DNA of 64,000 nt from a virus (lineage: Duplodnaviria; Caudoviricetes), in the IMG/VR virus record IMGVR_UViG_2974628631_000001, positions 32,001 to 96,000 of that record; one strand, written 5' to 3'. Of the stretch, positions 1 to 64,000 are shown piece after piece. The notes below the pieces were generated by a model. That model had not been told where the DNA came from. It did no database searches and saw only the letters and a list, made by a program, of their open reading frames with translations. Both the position numbers and the translations under genes were made by a program. Position 1 is the first letter of the stretch. Every line of letters starts with the position of its first letter.

Positions 1-373
1 TGAACAGAAGATTATGATTACTGGTCGAACAATTCAGCAGGCAGAGGCAACAGATTATGAAGTAAAGAATGAGCAGGCTATCAGGGCCAGAGGAGAAATT
101 GCTCTGGAATTCTCCTCTCAGTGGATTCAGTCAGAGGCAGCCGCAAAGGCTCTCGGTGACTGGATTGTCAATAACTGGGCGGACCCTTGTGATGAAGTTG
201 AAATGGATGTCTTTGGAAATCCTCTCATTCAGATTGGTGATATCATCGCAGTCAATTACCCACCTAAGGATATGGCAGCAGCAACGCATAAGTACTTTGT
301 TACGGGCGTTGACCAGGCGTGGGATAACGGTCTAACGACTAGCCTGTCTCTACGTCGCGCTAGAATTTCGTGA
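1..373 (+). CDS. minor tail protein, C-terminal part (starts upstream of window)
   Basis: Open frame to 373; GNPLIQIGDII...VTGVDQAW..GLTTSLSL resembles tail-tip/hub protein C-termini; precedes tail genes. Confidence 0.65.
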   Translation, partial: EQKIMITGRTIQQAEATDYEVKNEQAIRARGEIALEFSSQWIQSEAAAKALGDWIVNNWADPCDEVEMDVFGNPLIQIGDIIAVNYPPKDMAAATHKYFVTGVDQAWDNGLTTSLSLRRARIS

Positions 374-412
374 TATTTGACTTTCGCTTGACCGAAAGAT
401 ATAATTAATGAC

Positions 413-793
413 ATGGACCAAATTAAGTCAACGAATGTCATTAAGGCTCCAGAAATTGTTCTGGACCCCACATTCTTTCTGCCACCTGACGTTGTAGATG
501 TCAGAGTAGGTAATACAAGCGACCCTGCCGAAGAGGACGGGGTTACTTATGATGACATCGTTGATGTAGATGACGTTATTGTCTCCGACGATGATTTGGC
601 CAATCCGGGACCAGAAGTCCCGACAGACGACGATGGGGAGGGAGCAGAAGTGCTCCCTACTCCACAATGGATGAATATTATTGACCAGCAGGTTCGAATT
701 GCTCCCGATGGCAAGGCTGTCGTTGATGTTGTGATTGAGCTTGAGGACGTAGCAGGCGCAACAGAATACGATGTAAGGATGACCAAGGCGTGA
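413..793 (+). CDS. acidic minor tail-region protein
   Basis: 126 aa ORF, TATAAT upstream, overlaps next gene (GTGA). Confidence 0.6.
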   Translation: MDQIKSTNVIKAPEIVLDPTFFLPPDVVDVRVGNTSDPAEEDGVTYDDIVDVDDVIVSDDDLANPGPEVPTDDDGEGAEVLPTPQWMNIIDQQVRIAPDGKAVVDVVIELEDVAGATEYDVRMTKA

Positions 794-1683
794 AGGGCGT
801 ATACAGATTTTATCAGGGTGGCGAACTAATCGCTGAGCACAAGAACCTCTTGACCACTGAAGGTAAGAGGCTTATTTTGCGTTATCTGGCCGGACAGTCC
901 CCAAGTTTGGGTGCTGCCATCGGTCTTGGTGTTTCCGGTGCTGCGGCTACCGTTGATGACACAACTCTTGGATTTGAAATCGAGCGTGTATCAGTTGCGC
1001 TGAAGAGTGCTGATTATACAAATAGCCTTGTTCTATTCAAGGGAACTGTTGAGCAAGACACAACATTCAACATTTATGAGGCGGGTTTGTGGAGTTCATC
1101 ATCCAACACTTTGAGCGGAGAGTTTGACTCCAAGCTACTCACGACATTCGACCTAAGCCTAGAAGAGTGGACAAATGTAACTGCCGACACTACTGCAAAC
1201 AGAACCAGCGAGGATTCTGCCAAGGTGAGTGCGGCTATCTCGTCTACTACCCAGGCACGCCTTGATGTTGAAATGGACCTTTCTGGATACTCTGTGAATG
1301 ATACGTTCCTGCTTGCATTCAGTAAGCCAAACAATAATATCACTACAATCAAGCTTGTATTTGAGGACCCTATCACTGGTGGCTCTCTTTCATTGTCCAA
1401 GACAGTTTCAGCTCTCCCTACAGGATACAATATCTTGACATTCAAGAAGGGCGACTTCGTTGCTTCTGGAACAATCAATTGGGACAACATTACCCGAATG
1501 GGATTTGACGTAACCGCTGGAGGAACAGCAGGCTATGTGATTTTGGACGGGTTGCGTGTGGAAGATGTAGATACTCCTAATCAGGACTACATCCTTGTAT
1601 CTCATGCAATTCTCTCCAGTCCAATCAACAAGACAAACGTTGCTCCAATGGATGTAGAATATGCATTGGAGTTTAGTGTATGA
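790..1683 (+). CDS. minor tail protein
   Basis: N-terminal KNLLTTEGKR..LAG..IGLG...TTLGFEIER..IYEAGL pattern typical of tail-collar/fibre N-domains. Confidence 0.7.
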   Translation: MKGVYRFYQGGELIAEHKNLLTTEGKRLILRYLAGQSPSLGAAIGLGVSGAAATVDDTTLGFEIERVSVALKSADYTNSLVLFKGTVEQDTTFNIYEAGLWSSSSNTLSGEFDSKLLTTFDLSLEEWTNVTADTTANRTSEDSAKVSAAISSTTQARLDVEMDLSGYSVNDTFLLAFSKPNNNITTIKLVFEDPITGGSLSLSKTVSALPTGYNILTFKKGDFVASGTINWDNITRMGFDVTAGGTAGYVILDGLRVEDVDTPNQDYILVSHAILSSPINKTNVAPMDVEYALEFSV

Positions 1684-4600
1684 GTAGAATTCTTCTAAGA
1701 GACCTAGAGCCAGGAAGGCTTTACCACATTCAGGCAAGAGCCACGAATGGTGAACAGTCTTCTCAGTGGTCACAGCTTTGGGACCTTCAGACAACCAGCG
1801 ACATTATGCCACCAGCCGCACCTACGGGCCTTTCTTGGGTCGTTGAAGGTACGGCTTTCAAGGCTGTCTGGACAGGACCAACTCTGAATCAGGATGGTTC
1901 AGACCTGCGTGATTTCAAGGATTTCCAGGTCAAGATTTATTCTCCAGCAGCTCCCGGAACAATTGTTACATACTACACGACATCTGCCCGATTTGATTTG
2001 CCTTTTGAGAATAACGTAAACTCATTCGGCACACCACGTGCACAGGTAACAATTGAGGTTAGAGCCAGAGACAACACAGGAAACCTTTCAACATCTGCAA
2101 CAGCCACGGCAACAAATCCACCACCAGCTAACGTGACTGGATTTACAGCTACCGGAATCACTGATGCGATTTCCGTTAAGTGGAATGCAAACGCAGACAC
2201 AGACCTAAAGTATTACAAGGTTTGGCAGGGAACTGCGGCGGGGTCTGAGAACACTCTCGTATACACAGGTCTAGCTACCTCATTCGTATTCGATACCCTG
2301 TCAACATCACCTCAGTATTTCAAGATTGTAGCGGTTGACGTATTCAATTCAGAGTCAGCAACAGCGGCAACAGCCAGCGCAACTGCTAAGTCTTCCCTAG
2401 CCGTAGATGGAACTCCGCCTGCCGCTCCAACTGGAGTAACTGTTACATCAGCTCTAGACACATCTGACCCTTCTGGAGGAAGGGCTTATATTGACGTGTC
2501 TTGGACTGGTGTAGCTGACACAGACCTACAGAATTACAGCGTTCGATACAGCACTGGAACTACTTGGGAATACATTGATGTCCCTGAGGGAGTTACAACA
2601 GCTCGAATCAATGGTCTTCGTCCAAACACCAATTACAATGTAGCAGTTGCTGCCGTTGATTATTCTGGTAATTCAAGTGCTTATGTAAATGCTGGCACCT
2701 ATCCAATTCTGACAGCCAAGGATACTACAGCTCCAGCAGCTCCAACCGGAGTAACTGTTGGCGCGGGTGTTACCACAATGACTGTTGCTTGGACAGAGAA
2801 TACTGAAAACGATGTTAAGAATGGTATTGGTACTTATGAAGTACAGCTAGATACCGTTAATACATTTAATTCAGGAAATCTAATTACTAAGCAGAATTCT
2901 GGAACAATTGTTGCATTCACCAACCTGACATCTAACACGACCTACTACACAAGAGTTCGTGCAATTGATGCTACAGGAAATGCCGGGTCTTATTCATCAA
3001 TCGTTTCTGGCACCCCACGATATGTAGCCAATGCTGATATTCAGGCGGGTACAATTAGTGGTGACAAGATTACCGCAGCAAGCATTAACGGTGACCGAGT
3101 AGTAGCCAACACCCTTGACGCCAACGTGCTCAAGGCCAACACGACGTTCTCTCAGAACCTCAATGTTGGCAGTACGTTCACCATGGCTTCCAGTGGTATT
3201 ATGAAGAGCAGCAATTATGTGGCGGGTGTCTCTGGATGGCAGCTAACAAATACTACTCTTGAAATTAATCAGGGTACCATCAAGGCGGCAGCGCTTCAGC
3301 TTCAGAATGGTCACAACATGCTTCACCCTGCTTATGCAGATTGGGAGTTTGTGAAGTCATGGTACACGAATAACCTCATCACATTCAATGATGGAGGAGT
3401 TTCGACATGGGCCATTTCAGATGCTACAGATGTTACTGGTAAGTACAATACTCAGTGCATCAAGACTTCGTGGACTGGTGTCGGAACGTTCTCAAGAACG
3501 TACATGGGACCAACCTACACGTCATACAATGTTCAGCTTGAAGCCAATACGGACTACATTTTCTCTGGTTGGGTTTATGTAAAGACAGGCGCGGGTGCTA
3601 AGACAGCAGCCCTTGGAATTAAGCTAGCAGATGCTACATTCCCTGGTCCAGTTGCGAATACATCAATTCCTGCTACATCCACATGGACTCGCATTTGGGG
3701 TACATTCAATTCAGGTACTCAGACAAGCGCTGAGCTTTACCTTTCACAGTACACTTCAGGAGACATGTACTGGGATGGTCTACAGCTTGAGAAGAAGGTC
3801 ACCGCAGATACCGTTCCGTCTCAGTGGAAGCCACCAGGCTCTACATCTATCGATGGTGGAATTATTCGCACTGGTGAAATTCGTTCTACAGCAGCCGCAA
3901 GCGGCCTTGCTGGTCAACCAGCATGGTCAATCAATGTTCAGGGTAATGCCCAGTTTGGTGATGCTAACATTCGTGGACGCCTTGTTGTTGGAGACATCAA
4001 TAATCCATCAGCGGATGGTGTGAACTCAAAGATTCAGTCTGCCAATTATTCGGTAGGAACATCCGGTTGGATTGTCCGTAATGATGGATATGCCGAATTT
4101 CGTCAGCTAGCAGTCAACTCAATCAAGGTTACCGCTTTCGACTCTCCATTCCAGAACACTGCAAATGCTAAGTTGTTCGATTATATGCAGGATGCGAATC
4201 TTTGGCTACAGAGCGGTTCTGTTCAACAGAAGACCGACCCTGGCGCTTACTCTGCCGAGTCTTTGTTCGAATTTACCGGGCCGGGTTTGGTGTTGAGAAA
4301 TGGTACTGGTGTTAAGCCTATCGCTTATGACCCAACTATTCTATACCGCATTTCCGCTCGTGTTCGTGCCTTTACCGTTGCTACATTGAATAGTAATGGA
4401 ACATTTGAAGGAAACAACACAACCGGATGGACAGTAGACGCTACAAACGGAGCCACCATTGCGGCAAGTAACACCTACGCAAGCACAGGAACCTACTCAA
4501 TGAGAATGACTTCTGGTGCTTCTACTGGTGCTTCTTATCGTGCATGGACAAACGTTATTGTAAAGCCGGGGTATAACTACACAATCAATGCCAAGATTAA

Positions 4601-7600
4601 GGCAATGATTCAGGCTGCTTACTACAATGCAACTAATTATGGAAACATTGAACTTCGTGTAACATGGTTCGGAACCAGTGGATATCTTGATGAGTCAATT
4701 CAGCTTATTACCCCACCTATCGATGCCAATGGTCTTATCCTTACAGCACCTACAGATTGGTTCTCAGTTGGTGCGACATTCACAGCTCCAGCTTTGGCAA
4801 CAAACGCCAACTTCATCATTCGGCTTGCTCGTTATGATAACGTAACATCTGGAACTGTAATTGGATACATTGATGATGTTTCTGTTACAACGCCACCAAG
4901 AATTAAGCTTGGTCTATTTGGTATGGATAATGCGAATAATTTCATTGATTATGATTTTATCGATGATGCAACCACACCAACCAAGAAGCATCCAATGCCA
5001 TCAGATTACAGCACATTGTCTTCATTCTCATCAAGTCAGTACATGCTTGTGGCTGACAATGTTGAGGTGCCAATTGCAACTGGTGGTTCAAGCACCACAT
5101 CCGACTGGATTACCCTTACAGGATATATCAAGGGGCGTGGTGGTTCTGGAGCCACAGGTAAGTTCGGTAAGTCTGGAATGTTCCTTGATGAGTACACTCC
5201 TTCATCATTTAACCAGGAAGTTCGCTTCATGGTTCCTTATGTTGAATTCGATACTGCGACGGGTTCTATTGCACAGCTTGACCAGTTCTCCATTGAGTCA
5301 TATGAATCTGGTGCTGTATCCAAGATTGATACTACAGGAACTACCGACAACGCGAAGAGTGTATCGATTGAAAATATTCAGGATGCTGAACAGTTTGACC
5401 ATGCGATTAGATTCTATACTGGAGATTCAGATGAAAGGAATCCTGGTCTAATTGGTCACTCAATTGATGGTGATGAGAATAATTCTCCTCATTTGAGAAT
5501 TGCTTCTCCAACTATCAATAAGTATGGAAATCCATTTATTGGGCTATGGGAGAGAAATCCTAACTATATCTATGATGGGTCATTCTCGAATGGTATTTCT
5601 GGATGGGCAGCTTTTGGAACAAACACAACTCTTAGTTGGGAAAATAACGATGGATATGACGATAATAATTCACTAAAGGTAGCTGCCAGTGGTACTGTTA
5701 CAACTTCGTCTGAATTCATTGCAGTTTATGATGTCCCTATTAATGGAAATCCAGAACTCGTAGGTGAAGCCATTGGTGCGTCTGCATACTTGAAGACTAA
5801 CGGACCAACAAGGTCAGTAAAGGTTCAGGTAAACTTCCTTGACTCTGCGTATGCTCTAGTCAGTGGATGGTATGTCCAGAAGAATATCTCATCTAGCTGG
5901 ACAAGATATTCATTCATTACTGGCTCTACAATTCCAGACACTGCGGCATATTTGAGAATCTTCATTTACTGGACTGCTGGTGCAACTGGAGATGTAGTTT
6001 ATGTAGACAATGTGCAGATGGAAGTTGAGGGAATCACTGCTTATCGTTCAGCATCAGCAAGTAAGATTCTTCTGGATTCTGACGTTACTAAGAGTCGTGG
6101 ACCAATCATCATTTCTGAGACTGACTTTGACCTTCCACCACCTGTTATTGGCGGGTTGAATAAGCCAGACATGCCAGGATACAAGGGTGTTGTTGTACAG
6201 ACTGAGTCTGGTACTGGAGCAATGCGTCTTGTCAATTACACAGATACTAATGGAACAAGAGTTTCATGGACATCTAGCTTCTTCAGTACTGAAGGGGCGG
6301 AAGAGTCTGGCCTTGTCATCTATGGTATGGCTGATGGCTCTTTCCCTGGCAGAATGGCGATGCGCAGTCCAAATGGTTCTTGGGCATTGTCAACTCAGCC
6401 ATCGTCGGATGGTAGCTATCCATATGATGTCCATATCCATGGTTCTCTTATTGTTGACGGTCAGCTTCAGTGGGTTCCACTTACTTCAAGTGCGGTTACT
6501 CCATTTGACGCCGGGCGTGCACTTGGTGTTGCTAAGATTAACAACATGCTGGTATTCCGTGGAGCGGGTTCTTGGTCTGGTACGGCTGGTGCTTCTGGAA
6601 CAGTAATCTTTACACTTCCAGTTGGATATCGACCATCAAGTCCACAGTATATGTGTGCTCTTATGTGGAACGGTAACTCATGGTCATCAGGTGTAGCATT
6701 CCACGTGAAGACAAGCGGTGAATGTATTCTATGGTCACCACCTGAGGGTGCCGGTCTTGGTACCTCACTTTCTATTGAAGGATTGCAGATGAATCTATCA
6801 GCTATGCCTACAACATCAACTCCAGGCACAGACACAACAGCCCCATCAGCGCCTACCGGATTCACGATTTCTGCTGTATCGTCTGGAACGTCAACAGGTT
6901 CTTACAAGCTTGCTTGGACGAATCCTAGCGCTTCCGATACTGCTGGTGTTAAGGTTATCTGGCGCTCGGACCGTTATCCAACAGTAACAATTGCGGGTTC
7001 TGGTACAAAGACCTTGACAACTGATGGTACAGTGATTACGGTTACTGGTTCTGCTTCTCAGGCAAAGACCTACACACACTCTGGTATTCCAGTGAACAGA
7101 ACAATTTACTATCGTGTGGTTTCTTACGACAAGTCTGGCAACCACTCAACATATGTGAGTGCGTCTAGATACTTGCTAGCGAGCCCTATCACTATCTCAC
7201 CATCTAGCTCCGGTTCTTACCGACTAGGCTATGGAGGTATGTGGCGTAACGATGGTGATGAAGTCTATCAGGGTGACTGGACTGGAAACGACAACCATCG
7301 TGGTCTTTACTTCTACGGTACTAACATCTATAGCAAGTTGTCAACTGGTGGAGTTGTTAGAACACCTACAAAGATGACTATCTATCTAAAGAGATTGAGC
7401 ACTTCCCACGGTAATAATGCCGGGGTTGGAATCAACCTTCGTGGGCACAAGTATCAGAGCAAGCCTTCTGGTGACCCAGTAGGTTCTATGACTAATGAGG
7501 GAAGCGATGGAGATAACATCGTTTACCTAAGTCGTGGAGAGGCTGCTACGGTAACGATTCCATCTTCATGGTACAATAACTTTGTGGTGGCTGACCCGAA

Positions 7601-7721
7601 CAACACGGACCGACTTGAGGGTCTTGGTGTCTATGGTAGCTCAACCGCAGACTATGCGGTACTTTACGGTAAGTCTAGTGGTTCAAGTTACGGAAAGCTA
7701 ACTATCTACCACAAGGGTTGA
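1680..7721 (+). CDS. large tail fibre / receptor-binding minor tail protein (FN3 repeats, carbohydrate-binding-like modules)
   Basis: 2013 aa; repeated DTTAPAAPTG.V...W FN3 motifs; NGTFEG..GW / DGSFSNG..GW CBM4-9-like modules; FTLPVGYRP motif. Confidence 0.85.
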   Translation: MSRILLRDLEPGRLYHIQARATNGEQSSQWSQLWDLQTTSDIMPPAAPTGLSWVVEGTAFKAVWTGPTLNQDGSDLRDFKDFQVKIYSPAAPGTIVTYYTTSARFDLPFENNVNSFGTPRAQVTIEVRARDNTGNLSTSATATATNPPPANVTGFTATGITDAISVKWNANADTDLKYYKVWQGTAAGSENTLVYTGLATSFVFDTLSTSPQYFKIVAVDVFNSESATAATASATAKSSLAVDGTPPAAPTGVTVTSALDTSDPSGGRAYIDVSWTGVADTDLQNYSVRYSTGTTWEYIDVPEGVTTARINGLRPNTNYNVAVAAVDYSGNSSAYVNAGTYPILTAKDTTAPAAPTGVTVGAGVTTMTVAWTENTENDVKNGIGTYEVQLDTVNTFNSGNLITKQNSGTIVAFTNLTSNTTYYTRVRAIDATGNAGSYSSIVSGTPRYVANADIQAGTISGDKITAASINGDRVVANTLDANVLKANTTFSQNLNVGSTFTMASSGIMKSSNYVAGVSGWQLTNTTLEINQGTIKAAALQLQNGHNMLHPAYADWEFVKSWYTNNLITFNDGGVSTWAISDATDVTGKYNTQCIKTSWTGVGTFSRTYMGPTYTSYNVQLEANTDYIFSGWVYVKTGAGAKTAALGIKLADATFPGPVANTSIPATSTWTRIWGTFNSGTQTSAELYLSQYTSGDMYWDGLQLEKKVTADTVPSQWKPPGSTSIDGGIIRTGEIRSTAAASGLAGQPAWSINVQGNAQFGDANIRGRLVVGDINNPSADGVNSKIQSANYSVGTSGWIVRNDGYAEFRQLAVNSIKVTAFDSPFQNTANAKLFDYMQDANLWLQSGSVQQKTDPGAYSAESLFEFTGPGLVLRNGTGVKPIAYDPTILYRISARVRAFTVATLNSNGTFEGNNTTGWTVDATNGATIAASNTYASTGTYSMRMTSGASTGASYRAWTNVIVKPGYNYTINAKIKAMIQAAYYNATNYGNIELRVTWFGTSGYLDESIQLITPPIDANGLILTAPTDWFSVGATFTAPALATNANFIIRLARYDNVTSGTVIGYIDDVSVTTPPRIKLGLFGMDNANNFIDYDFIDDATTPTKKHPMPSDYSTLSSFSSSQYMLVADNVEVPIATGGSSTTSDWITLTGYIKGRGGSGATGKFGKSGMFLDEYTPSSFNQEVRFMVPYVEFDTATGSIAQLDQFSIESYESGAVSKIDTTGTTDNAKSVSIENIQDAEQFDHAIRFYTGDSDERNPGLIGHSIDGDENNSPHLRIASPTINKYGNPFIGLWERNPNYIYDGSFSNGISGWAAFGTNTTLSWENNDGYDDNNSLKVAASGTVTTSSEFIAVYDVPINGNPELVGEAIGASAYLKTNGPTRSVKVQVNFLDSAYALVSGWYVQKNISSSWTRYSFITGSTIPDTAAYLRIFIYWTAGATGDVVYVDNVQMEVEGITAYRSASASKILLDSDVTKSRGPIIISETDFDLPPPVIGGLNKPDMPGYKGVVVQTESGTGAMRLVNYTDTNGTRVSWTSSFFSTEGAEESGLVIYGMADGSFPGRMAMRSPNGSWALSTQPSSDGSYPYDVHIHGSLIVDGQLQWVPLTSSAVTPFDAGRALGVAKINNMLVFRGAGSWSGTAGASGTVIFTLPVGYRPSSPQYMCALMWNGNSWSSGVAFHVKTSGECILWSPPEGAGLGTSLSIEGLQMNLSAMPTTSTPGTDTTAPSAPTGFTISAVSSGTSTGSYKLAWTNPSASDTAGVKVIWRSDRYPTVTIAGSGTKTLTTDGTVITVTGSASQAKTYTHSGIPVNRTIYYRVVSYDKSGNHSTYVSASRYLLASPITISPSSSGSYRLGYGGMWRNDGDEVYQGDWTGNDNHRGLYFYGTNIYSKLSTGGVVRTPTKMTIYLKRLSTSHGNNAGVGINLRGHKYQSKPSGDPVGSMTNEGSDGDNIVYLSRGEAATVTIPSSWYNNFVVADPNNTDRLEGLGVYGSSTADYAVLYGKSSGSSYGKLTIYHKG

Positions 7722-7730
7722 CAAGACCTA

Positions 7731-8009
7731 GTGTCTTGTGTCTATAATATTCAAAGAGAGAAAAGAGTAAAAGAATTGAATCAGACTAAGAAGTTGGAAC
7801 TAACTATTACTGCTCTTAAGCAGAGTCTAGGTAATAAGGTTGCTAATGCTGAAGAGGAGATTGCAAGCATTAGAGCAGAGGCGTCCCTCTTGCTTGAAGA
7901 GCAGGCTGAGCAGATTGCCAAGAAGGATGAGCGAATCGCCACCCTTGAAAATGAGCTTAGTCAGCTTAAGGGAGAGGGCAATGTGGCCGTTTCGTCAGAA
8001 GACGCCTGA
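7731..8009 (+). CDS. coiled-coil protein, possible tail-fibre chaperone (true start likely later, ~7776)
   Basis: Heptad-rich ORF directly after fibre gene; listed start overlaps a promoter. Confidence 0.55.
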   Translation: MSCVYNIQREKRVKELNQTKKLELTITALKQSLGNKVANAEEEIASIRAEASLLLEEQAEQIAKKDERIATLENELSQLKGEGNVAVSSEDA

Positions 8010-8388
8010 CCTGCCACCTATTCCTCAAACTCGTACGGATTACCCATATGGCCTCTTTGTTTGCACTGAGGCCGGGTTTTTCCTTATCAGAGAAAAGGGT
8101 AGGTATCGAATCCCAACTATCAGGGTAATGGCTAGCTGGTCCGCGCCTAGTGTATCATCTAGTGAAGCAGCGGTAAAGCATCTGCCTATCCTTGGTAAGA
8201 TTGGTTTCAGAGACGGTACCATTATCCAGGATTTCTCCAATCAGAAGACATACCTTATTTCAAGAAACAAGAGAAGGCAGATTATGTCTCCCGATGTATT
8301 TGATAAGTTTCTTCTGAATAAGGAATTGCTTGTCGTAGTTTCCCATGAGGAAGCAAATCTACACGAGGATGGGGAGGTGTTGAGTTAA
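7981..8388 (+). CDS. hypothetical protein
   Basis: ATG at 7981 after GGAGAGG; coupled to neighbours. Confidence 0.6.
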   Translation: MWPFRQKTPDLPPIPQTRTDYPYGLFVCTEAGFFLIREKGRYRIPTIRVMASWSAPSVSSSEAAVKHLPILGKIGFRDGTIIQDFSNQKTYLISRNKRRQIMSPDVFDKFLLNKELLVVVSHEEANLHEDGEVLS

Positions 8389-8828
8389 TGGCTGTATCAT
8401 CATTTAAAGATGTCAACTGGGGTGCCAATGAGTACCTAGCAACTGACAAGTTGAATACCATGGTATCCAATACCAGATATCTCTTTGAGAGAGCACCGAA
8501 GTTGTATTACAACTCGTATTCAATCAAGAAGGATACTGGAATTAAGATTGCTTGTGGTACCGCGACAATTGCGCCAAGCAAGGCTCACTATTACAAGAAG
8601 ACAATCAATTTCGGTTCGTTCTTCACTGTAGGGTCTAAGCCGGTAATTGTTACAAGTGTTACTTCTCCATATAACCGTAGAATTATCCTTTCTCATTATG
8701 GAATTCAGGGAGAGGGATATGTTCCTGACCACCGAGGATTTATTGTGGTTGGAGCAACCGCTACTCTTGAGAAGTCTCATTACCTAGCAAAGCAGATTTA
8801 CATTAATTGGATTGCAATGGGTTACTAA
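8388..8828 (+). CDS. minor tail protein (gp53/H-lectin-like C-terminus)
   Basis: GIKIACG...INFG..F...P...INWIAMGY motif typical of tail-fibre-associated domains. Confidence 0.65.
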   Translation: MAVSSFKDVNWGANEYLATDKLNTMVSNTRYLFERAPKLYYNSYSIKKDTGIKIACGTATIAPSKAHYYKKTINFGSFFTVGSKPVIVTSVTSPYNRRIILSHYGIQGEGYVPDHRGFIVVGATATLEKSHYLAKQIYINWIAMGY

Positions 8829-8848
8829 ACTTGGAAGGACGTGTGTCT

Positions 8849-9130
8849 ATGAGGTATACTCCACTACAGAGGTGGCATAGACGCGACCGGAGACGCAACA
8901 CGAACGGATACGTTCTTGTATGGGTTCCGGAACATCCAAAAAGCTTTTCCGGCGGGTGGTACTATGAACATAGGCTTGCAGCAGAAAAGCTGGTGGGTCG
9001 GATTTTGAAATCCTGGGAGACTGTCCATCATATCTCTGGTGACAAAACAGATAACTCTTGGGAGAATCTGTTCATCTGTACCCGTAAGGAACACGACCGA
9101 GCAGATAGGTTGACACCACAACTTGTGTAA
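8849..9130 (+). CDS. HNH endonuclease
   Basis: YEHRL...VHHISGDKTDNSWENL..H (HNH_3-type) motif. Confidence 0.85.
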   Translation: MRYTPLQRWHRRDRRRNTNGYVLVWVPEHPKSFSGGWYYEHRLAAEKLVGRILKSWETVHHISGDKTDNSWENLFICTRKEHDRADRLTPQLV

Positions 9131-9194
9131 GATAGACTGATGTGACTGGAGAGGGCTGGGAAACCAGTCCTCTTCGTCATTGAAAGGAGAAAAT

Positions 9195-10010
9195 ATGAAA
9201 TGGGCTCTTGTAGGAGACCTACAGATTCCCTATCACGATAAGCGAGCGGTTGAGCTTTTCCTGAAGGTAATGAAGTCATGGAAGCCGGACGCTCTAGACT
9301 TCCTTGGTGACATTGATGACCAGCTAGAGTATAGCAGCTTTTCCGATGGAACTACAGACGAGTTCTTTAGTCAGCTAAAGAAGAGTAAGCAAGAGGAAGG
9401 CGAGTCGGACGAAGATTTTCGTCGTAGGCTTTCCCCGCTTCCCTTCGTAAAGGAAAATGCGGCTGGTGCCAAGGAACTCTACACTGAGGTGCGAAGCATC
9501 TTGCGGAATGCCGACATTCATGCTAGCCTAGGCAATCATGACATCCGCATCTTCAAGTACATGGACAAGAAGGCTCCAGACTATGTGGAGCAGCTAACCC
9601 CGAATATGCTGTGGGGTCTGGATGACCTAGGAATTTCATGGAGGCACTACGATTTGCCTCCGCTGCACAGATTCGGCGGGGTTCATGTACATCACGGAGC
9701 AACCACTACAACTACTGGTCTAGCCGTAAAGGCAGATATTGACAATTACAACATTTCCCTTGCAAGAGGGCATGACCATCGTGGAGGTGTAGTATATAAG
9801 ACGTACCCTATGACAGGAACGACTCTCGTTGGTTTGGGTACAGGACATCTGTGTGACCCTAGTGCATATGGTTTGCGATATACTATTAATCCTTCATGGG
9901 AATTGGGATTCGGAATTGGTCATGTAGTAAATGATGTGGCAACAATGCAATTCATTCCAATTTCAAAGGATTATGTCTGTGTGGTCGATGGCAAGGTTTT
10001 CAAGGGCTAA
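9195..10010 (+). CDS. metallophosphoesterase
   Basis: GDLQ, LGD, GNHD, HHG, GHDH calcineurin-like motifs; AAGGAG RBS. Confidence 0.85.
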   Translation: MKWALVGDLQIPYHDKRAVELFLKVMKSWKPDALDFLGDIDDQLEYSSFSDGTTDEFFSQLKKSKQEEGESDEDFRRRLSPLPFVKENAAGAKELYTEVRSILRNADIHASLGNHDIRIFKYMDKKAPDYVEQLTPNMLWGLDDLGISWRHYDLPPLHRFGGVHVHHGATTTTTGLAVKADIDNYNISLARGHDHRGGVVYKTYPMTGTTLVGLGTGHLCDPSAYGLRYTINPSWELGFGIGHVVNDVATMQFIPISKDYVCVVDGKVFKG

Positions 10011-10075
10011 TTGCACTTTGAACCATGCCTCTGCTATAATGGTGCTAGATGACAAGTAAAGGAGGTATAACCTAT

Positions 10076-10420
10076 ATGGCTTATGCCAAGTCTCTACTAG
10101 CAGTTCTAGTCACCGCCATTACAGCAATTGTCGCAGCTATGACTGACGGAGTTGTTTCTAATGTCGAGTGGATTAACGTTGGAATTGCCGCTGCTGGTGC
10201 TGCTGCTGTATTTGCAGCTCCGAACGTTCCAGGTTCTCGTTACACGAAGGCTGTACTTGCTGTAATCACAGCAATCCTTACATTCTTCGTTACCGCAGTT
10301 ACCGATGGCGTTTCTACAGCCGAGTGGCTTCAGGTGCTCGTTATTGCAGCCGGTGCCGTTGGTGTTTACGCTGTTCCTAACAAGCCAACGACTACGATTG
10401 GACAGCCGGGTGTACTGTAA
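10076..10420 (+). CDS. holin / 4-TM membrane protein
   Basis: Internally duplicated hydrophobic repeat (YAKSLLAV...EW / YTKAVLAV...EW); AGGAGG RBS. Confidence 0.7.
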   Translation: MAYAKSLLAVLVTAITAIVAAMTDGVVSNVEWINVGIAAAGAAAVFAAPNVPGSRYTKAVLAVITAILTFFVTAVTDGVSTAEWLQVLVIAAGAVGVYAVPNKPTTTIGQPGVL

Positions 10421-10601
10421 CAAGTGCAGTGGTCGTGTATTTATCGACCGGGTGTATTCTGAAAAGAAGCACGTAGAACTGTTCTGCATTGGTTGCGGTA
10501 AGCGATGGATGCTAGATAAGACGAAGAGTAGGTTTGCAGCATGGCTATGGAAGAAGGAACAAAGCCACGCCAACGCCGCAATCGCAAGTCTCCCCGATTG
10601 A
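10410..10601 (+). CDS. small zinc-ribbon protein
   Basis: CNKC...CIGCG; GTG start at 10410. Confidence 0.6.
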   Translation: MYCNKCSGRVFIDRVYSEKKHVELFCIGCGKRWMLDKTKSRFAAWLWKKEQSHANAAIASLPD

Positions 10602-11077
10602 GATACTTCTATCTCAACGGTGATTTGCACAAAGTCCTGAGTGTAACACGTGCTCAGGACTTTGTGGTTTGTTGGAACTTTCCTCAGGGAAAGCGTGTTG
10701 GCTATGTATGGTCAGATGTCCGCAAGAATCATGGAAAGGCATTCAGGCTTCAGCAGGTTGCCGAAATGATTGGCAGACATTACATTACAATCAAAAGAGA
10801 TATTCTTGAAGGTCGCATTAAAGCGCCTCAAAGAATTTACGCATTCAATGAGAACAGAACTCCAGGTGCCTATTACATGTCTGAAGAAGATGTGTATGCG
10901 CTTCACGACTATATGATGACAACGCATATCGGTCGCCCAAGAGGTGACGGTAAGGTAACGGTTCGGGACATGCCATCCAAGGCTGAGCTTCGTGCTATGA
11001 TGAAGCATGACCTTGTTACCTACGTGAAGACGAAGGACGGAGATTTTGTTCCCGTGTGGAAGGAGCAAAATTGGTAA
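10541..11077 (+). CDS. helix-turn-helix DNA-binding protein
   Basis: FRLQQVAEMIGRHYITIKR MerR/excisionase-like HTH. Confidence 0.7.
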   Translation: MAMEEGTKPRQRRNRKSPRLRYFYLNGDLHKVLSVTRAQDFVVCWNFPQGKRVGYVWSDVRKNHGKAFRLQQVAEMIGRHYITIKRDILEGRIKAPQRIYAFNENRTPGAYYMSEEDVYALHDYMMTTHIGRPRGDGKVTVRDMPSKAELRAMMKHDLVTYVKTKDGDFVPVWKEQNW

Positions 11078-11379
11078 AGGTTAAGCCCACTTCATATGGG
11101 CCGATTGAAGATGAATTGAGCGGAAGTACAGCGCTCGTTCAGGCTGCCGCAACACTTGACGCAGCAGTCTTTCTTGCGGTAGAGTCGAAGAACGTTGACA
11201 AATTGCTTGATATTGCTGCCATGTGGATGGGCTTGGCCGAACGTCTGGGAATCGTTCTTGAAGAAGATGATGAAGAGGACGATGATTTCCCAGACAAGAA
11301 GGACAAGGAACCATTTGGCTTCACACAAGTAACGTCAGATAAAGAACCTGTTAAGGAGGTAATTGTAGAAGATGCATGA
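11056..11379 (+). CDS. hypothetical protein
   Basis: ORF in coupled operon; start uncertain. Confidence 0.55.
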   Translation: MEGAKLVKVKPTSYGPIEDELSGSTALVQAAATLDAAVFLAVESKNVDKLLDIAAMWMGLAERLGIVLEEDDEEDDDFPDKKDKEPFGFTQVTSDKEPVKEVIVEDA

Positions 11380-11596
11380 GGTTGACAAGACTCCATCAGC
11401 TCATCGTGTTAAGGTTTCCGTAGGTTATACTCGGAACATGGGCAACTTTGAGTCTCTGCGTGTAGATGTTGGTCTGGAACTGGACGGGGTTGGTAATCCG
11501 AACCCTACCTTCGATAAGGCTTACTCTTGGGCAGAAGGCAAGTTGCTTGAGAAGGTTGCAGAGGTTGAAGAAGAGCTGAAGGGCATCAAGGAGTAA
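11372..11596 (+). CDS. hypothetical protein
   Basis: VGYTRNMGNFESLRVD motif common in phage replication regions. Confidence 0.65.
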   Translation: MHEVDKTPSAHRVKVSVGYTRNMGNFESLRVDVGLELDGVGNPNPTFDKAYSWAEGKLLEKVAEVEEELKGIKE

Positions 11597-11597
11597 T

Positions 11598-11939
11598 ATG
11601 GCCACTAACACGGTAGCGAAGCAGGCATATGGCCTCATTAGTCATTACGAAAAGTGTTTCAGGGACAAGTACCCTTATTCGCCTACTGTTAACCGCTTCC
11701 GTGTGAAGTGGGGTTTTCAGGACATGGTGACTGACCTTGGCTATGATACTGCAAAGGAAGTTATTGAGTACTACTTCCGCACAGCAAAGCCAAGTCACCC
11801 TGTTGACTTTCTTCTGAATAACTATGATAGAATCAATGAATTCATGAAGGAACGTCAAAAGGATGAAGAAAAGAGAGAAGAACTGCGCAGGCAGACTGAA
11901 CAAAAGGTAAGGGAGATGGAAGACAAGAATGACAACTGA
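11598..11939 (+). CDS. hypothetical protein (possible helicase accessory)
   Basis: AAGGAG RBS; overlaps dnaB. Confidence 0.6.
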   Translation: MATNTVAKQAYGLISHYEKCFRDKYPYSPTVNRFRVKWGFQDMVTDLGYDTAKEVIEYYFRTAKPSHPVDFLLNNYDRINEFMKERQKDEEKREELRRQTEQKVREMEDKNDN

Positions 11940-13146
11940 ACTCCAGGTAATTAGCGCAGTCTGCAAGAATAAGGATATCGGTGTTCTATATGCCGAGAAT
12001 GTTGATGACCTGTTCACTGCGTATGGTGACGTATGGAAGTCCATTAAGAGTCACTATGAAAAGTACAAGTCTGTTCCCGACATCGGATTGCTGGAGGAGC
12101 GTTTCCAGGAATTTGAGGGTGCGGATGTCAAGGGTGAAACCGCTTACTACCTTGACGAACTTCGCAATGATTACGTAAAGACTCGTATTCAGACCATTAT
12201 GAAGAAGGCTGCGGAAGCCATGCGAGAGGGCGAGGCTCCGGGCCGGGTTCTTGACAAGACCAACACTGCTCTGGCAAAGTTGGGCCGGTTTACAAATAAT
12301 GTCCGAGACGTAGATATCACAGATTACCTCTCAGCCGAATCACATTTTCAGGCTGTGCAGGAACGGAGTGCGGCTCTAGGAAGCCCTGGCATTCCCACGA
12401 CTTTTAAGTCTATCGACTCGGTATATCCTACTGGTATGGCACCTGGTCACCTCATCGTGGCTATTGGTTGGCCTGGTAAGGGTAAGACCTGGTTCACTTC
12501 CTACCTTGCCTGTAAGGCGTGGGAGCAGGGATTTAAGCCGATGATTGTCAGCCTTGAAATGAGCCCTGAGAATATGCGTGACCGCATTTACACTATGATG
12601 GGTTCTGGACTATTCCGTGCTAGCGATTTCGCAAAGGGAGATGTCAATATTGATGACTTCCACGCATGGGGTAAGCGAAGGTTTGATAACAAGGGCGGTT
12701 TTGTGGTAGTATCAAATGAGGGGCTTTCAGATGTAACCCCCAATACGGTTCAGGGCAAGATTGACCAACATAAGCCTGACCTGGTAATCTGTGACTATCA
12801 TCAGCTCTTCCAGTGCAACAGTCGGTCAAACAGTCCAACCGAGCGTGGTATGGCTGTGTCTCGTGAGTTCAAGATGCTTGCAGTGACCAATAATATCCCG
12901 CTTATTGATATTACGGCTGCTACTCAGTCTGACCTTTCTGACCGTGACCAGCCTCCGATGATGAGTCAGGTTGCATGGTCCAAGGCTATCGAGTATGATG
13001 CCGACATGGCCTTTGCGGTTCACCGCAATGAAGACTCCAATCTCATTGAGGTTGTCTGCCGCAAGAATCGTCATGGAAGCATGTTCGATTTCTATCTCGA
13101 CTGGGATATCGACCGTGGTATCGTGGAAGAGAAGTTCACAATTTGA
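11929..13146 (+). CDS. dnaB: DnaB-like replicative helicase
   Basis: Walker A GWPGKGKT, SLEM, ICDYHQL, IEYDAD, KNRHG. Confidence 0.93.
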   Translation: MTTELQVISAVCKNKDIGVLYAENVDDLFTAYGDVWKSIKSHYEKYKSVPDIGLLEERFQEFEGADVKGETAYYLDELRNDYVKTRIQTIMKKAAEAMREGEAPGRVLDKTNTALAKLGRFTNNVRDVDITDYLSAESHFQAVQERSAALGSPGIPTTFKSIDSVYPTGMAPGHLIVAIGWPGKGKTWFTSYLACKAWEQGFKPMIVSLEMSPENMRDRIYTMMGSGLFRASDFAKGDVNIDDFHAWGKRRFDNKGGFVVVSNEGLSDVTPNTVQGKIDQHKPDLVICDYHQLFQCNSRSNSPTERGMAVSREFKMLAVTNNIPLIDITAATQSDLSDRDQPPMMSQVAWSKAIEYDADMAFAVHRNEDSNLIEVVCRKNRHGSMFDFYLDWDIDRGIVEEKFTI

Positions 13147-13149
13147 GAC

Positions 13150-13470
13150 ATGCACAAGACGATTAAGAGGTTCGGGTTTGAGGGGAAAGTCAACGATGAT
13201 GCTGACTTTCCCCGCATCCGAGCACAATACGAGTCCCTGATTTTGAGAGAAATGAGGGAATTGGGCTATGTCCCAGTACTTGACCTTGGACCATACTGGT
13301 CAACAGAATACGTCAAGCCGGAAGATGCATATGAGTTTGTGCTCTCAGTGTATGGCGTTTATCTAGGAAGGAGGCGTTCATGGGAAGTAGAGGGGATTTC
13401 GAATGGGAGGGAAATAAAGAGACCTACACCCCCAACCAAGTCGAAGCAACCCTCCGAGCCTGCGGAGTAG
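13150..13470 (+). CDS. hypothetical protein
   Basis: ORF between helicase and primase. Confidence 0.6.
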   Translation: MHKTIKRFGFEGKVNDDADFPRIRAQYESLILREMRELGYVPVLDLGPYWSTEYVKPEDAYEFVLSVYGVYLGRRRSWEVEGISNGREIKRPTPPTKSKQPSEPAE

Positions 13471-14477
13471 AAATTGAGGGCGAAACCACAAATGACTTCC
13501 TGTGCTTCTGCCCTTTCCACGGAAACCGATTCAGTCCATCTTTCAGTGTTTCGAGAACAAGCGGAGCGTTTATCTGCTTCAACCATTCTTGTGGTATCAC
13601 TGGAACATTGGTAGACTTGGTTAAGCGGATTCCAATGCGTGATGGAACTTTTCGAAACGAGTTTGCAGCCCGTCGCCTGATTCTTAAGAAGAAGAGCGAG
13701 ACGCAACAGGCTTTTGAGGATGAGCTGAATAAGCTCTTTGAACCCAAGGTTGACTTTGTCGAGTTTCCGCAAGTAACTCTTGACAGGATGTATGAAGACT
13801 TCTGGCAGAATCCAGAAGCCATTCGATATATGGTGGAAGAGCGCGGGTTCGAAGAAGAAACTCTAGAGTTCTTCAGAATCGGATACTCAGCAAAGAAGGA
13901 TATCATTGCCGTCCCTATGCATAATGCTAAGGGATTGCCAGTGGGTGTAATTGGCAGACCTGCCGACACGGAAAACAAGTTCTTCAAGAATTCCCGTGGT
14001 TTGCCAACAAGTAAGACGCTCTGGAATATGCACCGAGCCAAGCGACATGGTGCTACAGTGATTATCTGTGAAGCATCATTCGATGCAATGAGAATCCATC
14101 AAGCAGGTTACCCGAATGTGGTAGCGTGTCTAGGAGGAAACTTCAGCCCTTATCACTTTGACCAATTGAATAAGCATTTCTCTACAATCGTCATCATGAC
14201 TGACTTTGATAAGAAAGAGAAGCACATCTACAAGGGCTGTAGAAAGTGTAAGAAGCGTGGATTGAATCTCTGTGTGGGACACAATCCAGGACGAGACCTT
14301 GGCGGAACAATCGCGGCGGGTCTGAACACGAAGACCATTCTATGGGCTTCATATGGTGATGAAACAATTTATCCCCACGATGCGAAAGATGCTGGTGATA
14401 TGACAGACGATGAAATTCGCCAGTGCCTCAGAAATGCGGTTCCTGATTACACATATGCTGAATGGGGAATCTACTGA
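13380..14477 (+). CDS. dnaG: DNA primase
   Basis: CPFH zinc finger; TOPRIM ICEASFDAM and DFD; KDAGD. Confidence 0.92.
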   Translation: MGSRGDFEWEGNKETYTPNQVEATLRACGVEIEGETTNDFLCFCPFHGNRFSPSFSVSRTSGAFICFNHSCGITGTLVDLVKRIPMRDGTFRNEFAARRLILKKKSETQQAFEDELNKLFEPKVDFVEFPQVTLDRMYEDFWQNPEAIRYMVEERGFEEETLEFFRIGYSAKKDIIAVPMHNAKGLPVGVIGRPADTENKFFKNSRGLPTSKTLWNMHRAKRHGATVIICEASFDAMRIHQAGYPNVVACLGGNFSPYHFDQLNKHFSTIVIMTDFDKKEKHIYKGCRKCKKRGLNLCVGHNPGRDLGGTIAAGLNTKTILWASYGDETIYPHDAKDAGDMTDDEIRQCLRNAVPDYTYAEWGIY

Positions 14478-14583
14478 GGGCGGGGGAGCTTGCTCCCCAA
14501 GCTTGTACCGCACTACAGGACATGGTACAATGGTAGAAGCAGCCTCAGAGAAGGCTCAACTAATACTAGGAGATATATAAACA

Positions 14584-15300
14584 ATGGCACGAATTAAGGG
14601 ACTCGCTTCCATTCAGGCAAACCAGAAGGCGCAGCAGGAGCGCGCTGAGGCAGGCAACCGACCTAAGGCGGACTGGTTTAAGTTCCCTAAGGGTCAGACC
14701 GCAATCGTTGTTCGATTCCTTCAGGAACTCGACCCCGAGATGCGTAATTACCGTGAGGACCGTGGAGTTGGCTTCATTGAGACGGAGCACAATGCACCTG
14801 GTCCGGATGGCTGGAAGCGTCGCGGAATTTGCACCATCGCTGAAGAGGATGGTGGAGAGTGCTACGCCTGTGAGCGTCACAAGCAGAATTACAAGGAGGG
14901 TTGGAGGCAGAAGCAGAACCTCTACATCAACGTCCTTGCTGACCTTGGTGATGGCCCTAAGGTTTACATTCTGACCCGAAATGCAAATTCTGTGTTCTCA
15001 CAGAACCTCATTCAGGAAGCCCTTGATGAGGGAAGCATCACTGATGCGAATTATCGAATCACCAAGACTGGTGAGGGTACGACTACTCAGTGGTCGTTGA
15101 AGCGTCTGAAGGATGAGCCTTTCGATGACAGCAAGGTTGAGGTCTTTGACCTTGAGGCTGCTGCGGTTCGTAAGGTAGAGTATGACAAGCAGGCCGAGTA
15201 CTACGGTGCAGTTTACCAGGAGGACACCACTCCTGCCGCATCTAACGGCTCTTCTCAGGCTCCACGTGCTTCCGCTTCTAGCGCTGACGACGAGTGGTAA
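14584..15300 (+). CDS. single-stranded DNA-binding protein (gp32-like)
   Basis: VRFL...CYAC...ITKTGEG; acidic tail ADDEW; strong RBS. Confidence 0.75.
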   Translation: MARIKGLASIQANQKAQQERAEAGNRPKADWFKFPKGQTAIVVRFLQELDPEMRNYREDRGVGFIETEHNAPGPDGWKRRGICTIAEEDGGECYACERHKQNYKEGWRQKQNLYINVLADLGDGPKVYILTRNANSVFSQNLIQEALDEGSITDANYRITKTGEGTTTQWSLKRLKDEPFDDSKVEVFDLEAAAVRKVEYDKQAEYYGAVYQEDTTPAASNGSSQAPRASASSADDEW

Positions 15301-15316
15301 AATGACTTGGTAGAAC

Positions 15317-15346
15317 GGCCCCGGATTGAAAAGTCCGGGGCCTTCT
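15317..15346 (+). terminator. stem-loop terminator after SSB
   Basis: GGCCCCGGA-ttgaaaag-TCCGGGGCC followed by TTCT. Confidence 0.65.
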
Positions 15347-15361
15347 GCTATAGTGAAGCTT

Positions 15362-15661
15362 ATGACGTTTGAATTCAGTACAGAGTATAAGACGTACATC
15401 AAAAGCCCTAAATGGAAGAGAATTTGTTCCAGATATTGGGCGGTTTATGGACGCAAATGCCAAGCTTGTGGCAAGAGAAGAGAACTTCACGTCCATCATC
15501 ACACATACGCAAGGTTCGGTAGAGAACTCTTGACAGACCTGACTGGCCTGTGCCATGATTGTCATAGACGTGTTCACCAGAGGCACAGAGCAAACCGGCG
15601 GGTTTCGCTTGAATTGGTGACTAAGCAATACGTACAAGCAATGAAGAATAAAAAGCTCTGA
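15362..15661 (+). CDS. HNH endonuclease
   Basis: CQACG...LHVHH..Y...LCHDCHRRVH. Confidence 0.85.
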   Translation: MTFEFSTEYKTYIKSPKWKRICSRYWAVYGRKCQACGKRRELHVHHHTYARFGRELLTDLTGLCHDCHRRVHQRHRANRRVSLELVTKQYVQAMKNKKL

Positions 15662-15705
15662 TTCATAAGCCTTTAAGAATCAGATGAGATTAAGGAGAAA
15701 AGGCT

Positions 15706-18700
15706 TTGGCATATACAGAACTACACCTTCATGATTACTACAGTACGCTGGATGGTCTGAATTCCCCGGCGGAATACATGGAGCGAGCAAAGGAATTGGG
15801 AATGACCCACCTTGCTCAGACTAACCACGGAAGTCTTATCGGACACCGTGAATTTCAGAAGGCTGCATCTGCGGCGGGTATCGTTCCAATCCTTGGCGTT
15901 GAGGCTTACATTTCGCCTACCGACCGTTTCGACCGTCGTGCAAAGAACAAGCGTTCTGATGGAACGAACGTTTACAATCACCTCATCATCCTTGCCCAGG
16001 GTGAGACTGGTCTTAAGACTCTGAATACTCTGAATGAGATTGCATGGACTGAGGGTTTCTACAATAAGCCCCGTATTGATATGGAGGTCCTTGAAGAGCA
16101 CAATGAAGGTCTGATTGTCCTTTCGGGATGTCTGAATTCAATGCTGTGCAAGGCTCTCGATGCAGGCAACTACGATGAGGCCGAACGTATCGCCCTTGAA
16201 TTTAAGCGGATTCTTGGTGACCGATTCTACATTGAGGTCCAGGGTCACAATCCTCTGGAAATCAATCAGGGTCTCTTTAAGATTGCTGACGACAATGGCA
16301 TTCCGCCTGTCGTCACTTCCGACTGCCATTATGCACGTAAGGAAGACCTCTGGATTGAAGAGGCTATGCTGATTATCTCTTCCAAGCCTAAGTTTGGTAA
16401 GGAATTCGACTTCAGCAAGTCTCAGAAGATGGACCTTCTTGAGCGATACAATTATTTGTACCCTGACCGAATGATGTCCTTTGAAGAGATTGAGATTTAT
16501 CTTCACTCTGCTGAAGAGCATCGGGCAGCATTTAAGAAGCAGGGATTCGACCGAGAAGACATCGTAAAGAACACTGAGGTCATCTCTCAGCGTATTGGTG
16601 ACTATCCTTTCTATCAGGGACTCGACCTTCTTCCACGTCCTAAGAACGGAAATCCGGATGACCTTCTGGAAAAGAAGGCACGTTCTGGACTTCGTAATCG
16701 TGGTCTGGACAAGAATCCGGAATACGTAGCCCGACTTGAAGAAGAGCTGGATATCATCAAGTCTAAGGATTTCTCTACCTACTTCCTCATTGTTGCTAAC
16801 ATGATTAAGTGGGCAAAGGACCAGGGTATTTTTGTTGGTCCTGGTCGTGGTTCCGGGGCGGGTTCTCTGGTAAACTACTCGCTTGGCATTACGGAAGTAG
16901 ACCCTATCAAGTATGGTCTGCTGTTCTTCCGATTCATTAACCCTGAGCGTAATGACTTTCCTGACATCGATACAGACTTTGAAGACCGTAGGCGTAACGA
17001 AATCAAGGACTACCTGACCCGAAAGTTCCACCACGTTGCATCTATTGCAACTGTTGGTTACTTCAAGAATAAGGGTGTCATTCGACGCGTCGCTGGTCTT
17101 TTCCGTATTGACCAGAAGGAAACCGACAAGGCTCTTGAGACGATTGAGACCTTTGAGGAATATCAAACCTCTAGTGCCACTGAGGAATATCGTAAGAAGT
17201 ACCCTGAGGTTGAGAAGGTCGCTCTGGAATTGCGTGGTCGCATCAGTAATACTGGTATGCACGCGGCGGGTATCGTTATTTCCAAGGAGCCTATCGCAAA
17301 GTATGCTGCCATGGAGACGGCTGCTGACCCGAAGGACAAGACAGCTCCCCGTAGGTCTCTTGTCGCCATGGACATGGAAGAGGCTGCTGACCTTGGTCTC
17401 ATCAAGGTTGACGCACTTGGCCTTAAGACGCTCTCTGTAATTGGAGATGCACTTAAGGTTATTAAGGAAAGGCACAATCGAGACATCATCCTGACCGATA
17501 TTCCTCTTGAGGATAAGAAGGTCTATGAGATGATTTCTAAGGGTTACACAAAGGGTGTGTTTCAGTGTGAAGCAACTCCATATACTGGTCTTATCCTGAA
17601 CATGGGCGGTATTCACTCATTTGCTGAGCTTGCAGCGTCCAACGCTCTTGTTCGTCCGGGTGCTATGAATACCATTGGTGCTGAGTACATCGCTCGTAAG
17701 AATGGTGAAACTCCAGTAACCTATGTTCATGAATTGATGAAGCCATTCACTGAAGACACGTATGGTGAGGTTCTTTATCAGGAGCAGGTCATGCTTGCGA
17801 TGACTGAATTGGCCGGGATGTCTATGGCTACCGCTGATAAGGTCCGTAAGATTATTGGTAAGAAGAAGGATGCCAGTGAATTCGATGCTTACAAGGCTGA
17901 ATTCATCAACGGTGCTTCACAACACATTTCAAAGGCTGTGGCTGAAAAGCTATGGCATGACTTTGAGGCGCACGCGGGTTATTCCTTCAACAAGTCTCAC
18001 GCTGTTGCATACTCTATGCTCTCCTACTGGACTGCATGGTTGAAGTACTACTATCCTGTCGAGTTCGTTTATGCTATGCTGAAGAACGAGAACGATAAGG
18101 ACGCTCGAACCACTTATCTGATTGAGGCTAAGCGAATGGGTGTGAAGGTTAAGCTCCCTCACATCAATCATTCACAGCTTGACTTCAGTATTGAGGACGA
18201 TGCGATTCGATTTGGTCTGGCAAACATCAAGTTCATTTCCGATAACCTTGGAAAGAAGTTGATTGATGCTCGTCCGTTCGAGAACTACGCCGCTCTTGAA
18301 GAAGAAGTCAAGAAGCCGAAGAATGGATTGAGTGTCAGAGTCCTACAGTCGCTTAATGCGATTGGTGGTGCTACATTCCCGGACAATCCGAAGCGTGGAG
18401 ATGAGCGACACTATTTTTACGAGTACCTTCAGATTCCAGCGTTTGAGATTCCCGATATGCCTGCTGGTGTGCGTGCACAGTTTACCGACCTAGCAGACTT
18501 CCACGAATCTGGCAATCACGTTGTTATGGGAATGGTCAAGGAGGTCAAGCGAGGAAAGGGTTGGTCTCGAATTGAAATTGTTGACGAGACTGGCGAGGCT
18601 TCGTTCTTTCACAAGGAAGACACGCTAATTCAGCCTGGTAACATGTACGTTATGCTCATCGCTAACAAGCGATTGGCTAGGTATGTAGAGGCTGTAGATT

Positions 18701-18996
18701 TTGTGCGGGAATCCAGCAACACCTTTGTGCGCTATATGTACACAAAGAGGTTTGCAGCACTTACAGAAGGCTTCTACTATGTAGTTTCCAATCAGAGTCG
18801 TAAGACAAAGGCTGGAAAGAACATGGCAGACCTGGTACTTGCGGATGAGGAGAAGAACCTGTATTCTGTACTAGTGTTCCCTCAGATGTTCCACAAGGCT
18901 TATGGCTTCTGCAAGGAGGGTTCCATTATTGAGGCGACTCTGAAGCAGACACAGGATGGTGACACCCTGTTCTTGGACGAGGTTATCCCTCGCTAA
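15706..18996 (+). CDS. dnaE: DNA polymerase III alpha subunit
   Basis: PHP LHLHDYYSTLDG, GPGRGSGAGSLV, FPDIDTDF, HAAGIVI, YSFNKSHA. Confidence 0.97.
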   Translation: MAYTELHLHDYYSTLDGLNSPAEYMERAKELGMTHLAQTNHGSLIGHREFQKAASAAGIVPILGVEAYISPTDRFDRRAKNKRSDGTNVYNHLIILAQGETGLKTLNTLNEIAWTEGFYNKPRIDMEVLEEHNEGLIVLSGCLNSMLCKALDAGNYDEAERIALEFKRILGDRFYIEVQGHNPLEINQGLFKIADDNGIPPVVTSDCHYARKEDLWIEEAMLIISSKPKFGKEFDFSKSQKMDLLERYNYLYPDRMMSFEEIEIYLHSAEEHRAAFKKQGFDREDIVKNTEVISQRIGDYPFYQGLDLLPRPKNGNPDDLLEKKARSGLRNRGLDKNPEYVARLEEELDIIKSKDFSTYFLIVANMIKWAKDQGIFVGPGRGSGAGSLVNYSLGITEVDPIKYGLLFFRFINPERNDFPDIDTDFEDRRRNEIKDYLTRKFHHVASIATVGYFKNKGVIRRVAGLFRIDQKETDKALETIETFEEYQTSSATEEYRKKYPEVEKVALELRGRISNTGMHAAGIVISKEPIAKYAAMETAADPKDKTAPRRSLVAMDMEEAADLGLIKVDALGLKTLSVIGDALKVIKERHNRDIILTDIPLEDKKVYEMISKGYTKGVFQCEATPYTGLILNMGGIHSFAELAASNALVRPGAMNTIGAEYIARKNGETPVTYVHELMKPFTEDTYGEVLYQEQVMLAMTELAGMSMATADKVRKIIGKKKDASEFDAYKAEFINGASQHISKAVAEKLWHDFEAHAGYSFNKSHAVAYSMLSYWTAWLKYYYPVEFVYAMLKNENDKDARTTYLIEAKRMGVKVKLPHINHSQLDFSIEDDAIRFGLANIKFISDNLGKKLIDARPFENYAALEEEVKKPKNGLSVRVLQSLNAIGGATFPDNPKRGDERHYFYEYLQIPAFEIPDMPAGVRAQFTDLADFHESGNHVVMGMVKEVKRGKGWSRIEIVDETGEASFFHKEDTLIQPGNMYVMLIANKRLARYVEAVDFVRESSNTFVRYMYTKRFAALTEGFYYVVSNQSRKTKAGKNMADLVLADEEKNLYSVLVFPQMFHKAYGFCKEGSIIEATLKQTQDGDTLFLDEVIPR

Positions 18997-19044
18997 TATG
19001 CCTGCCCCTTCGGGGGCGGCAAGCTTATCCTTAAGGAGGAAACA

Positions 19045-19233
19045 TTGGCTGAAGAGCCTACACAGATTGACCTTGGTCCTTTTCTCGCGGCAATCGTTGA
19101 ATTGTCTGGTGGAGAAGTGAAAATTCCTTATGATGTATTCAGGAATCAGGCAGGAACTAAGGCATTGGCAATTGATATTGAGGACGATGGTGCCACTCTC
19201 GTTCTCCGAGTAGTAGATGGGATTCCAGAGTGA
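19045..19233 (+). CDS. hypothetical protein
   Basis: AAGGAGG RBS; overlaps dut. Confidence 0.6.
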   Translation: MAEEPTQIDLGPFLAAIVELSGGEVKIPYDVFRNQAGTKALAIDIEDDGATLVLRVVDGIPE

Positions 19234-19667
19234 TTGTTGAATTCAAGAAGTTGGATGAAAATGCAGCGGCTCCAGTTTTCATGAGGCCAGGAGATGCGGG
19301 TGCAGATATTTGTACCACGCAGGAATTTACTCTAGCCTCTGGTGAGCGCAAGATGGTTCACACGGGGGTGGCGATTGCTGTTCCTGACGGATATGCCGCA
19401 CTTGTTCATCCTCGCTCTAGTCTTGCAGCAATGCATGGAATTTCCATTGTAAATGCTCCAGGAACAATTGATGCGGGATATCGTGGTGAGGTTTGTGTAC
19501 TGCTTATCAACCACGGAGATGAGCCTGTAGAATTTGTTTCAGGTCAGAGGATTGCTCAGCTAGTCTTTCAGCGTGTAGAGCAGCCACAGTTCGTTTATGT
19601 TCGAGAGTTTACCGATGGTAAGACAGAACGAGGAACTGGCGGGTTTGGCTCGACTGGCAAGAGCTAA
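19230..19667 (+). CDS. dut: dUTPase
   Basis: AGADI, PRSS, GTIDAGYRGE, RIAQL, RGTGGFGSTG. Confidence 0.96.
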   Translation: MIVEFKKLDENAAAPVFMRPGDAGADICTTQEFTLASGERKMVHTGVAIAVPDGYAALVHPRSSLAAMHGISIVNAPGTIDAGYRGEVCVLLINHGDEPVEFVSGQRIAQLVFQRVEQPQFVYVREFTDGKTERGTGGFGSTGKS

Positions 19668-19685
19668 CTGTAGTATAATGGTGAT

Positions 19686-19874
19686 ATGAGTACAAGCGGC
19701 TACTTCCTCCGGGGAATTTCTGAAGATAACATTCTCGTGTTTCGAAGCGAGGACCCGGAGGAATTGTTGCGCATCATTCAGCGGCTTTGTGCCAGCCGCG
19801 ATAAGCAAATTAGAGCACTAGCAAAGCAACTAGAACTTGACTGGTACAGTCGAAATAACAATAAGGATAATTAA
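19686..19874 (+). CDS. hypothetical protein
   Basis: 62 aa ORF just after TATAAT (possibly leaderless). Confidence 0.55.
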   Translation: MSTSGYFLRGISEDNILVFRSEDPEELLRIIQRLCASRDKQIRALAKQLELDWYSRNNNKDN

Positions 19875-19879
19875 AAGTA

Positions 19880-20902
19880 GTGGCATTTGAAGACTTCATG
19901 TCTAGGCTAGACCCTAAGACAGCTAAGAGACTTAAGACTGCTCAAGAAATTGAGCTGGTAAAGTTTCCTCTGGCTAGCTCTGGACTCACACATGCACTTG
20001 GTGGCGGAGTTGGAGCGGGGCGAATTACCCTCTGCTATGGAAATACAAGTTCCGGAAAGTCCGTTCTCATGATGCAGACGATTGGTCTGCTTCAGAAGAT
20101 GGGCCTTGTGTGTGCTTGGGTAGATGTTGAGGGTACATATGAAAAGAGTTTCGGTGCCAAACTAGGCATCAACAACGATGAACTTATTCTGATTCAGAAG
20201 AAGTCATTCGGTGGCATCACAGATGAAATCATGCCGCTAATTCGGGCGGGTATTGATTTCTTGGTCATTGACTCAATCAGTGATGCTCTCCCAGAGGTCT
20301 TTGTAGACAAGGACGGGGAAGCAGTAGAGTTTGATAAGATGAAGCAGCTTGGTGCACACGCCAAGTCTTGTACAATGATGGTTAACGCTATTCATTATGA
20401 GAATGAAAAGACTGCTGTTGTTCTTATCTCTCAGACTACAACAAAGATTGAGCAGACCTATGTAAAGCAGGTTCCTCACGGAGGCCAGAAGGTCCCGTTT
20501 GCGTCATCCCAGATTATCAAGTTGACCAGTTCAAATACAGAAGGTCAGCAAATCATGGGTAACTCCTACGTGGGAGACCTTATCATTGAGGCTCCAATTG
20601 GCCGTAAGGTTGAGTATTACGTAGAGAAGAACAAGTTGGGTCCACAGTCCCGAAAGGGCAAGTACGACTTGTATTACGATGGAGATTTCGTAGGCATTGA
20701 CGCAATTGGTGAGGTTGTCGATACAGCAGAAGCGTTTGGCATTGTCACCAAGAAGGGCGCATGGTACACTGTTGAGGAGAAGCAGATTCAGGGCAGGCCC
20801 AAGGTGGTTGCCACTCTTCGTGAGGATGATGTGCTTCTGAAGACTCTCAAGGAGAAGGTGAATACCGTCCTAACGGGCGAACTACCTGATGACGAAGTTT
20901 AG
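19880..20902 (+). CDS. recA: RecA-like recombinase
   Basis: GNTSSGKS, VDVE, VIDS, KNK, KKGAWY. Confidence 0.93.
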   Translation: MAFEDFMSRLDPKTAKRLKTAQEIELVKFPLASSGLTHALGGGVGAGRITLCYGNTSSGKSVLMMQTIGLLQKMGLVCAWVDVEGTYEKSFGAKLGINNDELILIQKKSFGGITDEIMPLIRAGIDFLVIDSISDALPEVFVDKDGEAVEFDKMKQLGAHAKSCTMMVNAIHYENEKTAVVLISQTTTKIEQTYVKQVPHGGQKVPFASSQIIKLTSSNTEGQQIMGNSYVGDLIIEAPIGRKVEYYVEKNKLGPQSRKGKYDLYYDGDFVGIDAIGEVVDTAEAFGIVTKKGAWYTVEEKQIQGRPKVVATLREDDVLLKTLKEKVNTVLTGELPDDEV

Positions 20903-21083
20903 TGATTTCGTCGCAAAGACTCAGGAGGCTGAGACACCCAAGGGTCTAGAAATTTCTGGTGCCTTTGGGTGTCAAGTCTGCCACGAGCAGTGTGACGATG
21001 CCGAGTATTTTCCAGTGGAAAAGATTTTGAAGTGGAAGTGTTCGGAGGGACACATTTCCTATGTTGAGGAATTTGTTCTCTGA
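20889..21083 (+). CDS. small zinc-binding protein
   Basis: CQVC...WKCSEGH. Confidence 0.6.
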   Translation: MTKFSDFVAKTQEAETPKGLEISGAFGCQVCHEQCDDAEYFPVEKILKWKCSEGHISYVEEFVL

Positions 21084-21190
21084 GATTACAGAGAACGTAA
21101 GTCTATTTCTCGGCGGTATGCTTTTGGGGGTAGCTTTGGGAATCATTGCTACCCTCATTGGCGTTTCTGCCTATATGAATAAGGAGGATA

Positions 21191-21517
21191 ATGAGCGAGG
21201 CGGATGAAATCAAGCGTGATGGTGCTACGCCCGTAAAGAATTCCGGTAGGTCCAAGGGAACGAATAAGGGTGATGCCATCCTTGAGCCGTTTCTGGTAGA
21301 CTACAAGGAGTACAACAAGACGTTTGGTGTCAGTAAGGAATTCTGGGCTAAGATTTCCACTGACGCGATTAACAATGGTCGTCGTCAGCCTGCTCTTAAG
21401 CTGGTAATTCGAGACAGTGATGACCCTGAATCAAGAACTCCCAAGACTCGCCTTTGGGTTATTGGAGATGCCATGTTTCACGAAATGCTTGAGGCTTGGA
21501 AGGAAAAGTATGAGTAG
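21191..21517 (+). CDS. PD-(D/E)XK Holliday-junction resolvase-like nuclease
   Basis: NSG...KGDA...VDYK motif. Confidence 0.65.
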   Translation: MSEADEIKRDGATPVKNSGRSKGTNKGDAILEPFLVDYKEYNKTFGVSKEFWAKISTDAINNGRRQPALKLVIRDSDDPESRTPKTRLWVIGDAMFHEMLEAWKEKYE

Positions 21518-21884
21518 ATTCTTTGTACTTCCTGAGGATGGTATTGGGCCGGGTGGTCAGATTTATTTCCGCAAGCATAAGGGAAATGACCGATGGTACA
21601 ATCTCTTTTTGGATGACAAGAAGGTTGGCATGATTATGAAGGACCCTGTCTGGAATAACTGGAATGCCATTTCATATTGTGATGACAGCAGGTGGTTTGC
21701 AGTTCGAACCATGGATGGATTTTCACGTCGGATGGCAGCAGCAGAATTCATTATCAAGCACTGGGGCTATTGGCTCAGTGATGAACGAGAGAACATCAAG
21801 AGCGAAATCCGGGCGGAAAAGTTCATCACCAAGTTCCGAATGAATAAGACTCTCGAAATTATGAAGGGGCATAGAAAGATTTGA
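21510..21884 (+). CDS. hypothetical protein
   Basis: Coupled ORF. Confidence 0.55.
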   Translation: MSRFFVLPEDGIGPGGQIYFRKHKGNDRWYNLFLDDKKVGMIMKDPVWNNWNAISYCDDSRWFAVRTMDGFSRRMAAAEFIIKHWGYWLSDERENIKSEIRAEKFITKFRMNKTLEIMKGHRKI

Positions 21885-22282
21885 AGTATAAGAGTAGACA
21901 GGTAGACATTGATGCAATTCAGTTTACTGGCGAAAACTGGAATGAAGTGGAACAGTTCGCTGGTACTCATTGGATTGACATCGATGTTTATATGACAAAC
22001 TTCCTTCCCGCAGAAGAGATGTGGGTGGATATTCCTGAAGGTGTCGTAGCAATTGTTTGGGTGACCGAAGATAAGCTATGGGCACCAGTGCGAGTGGGTG
22101 ACTACATCGTCAAGCGCTCTGAAGACAATGTGTATCCTTCACGGCAGTCCTACTTTGAAGAAAAGTACGAGCCTGCCGAAATGAAGGTGGAGGTAAATCT
22201 TCAGGGTGGTGTTGTAACTGCTGAGCAAATTAACAGGGCGGTTGGACACAGGATTCAGCAGAGTAGGAGGTTCAGGGGTTGA
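21881..22282 (+). CDS. hypothetical protein
   Basis: IDAIQFTGEN...VGDYIVK..YP...FEEKYE common phage family. Confidence 0.65.
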   Translation: MKYKSRQVDIDAIQFTGENWNEVEQFAGTHWIDIDVYMTNFLPAEEMWVDIPEGVVAIVWVTEDKLWAPVRVGDYIVKRSEDNVYPSRQSYFEEKYEPAEMKVEVNLQGGVVTAEQINRAVGHRIQQSRRFRG

Positions 22283-22608
22283 ACGATGAGAACCCTCTAG
22301 AGACAGTCTCTACAATTACTGAATTCAATGACCTCACTGAATTCATGCAGGACCCTCAGCTAGACAGGGCATTGGATTTGGCAATTAAGTGTATTGCCAA
22401 TCCAGAGATTGCAGCGACCAAGGCTCCGAAGTTGATTGTGGAGCTTCAGGCTATCTCATTCAAATTTGCAGTAAAGGCTGTAGAGTATGCGACCATTAAG
22501 AAAGACCGGGCGGGTACTGAAAACAATCATCGAAAGAATGTTTACTACAGCACAAAGGAAGCACTAGACCGTTTGGTAGACGCTCTAAAGTACGCAGCTA
22601 GAGCATAA
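22279..22608 (+). CDS. hypothetical protein
   Basis: Coupled ORF with AGGAGG RBS. Confidence 0.6.
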   Translation: MNDENPLETVSTITEFNDLTEFMQDPQLDRALDLAIKCIANPEIAATKAPKLIVELQAISFKFAVKAVEYATIKKDRAGTENNHRKNVYYSTKEALDRLVDALKYAARA

Positions 22609-22669
22609 ACTAGTCAACCAAGAATCTATGTGTTACAATTAATGTACAATAAACGAAACTAAGGATGAG

Positions 22670-23452
22670 ATGGCAAGAGATATTATTCAGGGCCTGAAGT
22701 TTCGTGTCCAGCCCAAGGGTTTCGATGCTAATAAGCTCTCCGAAATCCTTGAGGCTGCGTACATGAAGCAGCGACGACCTGACAAGCACACACAAAAGAA
22801 GACCTTTTCCCCTAGCACTATTGGCTATGGTCATGGAACGTGTCCGCGATATTGGTTCCTCGCATTTACCGGCGGACCTTATGTCGATGTAGTAGACGCT
22901 CTAGGTATTGCCAATATGTCTAATGGAACACAGGCTCATGAGCGCATCGAGAAGTTGTTCGATGACTCTGGTATCCGTCTTGGAAACGAGATTGAGATTA
23001 CAATGACAGACCCGCCCGTGCGCGGGTTTGCTGATGTTGAGATTACGTGGGAAGGAGAAGAGGTCATTGGTGAAATCAAGACTACTCGACAGGAAGCCTT
23101 CCTTGTACGTCAGTCTACAATGAAGCCGAGTGCCAATCACCTTTTCCAGATTCTCATTTATATGCGTGCAAGAAAGCGCAGGATTGGCTTCTTGCTATAC
23201 GAAAATAAGAATTCTCAGGAATTCCTTATCATTCCTATTGAGATGAATGATACCAACTCAGCCATTCTGGACAAGGCTCTGGATTGGATGAGAGAGGTTT
23301 ACAAGTCATACGAAGAGGGTCAGGTTCCTGAGCGTCCCCTGACACGACGTAGTAAGATTTGCAAGAGTTGTCCATTCTATGAATGGTGCTGGAGTGATGA
23401 CTCTCCAGAGGGAATGATTGAAATTCCTGTAATGGAGGTTCCAAAGATTTGA
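22670..23452 (+). CDS. Cas4-family exonuclease (solo)
   Basis: CPRY, H, GFAD, EIKT, QILIY, CKSCPFYEWC Fe-S signature. Confidence 0.88.
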   Translation: MARDIIQGLKFRVQPKGFDANKLSEILEAAYMKQRRPDKHTQKKTFSPSTIGYGHGTCPRYWFLAFTGGPYVDVVDALGIANMSNGTQAHERIEKLFDDSGIRLGNEIEITMTDPPVRGFADVEITWEGEEVIGEIKTTRQEAFLVRQSTMKPSANHLFQILIYMRARKRRIGFLLYENKNSQEFLIIPIEMNDTNSAILDKALDWMREVYKSYEEGQVPERPLTRRSKICKSCPFYEWCWSDDSPEGMIEIPVMEVPKI

Positions 23453-23733
23453 AAACATGTGCATACGCTGAGTGTGGCCAACAGTTTGAAGCAAAGACGC
23501 ATAATCAGCGATATTGCTCAGATGACTGCTGCCGTAAGGCAACCAACGCTCGGTTGATGGAGCAGTACTACGAAAAGAAGGCCAGAAGGCAGGGCCACAT
23601 TCGTGTATGCAACACTCCCGAATGCAATACTCGTCTCAACAGATACAATGACAGTAATGTATGTGGGAAGTGTGAAGCAGAACAGAAGGCGAAAGCCAGA
23701 ACTGAACTGCTGTTGACCTTTTCAGGAATTTAA
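23449..23733 (+). CDS. zinc-finger protein
   Basis: CAYAEC..YCSDDCC..CNTPEC..CGKC. Confidence 0.65.
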   Translation: MKTCAYAECGQQFEAKTHNQRYCSDDCCRKATNARLMEQYYEKKARRQGHIRVCNTPECNTRLNRYNDSNVCGKCEAEQKAKARTELLLTFSGI

Positions 23734-23739
23734 TCGCAA

Positions 23740-24327
23740 ATGGCACTAGTAGATTTGAAGAGGACGAAGGCAAGCCGGGTTATGGGCATTGACTGCTCAA
23801 CCCACTCACTTGCCTTTACCATCTTTTACAATAGAAGACCCATTCAGTGGGGAAAGATTACCTTTGAAGGTAACGACGTTTTTGAACGTCTAGAGGATGC
23901 TGCGAATAAATTGCGGGCAGTCAAGGACGAATTTAATGTTGACTACATCGCATTTGAAGCAGCTATTCTTGCCAAGACGAAGAATGCTGACGTAACAATT
24001 AAACTAGCCATGGTGTACGGAGCCTGCATTGCAGAGCTTATGCGTAAGGGCGTGAAGGTTGTTACTGTCAAGCCGCTGTCTTGGCAGTCTTACATTGGCA
24101 ATCCAAACTTCAAGGTAGCTGAAAAGAATGCCTTGAAGGTCGAATATCCCGGAAAGTCTGCATCATGGTACTCGTCTAAGATTCGAGAAATCAGGAAGCA
24201 GAGAACGATGGACTATTTCAATAAGAAGTGGCCCAAAATGGAACTTGAAGACAACGATGTTGGAGATTCCGCAGGGATTGCATATTTCGCATATTACCAA
24301 CTTACTACTCGCGGTTCAATTGAGTAG
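23740..24327 (+). CDS. RuvC-like resolvase
   Basis: MGIDCST, IAFE, DNDVGDS acidic residues. Confidence 0.85.
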   Translation: MALVDLKRTKASRVMGIDCSTHSLAFTIFYNRRPIQWGKITFEGNDVFERLEDAANKLRAVKDEFNVDYIAFEAAILAKTKNADVTIKLAMVYGACIAELMRKGVKVVTVKPLSWQSYIGNPNFKVAEKNALKVEYPGKSASWYSSKIREIRKQRTMDYFNKKWPKMELEDNDVGDSAGIAYFAYYQLTTRGSIE

Positions 24328-24344
24328 TATGCTATAATGTTTAC

Positions 24345-24905
24345 ATGAGACAAAGTGTAAATATTGATGAACGGTACGGAAAGTGGACGGTGGTTGGATT
24401 CAACCCTGGCCACAGGAACCGTATTCTGGTACGATGCGACTGTGGCACTGAGCAGGCCACCACCACTAATAATCTAGTGGCTGGTAAAACCACTCAGTGC
24501 CGAAGCTGTGGAAGTACAGGCAAGCCTAGTAATGCCAAGAGAAGAATCACGGGTACCCACCTTGCGGCTATGGATAAGTTCTATGACTACAGGAAAAGTG
24601 CCAAGAAGCGTGGACATGAATGGGCATTGACTTTTGAAGAGTTCAAAGAGGTTACCCAATTTGAATGCTTCTATTGCGGATGCCCTCCGTGGAATATTAA
24701 TTCACTTCCTGAAAAGGAATGGGCAGAGGACTTTATCTATAATGGACTGGATAGGGTTGATAATTCTGATGGATACAGGAGGGGAAATGTAGTTGCCTGT
24801 TGTAAGATTTGCAATTACATGAAGAGAGACTTGCCACTAGAAGAATTTGTAATCCATATCTTCTCTATTGCCAAAAAGCTTAGAGAAACAGGAGGTATAA
24901 ATTAA
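24345..24905 (+). CDS. HNH homing endonuclease
   Basis: RYGKWTV..CDCG N-domain; CFYCG..NGLDRVDN..GY..GNVVACCKICNYMK. Confidence 0.87.
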   Translation: MRQSVNIDERYGKWTVVGFNPGHRNRILVRCDCGTEQATTTNNLVAGKTTQCRSCGSTGKPSNAKRRITGTHLAAMDKFYDYRKSAKKRGHEWALTFEEFKEVTQFECFYCGCPPWNINSLPEKEWAEDFIYNGLDRVDNSDGYRRGNVVACCKICNYMKRDLPLEEFVIHIFSIAKKLRETGGIN

Positions 24906-25396
24906 TGGTTTGGGTTGGAATTACCGGCCATCGACCGGAACGACTTGAAGACCACGAGGATGCTGTAAAGGAGCTTATCTCTGAAGCGCTACAGCATTAT
25001 GGAGCGACGAGACTTTTTCAGGGCATGGCTGCTGGAGTTGACCTGTGGTCTGCCAAGGAGGCTTGGAAGCTCAAGATTCCTTACACGGCTTGCAAGCCCT
25101 GGGCTGGTCATTTACCACGAGTTGGTGATATGATTGAGTACACGAAGGTAATTAAGCACGCAGACCAGATTGTTGACGTGTCTCCTCATTTTGAATATCC
25201 GGGACCATGGGTTTATGGAAAGAGAAATGAGTTCATCGTGGATAGTGCAAGAGCCATGATTGCAGTTTGGGATGGGCAACCTTATGGTGGAACTTATCAC
25301 TGCATTTCCTATGCTTGGAGTAAGTCTATCCCAGTCTTGAGAATTGACCCAGAGGAGCGAGAAATTGGGTATGTCTCGGAAGAAGTACCATTCTAA
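24905..25396 (+). CDS. SLOG/YspA (DUF1273)-like nucleotide-binding protein
   Basis: GITGHRP, GMAAGVD, RNEFIVD, AVWDG..GGT. Confidence 0.8.
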   Translation: MVWVGITGHRPERLEDHEDAVKELISEALQHYGATRLFQGMAAGVDLWSAKEAWKLKIPYTACKPWAGHLPRVGDMIEYTKVIKHADQIVDVSPHFEYPGPWVYGKRNEFIVDSARAMIAVWDGQPYGGTYHCISYAWSKSIPVLRIDPEEREIGYVSEEVPF

Positions 25397-25523
25397 GAAA
25401 TGGCTTCATAAAAGGTATATTCTAGAAGATAAAACAGTAGAACAAATTGCAGCAGAATGCGATGTTTCTAAAATGACAATCTCTAGATATCTAGAAGTAT
25501 TTAAGATTACCAAGAGAAGGTAA
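25371..25523 (+). CDS. small HTH DNA-binding protein (50 aa, not in ORF track)
   Basis: Hand translation: MSRKKYHSKKWLHKRYILEDKTVEQIAAECDVSKMTISRYLEVFKITKRR. Confidence 0.7.
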   Translation: MSRKKYHSKKWLHKRYILEDKTVEQIAAECDVSKMTISRYLEVFKITKRR

Positions 25524-26147
25524 ATGAAATATACAATCTTTAATGTAACTAGCGAAAGGCAACATTATATTGATATGATGTTGCCCAAGCTATCGACATG
25601 GGAACGAGCACAGACCTATGTCGTAGATGCCAGAATTCCAGAAGAATTCGAAAAGGCTAGAAAGAGGTTCCCTTATCAAATCAAGTTCGACGCAAAAATT
25701 GGACACATGGGAATCTGGTACTCTGTGCTCACAGCGCTTGAAAACGCACCCATCGTAACCTTTGAGGATGACGCTTTGCTACACGATAAATTCATCAGAG
25801 AATTTGATGCGAGAGTAGCCGAACTTCCTGAAGACTTTGACTTCTTTTCGCTATTCGTTCCAAGGGATAGCGACCATATGTATGCCAGTGAAAAATCGGC
25901 GGGTTGGTACATTACGCGTACCTACCAAAGATATGGTGGAGTATCAATGTACTATTCAAAGCAGGGTGCGGAGAAGATTAAGGCTTTGCTAGAACGAGAT
26001 GACATTACCGGACAGTACGATGACACTCTGTATGAATACTCAAAGACTGGCGAATTGAACGGATACTGCTCAAAGCCATCGATGCAAGACCTTGTGTTCA
26101 TCACTGGTAGTGAGAACAGTTCAGTACAGGATACAGATTATCTATGA
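25524..26147 (+). CDS. glycosyltransferase (GT25-like)
   Basis: ERQHY...G..S....TFEDDA...Y.SKQGAEK. Confidence 0.7.
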   Translation: MKYTIFNVTSERQHYIDMMLPKLSTWERAQTYVVDARIPEEFEKARKRFPYQIKFDAKIGHMGIWYSVLTALENAPIVTFEDDALLHDKFIREFDARVAELPEDFDFFSLFVPRDSDHMYASEKSAGWYITRTYQRYGGVSMYYSKQGAEKIKALLERDDITGQYDDTLYEYSKTGELNGYCSKPSMQDLVFITGSENSSVQDTDYL

Positions 26148-26794
26148 GAATGCTAATTATTGTGCCTACAAGAGGTAGGCCAGACAATGCCGCAAGATTG
26201 TGGAAGGCTTTTATTGACACAGACACACAGGCTGATGTAGTCTTCTGTGCAGACAATGATGACCCATCCCTAGAAGACTATGACGCACTCGACATCCCAC
26301 TTTGGGTTGGCCCCAGAAAGCGTCTTGTCGGAACTTTGAACGATGTATCGTCTCACTTTGTCAATGACTTTGATATTATCGGCTTCCTTGGTGACGATAC
26401 ATTGCCCAAAGAAAAGAACTGGGACCAACAAATCATTGACAGTTACCAGAAGAACATGGTAGCCTATGGAAACGATGGCCATCAGGGCGAGGGTTTGCCA
26501 ACCGGAGTATTTTTGGACAGCCGCATCGTGAAAAACTTGGGCTATATGGTGCCCCCGACATTTATCCACCTGTTCGCAGACAATTACTGGAAGGCACTTG
26601 GTGAGGCTCTAGGTACTTTGACGTACCTCCCCGACCTTGACATTGAGCATCTACACCCGTATGCTGGCAAGGCTACTCATGACAGAACGTATGAGGAAGC
26701 AAATTCCGGGGCGGTTTGGGTAAATGATGAACTTGCCTTTCATAATTATGTGGATAACCAACTAGCCGTTGATGTGGAGAAGTTGAATGCCTAA
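26144..26794 (+). CDS. glycosyltransferase (GT2/GT-A fold)
   Basis: IIVPTRGRP, DNDD, LGDD, FADN, IEHLH. Confidence 0.8.
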   Translation: MRMLIIVPTRGRPDNAARLWKAFIDTDTQADVVFCADNDDPSLEDYDALDIPLWVGPRKRLVGTLNDVSSHFVNDFDIIGFLGDDTLPKEKNWDQQIIDSYQKNMVAYGNDGHQGEGLPTGVFLDSRIVKNLGYMVPPTFIHLFADNYWKALGEALGTLTYLPDLDIEHLHPYAGKATHDRTYEEANSGAVWVNDELAFHNYVDNQLAVDVEKLNA

Positions 26795-27248
26795 CGTATA
26801 TACTGGAGGAACATTTGACCTTTTCCATGAAGGGCATGTAGAGCTGCTGAGGTCTTGCAAGCGCCTAGCTGGTGATGGTAAGGTGGTGGTTGCGCTCAAT
26901 ACAGATGAGTTCATCGGACGATTCAAGAACAACCTTCCCGTGCAGACTTTTCGTGAGCGTAAGACTGTGCTAGAATCATGTCGATACGTAGACCTAGTCA
27001 TTCCTAATGTTGGTGAAGAGGATTCTAAAGTGACCATCATTGAGGCTTGCAGTGTCCTTCATAAAATGGGGGAAAGCCTCATTGAGGTAATCGCTATTGG
27101 TTCAGATTGGGCCGGTAGAGATTACTATGGCCAAATGGGGTTCACCAAAGAATGGCTTGATGAAAATGATTTGATTCTGGTGTACATTGACAGAAGGACT
27201 GGAATGTCCACCACAAAGATTAAGGATAAGTTGAAGAATGGTTCCTGA
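26787..27248 (+). CDS. cytidylyltransferase (TagD/RfaE-like)
   Basis: GGTFDLFHEGH, LNTDEF, GSDW, MSTTKI. Confidence 0.9.
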   Translation: MPNVYTGGTFDLFHEGHVELLRSCKRLAGDGKVVVALNTDEFIGRFKNNLPVQTFRERKTVLESCRYVDLVIPNVGEEDSKVTIIEACSVLHKMGESLIEVIAIGSDWAGRDYYGQMGFTKEWLDENDLILVYIDRRTGMSTTKIKDKLKNGS

Positions 27249-27407
27249 AGACGGTAAATATCGTGGAATTGATATTCCCGGAATGGTAAAACTCCACTGG
27301 GAATCCAAGCCGGGACGTTGGTGGAGAAAGGGCGTGGATAGCGTTCTTGATGGTGATATGTACAATGAACTTGCTGAGACAGCTTGGATGTACAAGGAGT
27401 TGGAGAA

Positions 27408-27899
27408 ATGAAGAAGTTTGTATTTGTTGACACTGAGACTACGGGCCTTGATTCTACGAAGGATAAGTTGGTAGAGGTCACGTATGCTGTAGAAAACGAT
27501 GAGCCTCTAACGCTTTTCTTTGGTGTCAAGAAGGTCCCTGCCTTTATCGATGACCTGACTAAGTTTTCTGCCCGGCGGGTATATGATGAGCCTGCGGCAA
27601 CAGAAGAGCAGCTAGATGAATTTAGGGAAACCCTTCGTAATCAGACTATGGTTGCAGCCAACCCCAAGTTTGATGTGGGCTTCCTTGAAGCGAATGGTCT
27701 GTATACCGCTCACTACAGGACGCTTGATGTTCAGTCTTATGCCATGGCTAAGCTGAATCTCAGTTTCCTTCCAAGCATGAACGAAATTCACTTTGCTCTT
27801 CGGGCTCGTGGATTTTCATTCACTGAGCCTGACCACTCGTCACGCAATGATGTACTGTTCATGCGTGAGGCATTCAATGTATTGAGGTATCAAATTTAA
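27408..27899 (+). CDS. DnaQ-like (DEDDh) 3'-5' exonuclease
   Basis: VDTETTGLD, NPKFD, HSSRND. Confidence 0.85.
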   Translation: MKKFVFVDTETTGLDSTKDKLVEVTYAVENDEPLTLFFGVKKVPAFIDDLTKFSARRVYDEPAATEEQLDEFRETLRNQTMVAANPKFDVGFLEANGLYTAHYRTLDVQSYAMAKLNLSFLPSMNEIHFALRARGFSFTEPDHSSRNDVLFMREAFNVLRYQI

Positions 27900-28450
27900 T
27901 GATTATCGGCTTGGCAGGATATGCTAGGTCAGGTAAGGATTCGGCAGCCGATGCTCTTCAGAGTGTCGGCTTTCGCCGTATTGCCTTCGCTGACAAGTTG
28001 AGAGAATTTGTGTATGCTCTCAATCCAGAGGTTGACGGTGGTCCGATGGGGGTGTATCCTCTCAAGGAAATCATCGACCAGTATGGATGGGGAGAATACA
28101 AGAACACGTATTGGGGAGATAGTATTCGAGAACAGCTACAGTTCATTGGAACTGATTGTGTTCGAAACATTCTAGGTCCAGATACATGGGTGAACGCCAC
28201 TTTTAATGCAATTGACTTCACACAGGATTACGTCATCACAGATGTACGCTTTCCCAATGAGGCTGAAGGCATTCGAGAAAAGGGCGGGCTGGTTTACAGG
28301 GTTCTCCGTGAAGGAGTGGGTCCAGCTAACGGACACTATTCAGAAGTAGCCCTTGATGATTTCCCATTTGATGATGTCATTTTGAACTATGGCACTCTTA
28401 CTGAGTTCCATGAGAACGTAAGGAGTCGTTTCGTTGAGGGTAGGAATTGA
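27899..28450 (+). CDS. deoxynucleoside monophosphate kinase
   Basis: IIGLAGYARSGKDS, FADKL, ITDVRFPNE, HYSE. Confidence 0.9.
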   Translation: MIIGLAGYARSGKDSAADALQSVGFRRIAFADKLREFVYALNPEVDGGPMGVYPLKEIIDQYGWGEYKNTYWGDSIREQLQFIGTDCVRNILGPDTWVNATFNAIDFTQDYVITDVRFPNEAEGIREKGGLVYRVLREGVGPANGHYSEVALDDFPFDDVILNYGTLTEFHENVRSRFVEGRN

Positions 28451-29003
28451 CCTTGATGGTGTCTGCTATAACTTTGCAGACTCTTTCATTCATTACATTA
28501 CCGGAATTGACCATAAGTACAACATCCCTAAGTATGATGGTGAGGTTGACAAGTGGCACTTTTACCGAGACTGGGGAATGACTGACGAAGAGTTTGTTAA
28601 GCACTGTCACAATGGTGCAGACGACATGATTATCTTTCGTCAGGGAGGTCAGCGGGATAATGCTGCGGAGGCTATCGATTTTATGAGGGCGTTCGGCAAC
28701 ACTATTCACATCGTGACTGACCGTTCTTTCGGCACAACCCCTGAGTCATCTGAGGACAATACTCGTTGGTGGCTTTTCAGCCATGGAATCCACTATGATA
28801 CACTTACGTTCTCAGCGGATAAGACTTCCGTAGAAACCGATGTATTCATTGAGGACAAGTTGGAGAACTACGATGCACTTGTTGCGGCGGGTGTGGACTG
28901 CTATCTTGTAGACAGGCCATGGAATCAGGATGACACAAAGTATCGTAAGCGAGTTCGCAGTATTCAGCAATTCGCTACTCTAGTCGGCTGTATGTCCATT
29001 TGA
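28434..29003 (+). CDS. HAD 5'(3')-deoxyribonucleotidase
   Basis: IDLDGV, VTDR, FIEDK, RPWN. Confidence 0.85.
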   Translation: MRVGIDLDGVCYNFADSFIHYITGIDHKYNIPKYDGEVDKWHFYRDWGMTDEEFVKHCHNGADDMIIFRQGGQRDNAAEAIDFMRAFGNTIHIVTDRSFGTTPESSEDNTRWWLFSHGIHYDTLTFSADKTSVETDVFIEDKLENYDALVAAGVDCYLVDRPWNQDDTKYRKRVRSIQQFATLVGCMSI

Positions 29004-29046
29004 CTTTTTCAGTCAACCAGAATACAATTGACCTAGAAAGGAAATT

Positions 29047-29223
29047 ATGCCAATTTATACATACTGGTGTCAGTGCTGTGACAACGACCAAGAAAGATTG
29101 ATTCCTATCGCACAACGTGATGAGCAGAAGTGCGATGAATGCGGTAATCGACTTATCCGAGCAATTGATAGGCCCGGAGCAGTCTGGGCACCGACTAGCA
29201 CAGGTGGAGGTATGAAGGTATAA
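29047..29223 (+). CDS. FmdB-like zinc-ribbon protein (not in ORF track)
   Basis: Hand translation MPIYTYWCQCC...KCDECG..LIR. Confidence 0.7.
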   Translation: MPIYTYWCQCCDNDQERLIPIAQRDEQKCDECGNRLIRAIDRPGAVWAPTSTGGGMKV

Positions 29224-29534
29224 TGGCACCTAGAGGCAAAGCGGCTGCCAATCCAGATGCATGGTGGCAGCAGGCATACCAGAATCACCCCGATATTGAG
29301 GCTTCTTTTGAGTATGACCTCAACGGGGATACAATGGTTCCTGGTACGAAGTTCAAGGTAAAATATCATAGAGGTGAATTTAAGTTTCGCTGTATGGCAA
29401 CCAACGTCCGAACCGGTAAGGTTTGGATTGACTGCATCGAAGTTGGTTCTGCATTCAGGTCTTTCTACCCCGAATCACTGAAGGGTGTTGTAAAGCCTAA
29501 GCGTCGCCGTAGGCGAACTATTAAGAAGACGTGA
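29223..29534 (+). CDS. hypothetical protein
   Basis: GGAGG RBS; basic C-terminus. Confidence 0.6.
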   Translation: MAPRGKAAANPDAWWQQAYQNHPDIEASFEYDLNGDTMVPGTKFKVKYHRGEFKFRCMATNVRTGKVWIDCIEVGSAFRSFYPESLKGVVKPKRRRRRTIKKT

Positions 29535-29749
29535 GACGTTTTAACCTAGTAAGAAACGAAGATGAGTCCGGTGTCTCTGGCACCGGAAACGTCGCACAGG
29601 GAGTCCAGTTTGATGATGGAACCTGTACGATGAGATGGCTTACCGAGACTGCATCAACGGCGGTTTACGATAGCATCGGTGACCTTGAGAAGATTCATGG
29701 TCACGGCGGTAAGACTGTGATTGACTGGATTGACACTGTAAATGGCTAA
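29531..29749 (+). CDS. hypothetical protein
   Basis: DESGVSGTG.VA.GV.F.DG...IHGHGG, a recurrent actinophage small protein. Confidence 0.65.
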   Translation: MRRFNLVRNEDESGVSGTGNVAQGVQFDDGTCTMRWLTETASTAVYDSIGDLEKIHGHGGKTVIDWIDTVNG

Positions 29750-30284
29750 AGAAATCGAACTACTCGACAGATACGAGCAAATTAATGCCGTAGCCCAGAT
29801 GTATATCAAGGGCACCACGAACCCAACTACTATTGCTAAGGAGTTGGGTATTAAGCGTGCAGAAGCACTTGACCTCATTGAAGAGTGGCGTGATATCGCC
29901 AAGAGTAATGATGACATTCGTGAGCAGGCTTCGGAGGCTTTGCAGGCGGGTATTCAACACTATTCAATGATTGTAGAACGTTTCTGGGAAACTGTTGAGC
30001 AGGCCGATACTGCTGCCGATTACAAGACAAAGAATTCTGTTCTGAAGAACATCGCTGATGTTGAGGCCAAGAAGATTGATATGCTTCAAAAGGCCGGGTT
30101 GTATGATGATGCGTCCCTTGGTGATGAACTAGCAGAAATGGAAGAAAAGCAGGCTATCCTTGTAGGTATCCTGAAGGAAGTCACAAGCAATTGTGACCAC
30201 TGTAAGTTTGAAGTCGCTCGTCGCCTTGCAAAGGTAACGGGCAAGACTGAGCCAGTAACTATTGCTGGGGAGGTAAGCGAATAA
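29742..30284 (+). CDS. HTH protein, candidate terminase small subunit
   Basis: N-terminal HTH (TIAKELGI), helical; immediately upstream of terL. Confidence 0.55.
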   Translation: MAKEIELLDRYEQINAVAQMYIKGTTNPTTIAKELGIKRAEALDLIEEWRDIAKSNDDIREQASEALQAGIQHYSMIVERFWETVEQADTAADYKTKNSVLKNIADVEAKKIDMLQKAGLYDDASLGDELAEMEEKQAILVGILKEVTSNCDHCKFEVARRLAKVTGKTEPVTIAGEVSE

Positions 30285-30323
30285 AACCCTGCCGCGAAAG
30301 CGGTGGGGCTATTCGTGTTTCTC

Positions 30324-32135
30324 ATGAATCTAGACTTTAACGACCTACTGAATATGCTCGATGGAGAGGACTTTGAAGAGCGTCCTGTCTCCATCGAAGA
30401 ATTCGTACAGTCGGAAGACTATTTGAACCTTCCTACACTGTCCGAGAATCAGTACAAGCTTATCAAGGCAAGCAGCCAGATTTACAAGAAGACAACACTA
30501 GTTGCTCTTTATGGTGAGCTGGAGGCAGAAAAGCGCTTTGCAGAAACAATGAACGAGGTTATCTTCCAGCTTGGAAAGGGTTCTGGTAAGGGATACACAT
30601 CCTCTATTGCCTGTGCCTACATCGTTTATCTGCTCATGTGTCTAAAGGACCCGGCCAAATATTATGGCAAGCCACCTGGTGACCACATCGCTATTCTGAA
30701 CATTGCTATTAACGCCGCACAGGCTCAGAACGTCTTCTTCAAGTACTTCAAGCAGCGCATTACCTCAAGCCCATGGTTTGCAGGTAAGTACACCGAGAAG
30801 GCTGGAGAATTCCAGTTCGACAAGAATGTATTTGTTTACTCAGGTCACTCAGAGCGTGAGGCTTGGGAGGGTTACAATGTAATCTTCGTTATCCTTGACG
30901 AGATTTCCGGTTTCGCTCTGGATTCAACTTCAGGTAATGAGCAGGCAAAGACAGCTTCGGCAGTTTACAAGATGTACAAGCAGTCTGTCACTTCTCGATT
31001 CCCTGAATTCGGTAAGGTAGTTCTCCTGTCGTTCCCACGATTCAAGAACGACTTTATCCAGCAGCGCTATGCAGATGTTATTGCTGAGAAGGAAACAATT
31101 ACACGCACATACCGTTTCAAGGTAAACCCGGACCTTCCTGAGAATACGGAAGGAAATGAATTCGATATCGAGTGGGAAGAAGACCACATCATTTCCTATC
31201 GGATTCCTAAGGTGTTTGCTCTCAAGCGGCCAACATGGGAAATCAATCCTCTCATCAAGCTTGACGACCTGATGGCAGCGTTCTACGATGACCCCATCGA
31301 CTCGCTGTCTCGTTTCGCCTGTATGCCACCTGACGCCATTGACGCGTTCTTCAAGGACCGTGCCAAGATTGAGTCAGCCTTTTCCTCACAGTCCTCTCTA
31401 AAGGAGGACAACAGCTTCCGCCCGGACTTTATTCCGAACCCTGAGAAAAGGTACTACGTCCACGTGGACCTTGCCCGAGTGCACGACCATGCGGCGGTTG
31501 CTCTGGCTCACGTGGAAAAGTGGGAGCAGAGAAATATCGGCGGTAACTTGACAGAGCCAGCACCCGTAGTTATCGTGGACCAGGTTCGTTATTGGACCCC
31601 TAGCAAGACAAAGAACGTAGACTTTACAGAGATTCGTGAATATATCCTGAGCCTCAAGAGGCGCGGGTTCAATATTCGTCTCGTCACGTTTGACCGCTGG
31701 GAGTCTGCTGACACCATGCAGTACCTCAACGACCGTGGACTCAGGGCAGAGCGTCTGTCTGTGGCAAAGAAGCACTATGAAGACTTTGCCATGGTTATTG
31801 CCGAGCAGAGAGTTGTAGGTCCAAAGATTGAGCTATTGATTGAAGAGCTTTTGCAGCTTCGTATCATGAATAACGACAAGGTAGACCACCCTAGAAAGGG
31901 AAGTAAGGACTTGTCCGATGCGGTTTGTGGGGCTATCTTCAACGCAATTGCACATACTCCACGAAACCTTGATGAAACAATTGAAGTCAAGACATTGGAG
32001 TCAGTCCATAGAGAAGTAAGGCAGAACAAGCTAGATAAATATGAGCAGATGAAGGCAGATGGTGTCATTCGTGCACCTAAGCGACAGATGCCACAGGAGC
32101 TTGAAGATTTTCTTGCCAGAATCTCTACCATCTGA
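30324..32135 (+). CDS. terL: terminase large subunit
   Basis: GKGSGKG Walker A, ILDE Walker B, HVDLA, FDRW, KDLSDA nuclease motifs. Confidence 0.9.
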   Translation: MNLDFNDLLNMLDGEDFEERPVSIEEFVQSEDYLNLPTLSENQYKLIKASSQIYKKTTLVALYGELEAEKRFAETMNEVIFQLGKGSGKGYTSSIACAYIVYLLMCLKDPAKYYGKPPGDHIAILNIAINAAQAQNVFFKYFKQRITSSPWFAGKYTEKAGEFQFDKNVFVYSGHSEREAWEGYNVIFVILDEISGFALDSTSGNEQAKTASAVYKMYKQSVTSRFPEFGKVVLLSFPRFKNDFIQQRYADVIAEKETITRTYRFKVNPDLPENTEGNEFDIEWEEDHIISYRIPKVFALKRPTWEINPLIKLDDLMAAFYDDPIDSLSRFACMPPDAIDAFFKDRAKIESAFSSQSSLKEDNSFRPDFIPNPEKRYYVHVDLARVHDHAAVALAHVEKWEQRNIGGNLTEPAPVVIVDQVRYWTPSKTKNVDFTEIREYILSLKRRGFNIRLVTFDRWESADTMQYLNDRGLRAERLSVAKKHYEDFAMVIAEQRVVGPKIELLIEELLQLRIMNNDKVDHPRKGSKDLSDAVCGAIFNAIAHTPRNLDETIEVKTLESVHREVRQNKLDKYEQMKADGVIRAPKRQMPQELEDFLARISTI

Positions 32136-32138
32136 GGC

Positions 32139-32167
32139 TTGACACGGGACATAGGTCCCGTTAGACT
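32139..32167 (+). promoter_or_regulatory. sigma70/HrdB-type promoter
   Basis: TTGACA-17-TAGACT. Confidence 0.7.
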
Positions 32168-32199
32168 AGAAAAAGATTAAAACAATTAGTAGCAAAGAG

Positions 32200-32448
32200 A
32201 TGAAGATTACTCTAGTAGATTCTAATGAAGTATGTAAGTGTGTAGGGAAGCACATCCCGAAGCCAACCAAACTCTATCGAATTGATTATTCGGGCGGGTT
32301 TGTCTTCGTGTGCCCCACAGCCTACTTGAATCTGGTATCCTTGGAAGAAGAGTATGTGAAGCATGATGGTCTTCCGCCTGGTTCAGTAAGGAAACACTTC
32401 TCAGAGTTTACTCATGAACTGTACAGACTAATGACTCGTTCAGCTTGA
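32200..32448 (+). CDS. hypothetical protein
   Basis: ORF after promoter. Confidence 0.5.
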   Translation: MKITLVDSNEVCKCVGKHIPKPTKLYRIDYSGGFVFVCPTAYLNLVSLEEEYVKHDGLPPGSVRKHFSEFTHELYRLMTRSA

Positions 32449-32501
32449 CAGTTGCACAGCCTGCCGGGTTATGGTAGACTGAAATCACAGGTTGAACACA
32501 A

Positions 32502-32575
32502 GTGGGTATGGGAAAGTTTGGTAATCCGTCTGCTTTGGGAGCAGAAGAACGTCGGTTCAAATCCGGCTGCCCGCA
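32502..32575 (+). tRNA. tRNA-Pro(TGG), atypical acceptor
   Basis: Cloverleaf; TCTGC-TTTGGGA-GCAGA; GGTTCAAATCC. Confidence 0.8.
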
Positions 32576-32652
32576 CGTGAGGTTTTAGGTTTGCCCTCTC
32601 TGGAGCAAGGACACAACATCCATTCAGTTGGACCAGAGGAAAACCTAGCTAT

Positions 32653-32727
32653 CGGGATGTAGCTCAGCTTGGTCAGAGCGCGCGGTTTGGGACCGTGAAG
32701 TCGTAGGTTCGAATCCTATCATCCCGA
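32653..32727 (+). tRNA. tRNA-Pro(TGG)
   Basis: Canonical cloverleaf CGGGATG/CATCCCG. Confidence 0.92.
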
Positions 32728-32762
32728 CTTCCTGAATAAAATGCCATGCAAAGGAAAGTCTA

Positions 32763-33281
32763 ATGAATGACATAATGACGCGTGAGGAAATCATCCTTGC
32801 GCTTGAGGCTAGAGATGGTTTAAACTGTTTCTTGTGTAAGGAACCATTCTCAAAGGATGTAAACAGTCCTTTGTTTGAGGTGACTATTGACCACTGGTAT
32901 CCACAGTCTATTGCTTTTGCAGAGGGTTGGACGTATGATGAGGTCAATGCAATCTCAAACTTGAGAAAGGCGCACAGACCTTGTAACGCAAATAAGGGTG
33001 ACCTAGTTCCGAATCCTGATGGTACTCTTCCACAGAGGCCAGTCAAGGAAAGAACGATTAGGCTTCCGCGTCCAGTGTCATGCGACACCTGCATGAATGG
33101 TAGAATTCTTCTACTTGGAGAAATTTGCCCGGATTGTAGTTCTGGACCACAACCCAGAGCATTCCCTAAGACTCTTCAGAAGACTCCAAAGGAATGTGAC
33201 CACAGTAGTTATCACTGTTGGATGTGCGTCATCGGCCACATTCCACGAAAGTCTGCACTTCAGACGATAATTACTGGCTGA
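32763..33281 (+). CDS. HNH endonuclease
   Basis: RDGLNCFLC..TIDHWYP..NLRKAHRPCNANKG. Confidence 0.85.
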   Translation: MNDIMTREEIILALEARDGLNCFLCKEPFSKDVNSPLFEVTIDHWYPQSIAFAEGWTYDEVNAISNLRKAHRPCNANKGDLVPNPDGTLPQRPVKERTIRLPRPVSCDTCMNGRILLLGEICPDCSSGPQPRAFPKTLQKTPKECDHSSYHCWMCVIGHIPRKSALQTIITG

Positions 33282-33383
33282 GCTTGACACCCCAGTCGTC
33301 AAGTAGTAACATGGTAGTACGCCCAAGGGGACCGGCGAATTTATCCCCCGCAGTTACATCTCTGCGATAGCAAAAGATGGCAA

Positions 33384-33454
33384 TGCTCCGTCGTATAACG
33401 GCAATACATTCGGCTCTGGACCGAAGAATTGAGGTTCGAATCCTTGCGGGGCAG
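33384..33454 (+). tRNA. tRNA-Gln(CTG)
   Basis: TTCGG-CTCTGGA-CCGAA. Confidence 0.9.
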
Positions 33455-33616
33455 CAAAGTCAAGTGCGACGGTACTTGACGGGAGTGGCGGAACGCCTTA
33501 CTATGGAGGTAACGCACATCGGGGCCTAACCAGCCGGTTGATAACCAAACTGATGGTCTAGACTAACGGAGTACATAGAGGTCTAGTGCCGGAAAACTTA
33601 ATCCGGTCTCCCACAT

Positions 33617-33690
33617 ATTCCAGAGCGTAGGTTGTGCCAGTCGGTCTCCAAAACCGTACTGCGAGAGTTCGAATCTCTCCTGGTTTGCCA
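33617..33690 (+). tRNA. tRNA-Trp(CCA), degenerate D-arm/acceptor
   Basis: CGGT-CTCCAAA-ACCG, T-arm GAGAGTTCGAATCTCTC, ends GCCA. Confidence 0.6.
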
Positions 33691-33712
33691 ATACACCCTA
33701 GGAGGTGCTAGA

Positions 33713-33802
33713 GTGTTGATGAAGTTGAAGATGTTGCTTCACAAGTTCCGCCCGGTAGTTGATAAGCTACTGAGCAGATGGTACACTAGAAAAACAAAGT
33801 AA
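33713..33802 (+). CDS. 29-aa basic amphipathic microprotein
   Basis: GGAGG RBS; MLMKLKMLLHKFRPVVDKLLSRWYTRKTK. Confidence 0.45.
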   Translation: MLMKLKMLLHKFRPVVDKLLSRWYTRKTK

Positions 33803-33809
33803 AAAACTT

Positions 33810-33881
33810 TTCGGGTCGGATGTAAACGGTTATCTTTCAATTTGGTGAATACAATATCCCGTTTACAACAACACATCCGAA
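33810..33881 (+). ncRNA. Y-RNA-like RNA 1 (minimal)
   Basis: TCGGGT/ATCCGA terminal stem; GTCGGATG motif; TGTAAACGG/CCGTTTACA stem; GGTTATCT. Confidence 0.7.
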
Positions 33882-33885
33882 TCAT

Positions 33886-33960
33886 TGGGGTATAGCTCGG
33901 TCTGGTTAGAGCAATCGTCTGATAAGCGATAGGTCGTGGGTTCAAATCCCACTGCCCCAA
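33886..33960 (+). tRNA. tRNA-Ile(GAT)
   Basis: ATCGT-CTGATAA-GCGAT. Confidence 0.9.
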
Positions 33961-33964
33961 CTGT

Positions 33965-34097
33965 GTGGGTCGAATGTTATCGGTTATCTTCCAAACAGCG
34001 GGTTATAGGTTCGAATCCTATCCTGGGCTTTCATGTCCAGGTAGCTCAATGGGTAGAGCAGCAGTCCTTTAAACACGATAGCAACAAACATATCCAC
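33965..34097 (+). ncRNA. YrlA-type Y RNA (circularly permuted tRNA-like domain)
   Basis: GTCGAATG motif; T-arm ATAGGTTCGAATCCTAT, then loop-closed acceptor CCTGGGC/GTCCAGG, then D-arm TAGCTCAATGGGTAGAGC. Confidence 0.82.
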
Positions 34098-34103
34098 CAA
34101 GCT

Positions 34104-34246
34104 TGCGGGTCGGAGACATTCGGTTATCTTTGATTCCAATACTATCAGAATTCCGGTTCGACTCCGGATTGTGGACGAATGGGAGTGGGTCCCAGCTAGT
34201 GTGATAGCTAGTTAGTCTACACCTTCCGATGTCATGTATATCCGCA
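34104..34246 (+). ncRNA. Y-RNA-like RNA 3
   Basis: TGCGGGT/ATCCGCA ends; GACATTCGG/CCGATGTC; GGTTATCT; internal T-arm TCCGGTTCGACTCCGGA. Confidence 0.7.
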
Positions 34247-34252
34247 TATAAT

Positions 34253-34339
34253 GGAGGTTCAAGCCGATTGGCGACGGCACTTGTCTTGAAAACAAACGAG
34301 GTGTGAAAGCCCTTGGGGGTTCGACTCCCCCAGCCTCCG
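34253..34339 (+). tRNA. tRNA-Ser(TGA)
   Basis: Loop CTTGAAA; long variable arm. Confidence 0.88.
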
Positions 34340-34361
34340 CTTCCTAGTACTAAGGAGTAAA

Positions 34362-34547
34362 ATGACTGAGACAGAAAATGTCGGTCCTTCTTCCTATCAG
34401 CTAGCAATCATCCTTGCGCTTCAAAGCAAGCATGTGTATGCTAACACTGTAAGTTACGAAGAGATTGCACGACGACGTAAGGCAAGCAAGCGGGCGCGAC
34501 TTCAGCGCAGAACAAACAGAAGGCTTGACACGACACGTCGCTCGTGA
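34362..34547 (+). CDS. small basic protein
   Basis: AAGGAG RBS. Confidence 0.55.
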   Translation: MTETENVGPSSYQLAIILALQSKHVYANTVSYEEIARRRKASKRARLQRRTNRRLDTTRRS

Positions 34548-34633
34548 TAAGGTTTTAACAGAACAACAGATGGTCGGCAAGCAGGTAAGTGAGGAACACA
34601 GGAGCTTGAGCCACAACCCCTCCGCCATCACAT

Positions 34634-34706
34634 GCGTCGTTAGTTCAGCGGTCAGAGCACTGCCCTGTCAAGGCAGAAGTCGCGGGTTCGAATCCCGTAC
34701 GGCGCG
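34634..34706 (+). tRNA. tRNA-Asp(GTC)
   Basis: CTGCC-CTGTCAA-GGCAG. Confidence 0.92.
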
Positions 34707-34744
34707 CATATATAATGTAACTGTTGCCTAGTGATTGGAATAAA

Positions 34745-34948
34745 ATGGCACGTGTTAAGAAGTTTGACCTTGTTGCCCTTGACAAGGACGGCTGGTTCTC
34801 TGCTAAGGTTAGTGGAAAGTTCCGGGGTCTGGTTGAAAAGACAGGTCGAAGCAACTATACTCTCCACCTTGGCAAGGGTGACGTGACCAACTTCAATACG
34901 AAGAAGGCACTTGAGACTTGGCTCACGAACAAGTGGGCAACTAACTAA
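34745..34948 (+). CDS. hypothetical protein
   Basis: ATG 34745; phage-like codon usage. Confidence 0.55.
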   Translation: MARVKKFDLVALDKDGWFSAKVSGKFRGLVEKTGRSNYTLHLGKGDVTNFNTKKALETWLTNKWATN

Positions 34949-34962
34949 ATACTTATAGCGTT

Positions 34963-35020
34963 CGGGTCGGAGGCTTTCGTTTATCATCGGAGAATAAGAC
35001 GATTGTCAACCACATATCCG
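34963..35020 (+). ncRNA. Y-RNA-like RNA 4 (minimal)
   Basis: CGGGTCGGAG..CGTTTATC...CACATATCCG. Confidence 0.6.
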
Positions 35021-35048
35021 CTCTCTAACTTCTAGGCCCTAACAATTT

Positions 35049-35214
35049 CGGGTCGGATGTTCCTCGGTTATCTAAATTATACTGTGAATATAAAGGTGTC
35101 GGTTCGAATCCGGCCGGAAGCGCAATGGTAGACTGTACAATCTGCCAAGTCACTGTAGTTTAAGTGTGGGAATAAAACATCCGTCCTAGGATAAGGATAT
35201 GCACACGCGACCCG
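35049..35214 (+). ncRNA. Y-RNA-like RNA 5 (extended tRNA-like domain)
   Basis: CGGGTCG/CGACCCG ends; CGGTTATCT; T-arm GTCGGTTCGAATCCGGC; D-like TAGTTTAAGTGTGGGAATAAAAC. Confidence 0.65.
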
Positions 35215-35228
35215 TGCCAGTGACGCTT

Positions 35229-35301
35229 GCCCCTGTAGTTCAATGGATAGAGCGACTGCCTTCTAAGCAGTAAGTTGCAGGTTCGAATCCTGTCGGGGGT
35301 A
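35229..35301 (+). tRNA. tRNA-Arg(TCT)
   Basis: ACTGC-CTTCTAA-GCAGT. Confidence 0.92.
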
Positions 35302-35631
35302 CTTTATGAAAGACAAAATGCTTCGTAAAAGGTCTTCTTGGAGAACTTGGACCAGAACATATGGTTCTGAGCAGAAGAGGAATAACCGCGCATTTGAAAA
35401 GAAGCAATGGAGAAAAGAGTGGCTGAGCGAAAGCTGACAGTATACTTTGAATCAAGCGATGACATTGATGAAGACGAGTTCTTTGAATATGTTCATCGCT
35501 TTTTCTGTAAGAATCCCAACGACCCTGATGTAGATAATTGCAGGCTTTACGCGATGACTGCTCAAAGTGTAGTTGAGGAAGAAGAGTAAGCGTGCTATGA
35601 TTGGGCTAACAAAGCCAAAGTAGGAGGCAAG

Positions 35632-36237
35632 TTGCCTAAGAGGAAATTCTTCTACGATACCGAATTCCATGAAGACGGAAAGACGATTGACCTTATTTCA
35701 ATCGGCATTGTCCGTGGTGATGGAAAAGAATATTATGCGGTATCTTCAGAAGCAGATTATCGCCGGATTTATGAGAATAGTTGGCTCATGAATCATGTTA
35801 TGAATACTATTCCGCATGTAGTTGTGGAGGTTCCCAATGATGGTGGATTCACCATTGTTCCAACAGGGCCGGATGTAAAGACTCGTGCTCAAATTAGAGA
35901 AGACATCATCAACTTTGTTGGAGAGAGTCAAGACGTTTTCAATGACCCTCATGGTGAGGCAAAGGCTGAGCTTTGGGCTTGGTATGCTGATTACGACCAT
36001 GTAGCATTGTGTCAGCTCTTTGGTAAGATGATTGATTTGCCTGAGGGATTCCCTATGTTTACAAGGGACCTGAGACAGCATTGGGAGTATTGTGGCTATC
36101 CTGAACTTCCACGTCAGGATGATGGCGAACACAACGCGCTTGACGATGCCAGACATAATCTGGTAATGTGGAAGTACATGGAGGAGCACTGCAAGCAATA
36201 TGGAAACACACGTTTTCTCGGTAATGCTTCAAGTTGA
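35632..36237 (+). CDS. 3'-5' exoribonuclease (RNase AS/Rv2179c-like DEDDh)
   Basis: FYDTEFHEDGKTIDLISIGIV, WAWYADYDHV.LCQL.G.M..LP, HNALDDARHN. Confidence 0.85.
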   Translation: MPKRKFFYDTEFHEDGKTIDLISIGIVRGDGKEYYAVSSEADYRRIYENSWLMNHVMNTIPHVVVEVPNDGGFTIVPTGPDVKTRAQIREDIINFVGESQDVFNDPHGEAKAELWAWYADYDHVALCQLFGKMIDLPEGFPMFTRDLRQHWEYCGYPELPRQDDGEHNALDDARHNLVMWKYMEEHCKQYGNTRFLGNASS

Positions 36238-36326
36238 GGTAGAAGCACCATCTGAGGATGATGCTCGTGAAGCCATCAGAGATTGCTTCGGAGAGGGTAG
36301 CAACTGTGGTGCGAACGTGGTAGAGT

Positions 36327-36548
36327 ATGAGGTGCTTGACCATGCTAGACTTGACTGACATCGAAAATCGCGGGGTTACGTTCAAAAAGTTCTGTGGACT
36401 TGATGCCGAAGATGGTGTAGGATGTACAGAAGAAGCGGTAGGAGACATCACTGCTGAACTAGAAGATGGAGTTAAGATTCCAGTTCCAGTGTGTGAAGGT
36501 CATCTACAAGAACTCATCGCTGCTTACAATGTTGAGCAAGTGAGTTGA
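36327..36548 (+). CDS. small zinc-binding protein
   Basis: C...C...VCEGH. Confidence 0.5.
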   Translation: MRCLTMLDLTDIENRGVTFKKFCGLDAEDGVGCTEEAVGDITAELEDGVKIPVPVCEGHLQELIAAYNVEQVS

Positions 36549-36585
36549 CAGCGGTATGAACTCTTGCTATGATAGAAGAGTTCCT

Positions 36586-36658
36586 GGGGGTGTAGCTCCA
36601 ATGGTAGAGCAACAGCTTTGCAAGCTGAAGGCTGTCGGTTCGAATCCGACCATCTCCA
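36586..36658 (+). tRNA. tRNA-Ala(TGC)
   Basis: G3:U70 pair; loop TTTGCAA. Confidence 0.9.
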
Positions 36659-36692
36659 CTGACCATATTTGGTCTACAAAGGGGGTGTACAC

Positions 36693-36752
36693 ATGTTGTA
36701 CACACTACTAGTAATCTTGGTAATCATCGTTATCTTGATGCTTATCTTCTAA
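36693..36752 (+). CDS. 19-aa hydrophobic microprotein
   Basis: MLYTLLVILVIIVILMLIF; AAAGGGGG upstream. Confidence 0.5.
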   Translation: MLYTLLVILVIIVILMLIF

Positions 36753-36761
36753 GGAGGTAAG

Positions 36762-36851
36762 ATGAGAGGCAGCGATGTAGTATGGACGATTGCAGGAGTA
36801 CTCTTTGCGATTGCTCTAATCGTCTGGCTTGCGGATAACGTAAGCCTTTGA
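36762..36851 (+). CDS. 29-aa single-TM microprotein
   Basis: MRGSDVVWTIAGVLFAIALIVWLADNVSL; AAGGAGGT RBS. Confidence 0.6.
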   Translation: MRGSDVVWTIAGVLFAIALIVWLADNVSL

Positions 36852-36958
36852 TAGAGTAAAGCTCACGAACCTAGGTCGCCTCTGATACAAGCCGCCTATC
36901 AAGTTGTAGTGCACTACGCTTGACGCTCCAGTCCTGAGTCGGGTAAAATGGACAACAT

Positions 36959-37031
36959 GCTCCGGTAGCTCAGTTGGTAGAGCAGTTGACTCTTAATCAT
37001 CAGGTCCTCGGTTCAAGTCCGAGTCGGAGTA
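36959..37031 (+). tRNA. tRNA-Lys(CTT)
   Basis: Loop CTCTTAA. Confidence 0.9.
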
Positions 37032-37056
37032 CGTATAGTATAATAACCCATAAAAC

Positions 37057-37090
37057 ACCCCAGTTGGTTTCCGGCTGGGGTTTTATCTTT
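37057..37090 (+). terminator. intrinsic terminator
   Basis: CCCCAG..CTGGGG followed by TTTTATCTTT. Confidence 0.65.
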
Positions 37091-37102
37091 AAAGGAGAAA
37101 AC

Positions 37103-37906
37103 ATGTTCGGTCGTCGTAAGGCTGCTTTCGTTCCCGACAACACCAAGCGAGTTCTGAAGACTGTCAAGGTTGTTAAGCGAGACCCTTCTACCGCTGCGGC
37201 CCCCGTTGACCTTATCAAGAAGGTTGGGGTTTCTTTTGAAAAGAAGGTCGAGTCTGCGGTCAATCTGAACAAGAACGTCAGTGGCCCTTCTCGTGGAGTC
37301 GTCTGGAATGTCATCGGTCTGCTTGACGAGTCTTACTCTATGGACCCCTTCTTCTATGATGGTACGGTTCAGGAGATTGTTGACCGTGTGCTTGCATGGT
37401 CTGCGTCGGTTGATGCTGATGGCCTGGTGCCTTTCGGCGGGTTTGCTAACAGCCACGTTTGGCACGGTGACGTTGACCTGACGAACGTTAATAACGTCGT
37501 TGCTACAAATGGATGGTCCCCCTGGGGTGGAACCAACCTTGCTGACTCTCTCAAGGCTATCCTTGACATGGTTAAGGATATGGGAGATGCTTGGCAGGAA
37601 AACCCCATCCTTCTGTTCATCGTGACGGATGGTATGCCTCAGAATCAGGCTCTTGTTAAGCAGTACATTCAGGAGCTTTCTCAGTACCCTGTCTTTATCA
37701 AGATTCTGCGGGTGGGTAGTGACCCTGGTGCCAAGGCTTTTGTTGAAGACCTTGACAACATGGTCGGTGGTCGCCTGGTGGATAATGTTGAGGCTCCGGA
37801 TGATGGTCTCCGCAAGGGGATGTCTGACGATAAGTTCAACGCTGCTATGATTAACGACATGGACAAGTACATCAACGACGCAACTGCGGCGGGTCTCCTT
37901 CAGTGA
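37103..37906 (+). CDS. vWA domain protein (TerF/ter-associated vWA-like)
   Basis: MIDAS DESYS, GGTN, FIVTDG, DN motifs; AAGGAG RBS. Confidence 0.8.
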   Translation: MFGRRKAAFVPDNTKRVLKTVKVVKRDPSTAAAPVDLIKKVGVSFEKKVESAVNLNKNVSGPSRGVVWNVIGLLDESYSMDPFFYDGTVQEIVDRVLAWSASVDADGLVPFGGFANSHVWHGDVDLTNVNNVVATNGWSPWGGTNLADSLKAILDMVKDMGDAWQENPILLFIVTDGMPQNQALVKQYIQELSQYPVFIKILRVGSDPGAKAFVEDLDNMVGGRLVDNVEAPDDGLRKGMSDDKFNAAMINDMDKYINDATAAGLLQ

Positions 37907-38146
37907 ACGAACGACTTGACGACATGGTTGAAGCATGGCATACTTCAGGTGAAGAGGAAACACGCTCTCTACAAGAGTACCTTGACATGAATGATGCGGA
38001 GTTTCAGATTTGGGTAGTAACTGCGAAGTTGACAGACTCCTACCTTGACAGACATCCTGAGATGATGTAAGATATAAGAACAAGGTCGCAGGGATACAAC
38101 GCGAGATTCGCTCCGGGTATGTATCTTAAAAGTAAGCTGCGATTAT

Positions 38147-38219
38147 GGCTCGGTGGTGAAATTGGTTATCACGCCTCCCTCATAAGGAAGTATTTCGGGT
38201 TCGAGTCCCGGCTGAGCTA
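38147..38219 (+). tRNA. tRNA-Met/Ile2(CAT)
   Basis: Loop CTCATAA. Confidence 0.85.
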
Positions 38220-38220
38220 C

Positions 38221-38293
38221 TGCGCGGTAGTGGAGTTAGGTTCCACGTGGGGCTCATAACCCTAAGACGCCGGTTCGAATCCGGCCTGCGCCA
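38221..38293 (+). tRNA. initiator tRNA-fMet(CAT)
   Basis: 1:72 mismatch; GGG/CCC anticodon stem. Confidence 0.82.
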
Positions 38294-38314
38294 CTATTTA
38301 CAATAGGAGAGTAT

Positions 38315-38629
38315 TTGTCTTACATTGGAGCAGCCCAGCAGACTTCTGGAGAACAGCCATATTTTCTCGCTCCAGGATTTCTGTTTGGTGATATCATTGA
38401 CGTAGACTTTGACAACAAGGTCTTCAAGGTGAGATTTAGAATTCTATCCTCTCAGAATGAGGATGGGAATTCAGATGGTATTACTACATATGAGGTAAAT
38501 GAGACACATATGGTTGGTGAGGTTTCATTCCATAATCTTACAAATGCCGGTGTCTTTCTTCAGTCTCGTCTAGGAGTAGACGAAACAGTTAGTGTTCCAG
38601 AATTTACGTGGACACCACCAGTTTCCTGA
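38315..38629 (+). CDS. hypothetical protein
   Basis: AGGAG RBS, TTG start. Confidence 0.6.
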   Translation: MSYIGAAQQTSGEQPYFLAPGFLFGDIIDVDFDNKVFKVRFRILSSQNEDGNSDGITTYEVNETHMVGEVSFHNLTNAGVFLQSRLGVDETVSVPEFTWTPPVS

Positions 38630-38694
38630 TTGGATGAAATGATTAGAGACGGTTAAATCCTTCTACTGTCAAAAGTAGAAGGAGGTGTTGAAAA

Positions 38695-38811
38695 ATGCCA
38701 GGACCAATGTCCCGTCCAGATGGACATCGAGAGTCTTCCGAAGAGCGTAAGGCTCGTGGTAAGATGCTCATGAATGGAAAGACCCCGAAGACTGGAAAGT
38801 CTTCAAGGTGA
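38695..38811 (+). CDS. 38-aa basic microprotein
   Basis: AAGGAGGTG RBS; MPGPMSRPDGH... Confidence 0.5.
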   Translation: MPGPMSRPDGHRESSEERKARGKMLMNGKTPKTGKSSR

Positions 38812-38826
38812 GCGAAAGCTCATCCT

Positions 38827-38898
38827 GTCCCTTTAGCTTAGTTGGAAAAGCGTTCGGTTGAAGCCCGAAAGTCTGCGGTTCGATTCCGCGAGGGGACA
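38827..38898 (+). tRNA. tRNA-Phe(GAA)
   Basis: TTCGG-TTGAAGC-CCGAA. Confidence 0.88.
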
Positions 38899-39053
38899 CT
38901 TTATCGTCTATCAAAGGATAATGCAATGGGTTGGTTTAAGAGTGAACCCAAGGAAACACCTAGAGAGACAACCGATGAAGAAGAGGCAGAGGCTAGCTTG
39001 AAGTTTCATACCGCCTCTGGTAGATTTGGTCCGGTAGGAAGGCGAGATGCTAC

Positions 39054-39269
39054 ATGGACGACATCAGAACAGTAAGTGATGAAGACCTGAACCGTCCTGG
39101 TCCTTACTCTTTGACAGATTATCGAGCTGCTGAGGAGCTTGGGATTACGGTTCAGAGAATGGTCGAAATCAATGATGTTTGGTCAAAGCACGCTGGTGAA
39201 AATGCGCGGGAACGAATGAGGCGTCGCAAGGAACGACTTGCAAACCAGCAACGCACTGTGGTAAAGTAG
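39054..39269 (+). CDS. hypothetical protein
   Basis: ORF track; phage codon usage. Confidence 0.55.
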   Translation: MDDIRTVSDEDLNRPGPYSLTDYRAAEELGITVQRMVEINDVWSKHAGENARERMRRRKERLANQQRTVVK

Positions 39270-39294
39270 TAGAAAGACCGCCCGAAAGGGCAAT

Positions 39295-39375
39295 GTACGG
39301 GTTGAGCAGGTGGTGTGCTCCGCTGACTGTAAATCAGCCGCTTCGGCATTGGGGGTTCGATTCCCTTCCCGTGCA
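39295..39375 (+). tRNA. tRNA-Tyr(GTA)
   Basis: GCTGA-CTGTAAA-TCAGC; variable arm. Confidence 0.88.
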
Positions 39376-39389
39376 CTCTGTAGTATCAT

Positions 39390-39461
39390 GCATGTAAGCC
39401 AGGGATAAGCTAGGCGGGCCTGTAAAGCCCTACCTCGTTGGTTCGAATCCAACTACATGCA
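39390..39461 (+). tRNA. second tRNA with GTA anticodon, short variable loop, atypical D-arm
   Basis: GCATGTA/TACATGC; GGGC-CTGTAAA-GCCC. Confidence 0.65.
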
Positions 39462-39463
39462 CT

Positions 39464-39535
39464 GTGACGGTAGCTTAATGGTAGAGCGTTGCGTTGTGGT
39501 CGCAATGGTTGCGGGTTCGAGTCCCGTTCGTCACC
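39464..39535 (+). tRNA. tRNA-His(GTG)
   Basis: TTGCG-TTGTGGT-CGCAA; C73. Confidence 0.9.
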
Positions 39536-39537
39536 CC

Positions 39538-39609
39538 GGTCCTTTGTTGCGAGTGGTTAGCAATTGGTCTGCAAAACCAAATACGTGGGTTCGAATCCCA
39601 CAAGGGCCT
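39538..39609 (+). tRNA. tRNA-Cys(GCA)
   Basis: TTGGT-CTGCAAA-ACCAA; U73. Confidence 0.88.
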
Positions 39610-39616
39610 CTATACA

Positions 39617-40038
39617 TTCCCCACCTGAATGTAGAAGGTGAGTCTGGACCTTTCCAGCTAAATGAATTAGATTCAGCCTGTGTAAGTGGTACGGGTCTCC
39701 TCTAGCAGGGAGATTTTTCCAAGAGATATAGCCCGTAAATGCTCTTGGCATCACAGACTAACATGTGCTAGCATGGTGATGGTTCCGAGAAAGAACCTAG
39801 TCAGTTCCAATCGGGTTTATTATACAGAGCGGACAACCTTCCTAAAGAGGCCCGACTGCAATAGGTATCCCACCTAAATTTAAAATGGGAGGTGTTTCGC
39901 CAGTCGTCACTTGAAATCCAGGCTGGTAAGCGGGTAATGTAAGTTAGGGGCAGAGGCCCAAACCTTACAGAATGGCCAAGGTTAGTCACCTTCCCGTGAG
40001 ATAACTCGTGGTACCCCATCACACGTTAATCTGGGGCA
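39617..40038 (+). ncRNA. candidate ~420-nt structured ncRNA
   Basis: No credible ORF; nested long-range helices CCCCA/TGGGG, GAAGGTGA/TCACCTTC, CAGCCTG/CAGGCTG. Confidence 0.55.
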
Positions 40039-40041
40039 CTT

Positions 40042-40116
40042 TCCCTCGTAGCATAACGGCAGTGCAGCAGATTGTTAATCTGTACAGTCCTGGTTCGAAT
40101 CCAGGCGGGGGAGCCA
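40042..40116 (+). tRNA. tRNA-Asn(GTT), CCA encoded
   Basis: GCAGA-TTGTTAA-TCTGT. Confidence 0.9.
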
Positions 40117-40252
40117 CACGCACAGAATTGCGACAAGAACGGATTTGGAACTCACATAATAACCATGGTAAAAGTGGGGAAAGATGAAGGGGAGATAGTG
40201 AAGAGCGGCGGGGCTGCATTAGCAGCTAGGCCACCCGCGTGGGACCAAGCTT

Positions 40253-40356
40253 TGATGTGGTAGCCCAATTAGAGGCGGTGCGGATATGCAAGATTCCTTC
40301 CTGTAGTCCGGTAAAAGGTGGAAGGTAGTGCGGGTATTGAATCCCGCCCACATCAA
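40253..40356 (+). ncRNA. tRNA-like RNA with expanded anticodon domain
   Basis: TGATGTG/CACATCA acceptor; D-like TAGCCCAATTAGAGGC; T-like GCGGG-TATTGAAT-CCCGC. Confidence 0.55.
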
Positions 40357-40362
40357 TTTAAT

Positions 40363-40436
40363 GCCCTTATAGTGTATCGGAATTAACACGACGGTCTTCG
40401 GAACCGTAGAGCCGGGTTCGACTCCTGGTAGGGGTA
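40363..40436 (+). tRNA. tRNA-Arg(TCG)
   Basis: ACGGT-CTTCGGA-ACCGT. Confidence 0.85.
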
Positions 40437-40478
40437 CGTAGCCGATAATTCCAAATGAATTATCGGCTTTCTTTATAC

Positions 40479-40550
40479 GCTCTTGAAGTTCAATGGATGA
40501 ACAACTCCCTCCTAAGGAGCAGGTTGCTGGTTCGAATCCAGTCAGGAGCA
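40479..40550 (+). tRNA. tRNA-Arg(CCT)
   Basis: CTCC-CTCCTAA-GGAG. Confidence 0.88.
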
Positions 40551-40569
40551 CGCAAGACGCAAGACGCAA

Positions 40570-40865
40570 GGGGTAGCTCAGGTTTCGACTTTGCTAATCA
40601 GGGATATAGACGCAGCCGTTCTTTGGTAAGAGAACTGAAACAGACCAAAACCATAAATGCAAACTCTAAGAATGCATCTGCCTACGCCCTAGCGGCGTGA
40701 TGGCCGGGTTAGTGGGGGACCTAGGAACAGAATGCCCCACCTAAAATAGAGCTTCGGCTCAACTTGTGAAGATAGTGTGCAACACCAGTTAGTGTGATTG
40801 ACATGGCTGTACATCGGATATATGCTAGATAGTGAAGGACGCGGGTTCGATTCCCGCCTACTCCA
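40570..40865 (+). ncRNA. ssrA: tmRNA; tag ANSKNASAYALAA* (40659-40700)
   Basis: 5' GGGGTAG..GGTTTCGAC; 3' GCGGGTTCGATTCCCGCCTACTCCA with G3:U; tag ending YALAA. Confidence 0.92.
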
Positions 40866-40880
40866 CAAGATAGGAAGAAT

Positions 40881-41060
40881 ATGAAAGTATCAAATCTCTA
40901 CATCTACGGTTCCAGTGAGTTCCTTCGTAGACTAGAAGAAGAGTATGTTTTCCTGGGAAGGTCTGTTAGACTTGAAGAGGACCGACTTATCGTCTTTGCA
41001 CTTCCACGAAGGAAGAAGAACAACAAGAAGTCTCCGAAGGGCAAGTCACGCAGGCGTTGA
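40881..41060 (+). CDS. 59-aa protein with basic tail
   Basis: Hand translation MKVSNLYIYGSSEF...KGKSRRR. Confidence 0.5.
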   Translation: MKVSNLYIYGSSEFLRRLEEEYVFLGRSVRLEEDRLIVFALPRRKKNNKKSPKGKSRRR

Positions 41061-41086
41061 CAAGGCCGGACGGGGTTTGATAGACT
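41057..41086 (+). promoter_or_regulatory. promoter driving the structured RNA array
   Basis: TTGACA-18-TAGACT. Confidence 0.7.
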
Positions 41087-41092
41087 GTAGTT

Positions 41093-41635
41093 GTTGGTCA
41101 GTACGAGTTAGCTGAATGGTAACTCACGTAGGCGCTCTATTAGGCTGACCAAGCTTGTACCCAAACGAACCATACGCTGTAAGTCCCCCTAGTCGTCACG
41201 GACGAAGGGGCAGGGCAAAATTTCCTGGCCAAGGGTGGTTGTAGGGTATTGACAGTTCGCACGTGACTCTGATACTGTCAAGTTGTAGCACACGGACAAG
41301 GCTTAGGCGGATGGAACAAGCCGGTGGGATGCGAGTGGTGATGCTACAATAACACGGGAAGTAAGCCATCTATACCTAAGACACTGCTTCCTAAGTTGCT
41401 ATCCATAAGGTAATAAACCGTGAGGGAAACCACAGCGGATAATCTTTCCCAGCTAGGTATAGACGTGGGTACCTGAGGATGGCAAGCTTCTACAGCAGGC
41501 AGGTCGAACGCCTTAGACAAGTATTCAGGGCAATGAATAAAGATAGTAGCACCCATTCGACAGGGTATAAAGCTACCGCCTGATTGAATACACGCTGTAG
41601 GCTGTGATAGCGACCGGAAAAGCTATCACAAGCTT
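41093..41635 (+). ncRNA. candidate polycistronic array of ~7 structured RNA modules
   Basis: No + strand ORF; abutting closed stems joined by AAGCTT/AAGTT linkers. Confidence 0.6.
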
Positions 41636-41661
41636 CTAAATTCAAAGCTAGAGGAGTTATC

Positions 41662-41958
41662 ATGGCTACCGGCAAGGAGCGCGGCTTCAAGGATTGGCAC
41701 GGAAGTAAGGAATTCCGGCGCAGCGCTCGCAATTACACTGAATCCGATACCATCAATCGTGGTCGCAAGAAGAAGAACACGAAGAAGTGGTGCAAGGGTG
41801 TTGTTGGTCGTAAGCACACTCTTGCGCTCTTTAACAAGTACTCCTTCTCTCGCAATTACAAGTGCATTAAGTGTGGTAAGGAAATTTGGCACATCAGTAA
41901 TCGAGAAGACTACAATTACGAAGAGAAGAGTCCGATGGAATGGGCTGATTACCAGTAA
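41662..41958 (+). CDS. basic zinc-binding protein
   Basis: GAGGAG RBS; WCKG..H..CIKCG. Confidence 0.6.
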   Translation: MATGKERGFKDWHGSKEFRRSARNYTESDTINRGRKKKNTKKWCKGVVGRKHTLALFNKYSFSRNYKCIKCGKEIWHISNREDYNYEEKSPMEWADYQ

Positions 41959-42007
41959 TCCCGGTCAACTAGTTGGACACACAATCTCTCTGACCGTATA
42001 ATGGATA

Positions 42008-42451
42008 GTGAATCCATCAAGTTGGGAGGAAATTATGAGCGATACATTCCTAGAACAAATGGGATTTAAGTTCATTGCCGACCTTTTGACGGAAATCCGA
42101 AATGGCCAGATGAGATTGGAGGAAACCATGGCAGACCTACAGACAGAAGTTGCAGAACTTCGTGATGCTGTAACTGGTGTTTCACAGCGTGTTGATGCAC
42201 TCGTTGGACCACTTACGGATGCCGTACGAGAGGCGCAGGACGCACTTGCAGCAGAGCGTGAGGCAGCAGCTAATCTAGCAGCAGCAGAAGATGCTGAGGA
42301 CGTAGAGCAGAACCGTCAGCTAGAGGAGGCTCGTGCAGCTACAGATGCAGCACTAGCAAATGCTCAGCAGGCAGCAGATGAAATCAGCGCTGAGACTGAC
42401 CGACTAAATGCAGTCGCACAGCCTGAAAACCCTGAGACTCCTCAGGCGTAA
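42008..42451 (+). CDS. Ala/Glu-rich coiled-coil protein (start uncertain: 42035 or 42128)
   Basis: Heptad pattern; followed by terminator hairpin 42476-42500. Confidence 0.65.
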   Translation: MNPSSWEEIMSDTFLEQMGFKFIADLLTEIRNGQMRLEETMADLQTEVAELRDAVTGVSQRVDALVGPLTDAVREAQDALAAEREAAANLAAAEDAEDVEQNRQLEEARAATDAALANAQQAADEISAETDRLNAVAQPENPETPQA

Positions 42452-42516
42452 TTAACGAGACAACTTAATAACCAGGACCCCGCCTTTTTGGCGGGGTTTC
42501 TGTGTTAGGAGGGCTA

Positions 42517-42774
42517 ATGAAGAGCCGTAGAAAGTTCCTCTGCCTTGACTGTGGAGTCGATACAGGTAAGATAGGCGAACACTACATGTTGGTTGATGAT
42601 GTCTGGTCCTTGACAGGACTTGGGCCGATTGGTATGCTCTGTGTTGAACACGTTGAAGAGCGCATTGGTCGAGAGCTTGTGGTGACAGACTTCAACGACT
42701 CGTATCTCAACAATGCCCGAACGGGCATTATCAGTCAGAGACTTGCACAGCGCATGGGTCTTCTGGTAAGATAG
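42517..42774 (+). CDS. hypothetical zinc-binding protein
   Basis: CLDCGVDT..EHYM...LCVEHVE.RIGR.L. Confidence 0.6.
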   Translation: MKSRRKFLCLDCGVDTGKIGEHYMLVDDVWSLTGLGPIGMLCVEHVEERIGRELVVTDFNDSYLNNARTGIISQRLAQRMGLLVR

Positions 42775-42796
42775 TTCTATCGCCCTTCGGGGTAAT

Positions 42797-42881
42797 GCAC
42801 ATGTGGCGGAATGGTATACGCGCTACGTTGAGGTCGTAGTCTCTGAAATACGGGATGCAGGTTCGACTCCTGTCATGTGCA
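42797..42881 (+). tRNA. tRNA-Leu(GAG)
   Basis: CTACG-TTGAGGT-CGTAG. Confidence 0.9.
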
Positions 42882-42882
42882 C

Positions 42883-43071
42883 ATGTCTCTTAGAGTAGGT
42901 CAGCAAATTGTTGTTGCTCAATTCGTCAGGAAGGGAATTGAATACTCTGGAAGAAAGGGCTTTGTAGAGATTGTTCAGAGCCGTGGCAGAATTACGGTAC
43001 TTCTGTACAAGACAGATACAATGCCAGAATGTACAATTGATATGCATGAACGAAACGTAAGGACTGTATAG
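42883..43071 (+). CDS. small KOW/SH3-like protein
   Basis: VGQQIVV...YSGRKGFV. Confidence 0.5.
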   Translation: MSLRVGQQIVVAQFVRKGIEYSGRKGFVEIVQSRGRITVLLYKTDTMPECTIDMHERNVRTV

Positions 43072-43349
43072 TGAGTTACATCGTTTATCGTGACGTTTTT
43101 GGCATGGACCAGAACAACCCCTTGCTTGACAAGGTTGATAAGCTCGATGATAAGGTTATTGAGAAGTATCAACAGGGTTGGGTTGATGATGAATTCGGGC
43201 CAGGTATGAATCTGCAAGAGGCAGAAGAATACATTAAGTCTCAAGGGTACAATTGTTGGCCTCCCCCAGAGCCTCACAGTTACGATACACTCCTCATCCT
43301 TGTACAGATGATTAAGAACGGGGAAATCGATATCAATGAGTATCTTTAA
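43071..43349 (+). CDS. hypothetical protein
   Basis: Coupled ORF. Confidence 0.55.
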   Translation: MSYIVYRDVFGMDQNNPLLDKVDKLDDKVIEKYQQGWVDDEFGPGMNLQEAEEYIKSQGYNCWPPPEPHSYDTLLILVQMIKNGEIDINEYL

Positions 43350-43506
43350 CCGAGACGGATTCAGGAACGGTCAAAAGGTATACATTCCAAAGATGGGGCA
43401 GTATGGCGTTGTGAAAATGAAGCGCGGTGGTCTCATTAAGGTAAAGCCATACAAGAGTGACAATGAAATTTGGGTTCATCCTTACGAAATTGAGGATGGT
43501 CGATAA
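43336..43506 (+). CDS. small SH3-like protein (not in ORF track)
   Basis: FRNGQKVYIPKMGQYGVV...WVHPYEIE. Confidence 0.5.
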   Translation: MSIFNRDGFRNGQKVYIPKMGQYGVVKMKRGGLIKVKPYKSDNEIWVHPYEIEDGR

Positions 43507-43524
43507 GAAAGCCCTTCGGGGCAT

Positions 43525-43612
43525 GGAGAGGCAAGCCAATTGGTGATGGCACCTGACTGCTAATCAGACGAGTCCTTATAGGGCCTTGCGGGTTCGACCC
43601 CCGTTCTCTCCG
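43525..43612 (+). tRNA. tRNA-Ser(GCT)
   Basis: Loop CTGCTAA; long variable arm. Confidence 0.88.
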
Positions 43613-43721
43613 CTGCTACCCTATGTAGAACCGTGTAGGGGCTATGCAATGTATCAGGGGGTTGATATCCCTAACGGTTCAAGCTACCATGGAAGTCCAA
43701 GAGTTAATACAAGGAGATGAA

Positions 43722-44771
43722 ATGACTCACGTTTCAGCAATCTTTTCCGTGGACGACCTGAACAAGGCAATTGAGGACGGTTGGGTCAGGGTCCAGACGA
43801 ATGAGGACAACACCCTTTCTATTTACAATTACAGCGAAAGTGCCCAATACAAGCGTTACTGGAATGATGTAACTCTGAATTGTCGGGGCTTGATTCTCGA
43901 CAATGACATGAACATTATTGCTCGTCCGTGGAAGAAGTTCTTCAATTATGGAGAGCGTCCACTGAACATTTCCACAGATGACCCGGTTGAGGTGACGGAC
44001 AAGAAGGACGGCTCTTTGGGTATCCTTTACCGTCACCCGATGACTGGTGATTGGAAGGTTGCGACTCGTGGGTCTTTCCTTTCTGAGCAGGCTCTTCACG
44101 CAACTGCATTGTTCAATGACCGATACAGCCACATTGCAATTCCTACTGAGGGTCTTACCTGTCTCTTTGAGATTGTTTACCCTGAGAACCGCATTGTTCT
44201 GGACTATGGCGAGATGGATGACCTCATTCTTCTTGGTTCGGTACAGAACAAGTATGGCTGGTACTATGGTCCAAACGAGACAGCAGCAATGGTGAACTGG
44301 ACTGGTCCTGTCACTGAGGTGTTCGAGTACCGCACGATGAACGAGGCGTTTGCGGACTACCGTCCAAATGCTGAGGGTCTGGTAATTCGGGCGGGTAGTG
44401 AGATGCTGAAGTTGAAGCAGGCAGACTACGTAGCTTTGCACAAGTTGGTTACGGGTCTGAACGAGCGTGCAGTATGGGAGCGCTTGCGGGATGGCGAGAC
44501 GCGTGATAGTATCTGTGCATCACTTCCTGACGAGTTCCACGGGTTTGTTGACAAGACGGCTGATGCTCTTGAGAAGGAGTTCCAGTCAATCTACTTGACG
44601 GCACACCAGAACTATTGTACTGTTCTGAACAAGATGGGAGCGGGCTACAGCCGCAAGGACTTTGCTCTTGAGGCAATCAAGTACCCCAACCCTTCTCTAC
44701 TGTTCAACTTCCTTGACAACAAGTCGAATCGTCAGTCAGTATGGGACATGATTCGACCGAAGGGTGAGTAA
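43722..44771 (+). CDS. RNA ligase 1 (T4 Rnl1-like)
   Basis: CRGLI, RPWKKFFN, KKDGSL (motif I), ATRGSF, FEIV, EGLV, LKLK. Confidence 0.92.
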   Translation: MTHVSAIFSVDDLNKAIEDGWVRVQTNEDNTLSIYNYSESAQYKRYWNDVTLNCRGLILDNDMNIIARPWKKFFNYGERPLNISTDDPVEVTDKKDGSLGILYRHPMTGDWKVATRGSFLSEQALHATALFNDRYSHIAIPTEGLTCLFEIVYPENRIVLDYGEMDDLILLGSVQNKYGWYYGPNETAAMVNWTGPVTEVFEYRTMNEAFADYRPNAEGLVIRAGSEMLKLKQADYVALHKLVTGLNERAVWERLRDGETRDSICASLPDEFHGFVDKTADALEKEFQSIYLTAHQNYCTVLNKMGAGYSRKDFALEAIKYPNPSLLFNFLDNKSNRQSVWDMIRPKGE

Positions 44772-45007
44772 TGGACTGGCAAACTAAGGCTTTTCTTATC
44801 TGTATCGCAGTGAGTGTCGTTTGCAAGATTGGAACGCTTCTGCTACGCTCTACAGAGCCGGAAGAGCCTGAGACTGTGGTTCCAATGAATCGAGCGCAGA
44901 GGCGACATCCCAAGGGAAGAGTTCCTGCGCAAAGGTTCGGAAGGCAGAACCAGGCTATTAAGATGAAGCCGGGCAAGGGTGGCTCTCATCGCAAGTTCGT
45001 AAGGTAG
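44771..45007 (+). CDS. small membrane-anchored protein
   Basis: N-terminal hydrophobic helix, MNRAQRR motif. Confidence 0.55.
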   Translation: MDWQTKAFLICIAVSVVCKIGTLLLRSTEPEEPETVVPMNRAQRRHPKGRVPAQRFGRQNQAIKMKPGKGGSHRKFVR

Positions 45008-45056
45008 TATGTGCTGGGAGGAAACTCCCAGCAAGCTTGTCTAACTAAGGAATGAA

Positions 45057-45305
45057 ATGAATTACGAAGAGATTATCGACGGTTACAATGAGCTTCGTGA
45101 GCGCTGCCTTGAATTGGCAAAGGCTAACAATGGTGCCCTGATGGATAATGGCGCTTGGTTCATGACTGCTATTATGGAATCAGATATCACGCTCGATTAT
45201 TCAGAGGGTGGAATTCATGGTTGGGGCAATGCTTATACTACTCAAACCCTGACCACCGAATACTTCAGCTTTGTTATCCCGTTTGAACTGCTTGAGGAGA
45301 AGTAA
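45057..45305 (+). CDS. hypothetical protein
   Basis: ORF after stem-AAGCTT element. Confidence 0.55.
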   Translation: MNYEEIIDGYNELRERCLELAKANNGALMDNGAWFMTAIMESDITLDYSEGGIHGWGNAYTTQTLTTEYFSFVIPFELLEEK

Positions 45306-46196
45306 ATGCTAGAGCTGGTTATTAATCGCGGAATTCCCGGAAGTGGCAAGTCTACTTTCGCTGAGGCATGGGTGAATTCCGCAAATGGCCGAGTGCGCAG
45401 TAACCGAGATGACATTCGTCTTTCTGGATACGGCGTTGAGTTCGGTCCGCCTATCGATGAGAAGGTTGTTACGGAGATTCAGCACGCTGGAATCCGGGCC
45501 GCACTTTCCGCCGGGGTTTCGGTTATTGTTGATGACTGCAACATTGAGCAGAAGTACATCAATACTCTTGCCCGAATTGGATACGAGTACGGAGCAGAGG
45601 TTTCCATCAATCTGATTGATGTTCCTGTTGCTGTCGCTCTTGAGCGTAACCGTATCCGAAAGGACCATGGAGGACGCTTTGTTCCTGAGAATGTGATTGT
45701 ATCTATGCATTCTCGACTTCAGGGTCTTAAGAATGTCAGCCTTCCGGAGCGAATCGTATTCAATAAGTACACTGGATACAGCAAGAATCCTGAGGCTGTC
45801 ATGGTTGACATTGATGGTACGCTTGCTAAGATGACTCGTAGGGGTCCATTCGACTGGCTTCGTGTTGGTGAGGATGAGCCTATCGAGAGGGTTATTGAGA
45901 TTGTCAACCTGTACTGGAGTGCTGGCAAGAAGATTGTGGTAATGTCTGGTCGTGACAGCGTTTGCCGTGAGCAGACGATTGAGTGGCTTGACAAGAACCT
46001 TGTCCCATGGGATGCTCTTTTCATGCGTCCCGAGAAGGACATGCGAAAGGACAGTATCGTCAAGCACGAACTGTTCTGGGCACATGTCGCTCCGTTCTAC
46101 AATGTTCAGACTGTTCTTGATGACCGTAAGCAGGTTGTAGACATGTGGCGAGAGATTGGCCTTACGTGCTTCCAGGTTGCGCCGGGTGATTTCTGA
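45306..46196 (+). CDS. polynucleotide 5'-kinase/3'-phosphatase (T4 PseT-like)
   Basis: GIPGSGKST, NRDDIR kinase; DIDGTLA, SGR, DDR HAD phosphatase. Confidence 0.93.
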   Translation: MLELVINRGIPGSGKSTFAEAWVNSANGRVRSNRDDIRLSGYGVEFGPPIDEKVVTEIQHAGIRAALSAGVSVIVDDCNIEQKYINTLARIGYEYGAEVSINLIDVPVAVALERNRIRKDHGGRFVPENVIVSMHSRLQGLKNVSLPERIVFNKYTGYSKNPEAVMVDIDGTLAKMTRRGPFDWLRVGEDEPIERVIEIVNLYWSAGKKIVVMSGRDSVCREQTIEWLDKNLVPWDALFMRPEKDMRKDSIVKHELFWAHVAPFYNVQTVLDDRKQVVDMWREIGLTCFQVAPGDF

Positions 46197-46402
46197 TGGA
46201 ACTATTTGGAGCATCCTGTCTGACAGTTATCGCAGCAATTGCCATTATGTGGTGCATCGGAATGCCTTGGCTTGCGCTAGGGTTTGGTGGTCCATCAATT
46301 GGTAATTGGGCTTGGATGATTGGCGGACTTGTGGTAGCGTCTGCTATCGCTGTAGGATGGTGGAACTTCGTGGGCACAAACATTCATTTCAGCTTCGGTT
46401 GA
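46196..46402 (+). CDS. 2-TM membrane protein
   Basis: Hydrophobic 68 aa. Confidence 0.55.
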   Translation: MELFGASCLTVIAAIAIMWCIGMPWLALGFGGPSIGNWAWMIGGLVVASAIAVGWWNFVGTNIHFSFG

Positions 46403-46449
46403 AATGCGGCGGGTTGTTGTTTAGACCCGCCAAGCTGAAAGGAGATAAA

Positions 46450-46728
46450 ATGCAAACAGTAGACATCACACTTGATGTAAATCAAGCACGACTGGTAAAG
46501 CGTATCCTTGAGAATCACGTGTCTTCGGATGTAAAAGAGCTTCGTCGGATTGGTGACGCTATCCATGCAATCGAGTATAGTGTAGATAGATTGTGGGACG
46601 AAAAGCATGACCAGGACGCTGAATGCACTTGTGGGCATGTTTACCACAGGCATTTTGATTCCTATGAAGACATGTACCCTATCGGCTGTAAGTATTGTGA
46701 GTGTGATACATTTGAGCAACGCGTTTGA
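46450..46728 (+). CDS. hypothetical Cys-rich protein
   Basis: AAAGGAG RBS; CTCGH..H..CKYCEC. Confidence 0.6.
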   Translation: MQTVDITLDVNQARLVKRILENHVSSDVKELRRIGDAIHAIEYSVDRLWDEKHDQDAECTCGHVYHRHFDSYEDMYPIGCKYCECDTFEQRV

Positions 46729-47182
46729 GTTCTTTGAGGCCCAGTGGCAAGAGCCTGTTTGGGATGCACTGAGTGAGACTGAGAAGCTACTCCTTGTTCA
46801 CGAGGCGTATGCTGAGAAGCAGTTCCGCGAATGTGATGGACATGCTTGGACTCTGGTGGTAGACTGTGGTCAGGCAAGTATCCAGTGTGTCAATTGCGAG
46901 GGCAGCTTTGAATATATCGCTGGACCAGACTACCAAGACATGATTAACTGTGAGGTAGACATTTACTACCCACGCATCGAGATTGAGATTTCTGGCTCAT
47001 ACGACAACCCCGAGCGGGAACCTGTGCTAGAATTCTACACAGAGCATCCGGAAGATTTGTCGGGTTGCGCTTACTTCCAAGGTAAGGGAACATGTTCCTA
47101 TGGCTGTTGGGAAGAGCCTAGATGTCAGACAGACGAACCTTCTGAAGGTTGGCCATCGGAGCGATTTAAGGACACGCCTTGA
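46607..47182 (+). CDS. hypothetical acidic protein (start likely ~46712)
   Basis: ORF track. Confidence 0.5.
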   Translation: MTRTLNALVGMFTTGILIPMKTCTLSAVSIVSVIHLSNAFEFFEAQWQEPVWDALSETEKLLLVHEAYAEKQFRECDGHAWTLVVDCGQASIQCVNCEGSFEYIAGPDYQDMINCEVDIYYPRIEIEISGSYDNPEREPVLEFYTEHPEDLSGCAYFQGKGTCSYGCWEEPRCQTDEPSEGWPSERFKDTP

Positions 47183-47391
47183 AGCAATATCCAAGTCCAG
47201 ATAACTTCATGGACATTGTAGTCACTCAGCATGAAGAAGACTTCACAAAATGGCGGGTTGTTGGTGTTACTGTAGACTGGGATGCAGTCAAGCAGCTAGA
47301 CATCGAAACAGACTTTTCCAACAAGGCGCTTGCAGAAGCCTTCATCAGAGGGTATACTGATAAGTACGTAAGAAGGAACTTCTTCGAGTGA
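47179..47391 (+). CDS. hypothetical protein
   Basis: ORF track. Confidence 0.5.
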   Translation: MKQYPSPDNFMDIVVTQHEEDFTKWRVVGVTVDWDAVKQLDIETDFSNKALAEAFIRGYTDKYVRRNFFE

Positions 47392-47457
47392 ACGATTGGG
47401 GCTTCGGCCCCAAGCTTGACAGACCACTACAAAGTCTGTTATGATTGATAACATCGA

Positions 47458-47541
47458 GCGGGTGTGGCGGAACTAGGCAGACGCGATAGGTTTAGGTCCT
47501 ATTGTCCTTGTGGCGTGCAGGTTCGATTCCTGTCACCCGTA
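47458..47541 (+). tRNA. tRNA-Leu(TAG)
   Basis: ATAGG-TTTAGGT-CCTAT. Confidence 0.9.
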
Positions 47542-47571
47542 CTTTATCGTTAATTACAAGAGGGGAATGTA

Positions 47572-47751
47572 ATGAGCAACTTCAACTATGGTGACGATGT
47601 TGTTGATGTCAGTGGCGCTGAGGGTAGGGTCGTTGACGAGACTGTCGGAGGTGGAAAGGTCACTGTCCGAATCACCAAGGAAGGTCCCAATTCGTCTTTT
47701 CGAAAGGGACAGCGAGTAAACATTCTTGAGCGACAGCTTAGGAAGAAGTAA
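47572..47751 (+). CDS. small SH3/KOW-like protein (not in ORF track)
   Basis: FNYGDDVVDVSGAEGRVV... Confidence 0.55.
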   Translation: MSNFNYGDDVVDVSGAEGRVVDETVGGGKVTVRITKEGPNSSFRKGQRVNILERQLRKK

Positions 47752-47792
47752 CAAAACGGCGGGGTTCGCTCCGCCAAGCTTGGGAGGTCATA

Positions 47793-47984
47793 ATGGCTAA
47801 GAGAGCAAGAATGAATTCTCCTGTAAAGATTTCAAAACCAAATAATGCTATCAACAGGAGATACAAGGATGAGCTAGGAATCATCTTTGACATCAAGACA
47901 GAAGAGCGCAGAACCTATTACATGGTTCGACTAAACGGAGGTCATACAATCTCTGTTGATAGAGATGAAATCACAGTGCTATGA
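47793..47984 (+). CDS. small SH3-like protein
   Basis: GGAGG RBS; beta-rich. Confidence 0.55.
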   Translation: MAKRARMNSPVKISKPNNAINRRYKDELGIIFDIKTEERRTYYMVRLNGGHTISVDRDEITVL

Positions 47985-48169
47985 AGCTACCACATTACAT
48001 TAGTAGAAAGTCGTGGCATCAAGGTGACCGTGTGATTGTCGCTGTTGGACAGCACAAGGGCAAGCATGGTACAGTGAAGTTGTTCGCCACCAAGCACAAC
48101 TATCTAGTACTTCTCGATGGAGAAGAAAGACCAAGACAGTTCCATAAGGGTGCATTGGACCCTGAATAG
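47981..48169 (+). CDS. KOW-motif protein
   Basis: GDRVIVAVGQHKGKHGTV. Confidence 0.65.
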   Translation: MKLPHYISRKSWHQGDRVIVAVGQHKGKHGTVKLFATKHNYLVLLDGEERPRQFHKGALDPE

Positions 48170-48360
48170 GAGAAAGTAAATGGCTAACGATAGTGGTATC
48201 CCGAAGCCTGCAAAGTATGCGGTTAAGTGCGACAAGTCCAGCTCTGGAAAGCACACTCCGACTACACGCGAGACCAAGGTTGACGGACAGCACATCAAGT
48301 ACAAGATTTGCACTAGCTGCAATGGTACGCTAAAGTAAGACCAAGGCCCTTCGGGGTCAT

Positions 48361-48432
48361 GCGGGGTTAGCTCAGTGGGAGAGCGTCTGCCTTACAAGCA
48401 GAGGGCCGGGGGTTCGAATCCCTCACTCCGTA
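48361..48432 (+). tRNA. tRNA-Val(TAC)
   Basis: TCTGC-CTTACAA-GCAGA. Confidence 0.92.
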
Positions 48433-48600
48433 CAATGGGAGAAATACCGAAAGGCTGGCACCTTTCGGCGGGCTTAGCAATGCTGTGCCAGCAGTAAGTT
48501 GTTAGTACCGGGGATAGTCTAGAAAACTATCCCGTAATCCCGTAAGCTAAATCCTCGGTGTAGATACGTAAAAAGTTGGATTGAAAGAAGTCTACACAAT

Positions 48601-48680
48601 GCCCGCGTAGGCGAATGGTATAGCCGCTGGTCTCAAACACCAGGCCGAAAGGCGTGTCGGTTCGACTCCGACCGTGGGTA
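48601..48680 (+). tRNA. tRNA-Leu(CAA)
   Basis: CTGGT-CTCAAAC-ACCAG. Confidence 0.88.
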
Positions 48681-48784
48681 CATGTCTCTTGGAAGACCTC
48701 CGGGTGAAGTACCGAATCCAAGTGGTGGCACTAAGCCACGACAGCCTAAACCGCCAACCGGTCCAGGCCGATAAAAGGAGAAAC

Positions 48785-48979
48785 ATGATGCAGTTTACTA
48801 AGGTTGATGAAGACGCTTACACGGTTCTGATGAACCTTGATACCATTCAGCGCATTGCCAAGGCTTTTGGTGACCAGGAGAATGAGGGTATGGGAGATGA
48901 GCGAGACGCAGTTCTCGGTACATCATTTGAGAATGCCCATGAGCGTCTGAGCAAGCCTGAGACTTCTGAGTCCGAGTGA
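48785..48979 (+). CDS. hypothetical protein
   Basis: AAAAGGAG RBS. Confidence 0.55.
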   Translation: MMQFTKVDEDAYTVLMNLDTIQRIAKAFGDQENEGMGDERDAVLGTSFENAHERLSKPETSESE

Positions 48980-49279
48980 CTTACAGCCCCGGAAACGGGG
49001 CTAAGCTTTTGAGAGAGGGTGGTAAAATGGCGAAGACCAAGTGGGTGCCAGTAGGAAATAGGATGATGGACAGAGCTTATCTGAGAGATGGCGATGTCGT
49101 TCATACTGGTGAGGCTCTGCTACTTGCGCTTCTGTTTCACGCTAAGGGTAAGACCAAGCGTAGTCAGGATGAGCTAAAGCAAGTCTCTAAGATGCTGGAT
49201 GACCCTAATCTCAACAAGAGGACTCCCCGCAGAAAGAAGTGATTCTTTCTTGGCGGGGTTTTCCCGTTTTAGGAGTAAT

Positions 49280-49621
49280 ATGGCTAGACTAATTATCAAC
49301 AGGACAGACTCTCGTTGCGAGAAATGCAATAAGTCTGCGAGCCCCCATGAGATGGGGCATTTCACTGTCTATGGTTATGTAGATAACGGCTATCCCGGTT
49401 GCGGAGAGCTTTGGGACAGTGTAGACTCTGACTACATCAACTTGCCAAAGCAGATGATTGAATGGCATTTCAACATGCCTCATTTGATTGGTCTGCCTGT
49501 ATATAGCGCAAGTTCTGAGCCGATTGGACTATTTGGTGGCCAGACAAGAGAGAATGCGACGTTGCCCCCAGTGTCAGAGGAAGACGATGACACCATTTAT
49601 GAAGCAGAAGATTTGCGGTAA
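49280..49621 (+). CDS. hypothetical protein
   Basis: AGGAG RBS; CEKC..H..CG. Confidence 0.55.
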   Translation: MARLIINRTDSRCEKCNKSASPHEMGHFTVYGYVDNGYPGCGELWDSVDSDYINLPKQMIEWHFNMPHLIGLPVYSASSEPIGLFGGQTRENATLPPVSEEDDDTIYEAEDLR

Positions 49622-49653
49622 CTGTTCCGCAGAGGAAATTATTAGGAGTATTC

Positions 49654-49887
49654 GTGGCGGGTCTGCCGAAGAAGTTGTACTATGTCCTAGTGAAGCCAGG
49701 AGGGAAGCCTCTGGGATACCGTCAGAAGGGCGGAGGGACATACACGAACGAGAAGAATGCTAATGCTCAGTACGAGCATTTGAAGAAGTATGGTTCCAAT
49801 GTGGAATTGTATTCCACAGACATCAATTGGTGGCTTGAGAAGACCTCTCAGGAGAATCCAATGGAGGGAATGCCTGGTCTATGGTAA
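49654..49887 (+). CDS. hypothetical protein
   Basis: AGGAG RBS. Confidence 0.55.
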   Translation: MAGLPKKLYYVLVKPGGKPLGYRQKGGGTYTNEKNANAQYEHLKKYGSNVELYSTDINWWLEKTSQENPMEGMPGLW

Positions 49888-50558
49888 ACGTGCTGTTTGT
49901 AACTGGCGCGGGTATTTCAGCCAATGCAGGCATCGCCACCTACCGTGATGGTGGTTCAACATGGGTGGACGGAGACCTTGAGAAAAAGTCTCACTCGTCT
50001 CGTTATGGCAACCACCTAGATGAGCTGTGGGATAAACACTGGGGTCCCCTGTCAAAGGCTATGGCCGATGCTGAGCCTACCTACACACATCGTGCCATAG
50101 CTGAATTTCAGAAGAGCAACCCCAGTATCATTGCAACGCAGAACATCGATGACTTGCATGAGCGTGCCGAGTCTGATAACGTAGCACATCTACATGGCAG
50201 CATGGTCATCAAGTGCATCCGGTGCAAGAGAAGCCATCTTGAAACGAGGTGGACTAAGGGTGCTCCGCAGTGTCCACACTGTGGTAAGATGAAGACTCGT
50301 CCAGACGTTGTACTCTTTGGTGAGAAGCTGGACCTGAAAATGTTCGGTGCGCTAGAGGCTTTCGCAAAGTACGAGTCTGATGTTATCGTTGCTATTGGAA
50401 CGTCGCTCAATGTGTTTCCTGCGGCGGGTTTGGTAATGGACAACATTGCTAAGTCAATCATTATCAATAAGGAACCAACCAAGTTCGACAGATTTGCATA
50501 CAAGGTCTACAATGAAGACTGCGATTCAGTCATTGATGAAGTGCTAGGGAGCCTATAA
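49881..50558 (+). CDS. Sir2-family NAD-dependent deacylase/ADP-ribosyltransferase
   Basis: TGAGIS, TQNIDDLH, HLHGS, CxxC/CxxC, RPDVVLFGE, GTSLNVFPAA. Confidence 0.92.
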   Translation: MVNVLFVTGAGISANAGIATYRDGGSTWVDGDLEKKSHSSRYGNHLDELWDKHWGPLSKAMADAEPTYTHRAIAEFQKSNPSIIATQNIDDLHERAESDNVAHLHGSMVIKCIRCKRSHLETRWTKGAPQCPHCGKMKTRPDVVLFGEKLDLKMFGALEAFAKYESDVIVAIGTSLNVFPAAGLVMDNIAKSIIINKEPTKFDRFAYKVYNEDCDSVIDEVLGSL

Positions 50559-51025
50559 TGGTAACGTATGTCAAGGGTGATGCGACCAAGCCTCAGGGTG
50601 ATGGTCCTAAGATTATTGCCCATGTGTGCAATGATAAGGGTGGCTGGGGTGCTGGATTCGTCCTTGCTCTGAATAAGCTTTCTCCGAAGCCAGAGCAAGA
50701 GTACCGTTCTTGGTACAAGAGTCACGCCTTTCCCTTTCTGCCTCTAGGTAAGACTCAGTCTGTTCGCGTAAGCGAAGACCTTTGGGTTTACAATATGATT
50801 GCTCAGCATGGTACAGTGAGTAAGTTGAATCCCCAACCACTTTCTTACGAAGCACTTGAGATTGCTCTTGAAAGACTTGCTGCGGAGGCTGAATATATGA
50901 ATGCGACAGTTCATATGCCCCGCATTGGTTGCGGTCTTGCAGGTGGTAAGTGGGATGTGGTAGAGTCAATCATCAACCGAACGCTTACACTTCGTGATAT
51001 TGACGTAACAGTCTACGACCTGTAG
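50558..51025 (+). CDS. macrodomain ADP-ribose hydrolase (Poa1p/TARG1/DarG-like)
   Basis: VKGDAT, IAHVCNDKGGWGAGF, MPRIGCGLAGGKW. Confidence 0.9.
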   Translation: MVTYVKGDATKPQGDGPKIIAHVCNDKGGWGAGFVLALNKLSPKPEQEYRSWYKSHAFPFLPLGKTQSVRVSEDLWVYNMIAQHGTVSKLNPQPLSYEALEIALERLAAEAEYMNATVHMPRIGCGLAGGKWDVVESIINRTLTLRDIDVTVYDL

Positions 51026-51082
51026 GCTGCTGGGGAGGAAACTCCCCAAGCTTCATTGGTACAACAAGAGGAGAAATAACCA

Positions 51083-53002
51083 ATGCGACCTAACACTGCA
51101 ATTGCCGAGCGTCAGGGTGACCTTGGTGGTGAAAAGGTCCAGATGACCTTTGACCAGAACAGTCTTGCTCACCTGATGTCTGTTCTGACCGACCTGTATT
51201 CTGACCCTGAGCTTGCGGTAATTCGTGAGTACAGCACCAATGCCTATGATGCACAGCTTCGTGCAGGAGTTGTTCGGCCCATTGAGGTTGTTACTCCCAA
51301 TCAGCTTTCGCCATTCTTCAAGGTGAAGGATTATGGCATTGGAATGAATGCAACCGATATCCGGGAAATTTATTCTCAGTACGGTGCGTCTACTAAGCGT
51401 GACAGCGATGACCAGGTTGGTATGCTTGGTCTCGGATGTAAGTCTGCTCTGACTTACACCAATAGCTTCACTGTTTCCGCAGTTAAGGATGGTGTAAAGA
51501 CTCTGGTTGTTGTTTCTCGTTCTGAGGATGGCTCTGGAGTTATGGAGATTCTTTCTGAGGCTGAAACGACTGACCCGAATGGTGTCGAGATTATCGTTCC
51601 GGTCAAGAGTTACAATCAGTTTGAACAGAAGGCTAAGAACTTCTTCCGATTTTGGGATGAAGATACTGTCCTTCTGAATGGAAAGCCTGTTCAGCGTATT
51701 TCTGGCCGGGTTATCTCTGACAATATGCTCATCGCTAATGGTCTCAATCAGGACTATGTTGTTATGGGTAATGTTCCCTACCAGATTAGCTCTGGCTTCA
51801 GTATTTCAAATCGTGGCTATGGATACCAGAATGGCGTTGTGGCTCGTGTGGAAATTGGAGACGTGAGCTTTACACCTTCTCGTGAGGCGTTGCATTACAC
51901 CATTCGTACCAAGGAGACTATTAAGAGGCTCCAGGACGAATATGCGGCGGGTATCAAGGATGCTCTCCAGCGTGACGTTGATGCAGCAGAGAATAGCAAG
52001 GATGCTGTTATGGCATACTTTGAGTGGTCAAAGATTCTCTATGGTAGTGTCCAGCGTGCTCCGAAGATTCAGTACAAGGGCAAGGAGATTCCGACTCATG
52101 TTCGGTCTCGCAACTTCCTTTACAAGATGACGAGTTCGCGGTATGCTGTACAAGAGGGAACGGGCCTCTATCTTGACAACATGATGGACGTTCCGGTAAT
52201 TCACGGATTCAAGTTCAACAAGGTTGCTTCCCATCACCGTGAGAAGATTCGTCTGTGGTCTTCCAAGACGGGTATTACCTCTCACAGCGTCATTCTGGTA
52301 GATGAGGTTCCCGAGGATTACAAGAATTGGGTTGGTGAGGACCAGCTTTATTCTTGGGAAGATGAAGTCAAGATTGTAAAGAAGGACCGGCCGAAGGTTG
52401 TACGTAGGGAAAAGGTCGAGTACACTGTATATCGTGAGGGCACTGCCCGACGAGAAGACATCACCCTTGACGAATTTCCTGACGTTGAGATGGTCCTTGT
52501 TTCAGCTCCAGAGTTGAAGAGTGTGGATTATCACTGGTTCAATACTTTCAAGGAGCTTTTCCCTGACACGATGATTGTTCGGATTCCGACAACTCGTTGG
52601 GCAAAGTTCGAGCGGGATTTCGGAAAGACTCAGTCTCTCCGTGACTTTCTTGAGGAGAAGAGCCAGGATGCGGCAGACCTTCTTACTGAAGATGACAAGA
52701 CGTACATGCACCTTGATTGGCACGCGCGTAGGGCTCTGCCCCGACTTGATGACAAGAAGATTGATGACCCGCAGCTTGCTCGGTTCATTCGAGTAACCCG
52801 CCGGGATGGTGAGTCTAATGAAATCAAGAACTACAAGCGTATCAATTCTCTTTGCTCTGGTATTCATGCCAAGCAGATTGATGTAGAGTATAAGGCATAC
52901 AGTCCATTCATTGACTACCCTCTTTTGAGTGGACTTGGTGACAACAAGAATGATGTTTATTCTCATGCGGTCATCTATGTAAATGCTGTATACAATTCCT
53001 AG
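51083..53002 (+). CDS. rIIA-like protein (GHKL/Hsp90-like ATPase)
   Basis: LYSDPELAVIREYSTNAYDA, DYGIGM, YGASTK, GMLGLGCKS. Confidence 0.88.
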   Translation: MRPNTAIAERQGDLGGEKVQMTFDQNSLAHLMSVLTDLYSDPELAVIREYSTNAYDAQLRAGVVRPIEVVTPNQLSPFFKVKDYGIGMNATDIREIYSQYGASTKRDSDDQVGMLGLGCKSALTYTNSFTVSAVKDGVKTLVVVSRSEDGSGVMEILSEAETTDPNGVEIIVPVKSYNQFEQKAKNFFRFWDEDTVLLNGKPVQRISGRVISDNMLIANGLNQDYVVMGNVPYQISSGFSISNRGYGYQNGVVARVEIGDVSFTPSREALHYTIRTKETIKRLQDEYAAGIKDALQRDVDAAENSKDAVMAYFEWSKILYGSVQRAPKIQYKGKEIPTHVRSRNFLYKMTSSRYAVQEGTGLYLDNMMDVPVIHGFKFNKVASHHREKIRLWSSKTGITSHSVILVDEVPEDYKNWVGEDQLYSWEDEVKIVKKDRPKVVRREKVEYTVYREGTARREDITLDEFPDVEMVLVSAPELKSVDYHWFNTFKELFPDTMIVRIPTTRWAKFERDFGKTQSLRDFLEEKSQDAADLLTEDDKTYMHLDWHARRALPRLDDKKIDDPQLARFIRVTRRDGESNEIKNYKRINSLCSGIHAKQIDVEYKAYSPFIDYPLLSGLGDNKNDVYSHAVIYVNAVYNS

Positions 53003-53057
53003 GAATTGTGCCCCTTCGGGGGCAAGCTTCCCGAAAAGATATCTAAGGAGATAAACA

Positions 53058-53987
53058 ATGAGTTTCCCTTTCAGCATCTTCCGTTTCTCCGAGTCCGATG
53101 AGGTTAACCTTACCGCCTTCGTGGATGGACAGATGTATTCCGCTACGGATTCTCACCCGAATTACGAGCGAATTAAGGAGATGTGTGAGGCAGGCAATGA
53201 GGACGTTGTCTCTCTGTTTGACCTTTCCATCACTGCACAGCGACGATTCGAGCGTCTTTCTGAGCGAGTCAGCATTACTTCCGGCCGGATTTACTTTGAT
53301 GGCGAAGAGGTAGACAATGCTCTTACTCAGCAGGTTGTTCGATTCATCAATGAGGGTGTAGAGGACTTCAAGCCTCTCGTTCTGTTCTTTGAGAAGGTGC
53401 AGACGAACCCAAATTCCCATTCTCAGGAGCAGCTTTACCGCTGGCTTAAGGACCGTTCCTTCACTATTAACCAGGATGGCAACATTGTTGCTTACAAGGG
53501 TGTGAAGAAGGTTACGGCAGAGCACGAGTACGAGAGTATTTCTCACGGAACTGCCATGGTTAATGGTGTTGAGCACACGGGTGGAATTCCTAACCCGCTT
53601 GGCGCTGTTGTGGAGATGCCTCGTTCTGAGGTTCAGCACAACCCTAGCGTTGGCTGTCACACTGGTCTGCACGCTGGTACGTGGAATTACGCGTCCGGAT
53701 TTGCTCAGGGTGCGGTTCTGACTGTTGAAATTAATCCACGCGATGTGGTTTCTGTTCCGACCGATTGCCAGGACCAGAAGATGCGCGTTTGTCGCTACAC
53801 TGTGACTGGTGTCACTGAGCAGGAGCTTGGCAGTTACATCACTGACGAGTATGATGAGGACGAAGAGGTTGAGGGTGTTGACCTTCCGAAGGAGACTCCG
53901 GAGCCTGTGAAGTATCAGCAGGTTGACTGGCTGACTTCTGTGCCGTATCCTTATGACGACGATGATGAAGAGGACGACGTTTTCTGA
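53058..53987 (+). CDS. rIIB-like protein
   Basis: DG..VAYKGV...VEMPRSEV....CHTGLH...VEINPRDVVSVPTD..KMRVCRY. Confidence 0.9.
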   Translation: MSFPFSIFRFSESDEVNLTAFVDGQMYSATDSHPNYERIKEMCEAGNEDVVSLFDLSITAQRRFERLSERVSITSGRIYFDGEEVDNALTQQVVRFINEGVEDFKPLVLFFEKVQTNPNSHSQEQLYRWLKDRSFTINQDGNIVAYKGVKKVTAEHEYESISHGTAMVNGVEHTGGIPNPLGAVVEMPRSEVQHNPSVGCHTGLHAGTWNYASGFAQGAVLTVEINPRDVVSVPTDCQDQKMRVCRYTVTGVTEQELGSYITDEYDEDEEVEGVDLPKETPEPVKYQQVDWLTSVPYPYDDDDEEDDVF

Positions 53988-54407
53988 TTCATCTGCCCCT
54001 TCGGGGGCAAGCTTATTACTACATAGGAGGAACAGTGACGGTTGCAGAATTGATTGCAAAGTTGCAGACGTATCACAACCAGGATGCTAAGGTTAAGGTC
54101 CGAGTTGACGATGGATGCGGTTGTTGTTCAAGCGGCGGGACGTATGAAGATATTGAGGTTGATGTTGTAGACGGAGAAATCCGAATTTCTGACTGATATA
54201 CTCGCCTCTTCGGAGGCAAGCTTGAAGGGAGGGTGCATGATTGACCCTGAAGACTGGTTCCCCGAAGAGGTTTTGGATGAGCTTGAAGAAGTTGATGCAA
54301 GCTTGTATGATATCCTTCCTGAGGAACTGATTCAGTATCTAGAGGATGCTGAAGATGACCGGAATCATTGGGACCGTTATGACGAGATGCCTTGGAATGG
54401 ATAAGCA

Positions 54408-55181
54408 ATGAAGATTATGGTTCTTGGTGACACTCATGGTGAGACGCAATGGACTAAGGACATTGTAAAGCGGGCTCATCGCATGAAGGTCGAAAAGATT
54501 ATTCAAGTAGGTGACTTTGGCATCTGGACTCATGAGGCTGAGGGTCACCGCTTTCTGGATACTGTCAATGAAGAACTCCGCCGGGTTGGCATTAAGATGT
54601 ACTTCGTTGGCGGCAATCACGAGAATTGGGACCATCTTAACTGGTTCCAAAAGAACAACGCCAAGAGTGGTGACGGACACACGTACATTCGTTCACACAT
54701 TCTGTATACTGGACGTGTTCACCGCTGGACTTGGGGCGAGAAGGGTTCCGAGAAGATTTTTCAGGCTGTTGGTGGAGCTGTCTCCGTTGACAAGAACTGG
54801 CGAACCGTAGGAAAGACCCTGTGGCTCGATGAGGAAATTCCTGAGCCTGTCGTTTATGGTCTGGAGAAGGCTGGTCGCCAATGCGATTACCTTTTTACTC
54901 ACGATGCGCCTAGCTGCGTTCCGATGAGTAATCTGAAGCCTGACATGGATTCGGCTCGTCACCGTGGTTACATGGACCGAATTGGGCGGGCTGTCCGACC
55001 CAATCTTTGGTTCCATGGTCACTACCACAAGTGGATGGAGTACAGCTTTATGCATCAGCAGGGCTATGCTTTCGTCTACGGTCTTGACCGAGACTTCCAG
55101 TTCTACAGCTATGTTATTCTTGACACTGATAGTGACAACGTAACTACTGCAACTGGCAAGGTTGTGGAGCACGGAAACTAA
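54408..55181 (+). CDS. metallophosphoesterase
   Basis: GDTHG, VGDFG, GNHE, THDAP, HGHYH. Confidence 0.88.
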   Translation: MKIMVLGDTHGETQWTKDIVKRAHRMKVEKIIQVGDFGIWTHEAEGHRFLDTVNEELRRVGIKMYFVGGNHENWDHLNWFQKNNAKSGDGHTYIRSHILYTGRVHRWTWGEKGSEKIFQAVGGAVSVDKNWRTVGKTLWLDEEIPEPVVYGLEKAGRQCDYLFTHDAPSCVPMSNLKPDMDSARHRGYMDRIGRAVRPNLWFHGHYHKWMEYSFMHQQGYAFVYGLDRDFQFYSYVILDTDSDNVTTATGKVVEHGN

Positions 55182-55268
55182 GCATTTGCCATTTGAAAAC
55201 ATTTCCAATACAATGAAATGTATGGAGGTTAACGCCTCCGATAGATTTTGAGGAGGTGTACAATTCAA

Positions 55269-55706
55269 ATGGCAAATGAAGAGAAGAACGAGTCACGTAT
55301 TCTTTCTGACGATGAGCGCGCTGCTGCTCTAAAGGAGTCTGACGCTCGTGCTGCGAAGAAGGATTACAAGCCTGTTACTGCTCAGTCTGCTGTTGCGGTT
55401 CACGGACCACACGGCGTTGAGGAGGCTGCTGCAAAGCGTGCAAAGGATGCTGGTGTCATCGACCCTGCGTTCGTAAACTATGCAGAGGCTCTAGAGAATT
55501 ACCAGGCTCGTCCAGACGTTGAGCCACTAGATGAGCGTCGCGCTCGTGAGGGTGGACGTGACTTCCAGGCTGCTGCATTCCGTCGTGAAATTGGTGGAAC
55601 AGACAACTCTGGAGTAACCACTTCTGAGGACGTTGCTACTGGAGCGGCTGAGGACAACAAGGACAACAACAAGACTGTTGCTGCCCGTAAGCCTTCCGCA
55701 AAGTAA
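55269..55706 (+). CDS. hypothetical protein
   Basis: GAGGAGGTG RBS; followed by terminator. Confidence 0.65.
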   Translation: MANEEKNESRILSDDERAAALKESDARAAKKDYKPVTAQSAVAVHGPHGVEEAAAKRAKDAGVIDPAFVNYAEALENYQARPDVEPLDERRAREGGRDFQAAAFRREIGGTDNSGVTTSEDVATGAAEDNKDNNKTVAARKPSAK

Positions 55707-55720
55707 GCGTTGTTATTCGT

Positions 55721-55763
55721 AAAAAGACCGGGGTTGACAAAGCCCCGGTCTTTTGCGTATACT
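55721..55763 (+). terminator. bidirectional terminator overlapping a promoter
   Basis: AAAAGACCGGGG/CCCCGGTCTTTT; TTGACA(55734)-18-TATACT. Confidence 0.7.
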
Positions 55764-55779
55764 ATAGAAACACAAACGA

Positions 55780-55852
55780 AATCCCTTAGCTCAGTTGGCA
55801 GAGCGCTGGACTTTTAATCCAAGTGTCGTCGGTTCGAGTCCGACAGGGATTA
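55780..55852 (+). tRNA. tRNA-Lys(TTT)
   Basis: Loop CTTTTAA. Confidence 0.88.
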
Positions 55853-55922
55853 CTCTTGACACGCCTGTGTCAAAAATGTTAAGATGCATGTATGATGCAA
55901 TTTGAACGAAAGGTAAGGACTT

Positions 55923-56159
55923 ATGCCTAATCTCGATTACAAGGCTGCCCACAAGTTTGTCAAGGAGCAGCGCCGGATTGGTAATGCTGTTCGCTGGGAT
56001 GGCTGGGACATGGTATTCTGGAAGCCGACTCGACATGGCTTCACGAATGTCAACGGAGCCTTTGATAGGGACAAGGGTCGCTGGGGCGTAGAGTCCCGAG
56101 TTTCCGTCAATACAGACGGTGTTTGGATGGTCCCTAAGAAGAATGTCAAGTCTGCTTGA
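55923..56159 (+). CDS. hypothetical protein
   Basis: AAGGA RBS; WDGWD motif. Confidence 0.6.
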   Translation: MPNLDYKAAHKFVKEQRRIGNAVRWDGWDMVFWKPTRHGFTNVNGAFDRDKGRWGVESRVSVNTDGVWMVPKKNVKSA

Positions 56160-56451
56160 GGAATTCGGGCTAGACCCGGAGGATTTCGAATGGCAAGACT
56201 TGGCTCTATGCTCTAGTATGCCGACAGCTTTCTTCTATGATTCTTATGAGTCAGACCAGGAAACGGCAAAGTCTATTGACCAAGTCTGCCTTCGATGTCC
56301 TGTCATTAAAGAGTGTTTCTTTGCAGGTGCTAGAGGGGAACACGGAGTTTGGGGCGGGTTTTATTGGAATGGCTCTGGTAGCCCAGACAAGAATAAAAAC
56401 TCCCACAAAACTGATGAGGTAAAAGCGGAGATTCTAAGGAGGGTAGAATGA
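56143..56451 (+). CDS. WhiB-family transcription factor
   Basis: WQDLALC...AK..CLRCPVIKEC...GVWGG. Confidence 0.9.
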   Translation: MSSLLEEFGLDPEDFEWQDLALCSSMPTAFFYDSYESDQETAKSIDQVCLRCPVIKECFFAGARGEHGVWGGFYWNGSGSPDKNKNSHKTDEVKAEILRRVE

Positions 56452-56705
56452 GTCAATACTCTCCTGAAGTACAGCGAATCTTCAAGACGATGAAGTCTCC
56501 CTATCAAGGCTTCATCGTGGATATGGTAGAATATCCTGACTACCTTGCACTACGGGTCTATAAGCCTAACATTGAAGAATTCAGCGAGATGCAAAAAGTA
56601 GCTCTCGCTGAATATCTGTTTCAGCTAAGAGATACAATTAGGTCAGAAGAAGTCAAGTGCCACATTGAGGGAGTCACTGATGCACCACCTTCTGGAAAAC
56701 GATAA
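56448..56705 (+). CDS. hypothetical protein
   Basis: Coupled ORF. Confidence 0.55.
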   Translation: MSQYSPEVQRIFKTMKSPYQGFIVDMVEYPDYLALRVYKPNIEEFSEMQKVALAEYLFQLRDTIRSEEVKCHIEGVTDAPPSGKR

Positions 56706-56870
56706 GCGTTACCCTCGCATTCTTATGATTGAGGAGAACGTCATCGGACATCTTGTCCAGCGCAATGCGTATTTTTCGCGGGTTAAGTACAGCATTCTTG
56801 GACATGAATACAACATTGAGGTAGACAACGATGAATATCTGGAGCTGCCTCAGATTGGATATGAGAGCGA

Positions 56871-57119
56871 TTGAGCGAGTCGGTTGTTTGTGCTTGCTGC
56901 GGAAGGCAGCACAATGAGCTACGTGCCCAGAACTCCAGACTGATTGCCGGAAATAAGTTCTTCGCATGTCCGTCATGCAAGGCAGACAAGAAAGAGCCTC
57001 GCGCTTACGTTATTCTTGTCGGCAGGGCTTCCGGTCCTGATTCAGTGACAGACTACATTTTGAACCGTCGATACTGCGGGGATGAAATTCTGGCCAAGGA
57101 ACTGGTTACAAGGCGTTAA
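56871..57119 (+). CDS. zinc-binding hypothetical protein
   Basis: CACCG...CPSC. Confidence 0.55.
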   Translation: MSESVVCACCGRQHNELRAQNSRLIAGNKFFACPSCKADKKEPRAYVILVGRASGPDSVTDYILNRRYCGDEILAKELVTRR

Positions 57120-57148
57120 AACTTAATAGGCGGGTTTTCCCGCCATAC

Positions 57149-57221
57149 CCCCGGTTAGCTTAACTGGTAAAAGCAGCGTACTTATACTACGTATTTATGA
57201 GTTCGAATCTCATACTGGGGA
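57149..57221 (+). tRNA. tRNA-Ile(TAT)
   Basis: GCGTA-CTTATAC-TACGT; canonical D and T arms. Confidence 0.82.
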
Positions 57222-57271
57222 CCTAGAAAGTATGATTGGACTTTTAAGCGTCAAAACGTTATACTTTAATC

Positions 57272-57703
57272 ATGTCCAGACTAGTGAGTTTCTTTAAGGC
57301 TGTGGCTGAACGTCCCACTGAAGCAATCGAAGGAATCATCGCTACGGCGGTATTTCTTGTTGGCTTGTGGTTCATCAGTCCCTTTTATGAGCCTACTACA
57401 TCTGTGCAATCCCAAATTTGGGAAAGTGCAAATATCCCACAGTTTACTGGTGTCTTTCAGGCATTGGTTGCAGGAATTCTCCTATTTGCTCTGGTCAGAA
57501 AGGGTTGGGCAAGAAGGCAAATGGTTCGTCGGCAGGCGACATTTGCCATTTTCATTCTCTACCTGTTTTACGGACTCTCTTCCACCATGATTCTAGGAAT
57601 GGGGAGGGTTTCATGGGTGGCTACATTCGCTCTTGCTCTTATCTCGGGTGTGGCACATCTAAGGCTAAAGTGGGAGGAGGGTGAAGCCAATGCCAGAGAT
57701 TAG
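57272..57703 (+). CDS. 4-TM membrane protein
   Basis: Four hydrophobic segments. Confidence 0.7.
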   Translation: MSRLVSFFKAVAERPTEAIEGIIATAVFLVGLWFISPFYEPTTSVQSQIWESANIPQFTGVFQALVAGILLFALVRKGWARRQMVRRQATFAIFILYLFYGLSSTMILGMGRVSWVATFALALISGVAHLRLKWEEGEANARD

Positions 57704-57986
57704 TCAGGCGTGGCTAGCCCTGCTGGGTGCTTTGCTTGGTGGTTCTGGACTCAAGATTATTGAGTATTGGCTAAATCGCTCGAAGGTGAGGGAAGATGCT
57801 GCTGCGCAGATGCGTACTGAGCTGAGAGATGAAATCAAAGTTCTCCGTGAAGAATTGCGTACAGTTGAAGACGAACTTGACAAGTGGCGCGGCAAGTACT
57901 ATGAATTGATGGATGAGTTCATGAAGGCCAAGAGTGACCTAGCTGAGGCTCTAAGCCGTGCACGCAACCAAGCTAACGAGTCTTGA
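57690..57986 (+). CDS. membrane-anchored coiled-coil protein
   Basis: N-terminal TM + heptads; GGAGGAGG RBS. Confidence 0.7.
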   Translation: MPEISQAWLALLGALLGGSGLKIIEYWLNRSKVREDAAAQMRTELRDEIKVLREELRTVEDELDKWRGKYYELMDEFMKAKSDLAEALSRARNQANES

Positions 57987-58156
57987 CGAGACGCGAGAAG
58001 CTGTGTATAGTAGTAGATGCGAGTGGGAGAGAGACCCACAAACTTTTCCGGCGGGGTGAGGATGAAAGTCTGTAGAAACACCGGATGCGAGCGGAGCGCA
58101 CAATCTCCGCATTAAGCTTTTAAACGATTATGTAGTAGAATGGTTACGGAAGGGAG

Positions 58157-58441
58157 GTGCCTAATTTGGCATTTTACGCCGTTAACTCATTCTACTACAA
58201 TGAGGAGACTGGAAACATGTTCCTCTATCTGACTAAGCCTACAGAGGTTTCTTACGAACACTCATCAGAGTATCTTCCTGAGGACATCTTTGAGGCTCAG
58301 ATTTTCCTTGATGGAGGAATCGCTTTGATTGGAAAGAACCGACCACCTTCCCAGGATGGTACAATTCCTGGTGGAATGTATGGTAGAACAGCAAGTCCTA
58401 GCGATGACACAGTTAACCCTCTAGAAGACGCTCCCGAGTGA
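58157..58441 (+). CDS. hypothetical protein
   Basis: GGAGG near start. Confidence 0.55.
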   Translation: MPNLAFYAVNSFYYNEETGNMFLYLTKPTEVSYEHSSEYLPEDIFEAQIFLDGGIALIGKNRPPSQDGTIPGGMYGRTASPSDDTVNPLEDAPE

Positions 58442-58513
58442 CTTGACAGAGCTTAAGACGCTCTGCTAGAGTATAGATACAAGGTAAGGCAACCGCCCAA
58501 GAGTTGCCAACAT

Positions 58514-58586
58514 GCTCCCGTAGAGTAAAGGTTATCTCGCTTCCCTCTCAAGGAAGAGACTGCCGGTTCGAATCCGGTCGGGAGTG
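58514..58586 (+). tRNA. tRNA-Glu(CTC)
   Basis: CTTCC-CTCTCAA-GGAAG. Confidence 0.9.
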
Positions 58587-58923
58587 CAAATCGTTTCTGG
58601 TTGACATATTAAAAGGTTGCAACCACTCCAGAAATGGTCTAGGCTGAGTAGGAAACATTACGAACCCTCAATAGCCGATTCACGTAGTATACAGATGAAT
58701 ACTAACCGTGAATTTTGTGAAAACTGCCGACACCCTCTCGTTCCTTCAGAAGGAAAGTGGGACAATGTGGATTATCCGGATTGGGCGTGTGATGGAGTTC
58801 TGACTTTCGAGCCGGACCCGTTTGCACAAGAAATTCATGATGACCACAGTAACTACTGGAATTGTGATGGAGGGAGATACGAGTCGGCAATGGACATTTG
58901 AATATCGGGCCTTCGGGCCACAT

Positions 58924-58998
58924 GCCCCGGTAGATTCTGCTGGTAGAATCGTAAGACTTTCAATCTTGAGTTCGCGGGTTCGATTCCCGTCCGGGGTA
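58924..58998 (+). tRNA. tRNA-Glu(TTC)
   Basis: TAAGA-CTTTCAA-TCTTG. Confidence 0.88.
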
Positions 58999-59129
58999 CA
59001 ATGAATAGCTAATGTTTCTGATTTCGAATAGGGAATTGCAGCTATGCAGGAGGCCCAAGATACTAGTTAGGGTAACAGATGTTGCATGACGGCTTCGGAC
59101 ATCTTTAAACAATCAGGAAACCGTCACCA

Positions 59130-59200
59130 TCCGGCGTAGTAAAATGGTATTACATCTGCTTGCCAAGCAGAAAGCGCGAGTTCGATTCTCGTCGCCGGGA
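59130..59200 (+). tRNA. tRNA-Gly(GCC)
   Basis: TCTGC-TTGCCAA-GCAGA. Confidence 0.88.
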
Positions 59201-59245
59201 CTTCTGGGGCTTACATAAAGTAAGTCCCTTTTTCATTGGAGTGAT

Positions 59246-59446
59246 ATGAACTTCGTTACTCTTTGGAAGGATAAAGACGAATCAACTGGCATCACCCTGC
59301 ACTATGCAGGAGATGCTACAGTTCTGGAAAGCTCTATTCTTCCAATTAAGGCTCACTATTTTGAAACTAATAGTGAAGCAAAGGAATTTATTATCAAGCA
59401 GGCTTACGCCTTGCTTTCTCTTGGATATGAGGTCCATTCAGAATGA
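59246..59446 (+). CDS. hypothetical protein
   Basis: GGAG RBS. Confidence 0.5.
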   Translation: MNFVTLWKDKDESTGITLHYAGDATVLESSILPIKAHYFETNSEAKEFIIKQAYALLSLGYEVHSE

Positions 59447-59967
59447 TTCAGCTCAATTCTCGTGTGAAGATTAACGAGACCTATTCCGGCGGGATTCCTG
59501 ATGTCATCGGCAAGGTTGGCAAGGTTCAGCATGTTGCCGGAAACGTCTTCCAGCTCACTGTGACTGGAAAGGTGGAGAGTCAATATTACCGTGGTCACTT
59601 CTATGACTATAACGTTCTCGCCACCCTCTCAGAAATTGATGAGGTCCCGTACAACTTCAAGGACATGGAAGGCAACCTGGTTGAACTTGGTGATACTGTC
59701 GTGTATGGTAGCAACAAGGGTGACATGACCAAGGGCAAGGTTGTTGACATCAAGGACTTGACTCATGTACGATGGGGAGTCGATAAGAAGGAGACCAAGT
59801 TCCAGCTTGAGTACGAGGTTGATGAAAACCTGTATGATGGTGTTGAGCGTAGAGTTGCCAAGATTATCACCCGCCGAAAGTGGCTGAGTGAGGGTCATCG
59901 CACGCTTATTGTTCAGAAGGGACTCTCCAGTTATTTCCCTGGGGAGCTGATTATTCAAGATGCCTGA
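59443..59967 (+). CDS. hypothetical protein with two SH3/KOW-like modules
   Basis: NSRVKI..IGKVGKV; LGDTVVY..KGKVVDI. Confidence 0.55.
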   Translation: MIQLNSRVKINETYSGGIPDVIGKVGKVQHVAGNVFQLTVTGKVESQYYRGHFYDYNVLATLSEIDEVPYNFKDMEGNLVELGDTVVYGSNKGDMTKGKVVDIKDLTHVRWGVDKKETKFQLEYEVDENLYDGVERRVAKIITRRKWLSEGHRTLIVQKGLSSYFPGELIIQDA

Positions 59968-60154
59968 CAGACAGAAGAAGCCAAAGCCGATGGGTAATGG
60001 AAACTACACAATTTGCAGGAAGTGCCACGGCTTTGGTACAATCGTAGAAACGAAGCACTACCGAGGCAAGGTTCTTGCCAACAAGAACAACGAAGTTGAC
60101 CTCTTCATCAGATGTCCAAAGTGTCTTGGTGGAGGCTGGACAGTCGCCAAGTAG
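59960..60154 (+). CDS. DnaJ-type zinc-finger microprotein
   Basis: CRKCHGFG / CPKCLGGG. Confidence 0.6.
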   Translation: MPDRQKKPKPMGNGNYTICRKCHGFGTIVETKHYRGKVLANKNNEVDLFIRCPKCLGGGWTVAK

Positions 60155-60166
60155 TGTGCTATGATG

Positions 60167-60268
60167 GATACATCGGGTCGGAGATAAACGGTTATCATGG
60201 ATGAAATTGACTAACGCTCGATTGGGTTTCGATACCCGCTCCGTTTGTCACACCACATCCGATGTATC
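60167..60268 (+). ncRNA. Y-RNA-like RNA 6
   Basis: GATACATCGG/CCGATGTATC; GGGTCGGAG; GATAAACGG/CCGTTTGTC; GGTTATC; T-loop-like GGGTTTCGATACCC; TGCTATGAT -10 upstream. Confidence 0.7.
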
Positions 60269-60272
60269 TAAT

Positions 60273-60343
60273 GCGAGTGTGGTTTAATGGTAGAACAACA
60301 GACTTCCACTCTGTTAGTCGGGGTTCGATTCCCCGTACTCGCT
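60273..60343 (+). tRNA. tRNA-Gly(TCC)
   Basis: ACAGA-CTTCCAC-TCTGT. Confidence 0.9.
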
Positions 60344-60408
60344 CGAAACGAATGTCCCCGCTGGTAAAAACTAGCGGGGCTTCGTTGTTTCTATGGTAAG
60401 ATGGAGTC

Positions 60409-60606
60409 ATGGAAGAGATTGTTTCGTACAGCTTTGCTGTAGATATTTACAAGACGGAGTCTGGGACGTATGCTTACGGAGTGTTCCAAGAGCTAGAGTC
60501 TGAGACTGAAGATGACCTACAGTTGCTAGAAACTGGCGAGGCTGATACACTAGCTGAAGCTGCTGACATGGCAAGCAAGAGTATCAGAACGTTGTTTTCT
60601 GTGTGA
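60409..60606 (+). CDS. acidic hypothetical protein
   Basis: GGAG RBS. Confidence 0.55.
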   Translation: MEEIVSYSFAVDIYKTESGTYAYGVFQELESETEDDLQLLETGEADTLAEAADMASKSIRTLFSV

Positions 60607-60632
60607 CTTCTGACCCTTTCGTAAAGGGTCTT

Positions 60633-60705
60633 TCCCCTGTGGTCTAATTGGCAGTGACGCCGGGTTTTGGTCCCGGAAGTTCGAGTTCGAGTCTCGCCGG
60701 GGGAG
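60633..60705 (+). tRNA. tRNA-Gln(TTG)
   Basis: CCGGG-TTTTGGT-CCCGG. Confidence 0.88.
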
Positions 60706-60739
60706 CGCTCATATTGATGGTTACTATCTTGGAGTTTCA

Positions 60740-60970
60740 ATGCCTGAATGGATGATTGGACCGATTGTTGTTTACATCATCGGCGCACTTCTCATGATGT
60801 TCTGGTGCATCCAAGAACTGAGTTATACTATTGGTGATAACTTTATCATCGAAAAGTATGGCTCATATCGTGGAAGTACGATTATCACACTGATGGTTGC
60901 AGGTATGATGATTTTCTGGCTGCCCTTCATTATCGTAAGATATGCTTGGGGAATGATTAAGGGCCAGTAA
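60740..60970 (+). CDS. 2-TM membrane protein
   Basis: Hydrophobic; FWLP motif. Confidence 0.55.
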   Translation: MPEWMIGPIVVYIIGALLMMFWCIQELSYTIGDNFIIEKYGSYRGSTIITLMVAGMMIFWLPFIIVRYAWGMIKGQ

Positions 60971-61016
60971 CCATCTGGGGCATACGCCCCAAGCTTTGTC
61001 TAAAAAGGAGAATAAA

Positions 61017-61526
61017 ATGTTTGACTGGATTCCGTTCGATTCTGTCCTGTTCTGGATTTGGCTTGCGGGATTCATCCTGCTTTCGCCAATTGTCTTCTTC
61101 GCTTGGATGCTCAATTCAGCATTCCTCGGAGATTCCACGGACAGTTGGTATCGGACCTACATGTTTGTCTGGTTTACTTTCCTGGGATTTGTGATGACTT
61201 GGCTCTGGCCTATCGGTCTTCCTCTGTTCCTGGTATTTGAGGCAAACAGTAAGCGTAAGTCTCGTAAGTGGGACAGGATTTACAAGTACAAGAAGGCTAC
61301 CGTCCCGCATTACTGGGAAGAGGCTTACATCAGGAATTCCAAGGTGCTTGATGGTGCCAAGGTTCGGATTCTTGACTGGGAAATTGAGCCCGGAATGACC
61401 CGTGTTTCTTCTTGGGATGGTAAGTTGATTACAAGGACTCACTTTCTTAAGCATGTGAAGCAGGCGGTTCTTCTTTGGCCTACTAAGGACCTTGAGCTTA
61501 TTCCTGAAAAGGTTAAGAAGGTTTAG
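61017..61526 (+). CDS. membrane protein
   Basis: AAGGAG RBS; 2 TM segments (LWP) + soluble tail. Confidence 0.6.
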   Translation: MFDWIPFDSVLFWIWLAGFILLSPIVFFAWMLNSAFLGDSTDSWYRTYMFVWFTFLGFVMTWLWPIGLPLFLVFEANSKRKSRKWDRIYKYKKATVPHYWEEAYIRNSKVLDGAKVRILDWEIEPGMTRVSSWDGKLITRTHFLKHVKQAVLLWPTKDLELIPEKVKKV

Positions 61527-61574
61527 TAGAGTGGCCCTTCGGGGCCAAGCTTTCAACTACATAGAGGAGATAGA

Positions 61575-61883
61575 ATGAAGGTCCTGATTGTACTTGCTCT
61601 TCTTGCGGCCTTCCTGTATCTTAGGGAGCGTAACCGTGGCATTAGGGCAGCACGAAAGTCTCGTGAGCGCCTTGAAGCCCTGAAGAAGGGTGAGAATTAC
61701 GGCCGGTGGTTTACCATCGCTAGCTCACTTGACGAAGAACGTACCTACTATGGTAAGGTAATCAGGTGGGATGTTCCAGAAGACCCCCGAAATGTTGCTG
61801 AGCTTTATTGTGTAGAGGGTTCTAATCCTGATGGATGGACACCATCCTTCCTGTGGTATAAGGATGACCTAATTCTTCAGTAG
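61575..61883 (+). CDS. membrane-anchored hypothetical protein
   Basis: GAGGAG RBS; N-terminal TM. Confidence 0.6.
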   Translation: MKVLIVLALLAAFLYLRERNRGIRAARKSRERLEALKKGENYGRWFTIASSLDEERTYYGKVIRWDVPEDPRNVAELYCVEGSNPDGWTPSFLWYKDDLILQ

Positions 61884-61944
61884 CATTTCTGCCCGGATTA
61901 CGGGCAAGCTAGCATTAACAACTGCCAATAGTTAGGTTAAGATA

Positions 61945-62145
61945 ATGATTGCATTGCTTATGACCATCTACCTCATTGGTGCCATTGTAATGGGAGCGTA
62001 TGTTCTCTTTGCAGCTATGATGGGTGCGATGTTTGGTACGCTTCCTGTTTCAGACCTTTTGAAGGTGCTCTTTGTCGCTGCCATTTGGCCCGTTGCGGTT
62101 ATTTGGGGAGTTGGCAATGTGCTCTATCAGAAGGTAAGGAACTAA
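61945..62145 (+). CDS. 2-TM membrane protein
   Basis: Hydrophobic; IWP motif. Confidence 0.55.
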   Translation: MIALLMTIYLIGAIVMGAYVLFAAMMGAMFGTLPVSDLLKVLFVAAIWPVAVIWGVGNVLYQKVRN

Positions 62146-62739
62146 ATGGATTTCAAAGAACTACATGAGGCTATTCCTTATGCAACTGGAGAAAAGCTCC
62201 ATGTAATGGAAATGAAGCCTTATGCCAACATTACCCTATCAATGCCGGGTCGTCATCAAAATGACACTGACCCAAAGGGCGGGGATTTTGTTGTAATGGT
62301 TGACAGCTCTTCTCTTGGATGGGTTAAGCATCAGTTCACTCATGGTGACCTATGGGATGACCTTGAAAAGAAGAAGGTCGCTGATAATGCCAGAGCGGAA
62401 CTTCTCATGAAGGAGTATGCTAAGGTAGTCAGAGGAGCTGAGCCTAATTGGCAGCCGCTTCCCTCTGGACAGTCAGACCCTTGGGCTGCTACACTAGACC
62501 CAACAACGTTCCTTCATGCAGTACAGTGTTTGGCAGTAGCCGAACATCGCCGGTACTGGCCTCATGAGTGTCAGGGTGGTGGAAGGTACTTGCCAGCACG
62601 GTTCTCAATGGGTATCATTGAATGGTACTGGACAGCAGAAGACGCCAAGGCTTATCAGTATCGTGGTCGTCAAGGACTTGAGAATCTAATCAAGGAAAAG
62701 GGACGACCGACTCCGCTCAAGAAGTATGCCGAGAGCTAA
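62146..62739 (+). CDS. hypothetical protein
   Basis: 197 aa ORF with AAGGA RBS. Confidence 0.65.
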   Translation: MDFKELHEAIPYATGEKLHVMEMKPYANITLSMPGRHQNDTDPKGGDFVVMVDSSSLGWVKHQFTHGDLWDDLEKKKVADNARAELLMKEYAKVVRGAEPNWQPLPSGQSDPWAATLDPTTFLHAVQCLAVAEHRRYWPHECQGGGRYLPARFSMGIIEWYWTAEDAKAYQYRGRQGLENLIKEKGRPTPLKKYAES

Positions 62740-62781
62740 AAACTCTGGGCATTTGGACCCTTTCGTAAAGGGGTCCAAGCT

Positions 62782-63048
62782 ATGGACAATCTAGATGAAA
62801 TCGCAGAGGAACTTGAAAGACATTTCTTGGTCCACAATTATGAATGGAAGTTCGAATACGGACTTTCCAACCCCGATGCTGACGACTTGAAGAAAGCCAT
62901 TCAGAAGGCTGTAATTATTCTTGAAGCTCAGGAAGGTGACACCAATCTAGAGGTTGGTCATCTGCTCTTTACCAAGAGAGCAAATGTAATTGACATCTTC
63001 GTCCATACCGGAACAATTGGAGAAAATAGTGAAGACAGCAGTGTATGA
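62782..63048 (+). CDS. hypothetical protein
   Basis: ORF directly after stem-AAGCT element. Confidence 0.55.
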   Translation: MDNLDEIAEELERHFLVHNYEWKFEYGLSNPDADDLKKAIQKAVIILEAQEGDTNLEVGHLLFTKRANVIDIFVHTGTIGENSEDSSV

Positions 63049-63511
63049 GTACACGCACCGGACCAACGTTGACAGCTCTCTTGCTGATGTGGTCTATTAC
63101 AACGCCACGAATTACACGATGGCTATCCAGTTCAAGAACAACGGTTACAGCACCCCGAGCGTTTTCTACGGCAGCGTTCCTGAGGTTTTCTATGACCGAC
63201 TGGTAAAGGCTGACAGTCTCGGCAAGACCTACAACATGTTCGTCAAGGACAAGTTGCCGAACCTTTCTGGTGGTACGGTTTACGATGTCACCTACACTCT
63301 TGCGGGTGAGGCAGACAGTGAGCCTATCGTTGACCAGAAGGTTGCAACTCCTGAGACAATGCGGTATCGTGTAAAGGGTTATGTCCGACACGTGGGAACG
63401 TTTGAGGCCGATAGTCTTGAGGAGGCACGGGAGTTCTTCCTTGACAGTCTGGTTGAAGACGGTTACGATGCTTCGGACCTAGCCGTTACGGAGGTATACA
63501 TCGTTGAGTGA
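63029..63511 (+). CDS. KTSC-domain protein
   Basis: VDSS...V.Y....M.IQF...Y..VP...Y..L..A.S.G..YN..VK. Confidence 0.65.
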   Translation: MKTAVYEYTHRTNVDSSLADVVYYNATNYTMAIQFKNNGYSTPSVFYGSVPEVFYDRLVKADSLGKTYNMFVKDKLPNLSGGTVYDVTYTLAGEADSEPIVDQKVATPETMRYRVKGYVRHVGTFEADSLEEAREFFLDSLVEDGYDASDLAVTEVYIVE

Positions 63512-63815
63512 AGTTCGTAAGGCTCAGTCTTTGGCTGAGCTTACCGAAATCATCAATAGCAATGATTCGGTTGTTGTTGATTTCAGCAAGTCTGAGGGTT
63601 GTGTTTATTGCAAGAGGCTTGCCCCGCACTTTGAGAAGGCTGCGGCAAAGTCAGATGTACCATTTGTTGAAGTTGACTTGCTAAATGTCACTGAGGCAAT
63701 TGAAGCATTCGGAATTCAGTCAGTGCCAACAGTGCTACACTTCAAGACTGGGGAGCCTACTGCTACCCTTTCTGGCCGAACATCTGTTAAACTTCTTCAG
63801 GAGATTAGCGGCTGA
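63504..63815 (+). CDS. thioredoxin
   Basis: VVVDFS..CVYC..LAP; GIQSVPT. Confidence 0.88.
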   Translation: MSEVRKAQSLAELTEIINSNDSVVVDFSKSEGCVYCKRLAPHFEKAAAKSDVPFVEVDLLNVTEAIEAFGIQSVPTVLHFKTGEPTATLSGRTSVKLLQEISG

Positions 63816-64000
63816 TTTCGGGCGGGTTCGTAAAGGACCCGCAAGCTTTCTACAGATTGGAAATCTCATGGTTGAGAGCTACGACCTTGCCCTGGTAAAG
63901 GGTAAGTCCTTCTACGGTGACAGCTACGCTGAAGTTCTTCAGTCGGTCGCAGACTTTGCGAAGGAAATGGAAGCCTATACAATTGTGTCCGTCAATATGG

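Follow-up and report, generated by a model that had tools for sequence, protein, structure and literature searches.

Hairpin plus AAGCU at the ends of about 50 small genes in a Streptomyces phage and its subfamily, an apparently undescribed signal

Why does one short sequence, AAGCTT, recur at the foot of hairpins whose stems and loops vary along a phage genome, and is it read in RNA or in DNA? The question was raised by the initial annotation of a 64,000-nt stretch of phage DNA (hereafter the window; positions 32,001 to 96,000 of IMG/VR record IMGVR_UViG_2974628631_000001), in which the element was taken as a candidate RNA-processing or cassette-boundary signal. The phage genome containing the window is that of a 125,726-bp Streptomyces siphophage of the BE2/Loccivirinae group. 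The recurrence of stem plus motif is confirmed over this whole genome: 49 of the 206 AAGCT copies on the + strand have a hairpin ending at position -1 to +1, compared with 0 of 236 on the - strand, and the best unrelated pentamer adjoins hairpins only 11 times by the same motif-side count. Counted from the hairpin side, AAGCT or AGCTT directly follows 35 of 192 GC-rich hairpins on the + strand and 0 of 192 on the - strand. All 49 copies are oriented with the genes, on the coding strand; 45 of them fall in the right-hand 43 kb (genome positions 76,000-119,500), and 45 of 116 junctions carry an element. The enrichment check suggested by the annotation gave a strong tie to hairpins, which is the outstanding signal, whereas the hexamer by itself is only mildly enriched in the window (30 copies versus 20.06 +/- 4.63 in shuffles, 2 of 100 of which reach 30). 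Coding DNA shows no avoidance of bare AAGCU on the sense strand (147 observed versus 154.9 expected, z -0.6), and therefore the tail alone is not a harmful site; Circinus is the exception, with avoidance in coding DNA at z -4.1. The literature searched yielded no published description of a hairpin plus AAGCU element, and its occurrence at the ends of about 50 small genes, in this phage and across the subfamily, is apparently an undescribed signal.

Eighteen of the 21 sites listed in the initial annotation are sound, 16 of them by the strict test (start of the motif given after the interval below) and two more, with motifs at 19021 and 41151, in addition; our search of the window found no further element beyond that list. 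All 18 lie on the + strand. The leftmost, a 6-bp hairpin with a CUUG loop and AAGCTT (14483-14504; 14499), follows a primase-like ORF and precedes a sigma70-like promoter, and a bulged hairpin with a UUCG loop, -19.1 kcal/mol and AAGCTT (19000-19026) stands between a 1096-aa DnaE-like ORF and an RBS. Two copies belong to structured non-coding modules: the closing stem of a 60-nt module abuts AAGCTT at 41092-41156, downstream of a promoter-like TTGACA at ~41058, and a 9-bp hairpin with a 10-nt loop and AAGCTT (41603-41635; 41630) ends the module 41490-41635 (z -4.7). They are followed by a 9-bp GAAA hairpin with AAGCTT (45012-45038; 45033), an 8-bp hairpin with an 8-nt loop and AAGCTG (46408-46437; 46432), and two 7-bp UUCG hairpins with AAGCTT, one (47396-47417; 47412) with the TT opening a TTGACA-18-TATGAT promoter ahead of tRNA-Leu at 47458, the other (47758-47781; 47776) with an RBS beginning directly 3'. 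A pair of 7-bp GAAA hairpins with AAGCTT lies at 48985-49008 (49003) and at 51031-51053 (51048), the latter upstream of a rIIA-like gene that is separated from a rIIB-like gene by a 6-bp UUCG hairpin with AAGCTT (53009-53029; 53024). UUCG hairpins with AAGCTT, of 6 bp (53994-54014; 54009) and 5 bp (54204-54223; 54218), form the left and right borders of a 53-aa gene cassette missing in some relatives. The remaining copies are a 6-bp AUAC hairpin with AAGCTT (60976-60996; 60991), the sole window element passing a T-tract scan, a 6-bp UUCG hairpin with AAGCTT (61532-61552; 61547), a 6-bp hairpin with a 5-nt loop and AAGCTA next to a promoter-like site (61890-61911; 61906), an 11-bp CGUA hairpin with AAGCTA (62753-62782; 62777), and an 8-bp hairpin with a 5-nt loop and AAGCTT (63822-63848; 63843). 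Among the three sites that fell away, 41484 is weak (z -1.0), and no abutting stem was found at 34099 (z +0.38) or 40247 (z -0.12). The annotation had also described AAGCTT as the exact linker between modules labelled Y2 and Y3; a Y-RNA identity of these is not supported, as a search of 39900-41800 with Rfam gave no hit to a Y-RNA family at E<=1 and the genome has no Ro/TROVE gene. The tRNA-like element placed at 40253 shows an acceptor and a T-arm by eye, but no tool called a tRNA there.

The anatomy of the element is uniform in some parts and free in others. The hairpin starts 4-8 nt past the upstream stop codon in 34 of 49 elements, whereas the distance from element to next start codon ranges over 11-79 nt in the 40 of 49 for which a start with an RBS was found (AAGCTT to start codon is only 11-33 nt in 33 of 49). 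Tight spacing to the stop and loose spacing to the next start indicate that the element belongs to the upstream unit, and it terminates non-coding modules as well as genes. The stem has a median length of 7 bp (range 5-14), the median fold energy of the hairpins in five genomes is -12.4 kcal/mol, and 125 of 175 tetraloops in the same genomes are GNRA (79) or UNCG (46), a proportion that points to RNA. The base at -1 is C in 233 of 248 elements and the sixth base is T in 200 of 248; conservation does not extend downstream of the hexamer, so only C+AAGCU(U), some 6-7 nt, is fixed, and C/G-rich or mixed bases without a T run come after it. Hairpins that follow stop codons carry AAGCT in 205 of 366 cases in the five genomes, and about 15 carry a one-mismatch variant. 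The earlier statements that the element lacks a U-tract, follows a stop codon and precedes the next RBS are thus all borne out.

The element is a property of one phage lineage. Each of four BE2 relatives has 43-55 copies, whereas BE1 phages, which grow on the same hosts, have 0-2 and rely on conventional U-tract terminators; the machinery of the host can therefore do without the signal. On an 898-kb Streptomyces atratus plasmid, a partial stand-in for the host chromosome, the pattern SSCAAGCTT occurs in 3 + 3 copies versus 23 + 12 for the reversed control pattern. A genome labelled Streptomycetaceae, in which 0 of 12 hairpins had AAGCT, was set aside because its G+C content of 44.5% disqualifies it as a host proxy. 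Of 90 orthologous positions compared between relatives, 85 have retained the element, although the flanks are just 81-84% identical, and the hairpin sequence differs in 60 of the 85 orthologous pairs while C|AAGCU is constant. Comparison of the 31 pairs with the same architecture revealed 22 changed base pairs, 11 with both partners replaced and 11 by gain or loss of a G-U pair; on these alignments, the stems change in compensating fashion beside an invariant pentamer. Four read runs compared with the phage yielded contigs only, and two runs labelled RNA-Seq are probably DNA and gave only short, diverged pieces.

All computed features are consistent with a signal that acts in RNA, at the 3' boundary of an expression unit. 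Our preferred explanation, to which we give a probability of roughly 0.4, is that the element forms a hairpin-protected RNA 3' end by way of an endoribonuclease cut in its tail. The element would punctuate the long rightward transcripts of the phage, each copy closing one expression unit at its 3' end, whether the unit is a small gene or encodes a small non-coding RNA. It would have two working parts: a hairpin that is very stable but free in sequence, and a fixed single-stranded tail, AAGCU(U). An endoribonuclease would cut this tail, most simply between G and C (AAG|CUU), leaving an upstream RNA that ends in the hairpin plus 2-3 nt and is shielded from 3' exonucleases, and a downstream RNA that begins just 5' of its ribosome-binding site. 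Host RNase E would be the leading candidate for the cutter, with a factor specific to the phage subfamily as the alternative. The cut, its exact place and its agent we infer from the DNA sequence rather than from RNA ends.

Mycobacterial RNase E prefers RR|CNU in vivo and in vitro (Zhou et al. 2023, PMC10641625), and actinobacterial RNase E sites of the form RR|CNU are also treated in a preprint (Rapiejko et al. 2026). The sequence AAG|CUU fits this preference, including the frequent T at +3, on a comparison in which the consensus is mycobacterial rather than Streptomyces and cleavage of the element is a prediction. Against RNase E, RR|CNU allows much more variation than the pentamer does: the +2 base, free for the enzyme, is a near-invariant U here, and the preferred +3 U is found as T in only ~80% of elements. 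The proposal of an RNA-processing signal is therefore partly supported, by strand, tetraloops, stop linkage, covariation and the likeness to RR|CNU, with the strictness of the pentamer on the other side, together with the near absence of the element from BE1 phages, the unavoided bare AAGCU in coding DNA and the failure to recognise an endoribonuclease among the BE2-only genes scanned. A further observation comes from the tRNAs, of which 5 of 30 have a GC hairpin 1-6 nt before the 5' end, where RNase P cuts, compared with a random mean of 0.93; the figures are 10 of 32 in MeganTheeKilla and 12 of 42 in Peebs. Hairpins just before RNase P sites suggest that hairpin-capped 3' ends made by endonucleases are a habit of this phage family.

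The main rival is a terminator or attenuator that does without uridines: polymerase would stop, at least partly, at the hairpin, and a host or phage factor would take the place of the U-tract by reading AAGCU, either as RNA or in the non-template DNA strand. We regard this as possible but, on the whole, unlikely. It would explain why elements take the place of the hairpin plus UUUUGC terminators of BE1 relatives, as downstream of capsid and tail genes, and a promoter-like site follows or overlaps 8 of 49 elements (two read AAGCTTGACA, five have TTGACA inside the hairpin), which gives a terminator-then-promoter layout. Poly-U-less terminators have reportedly been found in phage phiC31. Strong hairpins without a U-tract are also a recognised class of mapped Streptomyces 3' ends (PMC8269248), and the elements share this I-shaped form, with a hairpin and without the 7-9 nt U-rich tract of a canonical L-shaped terminator. 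However, no motif is given for the host ends in that report, intrinsic termination leaves the fixed pentamer unexplained, and mycobacterial RNA polymerase requires a U-tract in vitro (PMC3993855). The phage moreover keeps about 7 ordinary hairpin plus T-tract terminators of its own, and 14 of the 33 promoter-like intervals of the right arm hold at least 2 elements, one of them 7, on a promoter map made of consensus matches and a crude gene caller. Strong transcription stops are unlikely because of these ordinary terminators and of the up to 7 elements per interval; given such runs, and since most downstream genes have too little space ahead of them for a promoter, elements acting as terminators could only be weak stops.

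A promoter reading was rejected. A sigma70-like site occurs between the hairpin and +70 in 8 of 49 elements versus 3.7 +/- 1.9 in random windows, the other 41 have no promoter-like site, and no position 3' of the hexamer is conserved. A T7/SP6-like 'CACTATAGAAG' after one element was likewise discarded, as TA-rich stretches of this kind are variably spaced and amount to the AT-rich run before an RBS; the annotation of a relative contains no phage RNA polymerase.

An extended form of the cut-and-protect explanation, which we consider rather doubtful, would give the BE2/Loccivirinae phages a private mRNA punctuation code. A dedicated factor, encoded by the phage or a host enzyme retargeted, would cut at any stable helix followed by CAAGCU and dice the long early transcripts into about 50 hairpin-capped mono- or bicistronic messages and small RNAs, much as tRNAs do in mitochondria, and the units would double as exchangeable cassettes. 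The copy numbers in BE2 and BE1 phages of the same hosts represent a natural experiment for finding the reader. Of 262 genes, as defined by a crude gene caller, 31 are common to all four BE2 relatives and missing from BE1. Most of these BE2-only genes are of unknown function; 24 were scanned against Pfam and 22 against PHROGs, with matches to an RNase_T-like exonuclease, a second RNA ligase, and Macro, HNH, SsgA and KTSC domains, and a sub-threshold match to DUF4258. Neither scan of these genes revealed a clear endoribonuclease, and no RNA-binding domain was found among the scanned proteins.

This last result bears on another alternative, an operator in the style of T4 RegA or coat proteins, in which a phage or host RNA-binding regulator would sit on the hairpin base and AAGCU and control translation or decay of the neighbours without making an RNA end. 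A pentamer that is strict beside the helix, with stem and loop free, is what would be expected for a reader of single-stranded bases next to a stem, and the lineage limit would fit a phage-encoded partner among the 31 BE2-only genes; but a translational operator would hardly lie at distances as variable as 11-79 nt from the downstream RBS and start, copies are also found at the ends of non-coding RNAs and ahead of tRNA promoters, and no RNA-binding domain is seen in the scanned proteins. We hold this alternative to be improbable.

We give still less credence to a DNA recombination linker resembling the PeSLs of T4-type phages, where the shared hairpin and AAGCTT would provide short homology for gain and loss of small cassettes. 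A DNA contig of a close relative does join 54005 to 54215, so that 209 nt from one element to the next are skipped and 9 letters are shared at the joint. In 20 ordered genome comparisons, the 69 clean presence/absence indels include 9 that start in one element and stop in another, corresponding to about 6 distinct events of 186-675 nt with an overlap of 6-32 nt between the aligned ends. With elements at 45 of 116 junctions, however, 9 of 69 is close to chance pairing of junctions. Homology breakpoints fall 52 times at element junctions, 53 times at other junctions and 50 times inside genes (p 0.03 against the count null, p 0.28 with junction size, the four relatives not being independent). The fixed part measures 6-7 nt, against ~100 bp in PeSLs (PMC2839356), and DNA recombination would call for neither a one-strand orientation nor RNA-type tetraloops nor compensating stem changes. 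The earlier cassette-boundary idea thus retains about 6 single-gene indels between two elements, which are anecdotal, with no clear excess over other junctions.

The weakest candidate is a DNA signal on the lagging-strand template, for example a priming or nicking site: a hairpin with a short fixed sequence does resemble single-strand initiation signals, and all copies lie on the + strand, which would be the lagging-strand template given the positive GC skew throughout the window, but the copies are concentrated in the right-hand 43 kb rather than spread over the genome, stand 4-8 nt past stops and have RNA-type GNRA and UNCG loops, and the idea is very improbable.

Should the element prove to be a cut-and-protect signal, it would offer a short, transferable sequence to define mRNA ends and stability in Streptomyces, a genus of industrial importance for which few 3'-end parts have been characterised, and it would be a rare example of a phage lineage that punctuates its RNA with a sequence-specific signal of its own. 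In BE2 genomes, it can serve as a precise annotation marker for gene ends and small non-coding RNAs.

Several known systems share parts of this design. At RNase III sites (as in phage T7) and REP stabiliser hairpins, polycistronic RNA is cut between genes and the upstream piece ends in a hairpin. The element would likewise cap the upstream piece, but RNase III needs a long, near-perfect duplex of ~20 bp or more, about two helical turns, whereas the stems here span 5-14 bp with a median of 7 bp, and specificity appears to lie in the single-stranded tail. In the tRNA punctuation of mitochondria, structured RNA at gene borders directs the cuts that release messages; the hairpins 1-6 nt before tRNA 5' ends in this phage family are similar, but most borders here have the hairpin and pentamer in place of a tRNA, and the likeness is an analogy only. 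The reported poly-U-less early terminators of phiC31 resemble the element in lacking a U-tract, in a Streptomyces setting. The I-shaped Streptomyces 3' ends (PMC8269248) are alike in having a strong GC hairpin without a U-tract just past genes; in contrast, they are reported with no fixed sequence after the stem, whereas the pentamer here is invariant and confined to one subfamily.

In comparison with mycobacterial RNase E sites, AAG|CUU has the purines, the C at +1 and the U at +3, predicted to be single-stranded beside a stem; those sites (PMC10641625) follow a loose consensus and are scattered, unlike the exact pentamer that occurs ~50 times and always abuts a hairpin. PeSLs, which are described as a strong sigma70-like early promoter within a conserved stretch of ~100 bp that acts as a recombination substrate (Arbiol et al. 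2010, PMC2839356), are similar in being numerous intergenic stem-loop cassettes among the small accessory genes of a large lytic phage, in the few single-gene indels flanked by two copies, and in a minority of copies whose stem-loop covers a -35 box, as in some PeSL subclasses. They differ from the present element, in which a promoter-like site accompanies only 8 of 49 copies, just C+AAGCU(U), ~7 nt, is fixed, and breakpoints show no clear excess over other junctions.

A GC-rich hairpin directly abutted by the fixed tail AAGCT(T), or AAGCU(U) in RNA, is a real, strongly non-random and lineage-limited signal of RNA type, and about 50 units in each genome carry it at their 3' end. In the whole virus record (125,726 bp, with direct terminal repeats), a hairpin abuts 49 of the 206 copies of the pentamer AAGCT on the + strand and none of the 236 on the - strand; AAGCT or AGCTT directly follows 35 of 192 GC-rich hairpins on the + strand and 0 of 192 on the - strand. 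The best unrelated pentamer among all 1,024 has 11 hairpin-abutting copies, versus 49 for AAGCT. The initial annotation had listed about 21 window sites at stem bases and suggested testing the hexamer for enrichment. The AAGCTT count alone is only mildly raised in the window (30 copies versus 20.06 +/- 4.63, with at least 30 in 2 of 100 shuffles), and it is the placement right after hairpins that is strongly non-random. Sixteen of the 21 sites passed a strict test, no stem abuts the motif at 34099 or 40247, the hairpin at 19021 is bulged, the AAGCTT at 41151 comes after the closing stem of a structured module, and 41484 is weak. The window, bases 32,001-96,000 of the record, holds 17 simple hairpin elements, and 45 of the 49 elements fall in genome positions 76,000-119,500.

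The proposed location between a stop codon and the next ribosome-binding site was confirmed: in 34 of the 49 elements the upstream ORF's stop codon lies 4-8 nt before the hairpin begins, and a ribosome-binding site and start codon follow in 40, at a distance of 11-79 nt (11-33 nt in 33). C precedes the tail in 46 of 49 elements and T occupies the sixth position in 39 (233 and 200, respectively, of 248 elements from five genomes), while no conserved positions further upstream or downstream were found across the 49. The stems of the 248 elements have a median of 7 bp and a median fold energy of -12.4 kcal/mol, and 79 of the 175 tetraloops in the five genomes are GNRA and 46 UNCG. GNRA and UNCG are extra-stable loops of RNA, which, together with the strict orientation on the gene strand, points to a signal at the RNA level; almost all of the genes are oriented left to right. 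Of 116 right-arm gene junctions defined by a crude gene caller, 45 carry the element, as do 32 of the 44 junctions with a gap of 40-70 nt. When post-stop hairpins are collected from the five genomes irrespective of the motif, 205 of 366 carry AAGCT and about 15 a one-mismatch variant, and a few of the 146 'other' hairpins are true elements with AAG absorbed into the stem.

Among deposited genomes, the closest are those of Streptomyces siphophages in the subfamily Loccivirinae ('BE2' type) of the family Stanwilliamsviridae; of these, Blueeyedbeauty and Beuffert show about 87% identity across 84-87% of one 10-kb test stretch. One common test finds 55 elements in Blueeyedbeauty, 52 in Beuffert, 43 in MeganTheeKilla and 49 in Circinus, versus 0 in Peebs and 2 in Karimac (Boydwoodruffvirinae, 'BE1') and 1 in Rhodococcus phage Dorin; separate pattern counts agree. 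The BE1 phages were isolated on the same host species as the BE2 relatives, and their genes end in ordinary hairpins followed by TTTTGC-like tracts; the present phage has about seven ordinary hairpin + T-tract terminators. Where a homolog of the upstream 200 nt exists in a relative, the element is kept at 85 of 90 positions (Beuffert 35/36, Blueeyedbeauty 39/39, MeganTheeKilla 9/11, and Circinus 2/4, with one Circinus absence being a detection failure, as the element is seen by eye). The flanks are 81-84% identical, so by our own arithmetic a pentamer free of constraint would be expected to persist in about one case in three. The hairpin sequence has changed in 60 of the 85 orthologous pairs, and 31 pairs of equal architecture contain 22 changed base pairs, 11 altered on both sides and 11 via G-U, the relatives in these conservation and covariation counts not being independent of one another. 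In an 898-kb Streptomyces atratus plasmid, SSCAAGCTT is scarce (3 + 3 copies versus 23 + 12 for the reversed control pattern), so that, judging by this one replicon, the element is no general feature of host-type DNA. All eight phage genomes compared, BE1 phages and Dorin included, have an excess of AGCTT (the reverse complement of AAGCT) on the + strand outside elements, with z 1.9 to 7.1 versus Markov expectation. The BE1 terminal repeat, with genes leftward, has a different recurring repeat (Karimac 1-20000; also Peebs): on the coding strand, a double GC hairpin with a UUCG loop and then a conserved tail, roughly GnCAAAAGATCTTG (for example Karimac 1182, 5829, 6462, 7235, 7774 and 9702), which would be another lineage-specific 'hairpin + fixed tail'. 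Full-text searches of main articles returned no description of a hairpin + AAGCU element, and the main text of the preprint on the Loccivirinae phage Byblos says nothing of terminators, stem-loops, hairpins, promoters or RNA-seq.

From its sequence context, the element is most likely a cut-and-protect site. On the + strand of the right arm there are 32 strong promoter-like sites, of which 18 fall within called genes, and 14 of the 33 intervals between sites contain at least two elements, one containing seven. Provided that this map is broadly correct, transcription has to pass through many elements, which therefore cannot be efficient terminators. A weak terminator without a U-tract is less likely: the element does occupy positions where BE1 has terminators, and passages of PMC8269248 describe hairpin 3' ends without a U-tract as a mapped class in Streptomyces, but mycobacterial polymerase needs the U-tract in vitro according to PMC3993855, and the present phage uses U-tract terminators elsewhere. 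By a strict test, a GC hairpin ends 1-6 nt before the 5' end of 5 of the 30 tRNAs in the window (random mean 0.93, maximum 5, 300 trials), and of 10/32 tRNAs in MeganTheeKilla, 12/42 in Peebs and 9/44 in Karimac; the window also carries one tmRNA. Such hairpins, often with a UUCG loop, lie 2-5 nt before tRNA 5' ends at window 39280-39294, 42780-42796, 43508-43524, 48345-48360, 57129-57148, 58490-58513, 58905-58923 and 60612-60632. RNase P cuts at the tRNA 5' end. By analogy, this parallel favours cutting: the tRNA would supply the cut at gene-to-tRNA borders, and the pentamer may supply it at BE2 gene-to-gene borders.

For the factor that would recognise the tail, AAG/CUU (putative cut at the slash) fits RR/CNU, the preference of mycobacterial RNase E in passages of PMC10641625; this consensus is mycobacterial. 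Three points count against RNase E acting alone. First, the pentamer allows much less variation than the consensus, and its information sits in unexpected positions: +2, free in the consensus, is fixed in the element, whereas U at the preferred +3 is found in only about 80%. Second, BE1 phages manage without the element. Third, sense-strand coding DNA shows no avoidance of bare AAGCU (147 observed versus 154.9 expected), so hairpin context or the absence of ribosomes must matter. No recognisable endoribonuclease was found among the 31 genes common to all four BE2 relatives and absent from BE1 and Dorin, of which 24 were compared with Pfam and 22 with PHROGs. The Blueeyedbeauty annotation includes WhiB-like and Lsr2-like regulators, two RNA ligases and a polynucleotide kinase, and no phage RNA polymerase. 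A gene for an SsgA-family protein (genome 101109-101498, Pfam E 5e-14), a family of Streptomyces sporulation and cell-division regulators, is common to the four BE2 relatives and has no match in BE1 phages or Dorin.

A promoter reading was rejected, as 8 of 49 elements have a sigma70-like match in the stretch from the hairpin to +70, versus 3.7 +/- 1.9 (maximum 10) in random windows, and the gap before the start codon is too short in most. Five elements beyond the window end (genome 97288, 105835, 106150, 107073 and 112565) have TTGACA in the hairpin top (stem ..GGTT, loop GACA) and TAnnnT 17-18 nt downstream; two promoter-fused elements read AAGCTTGACA. AAGCT falls in the promoter spacer of the five, so terminator-like and promoter-like parts are interleaved. 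Sigma70-like matches on the + strand number 48 in genome 96001-116000 (20.1 +/- 3.7 expected) and 44 in window 44001-64000 (22.6 +/- 5.0), many of them combining an exact TTGACA with 17-nt spacing, and several lying within called genes. An RNase III site is ruled out because stems with a median of 7 bp are too short.

The suggestion that AAGCTT links Y2 and Y3 RNAs was not upheld, with no Rfam Y-RNA match at E<=1 in window 39900-41800 and no TROVE match anywhere in the genome. Blueeyedbeauty encodes a Ro-like RNA-binding protein (MH536814 68050-69666) adjoining its tRNA cluster; the Ro module is thus variable within the genus. Directly 3' of the AAGCTT at 40247-40252 lies a tRNA-like sequence (window 40253-40359) in which 5' TGATGTGG pairs with 3' CCACATCA, with a T-arm-like GCGGGTATTGAATCCCGC and a long insert; ARAGORN and Rfam made no call on it, and the candidates are a tRNA that is disrupted or contains an intron, or else a tRNA-like RNA. 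The 800-nt stretch after the tmRNA (window 40869-41660) has little coding capacity. Promoter-like TTGACA-17-TAnnnT sites lie in it at about 41058 and 41249, and it contains three structured modules, each ending at AAGCTT (folding z -4.7 for 41490-41635), which are probably small phage RNAs.

Homology breakpoints with the four relatives favour gene junctions in general, falling 52 times at element junctions, 53 times at element-free junctions and 50 times inside genes. Tested against the number of junctions, the count for element junctions gives p 0.03; tested against their span, it gives p 0.28. Twenty ordered genome comparisons yielded 69 clean presence/absence indels, of which 15 have one end in an element and nine have both ends in different elements. 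The nine reduce to some six separate events, 186-675 nt long. One of these is the 53-aa gene between 54009 and 54218, which is also absent from the DNA contig of a close relative's sequencing run, where the joint has 9 shared letters. Indels of this kind are what PeSLs, the promoter-early stem-loops of T4-type phages, produce (PMC2839356), but here they are no more frequent than expected from junctions paired by chance.

Follow-up and report, generated by a model that had tools for sequence, protein, structure and literature searches.

Y RNAs, a class of small RNA, are ordinarily found docked on Ro60, a ring-shaped protein, and the question raised by this locus is whether six repeated intergenic elements among the tRNA genes of a phage genome represent such RNAs and which Ro60 protein, if any, they would serve. 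The stretch analysed (64,000 nucleotides, hereafter the window) is part of the 125,726-bp genome of a phage that is close to the Streptomyces phages Beuffert and Blueeyedbeauty. A first-pass annotation had described six repeats here and interpreted them as Y-RNA-like molecules with one scaffold and interchangeable payloads; of this, the Y-RNA-like character, the single scaffold and the variable payloads stand, and the retargeting of a Ro60 in this genome, the unusual copy number and a decoy role do not. The repeats themselves are real, as GGGTCGRA occurs nine times in the window against an expectation of 2.97 ± 1.68 (0 of 100 shuffles reached nine), six of the nine occurrences being the previously named plus-strand sites, and the motif G.CG[AG]A.{0,1}G.{5,10}TTATC identifies in the whole genome exactly these six plus-strand sites together with one unrelated site on the minus strand. 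Five elements lie where they had been placed, and the sixth (copy 5) consists of a 5′ half only. We consider it highly probable that the six elements are bacterial-type Y RNA genes of the YrlA/YrlB kind, five of them intact and one truncated.

All five intact copies share a terminal stem (NNN-GGGU/AUCC-NNN) in which GGGU pairs with AUCC, an asymmetric internal loop whose 5′ strand carries CGRA, a second helix that also covaries and is closed by GG/CC, an invariant UUAUC and, beyond it, a variable apical payload. The inner stems quoted in the first-pass annotation are present in the sequence and paired; to these can be added an outer helix, in which GGGU/AUCC is extended by flanks that change in concert from copy to copy (ttc/gaa, gt/ac, tgc/gca, gatacatc/gatgtatc). 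Among 23 short elements 89.8% of cells were paired as compared to 68.8% upon shuffling (0 of 500 shuffles were as high) and at most 49.6% in slid controls, with double changes at 15 of 19 pairs, and among 102 distinct phage elements, all of which keep UUA, the values were 90.3% versus 64.8% with double changes at 17 of 18 pairs, covariation counts that lean towards structure where elements were selected or aligned with the aid of structure. Less affected by such choice are 64 bacterial elements outside model building (93.2% versus 64.1%; double changes at 16 of 18 pairs) and the RNAalifold orthologue alignments of copy 2, in which 10 of 31 pairs show compensatory double changes over seven orthologues, and copy 3, in which double changes affect 15 of 39 pairs over six orthologues.

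The window was scanned, without filters, with R1, a covariance model derived from phage copies. The window copies in the training set of R1, all on the plus strand like the remaining elements, were copy 6 (array position F, 60165..60270; 57.3 bits, E 4.7e-12), copy 1 (position A, 33808..33883; 57.2 bits, E 4.9e-12) and copy 4 (position D, 34959..35024; 43.7 bits, E 1.1e-8); outside the training set, copy 2 (position B, 33962..34099) scored 36.4 bits (E 6.7e-7) and copy 3 (position C, 34102..34248) 29.8 bits (E 2.9e-5), and R1 gave no further significant match in the window or the remaining genome. Copy 1 is short and YrlB-like, with a P1 of 7 bp, a CGGA loop, a P2 of 9 bp, UUAUC and a small apical hairpin, its payload being identical in Blueeyedbeauty. 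Copy 4, the shortest, likewise carries a simple hairpin as payload, and its P2 contains a 2x2 U.U mismatch in the window genome and in Blueeyedbeauty and is perfect in Emma1919. Copy 2 is YrlA-type, in that the scaffold carries a T-arm, a 7-bp acceptor-like hairpin and a D-arm, a complete tRNA mimic, and in copy 3 the scaffold is followed by a T-arm-like hairpin and then a 6-7 bp stem around two hairpins. Copy 6 has a P1 of up to 12 bp, a P2 of 9 bp and three small hairpins, one of them T-arm-like; its fold has a z-score of -3.4 (1 of 200 shuffles was as good), and it occupies the orthologous position in five relatives. The proposed comparison with Rfam Y RNA models gave a partial match: YrlA (RF02553) matches copy 2 with 37.8 bits (E 2.4e-6 in a 1.5-kb search), below its gathering score of 69 and with the T, acceptor-like and D arms aligned, and the metazoan Y_RNA family matched none of the elements at E ≤ 10.

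The assignment to Y RNAs is supported by the company that the scaffold keeps elsewhere, as the other members of the model adjoin phage and bacterial Ro60 genes. In Blueeyedbeauty gp103 contains TROVE (E 2.6e-40) and vWA_Ro60 (E 1.2e-64) domains, and a Ro-like protein is annotated at one syntenic place in Beuffert, Faust, Sham, TunaTartare, SparkleGoddess, Emma1919 and Francob. The proposed search of related phages was productive, R1 finding 6, 5, 6, 6 and 6 elements in five of these Ro60-bearing Streptomyces phages, four or five of them upstream of Ro60 and one distal, with Ro60 encoded just downstream of the array in all five. R1 also detects two to six elements in Cali, Coruscant, Sixama, FuzzBuster and an 87-kb contig, in the last case six in tandem directly 5′ of Ro60. 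TROVE was present in five of five further complete viral genomes with the scaffold, and 31 of 119 IMG/VR loci with the motif also had Ro60 within the short stretch fetched. On 80 bacterial Ro60 loci R1 gave 80 matches at E ≤ 0.01, distributed over 53 loci, all 80 near the gene and on the Ro60 strand (66 upstream and 14 downstream by our own count). A set of six had been thought unusual for one phage; other Ro60 phage contigs carry five to seven, and one bacterial locus carries six.

The window genome itself is the exception. No Ro60/TROVE gene was found in the 125,726-bp genome by Pfam HMM (0 matches), protein search (0) or tblastn (best E 0.14), and the region where relatives encode it is interrupted within copy 5. 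Window positions 32001-35114 align by BLAST to 1951-5073 of the Blueeyedbeauty locus L002 and positions 35097-37091 to 9013-11003 of the same locus, in which tRNA-Arg(acg) is annotated at 8967-9039; the two segments overlap at 35097..35114, an 18-nt T-arm sequence common to copy 5 and tRNA-Arg(acg) in relatives. At the level of the assembled sequence these alignments show that recombination over this 18-nt sequence removed approximately 3.9 kb, and the lost block appears, from this single assembled record, to have included the Ro60 gene, which is present in every relative examined. Contigs of relatives, taken from public runs, break exactly at 35097 and at 35111, beyond which they follow the undeleted sequence. 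Copy 5 had been delimited as 35049-35214, yet only 35049 to approximately 35114 (array position E, plus strand, cut within the T-arm; R1 11.3 bits, E 1.1) belongs to the family, the rest being a plus-strand 3′ remnant of tRNA-Arg(acg) at 35097..35122, now joined to copy 5, and the spacer before tRNA-Arg(tct), so that the GACCC end ascribed to it is unrelated to the family. In Blueeyedbeauty the full copy 5 comprises a T-arm, an 8-bp acceptor-like stem, a D-arm, the P2 3′ strand and AUCC. With Ro60 apparently deleted and copy 5 truncated, the idea of one Ro-type protein retargeted by six RNAs suits the relatives and not the assembled genome.

It might be argued that the absence of Ro60 arose in assembly or is confined to a minor variant, and that the real population, like its relatives, has an ordinary six-Y-RNA locus with Ro60 and an undamaged copy 5. 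The junction is indeed confined to a single record, its 40-nt sequence occurring in no other IMG/VR contig and no independent read or contig bridging it, and Ro60 is found in every other scaffold-bearing genome examined. However, the junction homology is only 18 nt, shorter than the word lengths that assemblers normally use, and the record has direct terminal repeats, is rated 100% complete and is otherwise collinear with relatives on both flanks; we therefore regard this explanation as rather unlikely. The window genome looks like a natural Ro60-minus variant, and, given the apparent deletion of Ro60, the five remaining Y RNAs would be either recent orphans or dependent on Ro60 supplied in trans.

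A related proposal is that the Y RNAs work without a phage Ro60, being loaded on host Ro60 (Rsr) or, independently of Ro60, imitating tRNAs so as to bind or sponge host proteins of tRNA handling or RNA decay. In keeping with this, all invariant scaffold positions and the payload helices persist in the five copies although Ro60 is gone, TROVE genes are present, counted at class level, in 36 of 401 genomes sampled from the class reached from a Nocardia genome, and Thermus phage Y-like RNAs alone bind host PNPase in gel shifts (PMC12135203). Retention may, however, merely reflect a recent deletion, and all other scaffold-bearing phages examined bring their own Ro60, which makes the proposal fairly improbable.

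The position of the elements among tRNAs also invites the view that they have nothing to do with Ro60 and are decayed tRNA genes, or else tRNA-like signals for processing of the tRNA cluster. Four payloads have T-arm-like hairpins, the copy 2 T-arm is identical to that of tRNA-Pro at 17 of 17 positions, and part of copy 5 is labelled tRNA-His or tRNA-Ser in relatives' records. This view is nevertheless very unlikely: ARAGORN calls a tRNA at none of the elements, Rfam tRNA scores reach at best 21-22 bits where the cut-off is 29, copies 1 and 4 are without any tRNA-like part, and the conserved scaffold, which is foreign to tRNAs, recurs beside Ro60 at bacterial loci devoid of a tRNA cluster. Some Y RNA copies are mis-annotated as tRNAs in the relatives. 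As the tRNA-like payloads have no anticodon arm, the suggestion that they act as decoys for anticodon nucleases is without structural basis. That the repeats act as DNA, as repeated promoters, operators or recombination sites, is scarcely credible, for although the conserved 5′ block reads as one fixed DNA word, always on the same strand, and payload cassettes are replaced at two array positions and common to different positions in relatives, suggesting recombination at the conserved ends, compensatory changes maintain two helices in three independent sets and G.U pairs are retained on one strand only (101 of 102 phage elements at one P1 position), which fits RNA and not DNA.

For Y RNA genes of this kind, the arrangement of the locus suggests how they may be expressed. 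Three of the five intact copies stop 2-7 nt 5′ of a tRNA, copy 1 lying 2-4 nt before tRNA-Ile(gat) (33886..33961; Rfam tRNA 67.4 bits), copy 3 4-6 nt before tRNA-Ser(tga) (34253..34340) and copy 6 2-7 nt before tRNA-Gly(tcc) (60273..60344; 68.6 bits), all called by ARAGORN on the plus strand, and copy 2 begins 0-3 nt past tRNA-Ile(gat); the Y RNAs may therefore be made within tRNA transcripts, their ends set by tRNA processing. Promoter-like sites, by consensus match only and each with TG before the second hexamer, were noted on the plus strand approximately 20 nt upstream of copy 1 (33759..33787; 9/12), in a region with nine such sites against 4.5 ± 2.5 expected, and abutting copy 6 (60137..60165; 10/12), where a terminator-like hairpin (60356..60379, plus strand; 10-bp stem, 7 GC pairs) past tRNA-Gly(tcc) closes a possible promoter, Y RNA, tRNA and terminator unit. 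None of the public runs recorded as RNA contained the stretch. By analogy with the published modular model of Y RNAs (preprint 10.1101/312249), Ro60 would grip the conserved module and the payload would dock a second protein, conceivably a 3′-5′ exoribonuclease, with host PNPase as an example, or enzymes that recognise tRNAs; one Ro60 would then acquire several partners through several Y RNAs. An ORF with an Rv2179c-like 3′-5′ exoribonuclease domain (35632..36237; PF16473, E 9.1e-12) is a candidate effector; a T4 Rnl1-type RNA ligase (43644..44771; PF09511, E 2.3e-15) and a polynucleotide kinase-phosphatase (45306..46196; PF25109, E 2.4e-56, and AAA_33) are also encoded on the plus strand.

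The RNA family is already known, and the phage array is a new example rather than a new kind of system; what looks new is the replacement of payload cassettes, the mis-annotation in relatives and the apparent natural Ro60-minus variant. Bacterial Y RNAs are described as having GNCGAAN0-1G, YUAY and a tRNA-like domain, with at least two per species (PMC4201824). With YrlA/YrlB of Salmonella Typhimurium and Mycobacterium smegmatis (Chen et al. 2014, PMC4201824; RF02553) the array has in common the 5′ motif, YUAY (here UUAUC), paired ends, the combination of tRNA mimics (copy 2 and ancestral copy 5) with shorter hairpin RNAs (copies 1 and 4) and, in relatives, genes on the Ro60 strand less than 4 kb from Ro60; it differs in having six genes instead of two, interleaved with tRNA genes, as well as in the missing Ro60 gene and the sub-threshold Rfam score. 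YrlA RNAs are reported from 22 Bxz1-like mycobacteriophages (Chen et al. 2014, PMC4201824), which likewise encode Ro60 with Y RNAs just upstream and belong to a different phage family and host genus; in Cali, R1 matches twice and Rfam YrlA once between these matches (36.1 bits, close to the score of copy 2), giving two to three elements as compared to six in the window phage and its relatives, although the tables of Chen et al. 2014 may list several per phage. In Thermus phage phiLo, compared here by description, Yrl1 and Yrl2 lie upstream of Ro60 and a 5′-3′ stem flanks a CGAA internal loop; binding of the phage Ro60 to both RNAs and to host PNPase was shown experimentally, and two RNAs and no tRNA-like module are reported (PMC12135203). 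Deinococcus radiodurans also has several Y RNAs beside rsr, Yrn2 sharing one precursor with tRNA-Asp and Yrn1, as may the window copies that adjoin tRNAs; these RNAs are bacterial and stress-induced, form a separate lineage and have a different arm order (PMC4201824). In the window array CGRA is located in an internal loop between two helices, whereas the Rfam consensus places the motif in the first helix, and five of the six copies read CGGA instead of the published CGAA.

The six intergenic elements which the first-pass annotation had grouped as one family of Y RNA-like transcripts (copies 1 to 6; 33810-33881, 33965-34097, 34104-34246, 34963-35020, 35049-35214 and 60167-60268, their places here termed array positions A to F) are marked by the word GGGTCGRA, which occurs at nine sites in the window as compared to 2.97 ± 1.68 expected, a count reached by none of 100 shuffles, and six of these nine are the plus-strand sites of that annotation. 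When the pattern G.CG[AG]A, 0-1 nt, G, 5-10 nt, TTATC was applied to the whole genome it returned only those six plus-strand sites, together with one unrelated site on the opposite strand. When read and folded, the elements show a common architecture. GGGU and AUCC base-pair to form a terminal helix (P1), whose outward flanking pairs vary by copy yet remain complementary. Inside it lies an internal loop, the 5′ strand of which carries CGRA and the 3′ strand 5-9 bases, mostly A or C, and this is followed by a second helix (P2) with 8-9 pairs, corresponding to the stems quoted in the annotation, by UUAUC, and finally by a variable apex or payload. All five intact copies have both P1 and P2, and covariation supports the two helices. 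Copies 1-4 and 6 are located as described, whereas the 5′ half of copy 5 is fused to the end of a tRNA-Arg(acg).

The published Y RNA motifs GNCGAAN0-1G and YUAY (PMC4201824) correspond to GUCGRA(N)G and UUAU(C) of this scaffold, respectively. Copy 2 reads GUCGAAUG, which is an exact match to the first motif, while copies 1 and 3-6 read GUCGGA(U)G with a single A-to-G change, so that the proposed sharing of the bacterial Y RNA 5′ motif holds in either form. Of 102 distinct phage elements, 49 have A and 48 have G at the R position of CGRA, and of 64 bacterial elements adjacent to genes for Ro60, the TROVE-domain partner of Y RNAs, 32 have A and 25 have G; the family therefore tolerates either purine. 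The G, C and G of GGGUCG and the UUA of UUAUC are invariant or nearly so (UUA in 102 of 102 phage and 63-64 of 64 bacterial elements), and the G.U pair of P1 is present in 101 of the 102 phage elements, the bacterial set having 40 G.U and 20 G-C pairs among its 64 members. As copies without a tRNA-like domain also carry UUAUC, the sequences suggest that this motif may be part of the Ro60 handle and not of a tRNA mimic.

The inner stem had been said to covary between copies, as expected of a structure under selection, and compensatory changes in phage, bacterial and orthologue sets bear this out for P2. In a MAFFT alignment of 23 sequences, paired cells amounted to 89.8% as compared to 68.8% after shuffling, with changes on both sides in 15 of 19 pairs; none of 500 shuffles reached any of the measures, and sliding the partner by 1-3 columns gave at most 49.6%. 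The 102 distinct phage elements, aligned to a covariance model of the scaffold built from phage copies (R1), gave 90.3% as compared to 64.8% shuffled, with 17 of 18 pairs changing on both sides and slid controls of at most 44.5%; both of these sets were picked or aligned using structure, and therefore lean towards it. Less exposed to this bias are the 64 bacterial elements, none of which was used in model building (93.2% as compared to 64.1% shuffled; 16 of 18 pairs), and the orthologue alignments obtained with MAFFT and RNAalifold. For array position B (seven phages) 31 pairs were predicted, 10 of them with compensatory double changes, including two at which the acceptor-like stem of the window differs from that of Blueeyedbeauty; all three arms are predicted, the T-arm and this stem with compensatory changes and the D-arm with pairs that never vary. 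Position C (six phages) yielded 39 pairs, of which 15 have double changes.

Rfam, R1, phage and bacterial evidence agree in pointing to a bacterial-type Y RNA identity of the elements. Copy 2 matches the bacterial YrlA model (RF02553) at 37.8 bits, below its gathering score of 69 bits, with an E-value of 4.9e-5 in a 29.5-kb search and 2.4e-6 in a 1.5-kb search, and aligns to model positions 1-114 with the T-arm, acceptor-like hairpin and D-arm all included. In a comparable search mycobacteriophage Cali scored 36.1 bits and Blueeyedbeauty and an 87-kb viral contig (L005) 32-34 bits; Cali counts as a described YrlA phage only by its Bxz1-type group, being unnamed in the available text of Chen et al. 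(PMC4201824). Copies 1, 3, 4 and 6 are not YrlA-type because the T-arm/acceptor-like/D-arm domain is missing. The link to known Y RNAs was recovered in Rfam for YrlA, through copy 2, and not for the metazoan Y_RNA model (RF00019), which had no match at E ≤ 10 in window 32000-61500 or 33780-35260. The elements were not recognised as tRNAs: ARAGORN called none of the six, and partial matches to RF00005 scored 21.1 and 22.1 bits against a cut-off of 29.

The training set of R1 comprised 23 short elements, of which three were window copies and the other 20 came from IMG/VR contigs, and with filters off the model recovered the untrained copies 2 and 3 (E 6.7e-7 and 2.9e-5); over the window and genome it scored the truncated copy 5 only at E 1.1 and found no further elements. 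Applied to related phages, as had been proposed, the model found elements in Blueeyedbeauty (6), Faust (5), Sham (6), SparkleGoddess (6) and Emma1919 (6), 4-5 of them in each genome lying upstream of the gene annotated as Ro-like, at a distance of up to ~3.5 kb, and one distal element, at 96-98 kb, being the orthologue of copy 6. Elements were also found in Mycobacterium phage Cali (2), Streptomyces phage Coruscant (3), Gordonia phage Sixama (2) and Microbacterium phage FuzzBuster (3), while the unrelated contig L005 (61% G+C) carries six in tandem directly upstream of Ro60 (7164-7876, minus strand), arranged head-to-tail with spacers of 5-17 nt, two of them with YrlA-type modules. The exact motif occurs in at least 119 IMG/VR loci, 31 of which also have Ro60 in the short stretch examined, and a wider search found 5-7 elements on some contigs. 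A set of six had been considered unusual for one phage, a view that these counts in the relatives, in L005 and on other contigs contradict.

In bacteria, R1 gave 80 matches at E ≤ 0.01 in 53 of 80 loci that were picked solely for encoding Ro60 (the best 80 of at least 185), all on the Ro60 strand. As counted from the table of matches, 66 lie upstream and 14 downstream of Ro60, at most ~1.4 kb before or ~1.9 kb after it, most loci spanning 5 kb on each side. Six matches at E ≤ 0.01 were found in locus L162 (4770-8386; titled an Anaerolineae MAG), four in L131 (31-438; a Mycobacterium MAG) and four in L170 (1448-3545; another Anaerolineae MAG), and multi-copy Y RNA sets are therefore present in bacteria too. 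An extra scaffold-like element was noted between position C and tRNA-Ser in SparkleGoddess (L205 2897-~2990), Emma1919 (L206 2338-~2430) and Francob (L207 3136-~3230); it has UUUAUC and a 3′ ACCC replacing AUCC, scores below the R1 thresholds used and is absent from the window.

Folding with P1 constrained predicted an irregular hairpin as the payload of copy 1; a small hairpin, T-arm, 7-bp acceptor-like hairpin and D-arm in copy 2; a hairpin, a T-arm-like hairpin and a stem enclosing two hairpins in copy 3; a small hairpin in copy 4; and three small hairpins, one of them T-arm-like, in copy 6. An anticodon arm at the tRNA-equivalent place was found in no payload. The T-arm of copy 2 is identical at 17 of 17 positions to that of the phage tRNA-Pro, and the 7-bp length of its predicted acceptor-like stem is also that of the acceptor stem of M. 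smegmatis YrlA, an RNA reported to be cleaved by RNase P and to have CCA added (PMC4201824).

The payloads appear to have been replaced during evolution. In the seven phages compared, P1 and its flanks are conserved at position A, which precedes tRNA-Ile, and at position F, which precedes tRNA-Gly(tcc); at both, however, P2 and payload of the window and Blueeyedbeauty have no 9-mer in common with those of Faust, Sham, SparkleGoddess, Emma1919 and Francob, element length within one position ranging over 75-107 nt or 76-126 nt. Position A of Faust and position F of SparkleGoddess have 22 payload 9-mers in common, a similarity that takes in P2 and an identical block of 36 nt but not the P1 helices or the flanks. 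Conservation is highest at the two tRNA mimics, positions B and E. These comparisons rely on shared 9-mers, as clustering by semi-global identity lumped all payloads together. The notion of one scaffold with interchangeable payloads is thereby upheld in an evolutionary sense, on seven genomes and one clear between-position case.

The source record (125,726 bp, of which the window is bases 32001-96000) has direct terminal repeats and a completeness rating of 100%. Among named phages it is closest to Beuffert and Blueeyedbeauty, two Streptomyces phages of the genus Annadreamyvirus (Stanwilliamsviridae) that are 93.9% and 93.3% identical to it over the array region, respectively; this region is matched by 55 Streptomyces phage records. 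Window 32001-35114 aligns with Blueeyedbeauty locus L002 at 1951-5073, and window 35097-37091 with L002 9013-11003, the 18-nt overlap of the two segments being T-arm sequence common to the full copy 5 of Blueeyedbeauty and tRNA-Arg(acg). This split alignment identifies the window's copy 5 as the 5′ half of a YrlA-type element joined to the 3′-terminal ~26 nt of tRNA-Arg(acg), with ~3.9 kb missing that in Blueeyedbeauty holds six genes, among them gp103, the Ro60 orthologue (TROVE domain, E 2.6e-40; Ro60 vWA domain, E 1.2e-64). Beuffert has the undeleted arrangement. The remnant is followed, up to 35228, by the spacer before tRNA-Arg(tct); at 35123-35228 this spacer folds as a long helix (AGUCACUG...CAGUGAC) that is conserved in Blueeyedbeauty and lies outside the Y RNA family.

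A Ro60 gene elsewhere in this genome, the presence of which would have completed the proposed system, was found neither by TROVE HMM, which detected the gene in five of five other complete viral genomes with the scaffold, nor by search with the Blueeyedbeauty protein, nor by tblastn (best E 0.14). Orthologues in Blueeyedbeauty, Faust, Sham, SparkleGoddess and Emma1919 have Ro60 within ~4 kb on the same strand, a proximity missing here because the deletion removed Ro60; at position F even the relatives have ~26-29 kb between the element and Ro60. Replacement of Ro60 by the vWA-TerF-like gene at 36974-37906 was rejected, since Ro60-bearing relatives also carry that gene. This ORF (E 9e-25), the longest reading of which overlaps tRNA-Lys(ctt), is missing at this place in Blueeyedbeauty and is present in Beuffert, Francob, SparkleGoddess and others with Ro60.

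The five Y RNAs may have been orphaned recently or may rely on a host Ro60; alternatively, the deletion may be unrepresentative. With regard to a host protein, TROVE was found in 36 of 401 genomes of a class-level sample around a Nocardia genome, and none of the best 80 of at least 185 bacterial Ro60 loci is titled Streptomyces, which is no proof of absence from the genus. As to the deletion, it rests on one assembly because the junction (35097-35114) was found in no read set and in no further contig: no contig in runs X1-X4 bridges it, and its 40-nt junction word is found in no other IMG/VR contig. None of the public runs listed covers half or more of window 34700-35500 or is recorded as RNA. 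Contigs of relatives in public runs cease matching exactly at 35111 and 35097 and continue as undeleted sequence, and run X3 has two 151-nt contigs identical to the window that end at 35114.

The array shares its region with tRNAs, a T4 Rnl1-type RNA ligase (43644-44771) and a polynucleotide kinase-phosphatase (45306-46196). ARAGORN lists 30 tRNAs and a tmRNA in the window, and Rfam 31 tRNAs and the tmRNA at gathering score, the phage-encoded tmRNA (40570-40868; Rfam 79.4 bits) specifying the tag ANSKNASAYALAA; a tRNA at 39390-39461 (Rfam 35.3 bits) is missing from the ARAGORN list. At 33617-33691 Rfam gives a tRNA score of only 20.9 bits and ARAGORN makes no call, a T-arm and CUCCAAA loop being visible; the counterpart in Blueeyedbeauty, of very different sequence, is a good tRNA-Trp(cca) (Rfam 54.3 bits), and the window sequence may be a replaced or unusual tRNA-Trp. 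Some 400 nt past the array, an ORF at 35632-36237 encodes an Rv2179c-like 3′-5′ exoribonuclease domain (E 9.1e-12) and is a candidate Ro60/Y RNA partner because known partners are 3′-5′ exoribonucleases; its counterparts are labelled 'Rnase H' in Blueeyedbeauty and 'DnaQ-like DNA polymerase III subunit' in Beuffert.

Copies 1, 3 and 6 end 2-7 nt upstream of a tRNA 5′ end and copy 2 begins 0-3 nt after tRNA-Ile, positions which would fit excision of the Y RNAs from tRNA transcripts; in Deinococcus a Y RNA is co-transcribed with a tRNA (PMC4201824). Promoter-like sites, which are consensus matches only (9 as compared to 4.5 ± 2.5 expected, and 6 as compared to 2.5 ± 1.9), lie in front of copies 1 and 6, and downstream of tRNA-Gly there is a terminator-like hairpin. 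Y RNAs have a modular build in which the stem made by the two ends binds Ro60 and the other module an effector, which is PNPase in Deinococcus and Salmonella (10.1101/312249; PMC4201824), and in a Thermus phage Ro60 binds two of the phage's own Y-like RNAs and forms an assembly with PNPase of the host (PMC12135203). By analogy, a single Ro60 of the ancestral phage would have been loaded with six RNAs whose differing payloads recruited differing partners, possibly for degradation, surveillance or repair of structured RNAs beside the 30 tRNAs, tmRNA, RNA ligase and kinase-phosphatase. It is rather unlikely that all parts of a fuller scenario hold together, namely that the scaffold is a portable Ro60 handle, that P2-payload cassettes were swapped between positions, that Ro60 was lost by tRNA-gene recombination via T-arms, and that the five RNAs function without a phage Ro60, through a host Ro60 or directly on host tRNA-handling or RNA-decay proteins.

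The Y RNA and Ro60 system is old and its function in bacteria and phages is poorly understood, several Y RNAs per Ro60 being known in both bacteria and animals. The elements described here belong to this already known system and represent no new kind of system. Phage Y RNAs with Ro60 were reported for 22 phages (Chen et al. 2014; PMC4201824) and, in 2025, for phiLo (PMC12135203), and published work holds that further Y RNAs remain undiscovered. The literature searched yielded nothing on Y RNAs of Streptomyces phages; the phage YrlAs tabulated by Chen et al. 2014 may bear on the number per phage already described. Worthy of specialist attention are the general scaffold signature, the cassette turnover and the Ro60-minus relative. 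The signature (GGGUCGRA, helix, UUAUC ... CAYAUCC) finds Y RNAs beside Ro60 across several phyla of bacteria and in numerous phages. To this are added a group of cultured Streptomyces phages, each with a set of six distinct predicted Y RNAs, some mislabelled as tRNAs, and a relative that seemingly lost Ro60 and retains the RNAs; jointly these would allow one to ask by experiment what the payloads recruit and whether the RNAs need Ro60. The array regions of Blueeyedbeauty, Faust, Sham, TunaTartare, SparkleGoddess, Emma1919, Francob and Beuffert carry no Y RNA annotation. The 5′ part of the position E element is labelled tRNA-His(gtg) in Blueeyedbeauty (67008-67080; L001 4312-4384) and a 62-nt tRNA-Ser(cga) in Sham (68289-68350; L203 3669-3730), and both look like mis-annotated YrlA-type RNAs.

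Follow-up and report, generated by a model that had tools for sequence, protein, structure and literature searches.

The gap at 41093-41635 of the window (the whole 64,000-nt stretch of viral DNA analysed here) is probably an island of non-coding RNA within the translation-support part of a phage genome, from which stable small RNAs would be made alongside tRNAs. One of its elements, module 4, belongs on sequence comparison to a widespread phage RNA family absent from Rfam. The phage is a cluster-BE-type Streptomyces phage, with Beuffert as its nearest relative (95%). The gap sits downstream of the tmRNA and a 59-aa gene, within a + strand array of 30 tRNAs; the tRNA/tmRNA genes are on the + strand in 31 of 31 cases, and an Rnl1-type (T4 type) RNA ligase is encoded at 43644-44771 (PF09511, E 2.3e-15). 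The usual annotation of a phage tRNA array lists the tRNAs and leaves the spacers between them empty; here, one such spacer holds several selected RNA structures, and the module 4 family has a bearing on the question of why translation-support islands are found in large lytic phages.

Searches for tRNA and tmRNA (RF00005, RF00023; ARAGORN) found none within 41093-41635 and detected 31-32 around the gap. An Rfam 15 scan, run both with the gathering scores and with E up to 10, took in ROOL, GOLLD, RNase P, 6S, SRP, YrlA, ribozymes and riboswitches and matched no family in the gap, and the module 4 motif was likewise unmatched in seven loci with its long and short forms (E up to 1), in agreement with the first-pass annotation, which had recognised no known family. 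In the window, the scan at E up to 10 returned only three minus-strand matches at chance level (E 1.4-8, 14-17 bits, versus gathering scores of 35-50). A self-similarity search found no repeat of any gap module elsewhere in the window, and the 125.7-kb genome contains a single match to the module 4 model (CM R1). The elements of the gap are as follows, with per-module MFE z scores.

41057-41086, + strand: sigma-70-like phage promoter, TTGACA-18-TAGACT, 10 of 12 consensus matches
41094-41156, + strand: module 1, 5'-terminal hairpin TTGGTCAG/CTGACCAA followed by AAGCTT; stem kept; z -2.55
41168-41241, + strand: module 2, 74-nt multi-stem RNA closed by AACCAT/GTGGTT, from a nine-sequence comparison; z -0.24
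41249-41281, + strand: module 3, hairpin whose stem covaries and whose loop, UCGCACGUGACUCUGAU, is conserved, from the comparison and the promoter pattern; z -1.39
41283-41349, + strand: module 4, minimal family member (67 nt); CM R1 match at 41282-41351, 79.5 bits, E 8e-22; z -1.17
41350-41395, + strand: linker with TCTATACCTA at 41369-41378, a 10-bp perfect complement to 41454-41463
41396-41489, + strand: redrawn module 5, 90-nt elaborated hairpin (41396-41485; TTGCTATCC/GGATGGCAA plus AGGTA/TACCT) followed by AAGCTT; z -3.00
41490-41602, + strand: module 6, fold of about 110 nt; z -3.14
41603-41635, + strand: module 7, 9-bp hairpin followed by AAGCTT; z -5.28

All nine stems proposed in the first-pass annotation are present. 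The seven of at least 7 bp are perfect (7/7), and two 6-bp stems were found by direct reading (GTACCC 41157-62 / GGGTAT 41244-49; GCCATC 41365-70 / GATGGC 41478-83). The AAGCTT and AAGTT junctions that it described were located at 41151-56, 41484-89 and 41630-35, and at 41280-84, respectively. Perfect stems of at least 7 bp numbered 7 versus 2.40 +/- 1.52 in 500 dinucleotide shuffles (5/500 reached 7), and those of at least 8 bp numbered 5 versus 0.61 (0/500 shuffles); this stem richness was matched by 10 of 115 other 543-nt tiles of the window. The MFE z of the whole region was -1.45 on the + strand and -0.44 on the - strand, and the two best-conserved units, modules 2 (z -0.24) and 4 (z -1.17), carried no thermodynamic signal. 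Comparison among relatives supported the closing stems of modules 1, 3, 4 and 7 and one inner stem of module 6. It upheld the idea of separately folded units, originally drawn as back-to-back closed domains, and moved two of the seven domain boundaries: the closing stem of module 2 is AACCAT/GTGGTT rather than GTACCC/GGGTAT, and GCCATC/GATGGC does not close module 5, its 3' arm pairing instead with TTGCTATCC at 41396-41404. The stems CTATACCTA/TAGGTATAG, CTACAGC/GCTGTAG and GTATTCA/TGAATAC are invariant in the three phages that have them.

Modules 2 and 3 (41168-41281) are a single unit kept in nine BE-like sequences, with compensatory double changes at 15 of 31 pairs and long invariant single-stranded runs in module 2 (CAAAAUUUCCUGGCCAAGGGUGGU); the corresponding model (CM R2) matched 7 of 100 sources, in the seed lineage only. 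At the place of module 1, Blueeyedbeauty has a deleted interior and retains the closing stem and AAGCTT, and Faust-type phages have a different hairpin followed by AAGCT. Modules 5 and 6 are present in only three closely related phages (the window phage, Beuffert and Blueeyedbeauty); exact-word scans of viral contigs found them in Blueeyedbeauty only, and BLAST against 1.8 Mb of fetched loci found them in Beuffert and Blueeyedbeauty only. Across the three phages, redrawn module 5 has compensatory changes at three pairs, and three more pairs changed on one side still pair. The inner stem of module 6 (GTAGC 41546-50 / GCTAC 41572-76) is supported by a G-C to A-U change in Blueeyedbeauty, and its outer stems never vary. 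Stem changes in module 7 are compensated in both relatives, and 27 nt separate this module from the start codon of the following gene (ATG 41662, with the RBS AGAGGAG at 41650-56). TCTATACCTA at 41369-41378 could form a pseudoknot with 41454-41463 in the next hairpin, both arms being invariant in the three phages.

This perfect 10-bp long-range complement is one of several features that would fit a single ornate ROOL/GOLLD-like RNA spanning the whole 540 nt, or the 333 nt between the first two AAGCTT sites (41157-41489), with the modules as its domains. RNAalifold places about 33 pairs between 41380 and 41505, and the order 2/3 then 4 is kept in six of the nine sequences with module 2 (window, Beuffert, Blueeyedbeauty, Faust, TunaTartare and L241). 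RNA-library contigs from two metatranscriptome studies (compost X19, X20; soil X9) cover 41168-41499, 41168-41482 and 41175-41469, running unbroken across modules 2-5. ROOL and GOLLD likewise lie beside tRNAs in phages, according to PMC5737381. However, the contigs are unable to prove a single molecule. They come from relatives and may contain DNA. Their confinement to 41168-41499, with the flanking genes uncovered, is a weak hint of transcription of the gap RNAs, and their zero depth on 40993-41133 and 41510-41960 is no evidence of silence. One large RNA is, in our judgement, unlikely, and less likely than separate units, though conceivable for 41157-41489: dozens of loci have module 4 by itself, with tRNAs 14-20 nt away; modules 2 and 3 occur without module 4 in Tomas, Mandalore and L240, and in Tomas they stand by themselves with tRNA-Gly on one side and tRNA-Arg on the other; all but three phages lack modules 5 and 6; the whole-region z is only -1.45; and ROOL, GOLLD and every other Rfam family went unmatched. 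These distributions support the part of the first proposal in which the units are separable modules of a cassette; the roles suggested there (decoys, sponges or antitoxin mimics) gained no support from the analysis.

The promoter anticipated upstream of the gap is kept in Beuffert and Blueeyedbeauty, and its start site would fall near 41092-41094, at the first base of the module 1 stem. The window contains 28 TTGACA-N16-19-TAnnnT sites versus 2.81 expected (0/100 shuffles reached 28), of which 26 are on the + strand. Many phage promoters in the window carry inverted repeats between the hexamers. In the window lineage, module 3 doubles as TTGACA-18-TACTGT (41249-41278), a promoter-like site that reads as placed for transcription start at module 4; Tomas and Mandalore keep the module 3 hairpin with a different stem, GTAAC/GTTAC, and without TTGACA. 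A TTGACA-type promoter-like site precedes module 4 in all seven aligned BE-type contexts. In BE1 phages such as NootNoot it lies so near that a start 6-8 nt past it would fall inside the P1 stem of module 4, and the reading of an own promoter may therefore not hold everywhere.

Only two + strand ORFs of at least 30 aa touch 41093-41635 (40945-41115, 56 aa, mostly upstream; 41479-41583, 34 aa), and most gap ORFs are broken in relatives, consistent with the earlier description of the gap as non-coding. A 70-aa minus-strand ORF is open in all three phages; in a phage with 90.0% DNA identity across 41146-41636, the aa identity of this ORF is 83.6% over 67 aa. This open frame, the two promoter-like sites inside the gap and the inverted repeats common between promoter hexamers would be compatible with a gap that holds no RNA feature and is either a DNA-level spacer of promoters, operators and terminators or a set of short protein-coding genes. 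We find this barely credible, since compensatory changes keep far-apart stems paired across loops of 30-130 nt, which is not operator-like, and neighbouring tRNA/tmRNA genes lie on the strand of module 4 in 817 of 817 cases; as for coding, the other ORFs are broken in relatives, and the 70-aa ORF changes mostly at the protein level.

No terminator-like site (GC-rich hairpin and U run) was found in 41093-41635, where hairpins are followed by AAGCUU instead. The AAGCTT junctions are not peculiar to the cassette; they proved to be part of a genome-wide punctuation by hairpin + AAGCT(T/A). On the + strand, 17 of 49 AAGCT[TA] sites directly follow a perfect hairpin of at least 5 bp, versus 4.6% at random positions and 2/38 for AAGCT[TA] in the minus orientation. 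Module 7 is one of the 17. Module 1 and the 41396-41485 hairpin conform by direct reading, their loops exceeding the limit of the scan; in the gap, too, the 3' arms end 0-3 nt before AAGCT[TA], on the + strand and between units. The 14 other sites in the window lie mostly 20-40 nt before a gene start. The three gap signals frame non-coding units, not protein genes, and two of the three are long elaborated hairpins (59 and 90 nt), in contrast to the GC tetraloop hairpins of 14-22 nt at other sites. The hairpin + AAGCUU signal is now tied to the framing of non-coding units in these phages.

Module 4 has the layout P1, CGGACAAGGCUUAGG, P2 (3 bp and R.R), a UGGAACAA loop, GUGGGAUGCGAGUGG and P1'. 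It has every part of the family definition (P1, CGGACAAGGCUU(A/U)GG, a 3-bp P2 with an R.R pair, UGA...AACAA, GUGGGAUGCGAGUGG and P1') and departs from the consensus at one loop base (UGGAACAA versus UGAAACAA). Members, in short and long forms of 67-150 nt with an optional P3, combine two near-invariant junction strands with a covarying closing stem and a covarying inner stem; among about 30 invariant nucleotides, the core has T-loop-like pentads (UGAAA and UGGGA) and GG runs, seven of them, that are invariant. The exact motif gave 85 instances (43 distinct) and CM R1 gave 89 matches across 98 sources, making this a family new to Rfam with at least 84 distinct members. Its carriers range from Streptomyces and Arthrobacter phages to low-G+C uncultured phages (~35-66% G+C). 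In the cultured-phage records, the site is unannotated in all 60 listed among the 76 with a match.

Covariation in the family is clear. Pairing was found in 91.8% of cells versus 52.7% in shuffles (0/500 reached 91.8%), a percentage inflated by the use of a CM alignment fitted to the structure of the model, and the covariation score was 0.880 versus 0.199, with slid controls at most 0.156. P2 pairs 2 and 3 are Watson-Crick in 43/43 with four pair types each, and the fourth P2 position is A.G or G.A in 42/43. The pairing energy of a member's own P1 flanks is -10.75 kcal/mol, versus -3.12 for swapped flanks (28 distinct flank pairs). The seed of the search was the 3' 16-mer only; the 5' junction, which played no part in seeding, is kept in 79-81 of 84 members at nearly every position and in 74-77 at three, and one position splits A/T. 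A pairing of GGCUU with AAGCC was dropped because it is broken in Wakanda and BillNye while C-NN/NN-G covaries perfectly. Likenesses by eye to 5S rRNA, 4.5S RNA, the 23S GTPase centre, Y RNA and hammerhead cores had no Rfam match and were rejected. Matches in Vibrio phages, probably due to the tRNA flank in the query, disappeared with a motif-only query, for which 76/76 records were Streptomyces phages.

In bacteria, the 3' 16-mer gave at least 120 genome matches, about the chance level estimated for 596 Gb, and the full motif was present in 0 of 120 fetched loci; the 16-mer alone is non-diagnostic there. With 32 candidates scored per genome, CM R1 yielded no full match among five bacterial genomes, where one partial match reached 27.7 bits, or among 151 genomes from the genus to which G001 belongs. 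It also had no match in a human-faecal phage record (L245). Clustering of 1628 ORFs from 84 loci revealed no partner protein, in that no family was broadly common to low- and high-G+C loci; the only ones common to both were GIY-YIG endonucleases (11/84 loci) and the Rnl1-type ligase (9/84). We found no published description of the gap RNAs; the catalogue of 10,006 viral candidate RNAs in PMC10690425 may include them.

Members of the family occupy "tRNA slots" of phage tRNA arrays. Same-strand tRNAs were found in 82 of 85 loci (817 tRNA/tmRNA genes on the same strand, 0 on the opposite one); in 46/85 loci a tRNA or tmRNA ends no more than 60 nt ahead of the core, often 14-15 nt, and in 36/85 a tRNA begins no more than 60 nt past its end, often 20 nt. 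The identities of the flanking tRNAs vary. The aptamer-like build of module 4, a variable closing stem around near-invariant loops, suggests that it could be a riboswitch-like aptamer or put-like antitermination element in a cis-regulatory 5' leader, the hairpin + AAGCUU signals being attenuators or terminators. The promoter-like site in 7/7 BE-type contexts would suit such a leader, as would Enygma, where module 4 is directly followed by an RBS and gene, and the lack of a terminator-like site between the gap and the 98-aa gene. Yet what lies downstream of module 4 varies. In the window phage it is further RNA modules; in L021, a related BE-type contig, it is a vWA-TerF-like gene; Wakanda and BillNye have tRNA-Asn there, and other loci have tRNA-Ser, -Arg, -Ile or -Met, among others. 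In low-G+C contigs module 4 lies in the middle of the array, spaced by 14 nt from the preceding tRNA and by 20 nt from the following one, which leaves no room for an expression platform; no consistent set of regulated genes was found. The gene beyond the whole gap also differs, encoding a 98-aa protein in the window phage and Beuffert and a Band-7 protein in Blueeyedbeauty and Faust, and for this reason the gap RNAs appear not to be tied to one specific downstream gene. We therefore consider a leader function rather improbable.

Small self-cleaving ribozymes typically have such a size and shape (a core of 45-120 nt, closed P1, optional P3 and about 30 invariant junction nucleotides), and module 4 is phage-borne and located at processing junctions. 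Module 4, and perhaps other modules, might then cleave itself as a ribozyme and so contribute to cutting of the polycistronic tRNA transcript. This seems very improbable, as Rfam ribozyme families were unmatched (E up to 10 in the window, up to 1 in the seven loci), no cleavage-site signature could be named, and tRNA-processing enzymes already suffice at tRNA-flanked sites.

We propose instead that transcription of the island runs rightward, with a start at the strong promoter (41057-41086) and probably another at the second promoter, in the module 3 hairpin. The transcript would carry, in order, the 5' hairpin, a 115-nt lineage-restricted RNA (modules 2 and 3), the 67-nt module 4, the 90-nt hairpin and the fold of about 110 nt, and the hairpin + AAGCUU punctuation of the phage would end three units (at 41151-56, 41484-89 and 41630-35). 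By analogy with tRNAs and the RNAs of the T4 tRNA cluster, the units may be cut from the precursor and persist as stable small RNAs, with cuts at the punctuation sites and, where tRNAs flank the units in other phages, by tRNA-trimming enzymes. Because its junction strands are near-invariant in phages of ~35% and ~60% G+C, the folded core of module 4 may act in trans by recognising a target that very different hosts share; the most plausible one is a component of the tRNA/translation machinery.

Ribozymes, aptamers and RNAs docking on universal machinery typically show such conservation. The module 4 family is therefore a well-defined candidate for new RNA biochemistry, short (67 nt) and amenable to experiment. 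Tentatively, and with a probability far below that of the island itself, module 4 could represent a new functional RNA class acting on a universal tRNA/translation component, or a new small ribozyme, within a gap that serves as an "RNA toolkit". If so, its compact core, possibly built on the GG runs and T-loop-like pentads, might grip the elbows or CCA ends of tRNAs in the manner of T-box and RNase P RNAs, or might alternatively decoy a tRNA-targeting defence nuclease. The toolkit, together with the tRNAs, tmRNA and RNA ligase, would then sustain translation in a defending host.

Among known systems, riboswitch aptamers and small ribozymes resemble module 4 in having a variable covarying closing stem, an optional inserted stem and near-invariant junction strands; unlike riboswitch aptamers, module 4 comes without a consistent downstream gene or expression platform. 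ROOL (RF03087) and GOLLD (RF02032) are phage/prophage ncRNAs frequently near tRNAs, as stated in PMC5737381. They are ~580-800 nt long with few invariant nucleotides, in contrast to the 67-150 nt and about 30 invariant nucleotides of module 4; in one contig (L101), a ROOL RNA lies ~540 nt from a module 4 member. In phage T4, the RNAs rnaC (species 1) and rnaD (species 2) undergo transcription and processing together with the tRNAs. The T4 record annotates them as "small, stable RNA" of 119-139 nt and has rnaD ending 1 nt from tRNA-Arg, with rnaC a further 6 nt along. Homology was not detected between them (T4 70908-71171) and the gap RNAs by CM R1 (filters off) or R2 at E up to 10. The likeness is one of arrangement: the T4 RNAs and the gap RNAs (module 4, and modules 2 and 3 in Tomas) are alike on the tRNA strand and abut a tRNA, and T4 and the window phage both have an RNA ligase gene near the small RNAs.

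The gap at 41093–41635 (+ strand) is a real feature, understood only in part: an island of phage non-coding RNA. Most notable in it is module 4, which represents a small RNA family that is new, widespread and very strongly conserved. The source record, of which the window is positions 32001–96000, is 125,726 bp long with direct terminal repeats. BLAST with 40870–41700 matched 76 records, from Streptomyces phages only, the nearest being Beuffert (94.8% identity, 100% of the query), followed by Blueeyedbeauty (87.1%, 92%), both cluster-BE-type phages of the genus Annadreamyvirus, Stanwilliamsviridae. The gap is without any annotated feature in either record, and the excerpted BE-cluster genome announcement mentions tRNAs and tmRNA only (PMC5764925). 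On the + strand of the window ARAGORN listed 30 tRNAs plus one tmRNA, and on the minus strand none.

Features in and around the gap.
40570–40868, + strand: tmRNA, upstream of the gap
40881–41060: gene for a 59-aa basic protein, between the tmRNA and the gap
41094–41156, + strand: module 1
41168–41241, + strand: module 2
41249–41281, + strand: module 3
41283–41349, + strand: module 4
41396–41489, + strand: module 5, redrawn
41490–41602, + strand: module 6
41603–41635, + strand: module 7
41662–41958: gene for a 98-aa protein, phrog_12074 (function unknown), directly downstream of the gap
43644–44771: T4 Rnl1-type RNA ligase (PF09511, E 2.3e-15), in the tRNA region, 2 kb beyond the 98-aa gene

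The 59-aa protein, which lacks Pfam and PHROG matches and ends in a Lys/Arg-rich tail, is a candidate RNA-binding partner; synteny of its gene with the tmRNA and module 4 extends across BE-type phages and viral contigs L036 and L105.

The promoter proposed in the first-pass annotation, TTGACA-18-TAGACT, is present at 41057–41086. Promoters of the TTGACA type are ten-fold enriched in the window (28 versus 2.81 expected), nearly all on the + strand and often just before tRNAs. Many TTGACA-N17-TAnnnT promoters (e.g. 32139, 34525, 47416, 55856, and 58443) hold an inverted repeat that runs, as in module 3, from a 5' arm overlapping the -35 hexamer to a 3' arm that stops immediately upstream of the -10; these repeats may be operator-like, or may form RNA hairpins in read-through transcripts. 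As the same annotation held, the gap has no meaningful + strand ORF; most of its ORFs on both strands are interrupted in relatives, and one 70-aa minus-strand ORF stays open, changing mostly at the protein level. The nine stems it drew are all in place. Perfect stems of at least 8 bp number five versus 0.61 in shuffles (0/500 reach five), and those of at least 7 bp seven versus 2.4 (5/500 reach seven). Because seven or more stems of at least 7 bp also occur in 10 of the 115 other tiles from this hairpin-rich genome, and the whole-gap folding z-score is only −1.45, stem counting is suggestive, not decisive; the decisive evidence for the predicted structures is comparative. No known family had been recognized, and an Rfam 15 scan likewise returned nothing at gathering score and, at E values up to 10, three chance-level minus-strand matches in the window and nothing more.

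BLAST found the 60-nt piece of module 4 alone, at 94–100% identity, in dozens of BE phages; its position there differs by ~15 kb in genome coordinates, and it is never annotated. Across seven aligned contexts the core is invariant and the closing stem differs yet pairs in every phage (TTGTAGCA/TGCTACAA, TTGTAACA/TGTTACAA, AGAGAGCA/TGCTCTCT, ACAGCA/TGCTGT); in BillNye an extra hairpin is inserted in one loop. Scanning IMG/VR with the 3' 16-mer of module 4 returned 109 stretches, and the full motif was present in 85 loci, named phages included, as 43 distinct sequences. A covariance model (CM) built on 14 short forms gave 89 matches, 84 of them distinct, in 98 sources.

Elements of the module 4 RNA family.
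P1, closing stem: 10–12 bp, often with an A-rich internal loop
5' junction: CGGACAAGGCUU(A/U)GG
P2, inner stem: 3 bp plus an obligatory closing purine-purine pair
Loop region: UGA, an optional P3 domain of up to ~75 nt, then AACAA
3' junction: GUGGGAUGCGAGUGG

P2 pairs 2 and 3 are Watson-Crick in 43/43 sequences, each with four pair types, and the position next to the P2 pairs is A.G or G.A in 42/43. P1 flanks fold at −10.75 kcal/mol with their own partners versus −3.12 when swapped. In the CM alignment, which is fitted to the model, 91.8% of cells pair versus 52.7% in shuffles, and the covariation score is 0.88 versus 0.20 in shuffles and at most 0.156 in slid controls. The 5' junction, which was not part of the search seed, is kept in 79–81 of 84 sequences at nearly every position and in 74–77 at three, while one position splits A/T. 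The genome has a single copy, that in the window, which scores 79.5 bits and is minimal in form, with one substituted loop base. Long forms (e.g. L030 7854–7952, L083 3565–3661, and L114 7017–7113, all viral contigs) have a conserved sub-motif of their own in P3, a covarying stem (GTAG/CTAC, GTGG/CCAC, GAGG/CCTC) around GAGAU-N3-5-AUCGUU, suggesting that the complete RNA is the long form and that the window's copy has been trimmed.

Same-strand tRNAs accompany module 4 at 82 of the 85 loci (817 on the same strand, 0 on the opposite). In 46/85, a tRNA or tmRNA ends no more than 60 nt before the core, typically 14–15 nt, the length of the P1 arm, and in 36/85 the next tRNA starts within 60 nt downstream, typically after 20 nt. 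The upstream neighbor may be tRNA-His, Arg, Phe, Ile, Thr, Trp, Leu, or tmRNA, and the downstream tRNA Ser, Arg, Ile, Asn, Met, or others; module 4 therefore fills a generic tRNA slot. That the gap is a cis-acting leader regulating the downstream gene is a reading weakened by two observations: module 4 sits sandwiched between tRNAs in other phages, and close relatives differ in the downstream gene.

The G+C content of module 4 loci ranges from about 35% to 66%. Among cultured phages, all 76 records matching by motif-only BLAST were Streptomyces phages, and the CM additionally matched Arthrobacter phage Atuin, which has a long form (E 6.8e-11). Module 4 was not found in 5 + 151 bacterial genomes searched, with 32 candidates scored per genome, and the full motif was present in 0 of 120 fetched genome loci with the 16-mer, which occurs there by chance. 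In 9/84 loci a member of the Rnl1-type ligase family is encoded no more than a few kb from module 4. No partner protein emerged from the gene neighborhoods. Unusual tRNAs were also seen: a 144-nt tRNA match beside the L083 member (3401–3544) may carry an insertion, and odd tRNAs adjoining module 4 in contigs L106 and L073 (upstream in both) and L007 include some called with a four-base anticodon (cgaa) and one with the amber-reading anticodon CUA. In the window itself, an Rfam tRNA match at 39390–39461 (35.3 bits), between tRNA-Tyr and tRNA-His and not listed by ARAGORN, may be degenerate or non-canonical.

Modules 2 and 3 (41168–41281) are, by sequence comparison, one unit of a narrower family common to nine sequences, namely the window, Beuffert, Blueeyedbeauty, Faust, TunaTartare, Tomas, Mandalore, and two IMG/VR contigs. 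RNAalifold predicted 31 pairs from these nine, 15 with compensatory double changes. The long single-stranded runs of module 2 are invariant, and its closing stem, first drawn as GTACCC/GGGTAT, is replaced on comparison by AACCAT/GTGGTT (74 nt). The module 3 hairpin has a covarying stem (TGACAG/CTGTCA, TGACAC/GTGTCA, GTAAC/GTTAC) and a conserved loop; in lineages with module 4 next it also reads TTGACA-18-TA(C/G)TGT, a promoter-like site placed so that transcription would begin with the first P1 base of module 4. In Tomas the unit lies between tRNA-Gly and tRNA-Arg, without the promoter hexamer. The CM of this unit matched only within the lineage of its seed sequences (7/100 sources).

Besides the window, modules 5 and 6 were found only in Beuffert and Blueeyedbeauty, by exact-word scans of viral contigs and by BLAST against 1.8 Mb of module 4 and related loci. 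The three-way alignment contradicted the GCCATC/GATGGC stem originally drawn for module 5 and instead paired TTGCTATCC (41396–404) with GGATGGCAA (41477–85), plus AGGTA/TACCT, giving a 90-nt hairpin (z = −3.00) with compensatory double changes at three pairs and one-sided, still pairing changes at three more. In module 6, GTAGC/GCTAC is the sole stem tested by variation, and its pairing is kept. Several pairs of the module 7 stem (z = −5.28) are changed in both relatives with pairing kept, and module 1 in Blueeyedbeauty has lost its interior and kept its closing stem. The reading of the gap as one large RNA is weakened because the modules occur independently.

The AAGCTT junctions noted in the first pass are present, but listing all AAGCT(T/A) sites revealed a genome-wide signal between genes rather than a cassette-specific one: GC-rich tetraloop hairpins run right up to AAGCT(T/A), most often 20–40 nt upstream of the next gene's start (e.g. 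45033, 47412, 47776, 49003, 51048, 53024, 54009, 54218, 60991, 61547, 61906, 62777, and 63843). A perfect hairpin of at least 5 bp directly precedes 17/49 + strand sites, versus 4.6% of random positions, and 2/38 sites in the minus orientation; CAAGCTT occurs 36 times in the window versus 10.9 expected. Module 7 is one of these sites; module 1 and the redrawn module 5 follow the same layout with long loops. RNase E has a reported preference for RN↓WUU, which AAGC↓UU fits, and for this reason we prefer to read the punctuation as a candidate processing site. Most likely, the island is transcribed together with the tRNAs, its transcript would be cut into units at the punctuation and at tRNA-processing sites, and these units would act as stable RNAs.

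Four RNA or possibly-RNA runs, assembled contigs possibly with DNA, were compared with the gap. Two compost metatranscriptomes contained a relative's contigs over 41168–41499 and 41168–41482, with a 16-nt insertion exactly in the variable loop of module 4, and one soil metatranscriptome contained two 151-nt pieces with 0–1 mismatches over 41175–41469; depth was zero at 40993–41133 and 41510–41960 in all three. This coverage, from contigs possibly with DNA, is a weak hint, consistent with a stable RNA lying between the first and second AAGCTT sites.

No description of these RNAs was found in the literature; the motif could be among the supplementary data of the viral csRNA catalogue (PMC10690425). 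T4 offers the closest analogues by position, two small stable RNAs (rnaC and rnaD) that abut tRNA-Arg in its record; neither the module 4 CM nor the module 2+3 CM matches them. ROOL and GOLLD are far larger than the modules and do not match them; they share with module 4 a tRNA-adjacent phage niche (PMC5737381). In the low-G+C contig L101, a full-length ROOL RNA (338 bits; 3265–3839, minus strand) shares a tRNA array with a module 4 member, ~540 nt apart.
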